Shown here in pieces: positions 1-22,705 of a stretch of DNA of 22,705 nt. A model generated the notes under the pieces. That model was given only the letters and a program-made list of their open reading frames with translations, searched no databases and was not told the origin of the DNA. This DNA comes from Catajapyx aquilonaris (Eukaryota). A program made the position numbers and the translations under genes. Position 1 is the first letter of the stretch, and every line of letters starts with the position of its first letter. The stretch is taken from assembly GCA_000934665.2 (NCBI GenBank), contig KZ538309.1, positions 62,001-84,705 on the forward strand, written 5' to 3'.

Positions 1-272
1 TATATTAGATACTGTAACACAATTAATATACACAATTCATTATACACAATAATTATAAAATATTAAAAAAAAACACAATAATTATAAAATAATATTGTTC
101 ATGATGTGGAAATATTGTTTGCAAGTACAATCCACCAACATGCCTCTGACGTTACAGCGGTTGCACCCAGTTCAAAATTTCCCCACCAATTTCTACCAGG
201 CCGTAATCGCCTGAATGCACACACCAGATATATTTGTAAGCAAGCCTCCAAGCATTTTGAAACCGATATAGG

Positions 273-309
273 TATAAAAGTAGCTGACGCCCTAGGCTTG
301 ATATCAGTT
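273..309 (+). promoter_or_regulatory. Core promoter of gene A1 (TATA box + initiator)
   Basis: TATAAAA 273-279 and TCAGTT 304-309; the same layout recurs upstream of all six A genes. Confidence 0.75.
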
Positions 310-368
310 CACTTCAGAGCAATAAGTACGGTATAGCAGCAACATTCACTTTAATCCAAGTCAGCACC

Positions 369-765
369 ATGGAATCCAAGGTAAGTCATTTCAGCCATTT
401 AACTATGGTTTGCAATGATGAGTGATCAATGTTCTTAGTTACATATTTGGCATGTTCTTGTACAGATACTGCTGGTCCTCGTTGTGCTGGGAGTGGTGGC
501 GTGTGTGTCAGGAGGAGGCCACACCAACTACAAGTACGGGTTTTCCACAAAGGGCAAGTACGGGGCAGCCCAGGTGGAGGCTGGTGCAGATGACCACAAG
601 TGGGGTTTCTCAGTCAACAACCACCACAAGGATGGGGTCAGCTACATCAAGCAGAGTGGGGACAACACTCACCACGGAGGATTCGGAGGTGGAGTGGGTG
701 GGGGTGCTGGAGGTGCTGGAGGAATCGGGGGAGGGTTCGGAGGGGGATTTGGAGGGGGATTTTAA
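369..765 (+). CDS. Family A copy 1: secreted Gly/His-rich protein, 103 aa; exons 369-380, 466-765
   Basis: ATG GAA TCC AAG then gtaagt at 381; tacag acceptor ending 465; in-frame join gives signal peptide MESKILLVLVVLGVVACVSG; GGGF tail; AATAAA 812-817; five paralogs share the structure. Confidence 0.9.
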
Positions 766-1919
766 ATGAGTTTATGTACAATAATTACTTATTCCATTGA
801 TCATGGTTTAAAATAAAGACATCAGTTGTACAATCAATGCCATGTGTTTGTTGATTGAACTTAGACAATAAATGCGAGCAATTTAAGATTTAGGCACAGA
901 AATATTTTTTGAATATTCGCTAGGCTACCTTTTGGCTAGTGCACATTTGTGTGATGTTAAGAGGTCCTTATTCTGAATTACAAAATGACTCGAGATCAAT
1001 TTTATTGCTGATCTCCCAATATCCGAAGTGACTGAATTCGAAGTTTGCAACATTACATGTTAATTAAATAATTACTACTGGCACTGATTGGACCTGGCAG
1101 TAGTGATCCTCGTTGGTGTAGATGAAGGCAAACTTTCTCGAGATTCCTTCCTCTGGAGCCATATTCATTATATCCATTATATCATTATATGACCAGTCAC
1201 TAGTGGATCCATCATAATGGTCATTCAAGATGACCAGGTGAATGTACCTGGCCATCACTGGCAACCCCATAATGGGAACATGCCGTGATTGTGATTGTAT
1301 TGTATTGTAATATTTATTATTTAATATTTTATTCGCCTTGGAAAACATGGGTCACACCATACAAGACAGGGCACTGTTCTCAAATACCTTGTCCGATTGC
1401 TGCGGCTGTTGTTGGCATTATGCTACTAAATTTAAGCAGCTGCTATCAAAAGTAATAGCTACTAATATTAGGATGTGTGGACCCATCTGGTATCTGAAGT
1501 GCTGCAGAATATCCTGGCAGGTATATGTCACCATTTGCACAAGCCGGATAATTTTAATATTTATATAGGGTTTATTGGGAAAAGCAAAAAAATACAATAG
1601 TATATGTCATTACATCTGTGAACAATACACAGCATTACAAGGGCAGAAAAATGCAATTTTTTTGTTTTATTTACTTACTCTGATTTGGTGGTGTGGGGAT
1701 GAAACCTAATTTAAGGAAAAGAAATTACTACATACCAGTAAACATTTTTTTTAAACCTGGAAAACATGTTTTACCTCATTTTGAATTCATTACTGATTTG
1801 TGATCAACTGTTTTAAAACAATTCCTTCAGCGGTTACATAATTTCAATCCGAAATCTTAATAGACCATATAATAAACTATGCCTCGGTTATTTATGACCT
1901 AAATGTGACTCTCCCCATT

Positions 1920-3358
1920 CTAAAATTCATGTCTTGTCATGGAAAGCTGATAAATCTCATCCTGGATAATGTGGTTATCAAAATACAAAAAAAAGAGAAG
2001 CCTATTTAGAGCTATATCTTCACAATTACTTCTGGAGAAATTGAGTGTACAAACCCAGTAAAATCAATGCACTTCCCACCAGCACATGTAGAAGAATACA
2101 TTTCCAGCAATTTGAGTTTATCACATCCAGTGAGAAGGGCCACTAGGCCATCCTCATCGAATAAGACTCCCTGGAAAGAAATGCGGGTCAGCTGAGGACA
2201 GTTTGACCCCACTGCTGGGAGGCAATGGTCACCTAGGTAACAAATACCACGTATCTCAAGACTCTCAAGTTTTTGGACCACTTCCTTCGCAGAGAAAAAA
2301 GAGACAAACTCCACCGTGGCACTAATACGTATCTCTAAATTGAGACGGCGGATGTTTCGCAGGCTGCTCACACCCTCCTTCAGACAGCTGACATCACGTT
2401 GTAATGGTACAGTCAATTCTTCCAGAAGAACGCACCGGTTGAGGTGGAGGAGGCTCTCGGGGTGAACCAACCCATAAACAACAAGTTTCTGAAGAGCTGG
2501 TGCATCTCTACACACCAACTCCAACTCAAAGTCGGTGTTGCTTGAAAAATGATTCAGCGTAACGTCTCTTAGTCGAGGCCAATTCTTTCTGAGGGAACTG
2601 TCCGGACCAGTCCAGTTGAATTCACAACGATTAAGACTCAACTTCTCAAGCTTGGCACTGTTGGCGAAGATGTCAAAAACATGGCGGGTGTTCTCATCGA
2701 GACGGCTAAGATGAAGCCTTAGCTCCTTAATATTTTGGCACCTGCAAAAATATTTTAAAAATAAAACTACATCCCAAGCATTAAGTCAATCACAACTGAC
2801 CTAGAGGCCACACGCTCAAGTGTATCGCAATACCAAATGTTGCAATAATCTATGTCCAGCGATTCCAAGTTTGGAAACAATTCCGCAATGTGTATCAATA
2901 CTTCATCCGACTGCGAGTCCTCCATCCATTCGAGCAGTCGCACACTCTTGAGCTGCTTCATATGCTCCAGCAGCTTCTTGGCTCTCTCCACAGTCATCTG
3001 AAGTCCGCCCATCCTCACCTCCTTCCAAAGTGAAGAGTCCATCACCAACTCGCTCCACCTCCTGCAAACTGGGGCTACACCTTGCAGCAAGTCTCGTTTC
3101 GGCAAGTAGGCAAAAATCATGAGGAGTACTTCTTCCGGCATGCGAGGAACACGACCAACCTCAACAGCCTGAAACAAACCAACATTAAGTAAAGGCATAC
3201 TGGTAATAGCAATTTGGTACATGAGCATTTAGATATGTTTGGCAACAATTGCCTTTAAGCAGTACCAGTGGTTTTTCATTCGAATCTTGTTCCATTACCT
3301 GTGGTTCAGCCGGTTCAGCCTCCTTCCGCATCTTCTTCTTCTTCGGTTCACTGCTCAT
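1920..3358 (-). CDS. F-box/leucine-rich repeat (FBXL-type) protein, about 390-405 aa; exons 3358-3299 (or -3266), 3168-2801, 2741-2030, probable last exon 1961-1920
   Basis: F-box motif MPEEVLLMIFAYLPKRDLLQGVAPVCRRWSELVMDSSLW (about 3141-3025) followed by LRR-like units (FPNLESLDIDYC, CPQLTRISF, CDKLKLLEM); 59-nt intron 2800-2742 keeps frame; the 3' end is uncertain (unspliced stop at 2012). Confidence 0.85.
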
Positions 3359-3493
3359 CTCACCCACCTGCTTCCATCACACAATCAGATAATTATGCCG
3401 CCTAAATGGGCCTAATTATCCCCGGTAGTTATCTAATTAACCTAAACAGAAAGGACCGTACGACTCAGCAAGACTTTCGTCTGCAAAATGTTG

Positions 3494-3505
3494 GCCGCCA
3501 TATTG
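3494..3505 (-). promoter_or_regulatory. YY1/Pho-like site upstream of the F-box gene
   Basis: Minus strand CAATATGGCGGC resembles the YY1 consensus CAANATGGCGGC, about 140 nt upstream of the F-box ATG; motif match only. Confidence 0.3.
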
Positions 3506-3829
3506 GAACTACTCATTTTCCATCGCGCAGCTGTTATCAATAAGCAGTGACTTGATAGCCGTTCCTCCTTAAGAGCGAACGAGATATATTAGTTGTGATG
3601 GAATTTTTTCCCCCTCCTCCTTGCATTATAATAGGGTGAACAACACGTCATGTAAGACTCGTGTTCTCAATCTAATATGTGTAAAATTAATACTGGTAGC
3701 AACAAATTATATTCAATGTCGATTGTCCGCTATATACCAGTGCACCACTTTCTATCCGGCAATCGCTTGATTGCACATTATCAATTTCTTTTGCTGCCAG
3801 TCTCCGCCACATTTTGAAACAAATGCAGG

Positions 3830-3866
3830 TATAAAAGCTGTTTCTCTCCGAGATTTGATATCACTT
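3830..3866 (+). promoter_or_regulatory. Core promoter of gene A2
   Basis: TATAAAA 3830-3836, TCACTT 3861-3866. Confidence 0.75.
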
Positions 3867-3919
3867 CCTTCGGCACCTCCAGCAGAAGACATCTCTCACT
3901 CCAATCCAACCTATACGCC

Positions 3920-4318
3920 ATGGATTCCAAGGTAGGCCTGTTCATTCCAACCCAGAAGCCCCTTGTTTATTAACGTGGATATATTCTTGATTGCAACGTG
4001 CAGATACTGGTGGTCCTCGTTGTGCTGGGAGTGGTGGCGTGTGTGTCAGGAGGAGGTCACACCAACTACAAGTACGGGTTTTCCACAAAGGGCAAGTACG
4101 GGGCAGCCCAGGTGGAGGCTGGTGCAGATGACCACAAGTGGGGTTTCTCAGTCAACAACCACCACAAGGATGGGGTCAGCTACATCAAGCAGAGTGGGGA
4201 CAACACTCACCACGGAGGATTTGAGGGAGGATTCGGAGGTGGGGCTGGAGGGGCTGGAGGTGCTGGAGGAGTCGGAGGAGGGTTCGGATTCGGAGGAGGA
4301 TTTGGAGGGGGATTTTAA
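3920..4318 (+). CDS. Family A copy 2: secreted Gly/His-rich protein, 108 aa; exons 3920-3931, 4004-4318
   Basis: MDSK exon, GT-AG intron 3932-4003, frame continues into ORF 3998-4318; AATAAA 4362-4367. Confidence 0.9.
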
Positions 4319-6158
4319 ATAAGTTTATGTACAATTATTTATTCCATTGCTCATGGTTTAAAATAAAGACATCAATTATTGTACAATTATTGTCATGTGT
4401 TTGTTGACTGATATTAAGAAACAATAAATGCAAGCCATTTAAGGTTATGAATTTGAATTTGACTTATTGAGTACAGTAATATTCCTTGAATAGGCCCTAC
4501 TCGCTAACACCATCTTTAGGATGTAAGTGATGTCCAAGGTCCTTATTCTGAATTACGTTGCTTTGGGAAATGATAGAGGGATTCTAGGCAATCACTATGA
4601 GTTACGCAACATGAGTCTGCGACGACCGAGATAATTAGCAGTAAATAAAAAGTGCATTATTCCAGCTTATAGATTTCGGATACTGCTTACGACATTTCCA
4701 TCGCCTAGGCCATTCCCTGCTACACCCATGGCTGTAGGCTACACCTAACAAGATCGTAAATTAAAATAAAATTACATGGTAACACTTAAATTTAAATGAA
4801 AAAAAGGTAAGGTCGAGTGGAGGGACGCATACATGCCAGGATATTTTTCTGCGTTTGAAGCACATTATTTCGGTAACTATGCGTCGGAGACCCATGTTGG
4901 ATATACTCAAAGTGATCGCCTGTAACTCCTATATCATTTTCCAAAGCGACGCTACGGTAGGTTAAATTTCCGAACCCTGTATACAGTGACTTTCACATTT
5001 TTATAATTTCCTAGACATCACCGAAAACACACTATAAAACCTATCAAAAATACTATAAGCAACTCAAAAATAAGGGATGTTCCACTTGGATACGTTTGAA
5101 ACATAATCACACTCAATCTGCATAATAATGACACTGTTCTACAAAATAACACTTTTTCTCTTTTATGAAACTTTGAATAGTGATTCCTATTGTACCTTCT
5201 GCGCTGAATCCAAATATATGCTCAGAAGGTTTCTGTCAGGCACAGTCTTTGAGTTATATAGTGTTAAAATTTGGAGTGGTTTACTACAGGGACCTTTCCG
5301 AATCAAGTGAGCCTAAATGTGACCGTCTCGGATCTTGGTGAAAATAATCGCAGATGTACTTAATTATTCCTTAATGCTGCTTACAAAATTTCAGCCGTAT
5401 TGCGAAATACTATGATGAGGAAAGAAATCGCAAAAATCTGGAAATGGCTGAAAATGAGGTCTCTTTTGGATAATTTTTTTCGGTTAGTGGAAGTGGTCCA
5501 AACCCAATGAACATGTATATCAAAAGAAAGGGAAACACCAGGAAAATGCGGATATGGAATAGGTTATCCTCTAAAATGTAAAAATAAATTTTTATTGCAT
5601 TTCATTGGTCACTTGCTTAGTCACATGCCCAAGAATATTAGGACCCCGACAATTAGTGATGTATTTGCCGTACATCAGTCATATTTGGTGACACTAGTTG
5701 CGACCTTCGTAAGGTTCAGTATCTTACGTTTGAGGCCTGGCTCACGCAAGGTTCGCGATAAGATAATAGATATGTTTTGCAGCTATACCATTAATTTCAC
5801 TCTCTACAAAAAAAATCTTTTGGTCTCTCTGAAGATATGAATGGTGGTTCTTATATAGTACTTTTCGCCCTGATTACAAATCTGCACTTAGAATTTGGCT
5901 GTCAGGCATAGGTTGGTGATTGGACGTTTTAAACCCCTGCATTTGTCACAAAATATGAGCCATGGCGGCAACAGGAGGCCGAAGGAACACTATTCGGACA
6001 CCATGTCTTTGTACGTGTATCAATATTATTAGATAATAACCATGAGTTGCCCCTATACCAGTGCACCACTTTCTATCAGGCCTCATGGCAATCGCTTGAT
6101 TGCACAGTATCAATTTCTTTTGCTGCCAGTCTCCGCCACATTTTGAAACAAATGCAGG

Positions 6159-6195
6159 TATAAAAGCTGTTTCTCTCCAATATTTGATATCACTT
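6159..6195 (+). promoter_or_regulatory. Core promoter of gene A3
   Basis: TATAAAA 6159-6165, TCACTT 6190-6195. Confidence 0.75.
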
Positions 6196-6246
6196 CCATC
6201 GACACCTCCAGCACAAGACATCGCTCAGTCCAATCCAATCTACGCC

Positions 6247-6622
6247 ATGGATTCTAAGGTACTGTTCATTATTCCAACCCAAGTTCCCCTTGTTTATTAA
6301 CATGGATTTTCTTGATTGCAACGTGCAGATACTGCTGTTCCTCGTTGTGCTGGGAGTGGTGGCGTGTGTGTCAGGAGGAGGTCACACCAACTACAAGTAC
6401 GGGTTTTCCACAAAGGGCAAGTACGGGGCAGCCCAGGTGGAGGCTGGTGCAGATGACCACAAGTGGGGTTTCTCAGTCAACAACCACCACAAGGATGGGG
6501 TCAGCTACATCAAGCAGAGTGGGGACAACACTCACCACGGAGGATCCGAGGGAGGGTTCGGAGGTGGGGCTGGAGGTGCTGGAGGCGTCGGGGGAGGGTT
6601 TGGGTTCGGAGGAGGGTTTTAA
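6247..6622 (+). CDS. Family A copy 3: secreted Gly/His-rich protein, 101 aa; exons 6247-6258, 6329-6622
   Basis: MDSK exon, GT-AG intron 6259-6328, frame continues into ORF 6290-6622; AATAAA 6666-6671. Confidence 0.9.
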
Positions 6623-6808
6623 ATAATTGTACATACAGTTATTTACTTGGTGGATAATTGAGAGAAATAAAGATATTCACGTTTTATAATAATACATTGT
6701 GTATCTGTTTATAATATAAAGTTGCAGGAGTAAGAACCATTCACGCCCGATGAGTTTTAAACGTGCAACATTTCTTTTAAAAACTAATATTAAAATAGCA
6801 GTATAATA

Positions 6809-7812
6809 CAGGGTGGACGGAAAGTTTCGGACCCCCCACGTTTTTAAACCCTACTTTTCACAGCGTCTTTTCACATCTTTTAAAAGTCCACAAGCAGTTC
6901 TAATGTACACTATCTTTTGAAGCATAATCTTGAGAACATCTGAGCACCTTCGCTCTCGCAATTCCATTAATAACGTCGCCTCTGTGACTCATCTAAACAT
7001 CATATCTGTTTTGCGTTCATTTTTCTTGTTGCCTTGGAGGACTCCTGGTCATATTCTGCGTCAGATAAGGTTTTTATGTCCCTTTTCCATAAGTTCCCCT
7101 TCATGCAAATGTTGTGAACTCACTCCTAACCTTACTTTCCTCATTGGTCCATAACCTGGTCCAATAAAAATTTGAAAAGGAATGCATTAAATGGCGGTCC
7201 CGGATGCATTACTTTCGAATTCTCACATTGGTACCATCACATTTGTCTCCACTTTTATTTTAAAATAATTTTTTGGTGCGAAGGGACGTGAAAGAAAGGA
7301 TGTGTCATGTTGATTAATTTACCAAGGTAGGACTGTTTCCTGTCCTTTCCCACCAAAAAATTATTTTAAAGTAAAAATGGAGACAAATGTGATGGTACCA
7401 ATTCGAAAGCAATGCATCCGGGTCCGCCATTTCATGCATTCCTTTTCAAATTTTTATTGGACCAGGTGATGGACCAATGCGACAAATAAGGTCAGGAGTG
7501 AGTTCACAACATTTGCATGAAGGGGAACTCATGGAAAAGGGTCATAAAATCCTTATCTGATGCAGAATATGACCAGGTGTCCTCCAAGGCAACAAGCAAA
7601 ATAAACGCAAAACAGATAGGATGTTTAGATGAGTCACAGAGGCGAAGTTATATTGCGAGAGCGAAGGTGCTCAGATGTTCTCAAGATTATGCTTCAAAAG
7701 ATAGTGTACATTAGAACTGCTTGTGGACTTTTAAAATATGTTAAAAGACGCTGTGAAAAGTAGGGTTAAAAAACCTGGGGGGGGGGGGGTCAGAAACTTT
7801 CCGTCCACCCTG
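6809..7812. mobile_element. Non-autonomous foldback DNA transposon (Tc1/mariner-type ends), 1004 bp
   Basis: Starts CAGGGTGGACGGAAAGTTTC, ends GAAACTTTCCGTCCACCCTG, with TA on both sides (6807-6808, 7813-7814); arms about 6809-7287 and 7342-7812 are imperfect reverse complements; no transposase ORF. Confidence 0.85.
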
Positions 7813-8346
7813 TATTATAATGTAAATCAATCATCATCAGATTGCTATCTCATACCTAGTAAAATTTCGCGGTGTATTGATGCATCAAGCATTGATGAAG
7901 AAATAACGCCGACAAAACTAAAGTTTTTCCCGCTTTCTGAATTGATTATTTCAATAGGTGATTAATATAATCTGGATTATAGGGAAATAGTGTGCTGCAC
8001 AGTAAGACCAGCAATATCACCACATCACAAGACAAACTTTCACATGAGTTATGTGCATCGGAATGTGATCTAGTCCATGACCTTGCATGTCCGCTGCACA
8101 TTGCCATGCCTATAACCTTCCTTTATGCAAGAAGAAGTTTCATTACTCCCACATTACTGTGACATGCAAAGATTTCACTGTTAACTTGCAAGACTGCGGA
8201 ATGTATTTTTTGCACTGTTTCCCTTTCCATAAAAATAATAATTTCAAGACATTTTGTATCTTTCCCATCGCACCTTCCTAGCAATACATTTATTCTGGGC
8301 CGTATATGCAGGATTTTTCCTTCTCCCCCCCCCCCCCCCCCCTCCC

Positions 8347-8359
8347 NNNNNNNNNNNNN
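8347..8359. other. Assembly gap (13 N) after a poly-C tract
   Basis: Run of N preceded by a C-rich homopolymer at about 8325-8346. Confidence 0.98.
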
Positions 8360-8754
8360 ATCACGAGGTTAAATAAATAAATAATTAATAAATAAAACCC
8401 TCCGCGGGAGAAATTTTTGTGTGTTCAAGGTCACACAAACTTAGGTGAATGTAACTGACAAAGTACAGCGGAATCTTCCTAAAGCACATCGGCTATATAT
8501 AAGCAAGCTCTACAGTAAGCCCTTCATATAATAACCACTCACACGCGCGCGAGCGCGCGAATTTTCGTTTTCGTTTAAGTTTTGTACATTTTTTTCCATA
8601 ATACTTACAATACCATATATTTTTCTACGCGGTGTTCAATTTCGCATAGATTTCGACCACTTTTGCATATTCTTCCTTCTTTTTCCCTAAATCTAGGGAA
8701 ATTTCCTTGGGTCTGGGAACACTTTCCTGGTCCAGGTCACAGGACAAAATTGCG

Positions 8755-8781
8755 TCGCGGTCCGCCAGTTGAATAGCCCTG
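8755..8781 (-). mobile_element. Possible single terminus of a hAT (Charlie-like) element
   Basis: Minus strand reads CAGGGCTATTCAACTGGCGGACCGCG, resembling hAT-Charlie ends; adjacent 8-mer TCCTAAGG has a central TA; partner end not found. Confidence 0.35.
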
Positions 8782-9012
8782 TCCTAAGGTCAATCTTACT
8801 GAACCAGAATAGGGCACCTCGTAGGTTGGAAAAATAGTGATAAGTACGATACTGCACCAGTACAAAAATGCTGTGGATTGCATACTATTTCTATGAACAA
8901 TCATCAGTTTCTTCATCTGGTACTCGGCCGTACGCCCCTCTCCCAGGCCATAATGCTCGCCTGAATGCACACTCTCAATTTCTTATGCTGCCATTCTCCG
9001 CCCCACCAATCA

Positions 9013-9048
9013 TATAAAAACACACGATCTATTGGTCTGATATCACTT
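9013..9048 (+). promoter_or_regulatory. Core promoter of gene A4
   Basis: TATAAAA 9013-9019, TCACTT 9043-9048. Confidence 0.7.
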
Positions 9049-9104
9049 CACTCAAGCTCACTGTACAGCAGACAGACAGAGTTCCTCCTGGTCTTATCAA
9101 CACC

Positions 9105-9512
9105 ATGGATTCCAAGGTAATCACTAATTTCATTGCAATCCGAGAATTCAGTGATATTAACTAGGATATTCTTGATTGCAACATGCAGATACTGCTGGTC
9201 CTCGTTGTGATGGGCGTGGTGTCGTGTGTGTCAGCCATAGGTCACACCAACTACAAGTACGGGTATGCCATCAAGGGCAAGTATGGGGCAGCCCAGGTGG
9301 AGGCAGGTGCAGATGACCACCATTATGGTTTCTCGGTGAACAACCACCACATGGACGGTGTGAGCTACATCAAGCAGAGTGGGGACAACACTCACCACGG
9401 AGGATTTGAGGGAGGATTCGGAGGAGGGGCCGGTGGTGCTGGAGGTGCTGGAGGGGCTGGTGGTGTGGGTGGGGGATTTGGGTTTGGAGGAGGATTTGGA
9501 GGGGGATTTTAA
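9105..9512 (+). CDS. Family A copy 4 (divergent core): secreted Gly/His-rich protein, 111 aa; exons 9105-9116, 9189-9512
   Basis: MDSK exon, GT-AG intron 9117-9188, ORF 9183-9512; AATAAA 9555-9560. Confidence 0.9.
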
Positions 9513-10167
9513 ATGCGTTTATGTACAATTATTTATCCGAAAGAAGAAGCTTGAAATAAACCAGCAAACCCCAAATATGTGTTGTAATTACTTCAGACCA
9601 TCCAGTTGGTTCTGAAGTTATGTCAGTCACACTTCAATATATTGCTCAACATTCCTTCAGTCAAATGGCATGGTAACCCACCAAGGAAATTAGCTCCCAT
9701 TATTTTAACGCCGACTCACTCCAACTCGTAGATCAACCACACTAACTGTTTTTTGATTGATTAAATTATTCCTGCTGTGCCTTTCCCTTAACCAAGTGTT
9801 TCGGAGAGAATAATTAGACAGCAATATCTGATAGCCTATCGGGTCCGTTAAGGTCGACTAATCAGGACATTAGCCTACTTTAATTCATTAATATCTCATG
9901 CGGCGTAATCGACCATTCAGATGTGGCCATACGAAACAGGGCAACATGGTCGTTGTAATGTTAGGATTTTGAATGAGGAATTCAAAGTCATTGGCTGCTT
10001 AGTGATATTCAGCCTTAGCCAAATCATAGTGGACTACAGAAACTATGCATAATTTAATTTATTAAAAACAAATTTAAAAAACAATCTATACAACAAGTCA
10101 CAAGAGATTTGGGGAGATGACTTCCGTCATACTCTCTGAATTCCATCTACAGACACTTTTCTTCTAA

Positions 10168-10938
10168 CTAGTAGTGTCCACCATATGAACCGTGGTCACC
10201 CTCGAAGGAGAATCCTTCCTCTTCGTGTCCAGAATGCTCCTCGACTTCTTCGTGCTTCTCCTCCTTCTTCTCCTCCTTCACGAAGTAAGGCACCTTCTGG
10301 ATGATGGTGTATGGCACCTTCTTCACCACCTGGATCTTGTGCACCACTGGCACCTTGTGGAACACCGGAACCTTGTGTACCACTGGGACGTGCTTCACAT
10401 CTGGCACCTTCACCACGTAGGGGATCTTGTGCACCTCCGGCACCTTCACTATCACGTGCTTGATTATCTTCTTCGGCTCAGGAGCTTCCTATAATATAAC
10501 ATGCAATACAAAATAATAATGTAATTTAATAATGAGTAGTTGTGTACTTACGTGTGATTCATGCTCGACCTCGTGTCCATAGTCCTTGACCTCGTGTCCA
10601 TAGTCCTTGACCTCGTGTCCATAGTCTTGGACCTCGTGTCCATAGTCCTCCTTCTCTTCCTCCTGTTCGTGACCGTGGCCTCCTCCCCCGGACACCTTGG
10701 CATACCCGAACCCCTTCTCCTCAACATACCCACCTTTCTTCTCGTGACCCTTCCTCATGATGGACAGTCCATGCTCGTAACTATACTTGCTCCCAGCCTG
10801 GCTCCATCCAGCCAGTCCAAGAAGTAGGAAGGCACACACAACGGCCTTAAAAAGTATGACATATTTTCACATTTATGTTTGAACTACTTGACTATTATTC
10901 CTGGAGTCAACAAAAGGTATCCTTACAAAATTGGCCAT
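10168..10938 (-). CDS. Family B copy 1: secreted His/Glu/Val/Lys/Pro-rich protein, 208 aa; exons 10938-10927, 10845-10552, 10488-10168
   Basis: MANF then gtaagg; two phase-0 GT-AG introns join ORFs 10489-10839 and 10168-10455; signal peptide MANFAVVCAFLLLGLAGWSQA; minus-strand AATAAA at 10058-10063. Confidence 0.9.
10279..10446 (-). repeat. Degenerate 18-bp coding repeat (KVPxxH/K hexapeptide) in B1; also present in B2 and B3
   Basis: KVPEVH KIPYVV KVPDVK HVPVVH KVPVFH KVPVVH KIQVVK KVPYTIIQ KVPYFV. Confidence 0.85.
10564..10647 (-). repeat. 4 x 21-bp coding tandem repeat (DYGHEV[QKE])
   Basis: Plus-strand unit (c/t)t(c/t/g)gacctcgtgtccatagtc repeated four times. Confidence 0.95.
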
Positions 10939-10988
10939 AATGATATCTAGTGCTTGTGGAGATGTGGCACTGTTGCAGACCGAGTCCA

Positions 10989-11026
10989 AACTGATGACCT
11001 CCTGCTGCCCAACTGCCCTTTTTATA
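10989..11026 (-). promoter_or_regulatory. Core promoter of gene B1
   Basis: Minus strand TATAAAA 11026-11020, TCAGTT 10994-10989; the same spacing occurs in B2 and B3. Confidence 0.75.
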
Positions 11027-11622
11027 CTCGCCATTACTTCACTGTACTGTGTGATTAAAATATTTGCCATGGTTCTACATAAGAAAGTAGCCATAAATGC
11101 ATTTTCACTTCCTCACATGCAGTATTTGCCTCCTTGCATGAAAAACTTTTACAAACTTTCTCGCACGTGCACAAGGGATATCCGTCCTCTGAACGGTTCA
11201 GTTGCTGCGATGTTAATTAATAATGTGTGTAACAGACTGTGTAATAATGGAGATTTATCTCCTGTCATATCCTAAGCTAAAATTAATTGTCCAATTAATT
11301 TCAAATCTTGTATCACATATTATTACAAAATGTAATTAAAACACATAATTACCCTCGACGAAAATATTTTGAAACTCAACACTCTTTACTTACGTAATTG
11401 GTAACCTAAGATTTGACTGCGTAATTAAGGAAAATAATTGCCTCTCTGGTAACTACTGATAATGTTAGTTTGCCGACAAAAAGAGCCTCTTCCACCTTAT
11501 CGAGTAACCTTAGAGATACATTTGAAACGTATCCGCTCTTGGATTATGAGGATTAAAGTTTGAGGGACATACGCAAGGATCCGTGGCGCCTCAGTAATAT
11601 TGCAAGTTGCCATCAATTTGCA

Positions 11623-14600
11623 ATGGGATTTATTCGCACAGCCACCTGCCTCTTTCTGACTCTAGGAACTGGTAAGTTCAATATTTGTAAAGATTATGCC
11701 ACACAGTCACAATGATTATGTTTCAGTACTATCAGCCTATATGGAAAATAGTGCGTGGGAATGTTTAATATCCAGCACCACTCAACCGATAGTTATTCCT
11801 TTCAATAGGAACTCTATTGACTACTTGCTAATAGGAACTGCTAAGGCCAAGTGTGTCAGTAAAGGTAACGGATGCTTAGACTAAAATTATGGTGCGTATT
11901 TAATAAGACATTTTCTGTTCTGTCAGATGCAAAAATTTCAGCCTGGTCACCAGGTCAGTGCAACGCAGCTGATTTAGACACCTATTCAGAGGGCGCAGTG
12001 GATGTGCTGAAACTAGTTACATTTCTGTAAGAGCGCAAGTATTACTGACACTATGCAAACAACTAAAAATGGTTTGACATGATTGTATTATTTATCAATC
12101 TCATGTGTTCGTTACAGTTGTCAAGGCTTGAACAAGTGTGAGATAGACCAAAACAATGCCGAGCTTGCAGATTTAGTGATATGTAAAAGTACTCAAACAC
12201 TAATGCTGGGAATCGTGTACTTGACATCACCATATGTGACTGATTGTGGAGAGGGTCAAATATTAAGAAGCGCCAGTTTTGGTGTGGGATGTGTTCATAC
12301 GACTAACGTGGAGAATCTAGATAAAGCGGCTTCGAAATGCAATGACTTTGACGGAAAATTAATATCAATGGTGGTAGCACAGAACAAAAATGAATTTATG
12401 GAAGGTTTGATGAAACTACCGTTAATGAAACACTGCTTCGGTTGCTACTTTTGGGTCAGAGGCACTGGAATAACGCCTCGGAAACTGACTGGCTTGTCAA
12501 ATTGTCCAGGAGTCTCTGTCGTTATTAATAAACCAGATTATTGGAACCTCAATACACCAAATCCATTGGCAGAACAGGTCGGACTTTGCATCGCTGCACC
12601 CAAGTGCAAGAAGGCTTACTGTGGTTATGATCCACCTCCGACTGAATCTACAACCCCAACAACAAAGCCAACAACTACGACAGTACCAACTACCACAACA
12701 ACCACGGTTGCACCTACAACTACAGCTGTGTCTACAACTACATCTACAAAAACGTCAACAAAGTCCACAACAACACACCAAAAACCAGCGACAAGTTCGA
12801 CAACTCACGGGTCCAAGTCAACAGCAACTTCTTCAACCACTTCTTCAACAACTTCTTCAACAACTGCTTCAACCACTTCTTCAACAACTCCTTCAACGAC
12901 TTCTTCAACAACTGCTTCAACCACTTCTTCAACAACTCCTTCAACGACTTCTTCAACAACTGCTTCAACCACTTCTTCAACCACTGCTTCAACCACTACC
13001 GAAAATGTCTCAATCAAGAACTGCCCTGCGATGGAGTTCCAAGGCATATGGCCTGAAACAAGAGCAGGCTCAGAGGCGGTACAAAACTGCAGCAATTGCT
13101 CAGGGTTGGCAACATGGAGATGTGACCTGAACGGAAATTGGGAAGGCTTCCCTGACCTAACGTGAGTCATTGCTATTGTTGCTGCAAAATCACTGCTAAT
13201 TGTTACTTTCCAGGAACTGTACTCTTTTTGCGAACATTTGGAAATACGGTTTCAACCACTTGAACCACGACGACTCTCCAGCGAAAGTACTGGAGCACAT
13301 TGTCACACAAATACGCAAACGAGGTGCAAAATTTCAGGCAGGAGATGTACACAATGCTGTGGATATACTAAGTGTGTCTATCACACTTCAGGAAAATAAA
13401 TCCGCCGAATGCATGATGACCCAAGAGTTACCCAACTGCCAGACTCATATCCAGAGTTACGCTTCTTCAGCAGTTAATTTGACAAATGAAGCTTTGGGTG
13501 ACCCTTACTCATGGCTGACCAATTCCAAGTTCAAAGAAGAGGCATCAAAACTATTTGAAACAATAGATCAAATTGGGTTTCAAGTCACAAACATGCTCAT
13601 TACACATAAGTTTTCAACAAACCTGATAGGTAAGTTAGTGACAAGCTGCTAATGGGCAAGAGACGGTTAGTTAACATCTGAATCTATTTGATTAGATATG
13701 AAATCAACTGCGTTCAATAAGACCACTGCAATTTCCAAATCTCGATACAAGTTTGCTGGAGGCTCTTCTATTCGCCTTCCAGTTGAGGCTAGGAGAGCTG
13801 CTACATATGACGGAATTTGGATGGCAAATCTTGTTACATACAGCAATATGCACAACATTTTAGGAAACAATTTAAGGTGAGTTAATACCTACTTTTCAGA
13901 CACTTGTTAAACACTGTTGGCTTCAACAGGAACCTGAGATTCGAGGATGAAACCAGCTTGATACGAGGTTTTGTGAACTGCAAAATGGTGGGAATCACAC
14001 TAGGAAATCATACTGATGGAGTAAAATTTAGGGACGAAAGTGTGCGCTTGCATTTGGAGCATTTATTATCATTAGACAAGTACAATATAAGTAATATAAC
14101 GTGCGTCTTTTGGGACGAGGACCAACATGACTGGAGCACCAAGGGATGCAAACTGATGGAAACTCACAGCTCCTACTCCATCTGTGAATGTGACCATCTC
14201 ACAAACCTGGCTCTTCTTGTGGACTACGGTGGTGTCACAGGAAACCAACAGGTCATCACATATATTACTGTCATAGGCTGCAGCATGTCCATCGTTTGCC
14301 TCTTGCTGGCCCTTGGGATCTTCTTTGCTGTCAGAAGCGTAGAAAACCTCAGGATCTTCATCCATAGTCATCTCTGCTTCTCTTTGCTTGTGGCTCAAAT
14401 GACGTTGATAGCAGGGGTTGATCCTACCGGAAATGACCTAGGCTGCAAGATTGCGGCGGTGACCATTCACTTCTTCTTTCTGGTTGCTTTCAGCTGGATG
14501 ATGGTCGAAGGGTATCAAATTTATCTCATGCTTGTTGTGGTGAGTTGATCATACGAGTCTCTTAGGTACTGGAATTACTGGAGTGTTTCCTTCAGGTGTT

Positions 14601-15559
14601 TCTGACAAAACCAACTCCAAAGTGGACAATGATGTTAGTAGGATATGGCGGACCTGCGATTATTGTTACGGTGTCTGCGATTGTCCGCTGGGATGGATAT
14701 GGAACTAGTAATTAGTGAGTGACAAAATATACCTATTGTTGTTTTATTGATTAGGAAGATGCAATGCGAATCATATTTTCAGTTGCTGGCTGACCAGAGA
14801 TAATGGTTTAATTTGGGCATTTTTAGGCCCAGTTGTAGCAGTTATTCTGGTAAGAAATACTCCCTATTAATGTTTAGTTATCAGGTCACTAGTTCATCAT
14901 GTTTTAGTTCAACACTGGTGTCCTTGCCATCGCCTTAAGAAAAGCACACAGAGCAGTGAAATCTTTGCCTGGAAGAACTACTAGAAGCGCACGTGAATCC
15001 CGAGCCTGGATGAAAGGATGTGCTTCAATATCAGTCATTTTAGGCCTCACCTGGGCCATTGGGGTCTTCCTTTATCCTGGCGGTAATATTAAAATGTACT
15101 ACCTTCATTGTAAACATTTGACTCTAACAGTAAGTGTCTATTTGCTTCAGAATCCAAGGAATTAACAGCAGCGGTGGAAATCTGTTTTGCCATACTTAAT
15201 TCCCTCCAAGGCGTCTTCATTCTTCTGTTTCATTGCATACTAAAAGCAGATGTGAGACAAGCTTTGGGCAGGAAACTTCAGTGGAACACGTACTGGCATT
15301 CTGTAAGTGCAGCGGTGACCTCATCCGGTAAAGTGCATCGGGTCAAACCCACAACAATGTTTGTTTCAGAGAAGTACGGTGGGAGTATCTGGAGAAGTGA
15401 CCAGTTCAAAAAATCATGCAGATCCGGACAAACTTTTTTACGTGCGGCAGAGGTAGTTTGGAAGCCACTATATGAAAGTTTTGCGTTAATTGACTGCTCA
15501 ACAGACCAGAATGGTATAGGATCATGACCGAGACGAGAAAATTCTCAGCAGACTTTTAG
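11623..15559 (+). CDS. Adhesion GPCR, latrophilin/Cirl-like, about 1060-1090 aa; exons 11623-11671, 11727-11864, 11927-12026, 12118-13161, 13214-13629, 13696-13876, 13930-14539, 14596-14714, 14783-14849, 14908-15082, then 15151-15527 or 15151-15302, 15370-15452, 15505-15559
   Basis: All joins are GT-AG and phase-compatible; signal peptide MGFIRTATCLFLTLGTVLSA; HormR motif (WPETRAG..C..SGLATWRC..GNWEGFPDLTNC); GPS CVFWD..WSTKGC..ICECDHLTNLALLV (14102-14221); family-B 7TM motifs (HFFFLVAFSWMMVEG, YGTSNYCWL, LGLTW, NSLQGVFILLFHC); C-terminal splicing is uncertain. Confidence 0.92.
12830..12997 (+). repeat. 14 x 12-bp coding repeat ([SAP]STT) in the mucin-like stalk of the GPCR
   Basis: Unit (t/g/c)cttcaac(c/a/g)act; 48-bp higher-order unit SSTT ASTT SSTT PSTT. 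Confidence 0.95.
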
Positions 15560-16098
15560 TGCACATCTGATATTATGATAATTATGAGTGTGATGGATAG
15601 AGATTACATCATGTAATCTTGTTACACATGAGTATCGACGTTCAGGAAATCTCCGCGATCCTCTCTACGGATGCAATATGTCCTGCCAGTGTATCAGTGC
15701 CCAGTCACCATGGAAATATATGGTCTGATAATAAGGATAATCCTTGTCTGACGCAAATGATGCCTTGTTGACTGTAGGATGTGTTCAAGGGTGTCAAGCT
15801 TCTCGTCTAAACACCCGCAATATTTTTACAGACAACAAACTGTAGGCTGGTGTGGATCATCATGCATAACATTCCAAAGGGCTTATGAAAAGGTTACATC
15901 CATTGCTGCATACGTCACTACTTTCATCAAAAGTGATATTGGTCATTGCTTTATTTCACGACCATCCCTTTACTATTATCCGAAATTCCAATCAATTGCA
16001 CACACAGTACGCCTTTCTACCAGGTCATGATCGCTTGAACGCACATTCCCTTTGCCCTGATGCCAGTCTCCACCACATTATTTTGAAATCAATCTTGG

Positions 16099-16135
16099 TA
16101 TAAAAACAGCTGATTCTAAAGGGTTGATATCAGTT
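16099..16135 (+). promoter_or_regulatory. Core promoter of gene A5
   Basis: TATAAAA 16099-16105, TCAGTT 16130-16135. Confidence 0.75.
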
Positions 16136-16188
16136 CACTCGAGTTCTGGAATATACAGGCAGACAACTCTAATCCAACCAAAGACATC

Positions 16189-16618
16189 ATGGATTCAAAG
16201 GTAAATGATTTCAAGGGCAATAATTTTTTATTTCTTTCCAATAATTGATTGGGATTGACACGTTTGTTTATTGCAATGAAAACAGATACTGCTGTTCCTC
16301 GTTGTGCTGGGAGTGGTGTCGTGTGTCTCAGCCATAGGTCACATCAACTACAAGTACGGGTTTTCCACAAAGGGCAAGTATGGGGCAGCCCAGGTGGAGG
16401 CTGGTGCAGATGACCACAAGTGGGGTTTCTCAGTCAACAACCACCACAAGGATGGGGTCAGCTACATCAAGCAGAGTGGGGACAACACTCACCACGGAGG
16501 ATTCGGGGGAGGGTTCGGAGGTGGGGCTGGAGGGGCCGGGGGAGCTGGTGGTGCAGGAGGGGCTGGAGGAATCGGGGGAGGGTTCGGGTTTGGAGGGGGA
16601 TTCGGAGGGGGATTTTAA
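16189..16618 (+). CDS. Family A copy 5: secreted Gly/His-rich protein, 114 aa; exons 16189-16200, 16286-16618
   Basis: MDSK exon, GT-AG intron 16201-16285, in frame with ORF 16304-16618; AATAAA 16662-16667. Confidence 0.9.
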
Positions 16619-17186
16619 ATAAATGTTCATGCAGTGATTTATTTGAGATACTACTGTTTGAAATAAAGCCATCAATGACGGAATATATTGTGTCAATGAT
16701 CATTTGCAGCTGAGCACAAAATTGGTAACCTAATACGTTCAACATTTTTTAAATTAACGGCGGAGTCTCTCGTTGTCTCGTATCATTATTTGCAATTTTC
16801 TCAACTAATATGGATGTCATGGCGTTTATACAAACCGTATTACAGTAGAGATAATGTGCAGTGTAATTTGGCGTCAGAACGTAATGCATGCGCAACTGAA
16901 AAGAAACTTTCTCCACAGAATGAGCAGTGAGTGTGGAAGTTAATATACGAATAAGTTGCGGTTATAGACTCGAAAGGGAAAGATCATGCAATGTAGGGGT
17001 TGTTATTGTGCTGTAATGAACACGTGGAAAAAATGCACAAATATGCACAATTTAATTTATTAAAAACAGATAATAAAACTTAATTTGTATACATTTCCCA
17101 ACAGAAATGTGGGGGACAATACGAGTGTGGAATAAGTTCCAGTCATCTTTGGCTCTTGCACATTCCTCTTGTAGCTTTTCTTCTGC

Positions 17187-17889
17187 CTAGTGGTGTCCAC
17201 CATATGAACCGTGGTCACCCTCGAAGGAGAAGCCCTTCTCTTCGTGTCCAGAATGCTCCTCGACTTCTTCGTGCTTCTCCTCTTTCTCTTCCTCCTTGAC
17301 AAAGTAAGGCACCTTCTGGATGATGGTGTATGGCACCTTCTTCACCACGGGGACCTTGTGCACCACTGGCACCTTGTGATACACGGGCACCTTGTGGACC
17401 ACTGGGACGTGCTTCACATCTGGCACCTTCACCACATAGGAGATCTTATGCACCTCCGGCACCTTCACTATCACGTACTTGATTATCTTCTTCGGCTCAG
17501 GAGCTTCCTAATATCACATGAAATACAAAATAATATCGTAATTCAATTTAATAAGAAGTACCGGTAGTTTTGTACTTACGTGTGATTCATGCTCGACCTC
17601 GTGTCCATAGTCCTCCTCCTCCTGGTGGTGACCGTGACCTCCTCCCCCGGACACCTTGGCATACCCGAACCCATTCTCCTCCACAAACCCACCTTTCTTC
17701 TCGTGACCCTTCCTCATGATGGACAGCCCATGCTCGTAACTATACTTGCTCCCAGCCTGGCTCCATCCAGCCAGACACAGAAGCAGGAAGGCACACACAA
17801 CGGTCTGCAAAAAGTATCACACTTTTAATAGAATATTCTTATGGTTATGAGCTGCTTTATAAATAATTAACCCTTACTAAATTGGCCAT
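17187..17889 (-). CDS. Family B copy 2, 185 aa; exons 17889-17878, 17804-17580, 17507-17187
   Basis: MANL exon, two phase-0 GT-AG introns at the same positions as in B1; minus-strand AATAAA 17056-17061. Confidence 0.9.
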
Positions 17890-17935
17890 GTTATAGTTGG
17901 AAATAAGTGTGGTCTTTGTTGGGAGGCTGTTGTAA

Positions 17936-17973
17936 AACTGATGACTTATGCCTAGTTCTTCGTGCTTTTTATA
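17936..17973 (-). promoter_or_regulatory. Core promoter of gene B2
   Basis: Minus strand TATAAAA 17973-17967, TCAGTT 17941-17936. Confidence 0.75.
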
Positions 17974-18809
17974 CCAGTAAACGCCACGCTAGACCACTGC
18001 ACCAAAGTCGTAAAGTTAAATTCCGCAGTAAAAACTATGAAAGCAGGCAAAATATAAGCAACATTTTTAGAGACGGAAAATGCTTGCAAAAATGTAAAGA
18101 GAGTGGACAGCTTGACACAAAATTGCAACAGTTAAAGCAGGTCCTCATTTATTAACAACACTTACAGTATTACTATCTAGGATTAATAGAAGAAGCCACT
18201 GTATTTTATAGCTTTGCTGCACCTCTGATAAGAGTTTAATACACGAGGCAAGCATTATAATAATGCCACAATAATGTTACGATAATGTTACTCATATATT
18301 TTAATATGAATAGAGAAACAATACGACACATTTACACAAAATGTGTTATTTCCGTTTGCCTTAATTACAATATGGGATTGAATAGTATTAATTTTGATAA
18401 TGTTGGATCAAGATATACAGAGGACGACACGTTTTTACCAGAAAGATAAACTAAATTATCAGCTCTTTTAGGTGTAGCAGTGGGAATTATGAACACATGC
18501 ACCAACCTATAATGTCATTATTAAAAAGTTGGTCCAGTTGCAGACGTTCTTCTGGTATCAATGCACCATACAAATATTGCTTTATATTTAGTTATAATAT
18601 ACGCTCACTGTTACAATGTATTATAGTTACACAAGAGTATCGTTGTTCATGTAGGAAATCTTCAGCGATTCTCTCCACGGATACAATATGTCTTGCGGAT
18701 GTAGTTCAGTCACCACGGAAATAACTAATATGGTCTTGACGCAAATGATGTCGCTCTTGACTGTAGGATGTATTCAAGGGGGTAGGCTTCTCACCTACAC
18801 ACCCGCTAT

Positions 18810-19166
18810 AAAAATAGGCAATAAAATTGCCGAAAACTATTCTTCCTCTGGGTGATGAGATTAAAAGTAAGAAACTAGTCCATAGGTGGGGGTTGGTTCG
18901 TGTCATGGCCGGATGTGTGATAATTAAATTTAATTCAAAACATTCGTGCTTTGGGGCTGGGAAGAATTAGGCAGATATCGCTTTTATGTACTCCGACTCT
19001 CATACTCTGCCTAATTCTTCCCAGATCCAAAGCACGAATGTTTTGAATTAAATTTAATTATCACACATCCGGCCATGACACGAACCAACCCCCACCTATA
19101 CCTATACCTTACTTTTCATCTCACCCAGAGGAAGAATAGCTTTCTGCAGTTTTATTGCTCATTTTC
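18810..19166. repeat. Long inverted repeat (arms about 160 bp, 30-nt loop)
   Basis: 18810-18975 is the imperfect reverse complement of 19006-19166 (e.g. ggtgggggttggttcgtgtcatggccggatgtgtgataattaaatttaattcaaaacattcgtgctttgg matches exactly). Confidence 0.92.
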
Positions 19167-19660
19167 ATTAAGTTCTTTTCATCATCATAAAGTAATGTAA
19201 AGAAATTTTAGGTTTTTTAAATGACACGACGCGACGTCGTGCGTATTTCTGTGGTACAGAAAGAGAGCGAGAGCACAAATCTGACACTATCGAAATCGCC
19301 TCGTAACTCAAAAAATAGAGTTTTTTTCTTCAAAAAACGGTAGGCAGAAGGGCACCTCCTGGGAACATTGCGGTTCTTATCACACATTGTATGACCCTCT
19401 ACGACGCACCGTTTAGGCTGTACCCTTGTCAGAGTAACGACACTTTTTTGAACTTTGACCCCGGCTAGTGACACCGGTAATGACCCTAGTTGTTGTTTAT
19501 CTACCTAAATTTGATTACGGGAGTTAGAGGAGTGTAAATCTTGTTTCCGATTTGAAATCGGTTAACCCGTACGCGAGTTATGAGGTCGGCAAATTAACAT
19601 TGGGAGCGTAGCGGTTACATACTGTTCCTTTTCTGCGTGACCTATAATGGTTATTGCCTA
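18815..19660. mobile_element. Probable non-autonomous element inserted in duplication unit 2
   Basis: Absent from the paralogous position in unit 1; bounded by the 10-bp inverted repeat TAGGCAATAA / TTATTGCCTA; contains the long hairpin; no credible ORF; class not assigned. Confidence 0.55.
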
Positions 19661-19819
19661 AAACATGCTTTATTTCACGACCATCCCATTACTATATTAT
19701 CCGAAATTCCAATCGATTGCACACACGGTACACCTTTCTACCAGGTCACGCTCGCTTGAACCCACATTCCCTTTGCCCTGATGCCAGTCTCCACCACATT
19801 ATTTTGAAATCATTCTTGG

Positions 19820-19856
19820 TATAAAAACAGCTGATTCTAAAGGGTTGATATCAGTT
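19820..19856 (+). promoter_or_regulatory. Core promoter of gene A6
   Basis: TATAAAA 19820-19826, TCAGTT 19851-19856. Confidence 0.75.
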
Positions 19857-19909
19857 CACTCGAGTTCTGGAATATACAGGCAGACAACTCTAATCCAACC
19901 AAAGACATC

Positions 19910-20330
19910 ATGGATTCAAAGGTAAATGATTTCAAGGGCAATAATTTTTTATTTCTTTCCAATTGATTGGGATTGACACGTTTGTTTATTGCAATGAAAA
20001 CAGATACTGGTGGTCCTCGTTGTGCTGGGCGTGGTGTCGTGTGTCTCAGCCATAGGTCACATCAACTACAAGTACGGGTTTTCCACAAAGGGCAAGTACG
20101 GGGCAGCCCAGGTGGAGGCTGGTGCAGATGACCACAAGTGGGGTTTCTCAGTCAACAACCACCACAAGGATGGGGTCAGCTACATCAAGCAGAGTGGGGA
20201 CAACACTCACCACGGAGGATTCGAGGGAGGGTTCGGAGGTGGGGCTGGAGGGGCTGGTGGTGGTGCTGGTGGTGCTGGGGGAGTCGGGGGAGGGTTCGGG
20301 TTTGGAGGGGGATTCGGAGGGGGATTTTAA
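19910..20330 (+). CDS. Family A copy 6: secreted Gly/His-rich protein, 112 aa; exons 19910-19921, 20004-20330
   Basis: MDSK exon, GT-AG intron 19922-20003, in frame with ORF 20010-20330; AATAAA 20374-20379. Confidence 0.9.
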
Positions 20331-20884
20331 ATAAATGTACATGCAATTATTTATTTGAGATACTACTGCTTGAAATAAAGCCATGACGTAATATATTGTG
20401 TCAATGATCATTTCCGCAGCAGAGCACAAAATTGGTAACCTAATACGTTAAACATTTTTATTATTATTTAACGGTGCAGCCTATCGTAGCATTATTTCAG
20501 TGTAATGTTCTCAACTTATATGTCTTAGCGTTTAAACAGAACCTATTACAGTAGAGATAATGTGCAGTGTAATTTGGCGTCAGAACGTAATGCATGCGCA
20601 ACTGAAAAGAAACTTTCTCCACAGAATGAGCAGTGAGTGTGGAAGTTTATATAAGTTGTTGCTATAGACTTGAAAGCGAAAGATAATGAAATGTATGGGT
20701 TGTTATTGTGGTGTAATGAAGACGTGGAAAAAATGCAAAAATATGCACAATTTCATTTATTAAAAACAGATAATAAAACGTAATTTTTACAACTCCCAGC
20801 AGAAATGTGGGGGACAATACAAGTGTGGAATAAGTTCCATTCATCTTTGGCTCTTGCACATTCCTCTTGTAGATTTTCTTCTAC

Positions 20885-21587
20885 CTAGTGGTGCCCGCCA
20901 TATGAACCGTGGTCACCCTCGAAGGAGAATCCCTTCTCTTCGTGTCCAGAATGCTCCTCGACTTCTTCGTGCTTCTCCTCTTTCTCTTCCTCCTTGACGA
21001 AGTAAGGCACCTTCTGTATGATGGTGTATGGCACCTTCTTCACCACGGGGACCTTGTGCACCACAGGCACCTTGTGATACACGGGCACCTTGTGGACCAC
21101 TGGGACGTGCTTCACATCTGGCACCTTGACCACATAGGAGATCTTGTGCACCTCCGGCACCTTCACTATCACGTACTTGATTATCTTCTTCGGCTCAGGA
21201 GCTTCCTAATATCTCATGAAATACAAAATAATATCGTAATTCAATTTAATAAGAAGTACCGGTAGTTTTGTACTTACGTGTGATTCATGCTCGACCTCTT
21301 GCCCATAGTCCTCCTTCTCCTGGTGGTGACCGTGACCTCCTCCCCCGGACACCTTGGCATACCCGAACCCATTCTCCTCCACATACCCACCTTTCTTCTC
21401 GTGACCCTTCCTCATGATGGACAGCCCATGCTCGTAACTATACTTGCTCCCAGCCTGGCTCCATCCAGCCAGACACAGAAGCAGGAAGGCACACAAAACG
21501 GTCTGCAAAAAGTATCACACTTCTAATAGAATATTCTTATGGTTATGAGCTGCTTTATAAATAACTAACCCTTACTAAATTGGCCAT
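20885..21587 (-). CDS. Family B copy 3, 185 aa; exons 21587-21576, 21502-21278, 21205-20885
   Basis: MANL exon, same intron positions as B2; minus-strand AATAAA 20756-20761. Confidence 0.9.
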
Positions 21588-21633
21588 GTTATAGTTGAAA
21601 ATAAGTGTGGTCTTTGTTGGGAGGCTGTTGTAA

Positions 21634-21671
21634 AACTGATGACTTATGCCTAGTTATTCGTGCTTTTTATA
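21634..21671 (-). promoter_or_regulatory. Core promoter of gene B3
   Basis: Minus strand TATAAAA 21671-21665, TCAGTT 21639-21634. Confidence 0.75.
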
Positions 21672-22705
21672 CCAGTAAACGCCACGCTAGACCTCTGCAC
21701 CAAAGTCATAAAGTTAAATTCCGCAGTAAAAACTATGAAAGCAGGCAAAATATAAGCAACGTTTTTTTAGAGACGGAAAAGGCTTGCAGAAAAATGTAAA
21801 GAGAGTGGACAGCTTGACACAAAATTGCAACAGTTAAAACATCACTAACTTACATTATTACTATAGAATTCAAATAGGATTAATAGAAGAAGGAATTGTA
21901 TTTTATAGCTTTGTTGCACCTCTTACAAGAGGCAAGCATCATAATAATGCCGCAATAATGCTATATTTTAATATGACGAAAGAAACTATGCGACACATTT
22001 ACACAAAATGTGTTATTTCCGTTTGCCGTATGTACAATATGAGATTGAATAGTATTGATTTTGATAATGTTGGATCTGGATATACAGAGGACGACACGTT
22101 TTTACCAGAAAGATAGACTGACAAATTATCTGCTCTTTTAGGTGTAGCAGTGGGAATATTATAAACACATGCACCAACATATAATGTCATTTTTTTAAAA
22201 TTGGTCCAGTTGCAGGCTTTCTTCTGGAAACCATGCACCTACAAATTGCTTGATTTTTATTAATAATAGTTATTCATCAATATTTTTACTGCTACAAATT
22301 GTAGGCCTGCATACTATTGTGTCCGAACTCCGAAGTATCCAGTATACTTGTGAACATATCACTACAACAGGTCAAGTTCATCTAAAGAATATCCTCGTAA
22401 AAATGCTGGAATAGTACGTTACATCAGGTAATCGCAGATGCTGAACCACCCAATACATAGCATACACACGCCGCTTGACCGCCTTACAGTCTGGAAGTCC
22501 CTGTGAGGAGCTCCGCAAAAAGCCTTGGTTAGAAGGGCCAGCTCGCGACCGGGCATTCACGCTGTAGTTACGTTTGACATCTCAGCCTCAACGATGGCGT
22601 CTGTCACTGCCGCTGAGCTGCGTTCGGCACTGGAGGCCATGCAAAAAGTCCTACGTCTGGATGTGCAAAGTGATCTGACAAGGTGTGTATCAGGGCTGGA
22701 ACAAT

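What the first reader, a model, noticed from the sequence alone, without database searches (positions are those of the whole stretch)
369..21587. Two-family cluster of unassigned secreted proteins: candidate two-component extracellular material
Seen: six A genes and three B genes, all with intact frames, signal peptides, TATA/Inr and polyA signals. Every B gene faces an A gene tail-to-tail with 554-655 nt between stops (A4-B1, A5-B2, A6-B3). The mature chains have no Cys and no recognisable Rebers-Riddiford chitin-binding consensus. Known: clustered, amplified low-complexity genes encode cuticle, chorion, silk and cement proteins, and Gly/His-rich proteins harden Nereis jaws and squid beaks. 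Inference: A and B are co-expressed at high dose and co-assemble into one structure (cuticle layer, eggshell or adhesive). A Gly-rich antimicrobial role for A (compare the GGGF repeats of armadillidin) is an alternative.
Basis: partly seen in the sequence, partly recalled or inferred. Interest (0 to 1): 0.8.

Follow-up and report, generated by a model that had tools for sequence, protein, structure and literature searches.

The report
Amplified orphan cuticle-type protein family
An arthropod gene cluster mixes copies of an undescribed family of small secreted glycine-tailed proteins with genes resembling a known class of insect cuticle proteins; both most likely help build the exoskeleton, and their pairing looks inherited from duplication rather than a sign of a two-part material.

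Summary
Observation confirmed: six A and three B genes, intact, secreted, tail-to-tail at 655, 568 and 554 nt. The host is an arthropod. A is not just low-complexity. It has a conserved 46-residue, probably beta-rich head plus a Gly tail, at 52 loci in this genome. It matches no Pfam family or PDB chain, and its only real hits among 1.84 billion proteins are two fragments. Sixteen of 32 close copies share a base-identical 135-nt head while flanks are about 57% alike, which points to gene conversion. B resembles insect CPLCP cuticle proteins in layout, but membership is not shown by sequence search. The two-component idea is weak. Only 5 of 45 assessable A loci face a B, one of them a decayed remnant. 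13 of 18 B-like loci have no A nearby. The pairs converge, share no promoter motif and trace to one duplicated adjacency. Best reading: two cuticle-protein families in one array. Expression is untested.

The parts
207..221 (+). A-family upstream motif (TCGCYTGAWYGCACA), copy at A1; other copies at 3763, 6092, 8957, 16031, 19752, each 56-68 nt before the TATA box
   Evidence: 13 of 15 exact genome matches lie upstream of A genes
369..765 (+). A1: exons 369-380 and 466-765, 103 aa; TATA 273, AATAAA 812
2012..3380 (-). F-box/LRR gene inserted between A1 and A2 (approximate limits); bystander
   Evidence: PF12937 E 2e-15, PF24758 E 5e-8
3920..4318 (+). A2: exons 3920-3931 and 4004-4318, 108 aa; TATA 3830, AATAAA 4362
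6247..6622 (+). A3: exons 6247-6258 and 6329-6622, 101 aa; TATA 6159, AATAAA 6666
9105..9512 (+). A4: exons 9105-9116 and 9189-9512, 111 aa; the only window copy with a diverged head (7 synonymous and 6 amino-acid-changing codons of 52 against A1)
10168..10938 (-). B1: exons 10938-10927, 10845-10552, 10488-10168, 208 aa; TATA 11026; N-terminal module, His/Glu/Tyr heptad repeats, Lys-Val-Pro hexad block, acidic His tail
11800..15600 (+). Adhesion GPCR gene (Thr/Ser stalk, HRM, GPS, 7TM; approximate limits). A 69%-identical paralogue lies just upstream of A1 and marks a segmental duplication of GPCR plus A
16189..16618 (+). A5: exons 16189-16200 and 16286-16618, 114 aa; TATA 16099, AATAAA 16662
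17187..17889 (-). B2: exons 17889-17878, 17804-17580, 17507-17187, 185 aa; TATA 17973
19910..20330 (+). A6: exons 19910-19921 and 20004-20330, 112 aa; TATA 19820, AATAAA 20374
20885..21587 (-). B3: exons 21587-21576, 21502-21278, 21205-20885, 185 aa; TATA 21671
15947..22268 (.). Recent tandem duplication (period about 3.7 kb) that made A5-B2 and A6-B3
   Evidence: 2675 nt at 91% identity

Best explanation
A and B are two separate families of non-R&R cuticular structural proteins that share one array. Shown: A is signal peptide + 46-aa Cys-free head with four alternating aromatic/aliphatic segments + a neutral Gly-rich tail that varies by subfamily (35 GGF-type, 10 GGY/GLG-type, 7 other among 52 loci). 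One subfamily was amplified and its head-coding DNA is homogenised. B is signal peptide + short N-module + His/Glu/Tyr spacer + about nine phased six-residue Lys-Val-Pro repeats + acidic His tail. Inferred: epidermal cells express both in a burst during cuticle deposition. A heads pack as small beta-sheets on chitin or on each other, and the Gly tails act as flexible filler. B forms extended strands, as proposed for CPLCP/articulin-like proteins. His, Tyr and Lys are then cross-linked by catechol quinones. Gene conversion keeps many identical templates, giving a high dose of one product. The tail-to-tail pairs descend from one old A-B adjacency.
For: Arthropod genome with 66 R&R matches and one Tweedle match. 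GGY-type A genes lie 1.2 kb (C567) and 2.3 kb (C9023) from R&R genes. Heads and B hexads are under purifying selection: pN 0.04-0.10 against pS 0.15-0.57 for the 11 diverged A heads, and pN 0.034-0.038 against pS 0.19-0.22 for B1 versus B2, B3 and C5359. Base-identical heads with unrelated introns repeat the pattern reported for Drosophila Ccp84Aa/Ab, where conversion homogenised the region round the R&R domain (PMC2793513, passages). B matches the layout and ends of BmorCPLCP1-3 (PMC8062583 supplement 3). The top Atlas lead for B is a cluster named 'Cuticular protein', Arthropoda, score 0.88, a lead only. His-rich cuticle protein cross-links with laccase and catechols (PMC8062583, passages). 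Pairing counts, the promoter motif and the duplication history argue against obligate partnership.
Against: No expression or proteomic data tie either family to epidermis. R&R neighbours were seen on only 2 of 23 A-bearing contigs (these two may be one cluster) and not beside the window's GGF subfamily. A has no characterised homologue. The AlphaFold2 model of the head is poor (pLDDT 48, three strands). B gave no hit to insect CPLCPs and has far fewer PV/PY pairs (6 per protein) than the 29 PV and 30 PY reported for two moth CPLCPs (PMC10138643, passages). All 4 intact members of the window-type B subfamily do face an A gene, and the orientation survived while the spacer lost all similarity (54%).
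Confidence: 0.6

Rival explanations
1. One reading: A and the window-type B are dedicated partners that are co-expressed and co-assemble into one material, perhaps docking through the similar first strand of their mature chains.
For: All 4 intact window-type B genes (3 here, 1 on C5359) and one remnant face an A gene. Both mature chains start with a similar Y-x-Y-x-(H/Y)-G-(F/Y/L)-x-I strand (hhalign 42% over 13 columns). Core promoters and 12-nt first exons are built alike.
Against: 40 of 45 assessable A loci have no B; 13 of 18 B-like loci have no A; the B beside the largest A array has decayed. The N-module is also kept in unpaired B genes on C71, C106 and C1774. The pairs are convergent and lack a shared upstream motif, unlike silkmoth chorion pairs (PMC4639761, passages). 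The pairs are not independent events.
Confidence: 0.12
2. A (with or without B) is a gland or follicle product (eggshell, glue, silk or spermatophore) rather than integument cuticle.
For: High copy number, gene conversion, a short first exon and a conserved domain with Gly-rich arms also describe chorion genes (PMC4639761, passages). Family A appears lineage-restricted.
Against: No head-to-head pairs. The chorion hexamer TCACGT occurs 8 times against 6.8 expected and not in these promoters. No Cys. Some A genes sit beside R&R genes. B resembles a cuticle class.
Confidence: 0.18
3. Variant of the best explanation: the A head is a deeply diverged piece of the R&R chitin-binding domain (its C-terminal hairpins) with one added strand.
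For: hhalign places A on the most conserved part of R&R. The score of 14.6 beats 60 of 60 column shuffles (max 13.5) and the reversed alignment (9.3). Cross-HMM means are 5.6 against 3.6 reversed and 2.1 shuffled.
Against: HH probability is only 2.6-7.7%. Column shuffles destroy strand periodicity, so they are a lenient control. The R&R Tyr and Asp positions are not kept, and 0 of 25 heads match the pattern. Pfam PF00379 was not hit by any of 25 members at E<=1.
Confidence: 0.2
4. A is a Gly-rich antimicrobial peptide family like armadillidin.
For: GGGF repeats, small secreted size and multicopy arrays.
Against: Armadillidins are Arg-rich linear peptides reported only from terrestrial isopods (PMC7017220, passages). 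Window A tails have net charge 0 or -1 and the mature chains contain no Arg. The tail is the variable part and the head the conserved part, with purifying selection and homogenisation rather than diversification.
Confidence: 0.07
5. The base-identical heads, and part of the copy number, are assembly artefacts (collapsed short repeats or both alleles kept).
For: The assembly is fragmented (20,583 contigs). Identical tracts among A1, A2, A3 and A6 are 158-207 nt, short enough to be mis-resolved. Some contigs look allelic (94-97% over 1.1-1.2 kb).
Against: Sixteen distinct head sequences coexist among 32 copies, several differing by only 1-2 bases from the common one, so the assembler did keep small differences. 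The same pattern is documented in finished fly genomes (PMC2793513).
Confidence: 0.08

Closest known systems
CPLCP cuticular proteins (BmorCPLCP1-3; Anopheles CPLCP; likened to protist articulins), for B
   Same: Signal peptide, Gly/His/Glu/Tyr-rich N-part, His-rich entry, Val/Pro/Lys/Tyr/His repeat block with KVP and PY units, and a Glu/His-rich end closing in a short Gly-His/Tyr tail; no Cys in the mature chain (PMC8062583 supplement 3). A B-like gene on C1286 carries the eight-residue KVPYPV-type units.
   Different: B is shorter, has a strict six-residue period with one Pro per unit and only 6 PV+PY pairs, and lacks the dibasic KRG site seen in the three Bombyx proteins. No sequence-search link was found.
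Gly-rich cuticular proteins (CPG) and conserved-domain low-complexity families (CPLCG, CPLCW, Tweedle), for A
   Same: Signal + conserved small domain + Gly-rich repeats (GGxG, GGY), multigene arrays (PMC12426002 and PMC10138643, passages), concerted evolution centred on the conserved domain (PMC2793513).
   Different: The A head hits no Pfam model. CPG has no conserved domain; CPLCG and CPLCW are described from Diptera and mosquitoes.
CPR family (Rebers-Riddiford, PF00379)
   Same: Similar size, aromatic alternating strands, Cys-free; weak alignment to the C-terminal half of RR-2; genomic neighbours on two contigs.
   Different: Consensus not met; HH probability under 8%.
Silkmoth chorion A/B gene pairs
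   Same: Two families in opposite-strand pairs, short first exon, gene conversion (PMC4639761).
   Different: Chorion pairs are head-to-head with a shared promoter and most genes are paired; here pairs are tail-to-tail and about one A in nine is paired.
Armadillidins
   Same: GGGF repeats in a secreted peptide.
   Different: Cationic and Arg-rich, no folded head, reported only from terrestrial isopods (PMC7017220).

Membership tests
CPLCP (B) | Secreted low-complexity protein rich in Pro, Val, Lys, Tyr | tested here: met
   Mature B1-B3: V 15-16%, K 13-14%, Y 6-7%, P 5-6%, H 11-12%; the repeat block is 92-93% V/P/K/Y/H/E/I
CPLCP (B) | High density of PV and PY pairs | tested here: inconclusive
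   6 pairs within about 60 residues, against 29 PV and 30 PY reported for two moth genes; no numeric threshold was found
CPLCP (B) | Sequence or profile match to named CPLCP members | tested here: inconclusive
   No hit at E<=0.001 among 78 candidates; one unrelated-looking hit among 8000 scored; both searches covered longer proteins only. Atlas lead 0.88. CutProtFam models were not available
CPLCP (B) | Recovered from cuticle, or expressed in epidermis | not testable with these tools
   needs proteomics or RNA
CPR / R&R (A and B) | Match to PF00379 or the G-x8-G-x6-Y-x-A consensus | tested here: not met
   0 of 25 A heads and 0 of 12 B blocks hit PF00379 at E<=1; pattern in 0 of 25 A against 12 of 19 R&R controls
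CPR / R&R (A) | Remote profile homology to the R&R domain | tested here: inconclusive
   HH probability 2.6-7.7%, above shuffled and reversed controls
CPG-type Gly-rich cuticular proteins (A) | Secreted, Gly-rich with GGxG/GGY repeats | tested here: met
   Mature A 33-38% Gly; 45 of 52 tails are GGF or GGY type. This is a compositional class, not a homology group
Tweedle, CPF/CPFL, CPLCA, CPCFC, CPAP (A and B) | Their Pfam domains or Cys motifs | tested here: not met
   No such Pfam hit; no Cys in mature chains
Chorion-type A/B pairs | Head-to-head pairs sharing a promoter; most genes paired | tested here: not met
   Tail-to-tail; 5 of 45 A loci paired; TCACGT at chance level
Armadillidin | Cationic Arg-rich linear Gly peptide | tested here: not met
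   No Arg in mature window A proteins, tail charge 0 or -1
Armadillidin | Antimicrobial activity | not testable with these tools
   needs a growth assay

The most novel reading that the evidence does not exclude
The A head is an undescribed extracellular-matrix domain, either a new chitin-binding or self-assembling beta module or a deeply diverged half of R&R. It was amplified to about 50 genes, close to the number of R&R matches in this genome, and forms a major cuticle component of an early-branching hexapod lineage. It docks on CPLCP-like B proteins through their shared first strand.
Probability: 0.15. Interest if true: 0.7.

Novelty: new variant of a known kind. Interest (0 to 1): 0.42.

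Why it matters
Cuticle protein families are defined mostly from winged insects. A family of about 50 genes with its own conserved domain and no database match would be a new building block, of a size close to the 66 R&R matches in this genome. It offers a small, Cys-free, easily expressed domain to test for chitin binding or self-assembly, and a test of whether R&R-like hairpins were reinvented or recycled. The domain-limited homogenisation would extend a pattern described in flies and mosquitoes to a distant arthropod. The two-component material that gave the finding its high first score is the least supported part.

Tried and rejected
RNA evidence: no RNA holder was listed for window 9000-11100; this says nothing about expression, and no reads could be laid. 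Complex prediction of A head with B N-module and B hexad block: no verdict, score 0.00, alignments not used, partner fold uncertain; not counted for or against binding. AlphaFold2: A head pLDDT 48, B exon 3 pLDDT 44; the fold search on the A model gave no match at E<=0.001 and is uninformative. A searches: Atlas no usable hit; word-index search of 108-2000 aa proteins 0 of 7896 candidates (34-107 aa proteins were not searched by that tool); PDB sequences 1 match at E 0.25. Of 3 hits in the 1.84-billion library, P0001 and P0003 are real A fragments, each on a 558-nt ENA contig, and P0002 is a repeat artefact. B searches; P0004 is an unrelated Lys/Val/Pro-biased protein. No 8- or 9-mer was shared by six or more promoters across A and B (the A1 promoter was empty in that test, so 8 of 9 were compared). 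No tRNA-like element in the window. Literature: five short A/B motifs in 0 papers (main texts only); no paper for cuticular protein + Diplura + Collembola + novel family + glycine-rich at 4 of 5 terms; two searches listed nothing on such a family, and passages of PMC6938034 and PMC13539456 had nothing relevant. Most subscription papers, including the original CPLC and CutProtFam papers, were not searchable, and supplements of unread papers could hold these proteins. A first RR-HMM check failed to parse and was redone. A tree of 33 distinct heads is mostly unresolved (20 of 30 inner branches open) and was not used for dating.


Full report
1. Observation. The nine genes are as described. A1-A6 have a 12-nt first exon, one GT-AG intron and an open second exon. 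B1-B3 have three exons on the minus strand. All nine have TATA, an initiator-like site 30-32 nt later and a hydrophobic leader, plus AATAAA downstream. Stop-to-stop spacers are 655, 568 and 554 nt. The mature chains lack Cys. An F-box/LRR gene and an adhesion GPCR gene interrupt the array.

2. Host. The 286-Mb genome holds 66 R&R matches and one Tweedle match, so it is an arthropod. It gave one weak odorant-binding-protein match, one Osiris-domain match and one weak 7tm_6 match whose C-terminus looks gustatory-type (that reading is recalled). This suggests an early-branching hexapod. These searches give lower bounds, so the placement is tentative.

3. Family A. A single-protein search gave 49 matches from 53 candidates. 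A profile run over the fetched stretches gave 52 loci on 23 contigs. A further intron-split relative was seen by eye on C473, so 52 may be an undercount; a few contigs may be alleles. All share a 46-residue head directly after the leader, with four segments of alternating aromatic or aliphatic residues and an invariant His. The tails differ: 35 GGF-type, 10 GGY/GLG-type, 7 other (one of the 7 reads through an assembly gap). The head matches nothing in Pfam (0 relevant families for 25 members), PDB sequences or the Atlas. In 1.84 billion representatives it finds 3 proteins: two fragments of an A gene, each on a 558-nt ENA contig, and one artefact. AlphaFold2 gives three strands at pLDDT 48, too low to trust. 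A is not a CPR by the defining tests. It does show a faint likeness to the C-terminal half of RR-2: HH probability 2.6-7.7%, above 60 of 60 column shuffles and one reversed control. I treat this as an open lead.

4. Concerted evolution. Within the window, the 156-nt head-coding region is identical in A1, A2, A3 and A6 and differs by one silent base in A5. Apart from the recent pairs A2/A3 and A5/A6, the introns of these five genes are 46-66% alike, against a random baseline of 49% (max 59%). Genome-wide, 16 of 32 close copies on six contigs share one 135-nt sequence. Their upstream 70-nt windows have a median identity of 57% (105 of 120 pairs measurable) and their downstream flanks 57%. Identical tracts among A1, A2, A3 and A6 span 158-207 nt inside exon 2. 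Diverged heads show purifying selection. Drosophila Ccp84Aa/Ab show the same domain-centred homogenisation, linked to coding repeats, with gene dosage offered as a possible benefit (PMC2793513, passages). An assembly artefact is not excluded.

5. Family B. Exon 3 carries about nine phased hexads with Lys, Val and Pro in fixed positions, shared by the 12 aligned paralogues. The genome search gave 20 matches from 37 candidates; 18 loci were recovered in the fetched stretches. Exon 2 carries a short module kept in six aligned genes. The overall layout parallels BmorCPLCP1-3, read in supplement 3 of PMC8062583. That paper finds CPLCPs among the most abundant scale proteins and cross-links a His-rich cuticle protein into films with laccase and catechols (passages). 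Reviews define CPLCP by Pro, Val, Lys and Tyr richness and PV/PY density (PMC12426002 and PMC10138643, passages). B meets the composition but has only 6 PV+PY pairs, and searches found no link to named members. The Atlas lead is 'Cuticular protein' at 0.88, below its confidence mark. So B works like a CPLCP; membership is unproven.

6. Is the pairing meaningful? Of 52 A loci, 7 were dropped for having under 1.5 kb of downstream sequence in view. Of the other 45, 5 face a B within 2 kb: three here, one on C5359 and a broken remnant in the 12-gene array on C771. Of 18 B-like loci, 13 have no A on the stretch fetched (one had only 19 nt downstream in view). These include the three closest intact paralogues. 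The pairs are not independent. A5-B2 and A6-B3 are a recent 3.7-kb tandem copy (91%), and C5359 is a third copy (87%). A GPCR paralogue and the A1 promoter repeat the GPCR-A5 arrangement upstream of the window (69% and 67%), which suggests one old GPCR-A-B unit (inference). The genes converge, whereas silkmoth chorion A/B pairs are head-to-head on a shared promoter (PMC4639761, passages). A 15-nt motif lies 56-68 nt before the TATA box of 6 of 6 A genes and 0 of 3 B genes; 13 of its 15 exact genome matches precede A genes. The motif was drawn from the A promoters, so its chance figure is circular; its absence from B is the informative part. For pairing: every intact window-type B faces an A, the orientation outlasted spacer similarity (54%), and both mature chains open with a similar strand (42% probability over 13 columns).

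7. Mechanism. Shown: gene structure, family sizes, selection, homogenisation, linkage history. Inferred: epidermal expression at the moult, beta-sheet heads with Gly tails as filler, extended B strands, and quinone cross-linking through His, Tyr and Lys. Support for cuticle is circumstantial: GGY-type A genes lie 1.2 and 2.3 kb from R&R genes on C567 and C9023, but only 2 of 23 A contigs show this. Eggshell or gland secretion remains possible. An antimicrobial role fits poorly: armadillidins are Arg-rich (PMC7017220, passages), while window A chains have no Arg and neutral tails. Expression and binding remain open.

8. Novelty. B is probably a short variant of a known class. A is an undescribed family as far as the searched databases and open literature show, but its design (leader, small conserved domain, Gly tail, arrays, conversion) is that of known cuticle families. 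Interspersed two-family cuticle arrays in mosquitoes (CPLCG with CPLCW) are recalled, not confirmed by a call. Earlier scan notes describe other orphan secreted clusters in this genome (unchecked) and none on these sequences. Verdict: new variant of a known kind, interest 0.42.

Noticed in passing
window 6832-7782: Large nested inverted repeat (arms of 131, 252 and 67 nt at 91-97%) between A3 and A4, like a non-autonomous DNA transposon.
   Followed up: partly
window 18882-19099: Near-perfect 94-nt inverted repeat with a 30-nt loop, in the spacer between B2 and A6.
   Followed up: no
window 11800-15600; L031 6030-9621; L094 1014-1631; L095 938-1564: Adhesion-GPCR-like genes flank three A clusters (C541 twice, C771, C5359), which suggests these contigs are pieces of one larger GPCR-plus-A region.
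   Followed up: partly
L031 4632-5393 (G000 C541, about 5 kb before the window): Secreted-looking ORF of Gly-Tyr-Glu-Gln/Lys-Pro-Ser-Tyr repeats, another low-complexity matrix-type gene in the same neighbourhood.
   Followed up: no
L099 1335-2253 (G000 C473): Remote A-like gene whose head is split by an intron and by a long Gly/His insert after the first strand; missed by the profile.
   Followed up: partly
L034 5105-6352 (G000 C473): A head fused to a 346-residue Arg/Glu/Pro/Ser repeat tail instead of a Gly tail.
   Followed up: no
L032 8597-8998 and L074 2-463 (G000 C567): Ala/Val/Pro/His-rich secreted protein with repeats faintly like the first half of the A head (E 0.15), lying between A and R&R genes.
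   Followed up: partly
L022 1216-1425 (G000 C771): Decayed B remnant, tail-to-tail with an A gene, with an interrupted last exon and no upstream exon found.
   Followed up: yes
window 10552-10640: B1 alone carries extra 21-nt heptad repeats (Asp-Tyr-Gly-His-Glu-Val-Lys type) that B2 and B3 lack.
   Followed up: no
window 8347-8359: Assembly gap (run of N) after a poly-C tract between A3 and A4.
   Followed up: no
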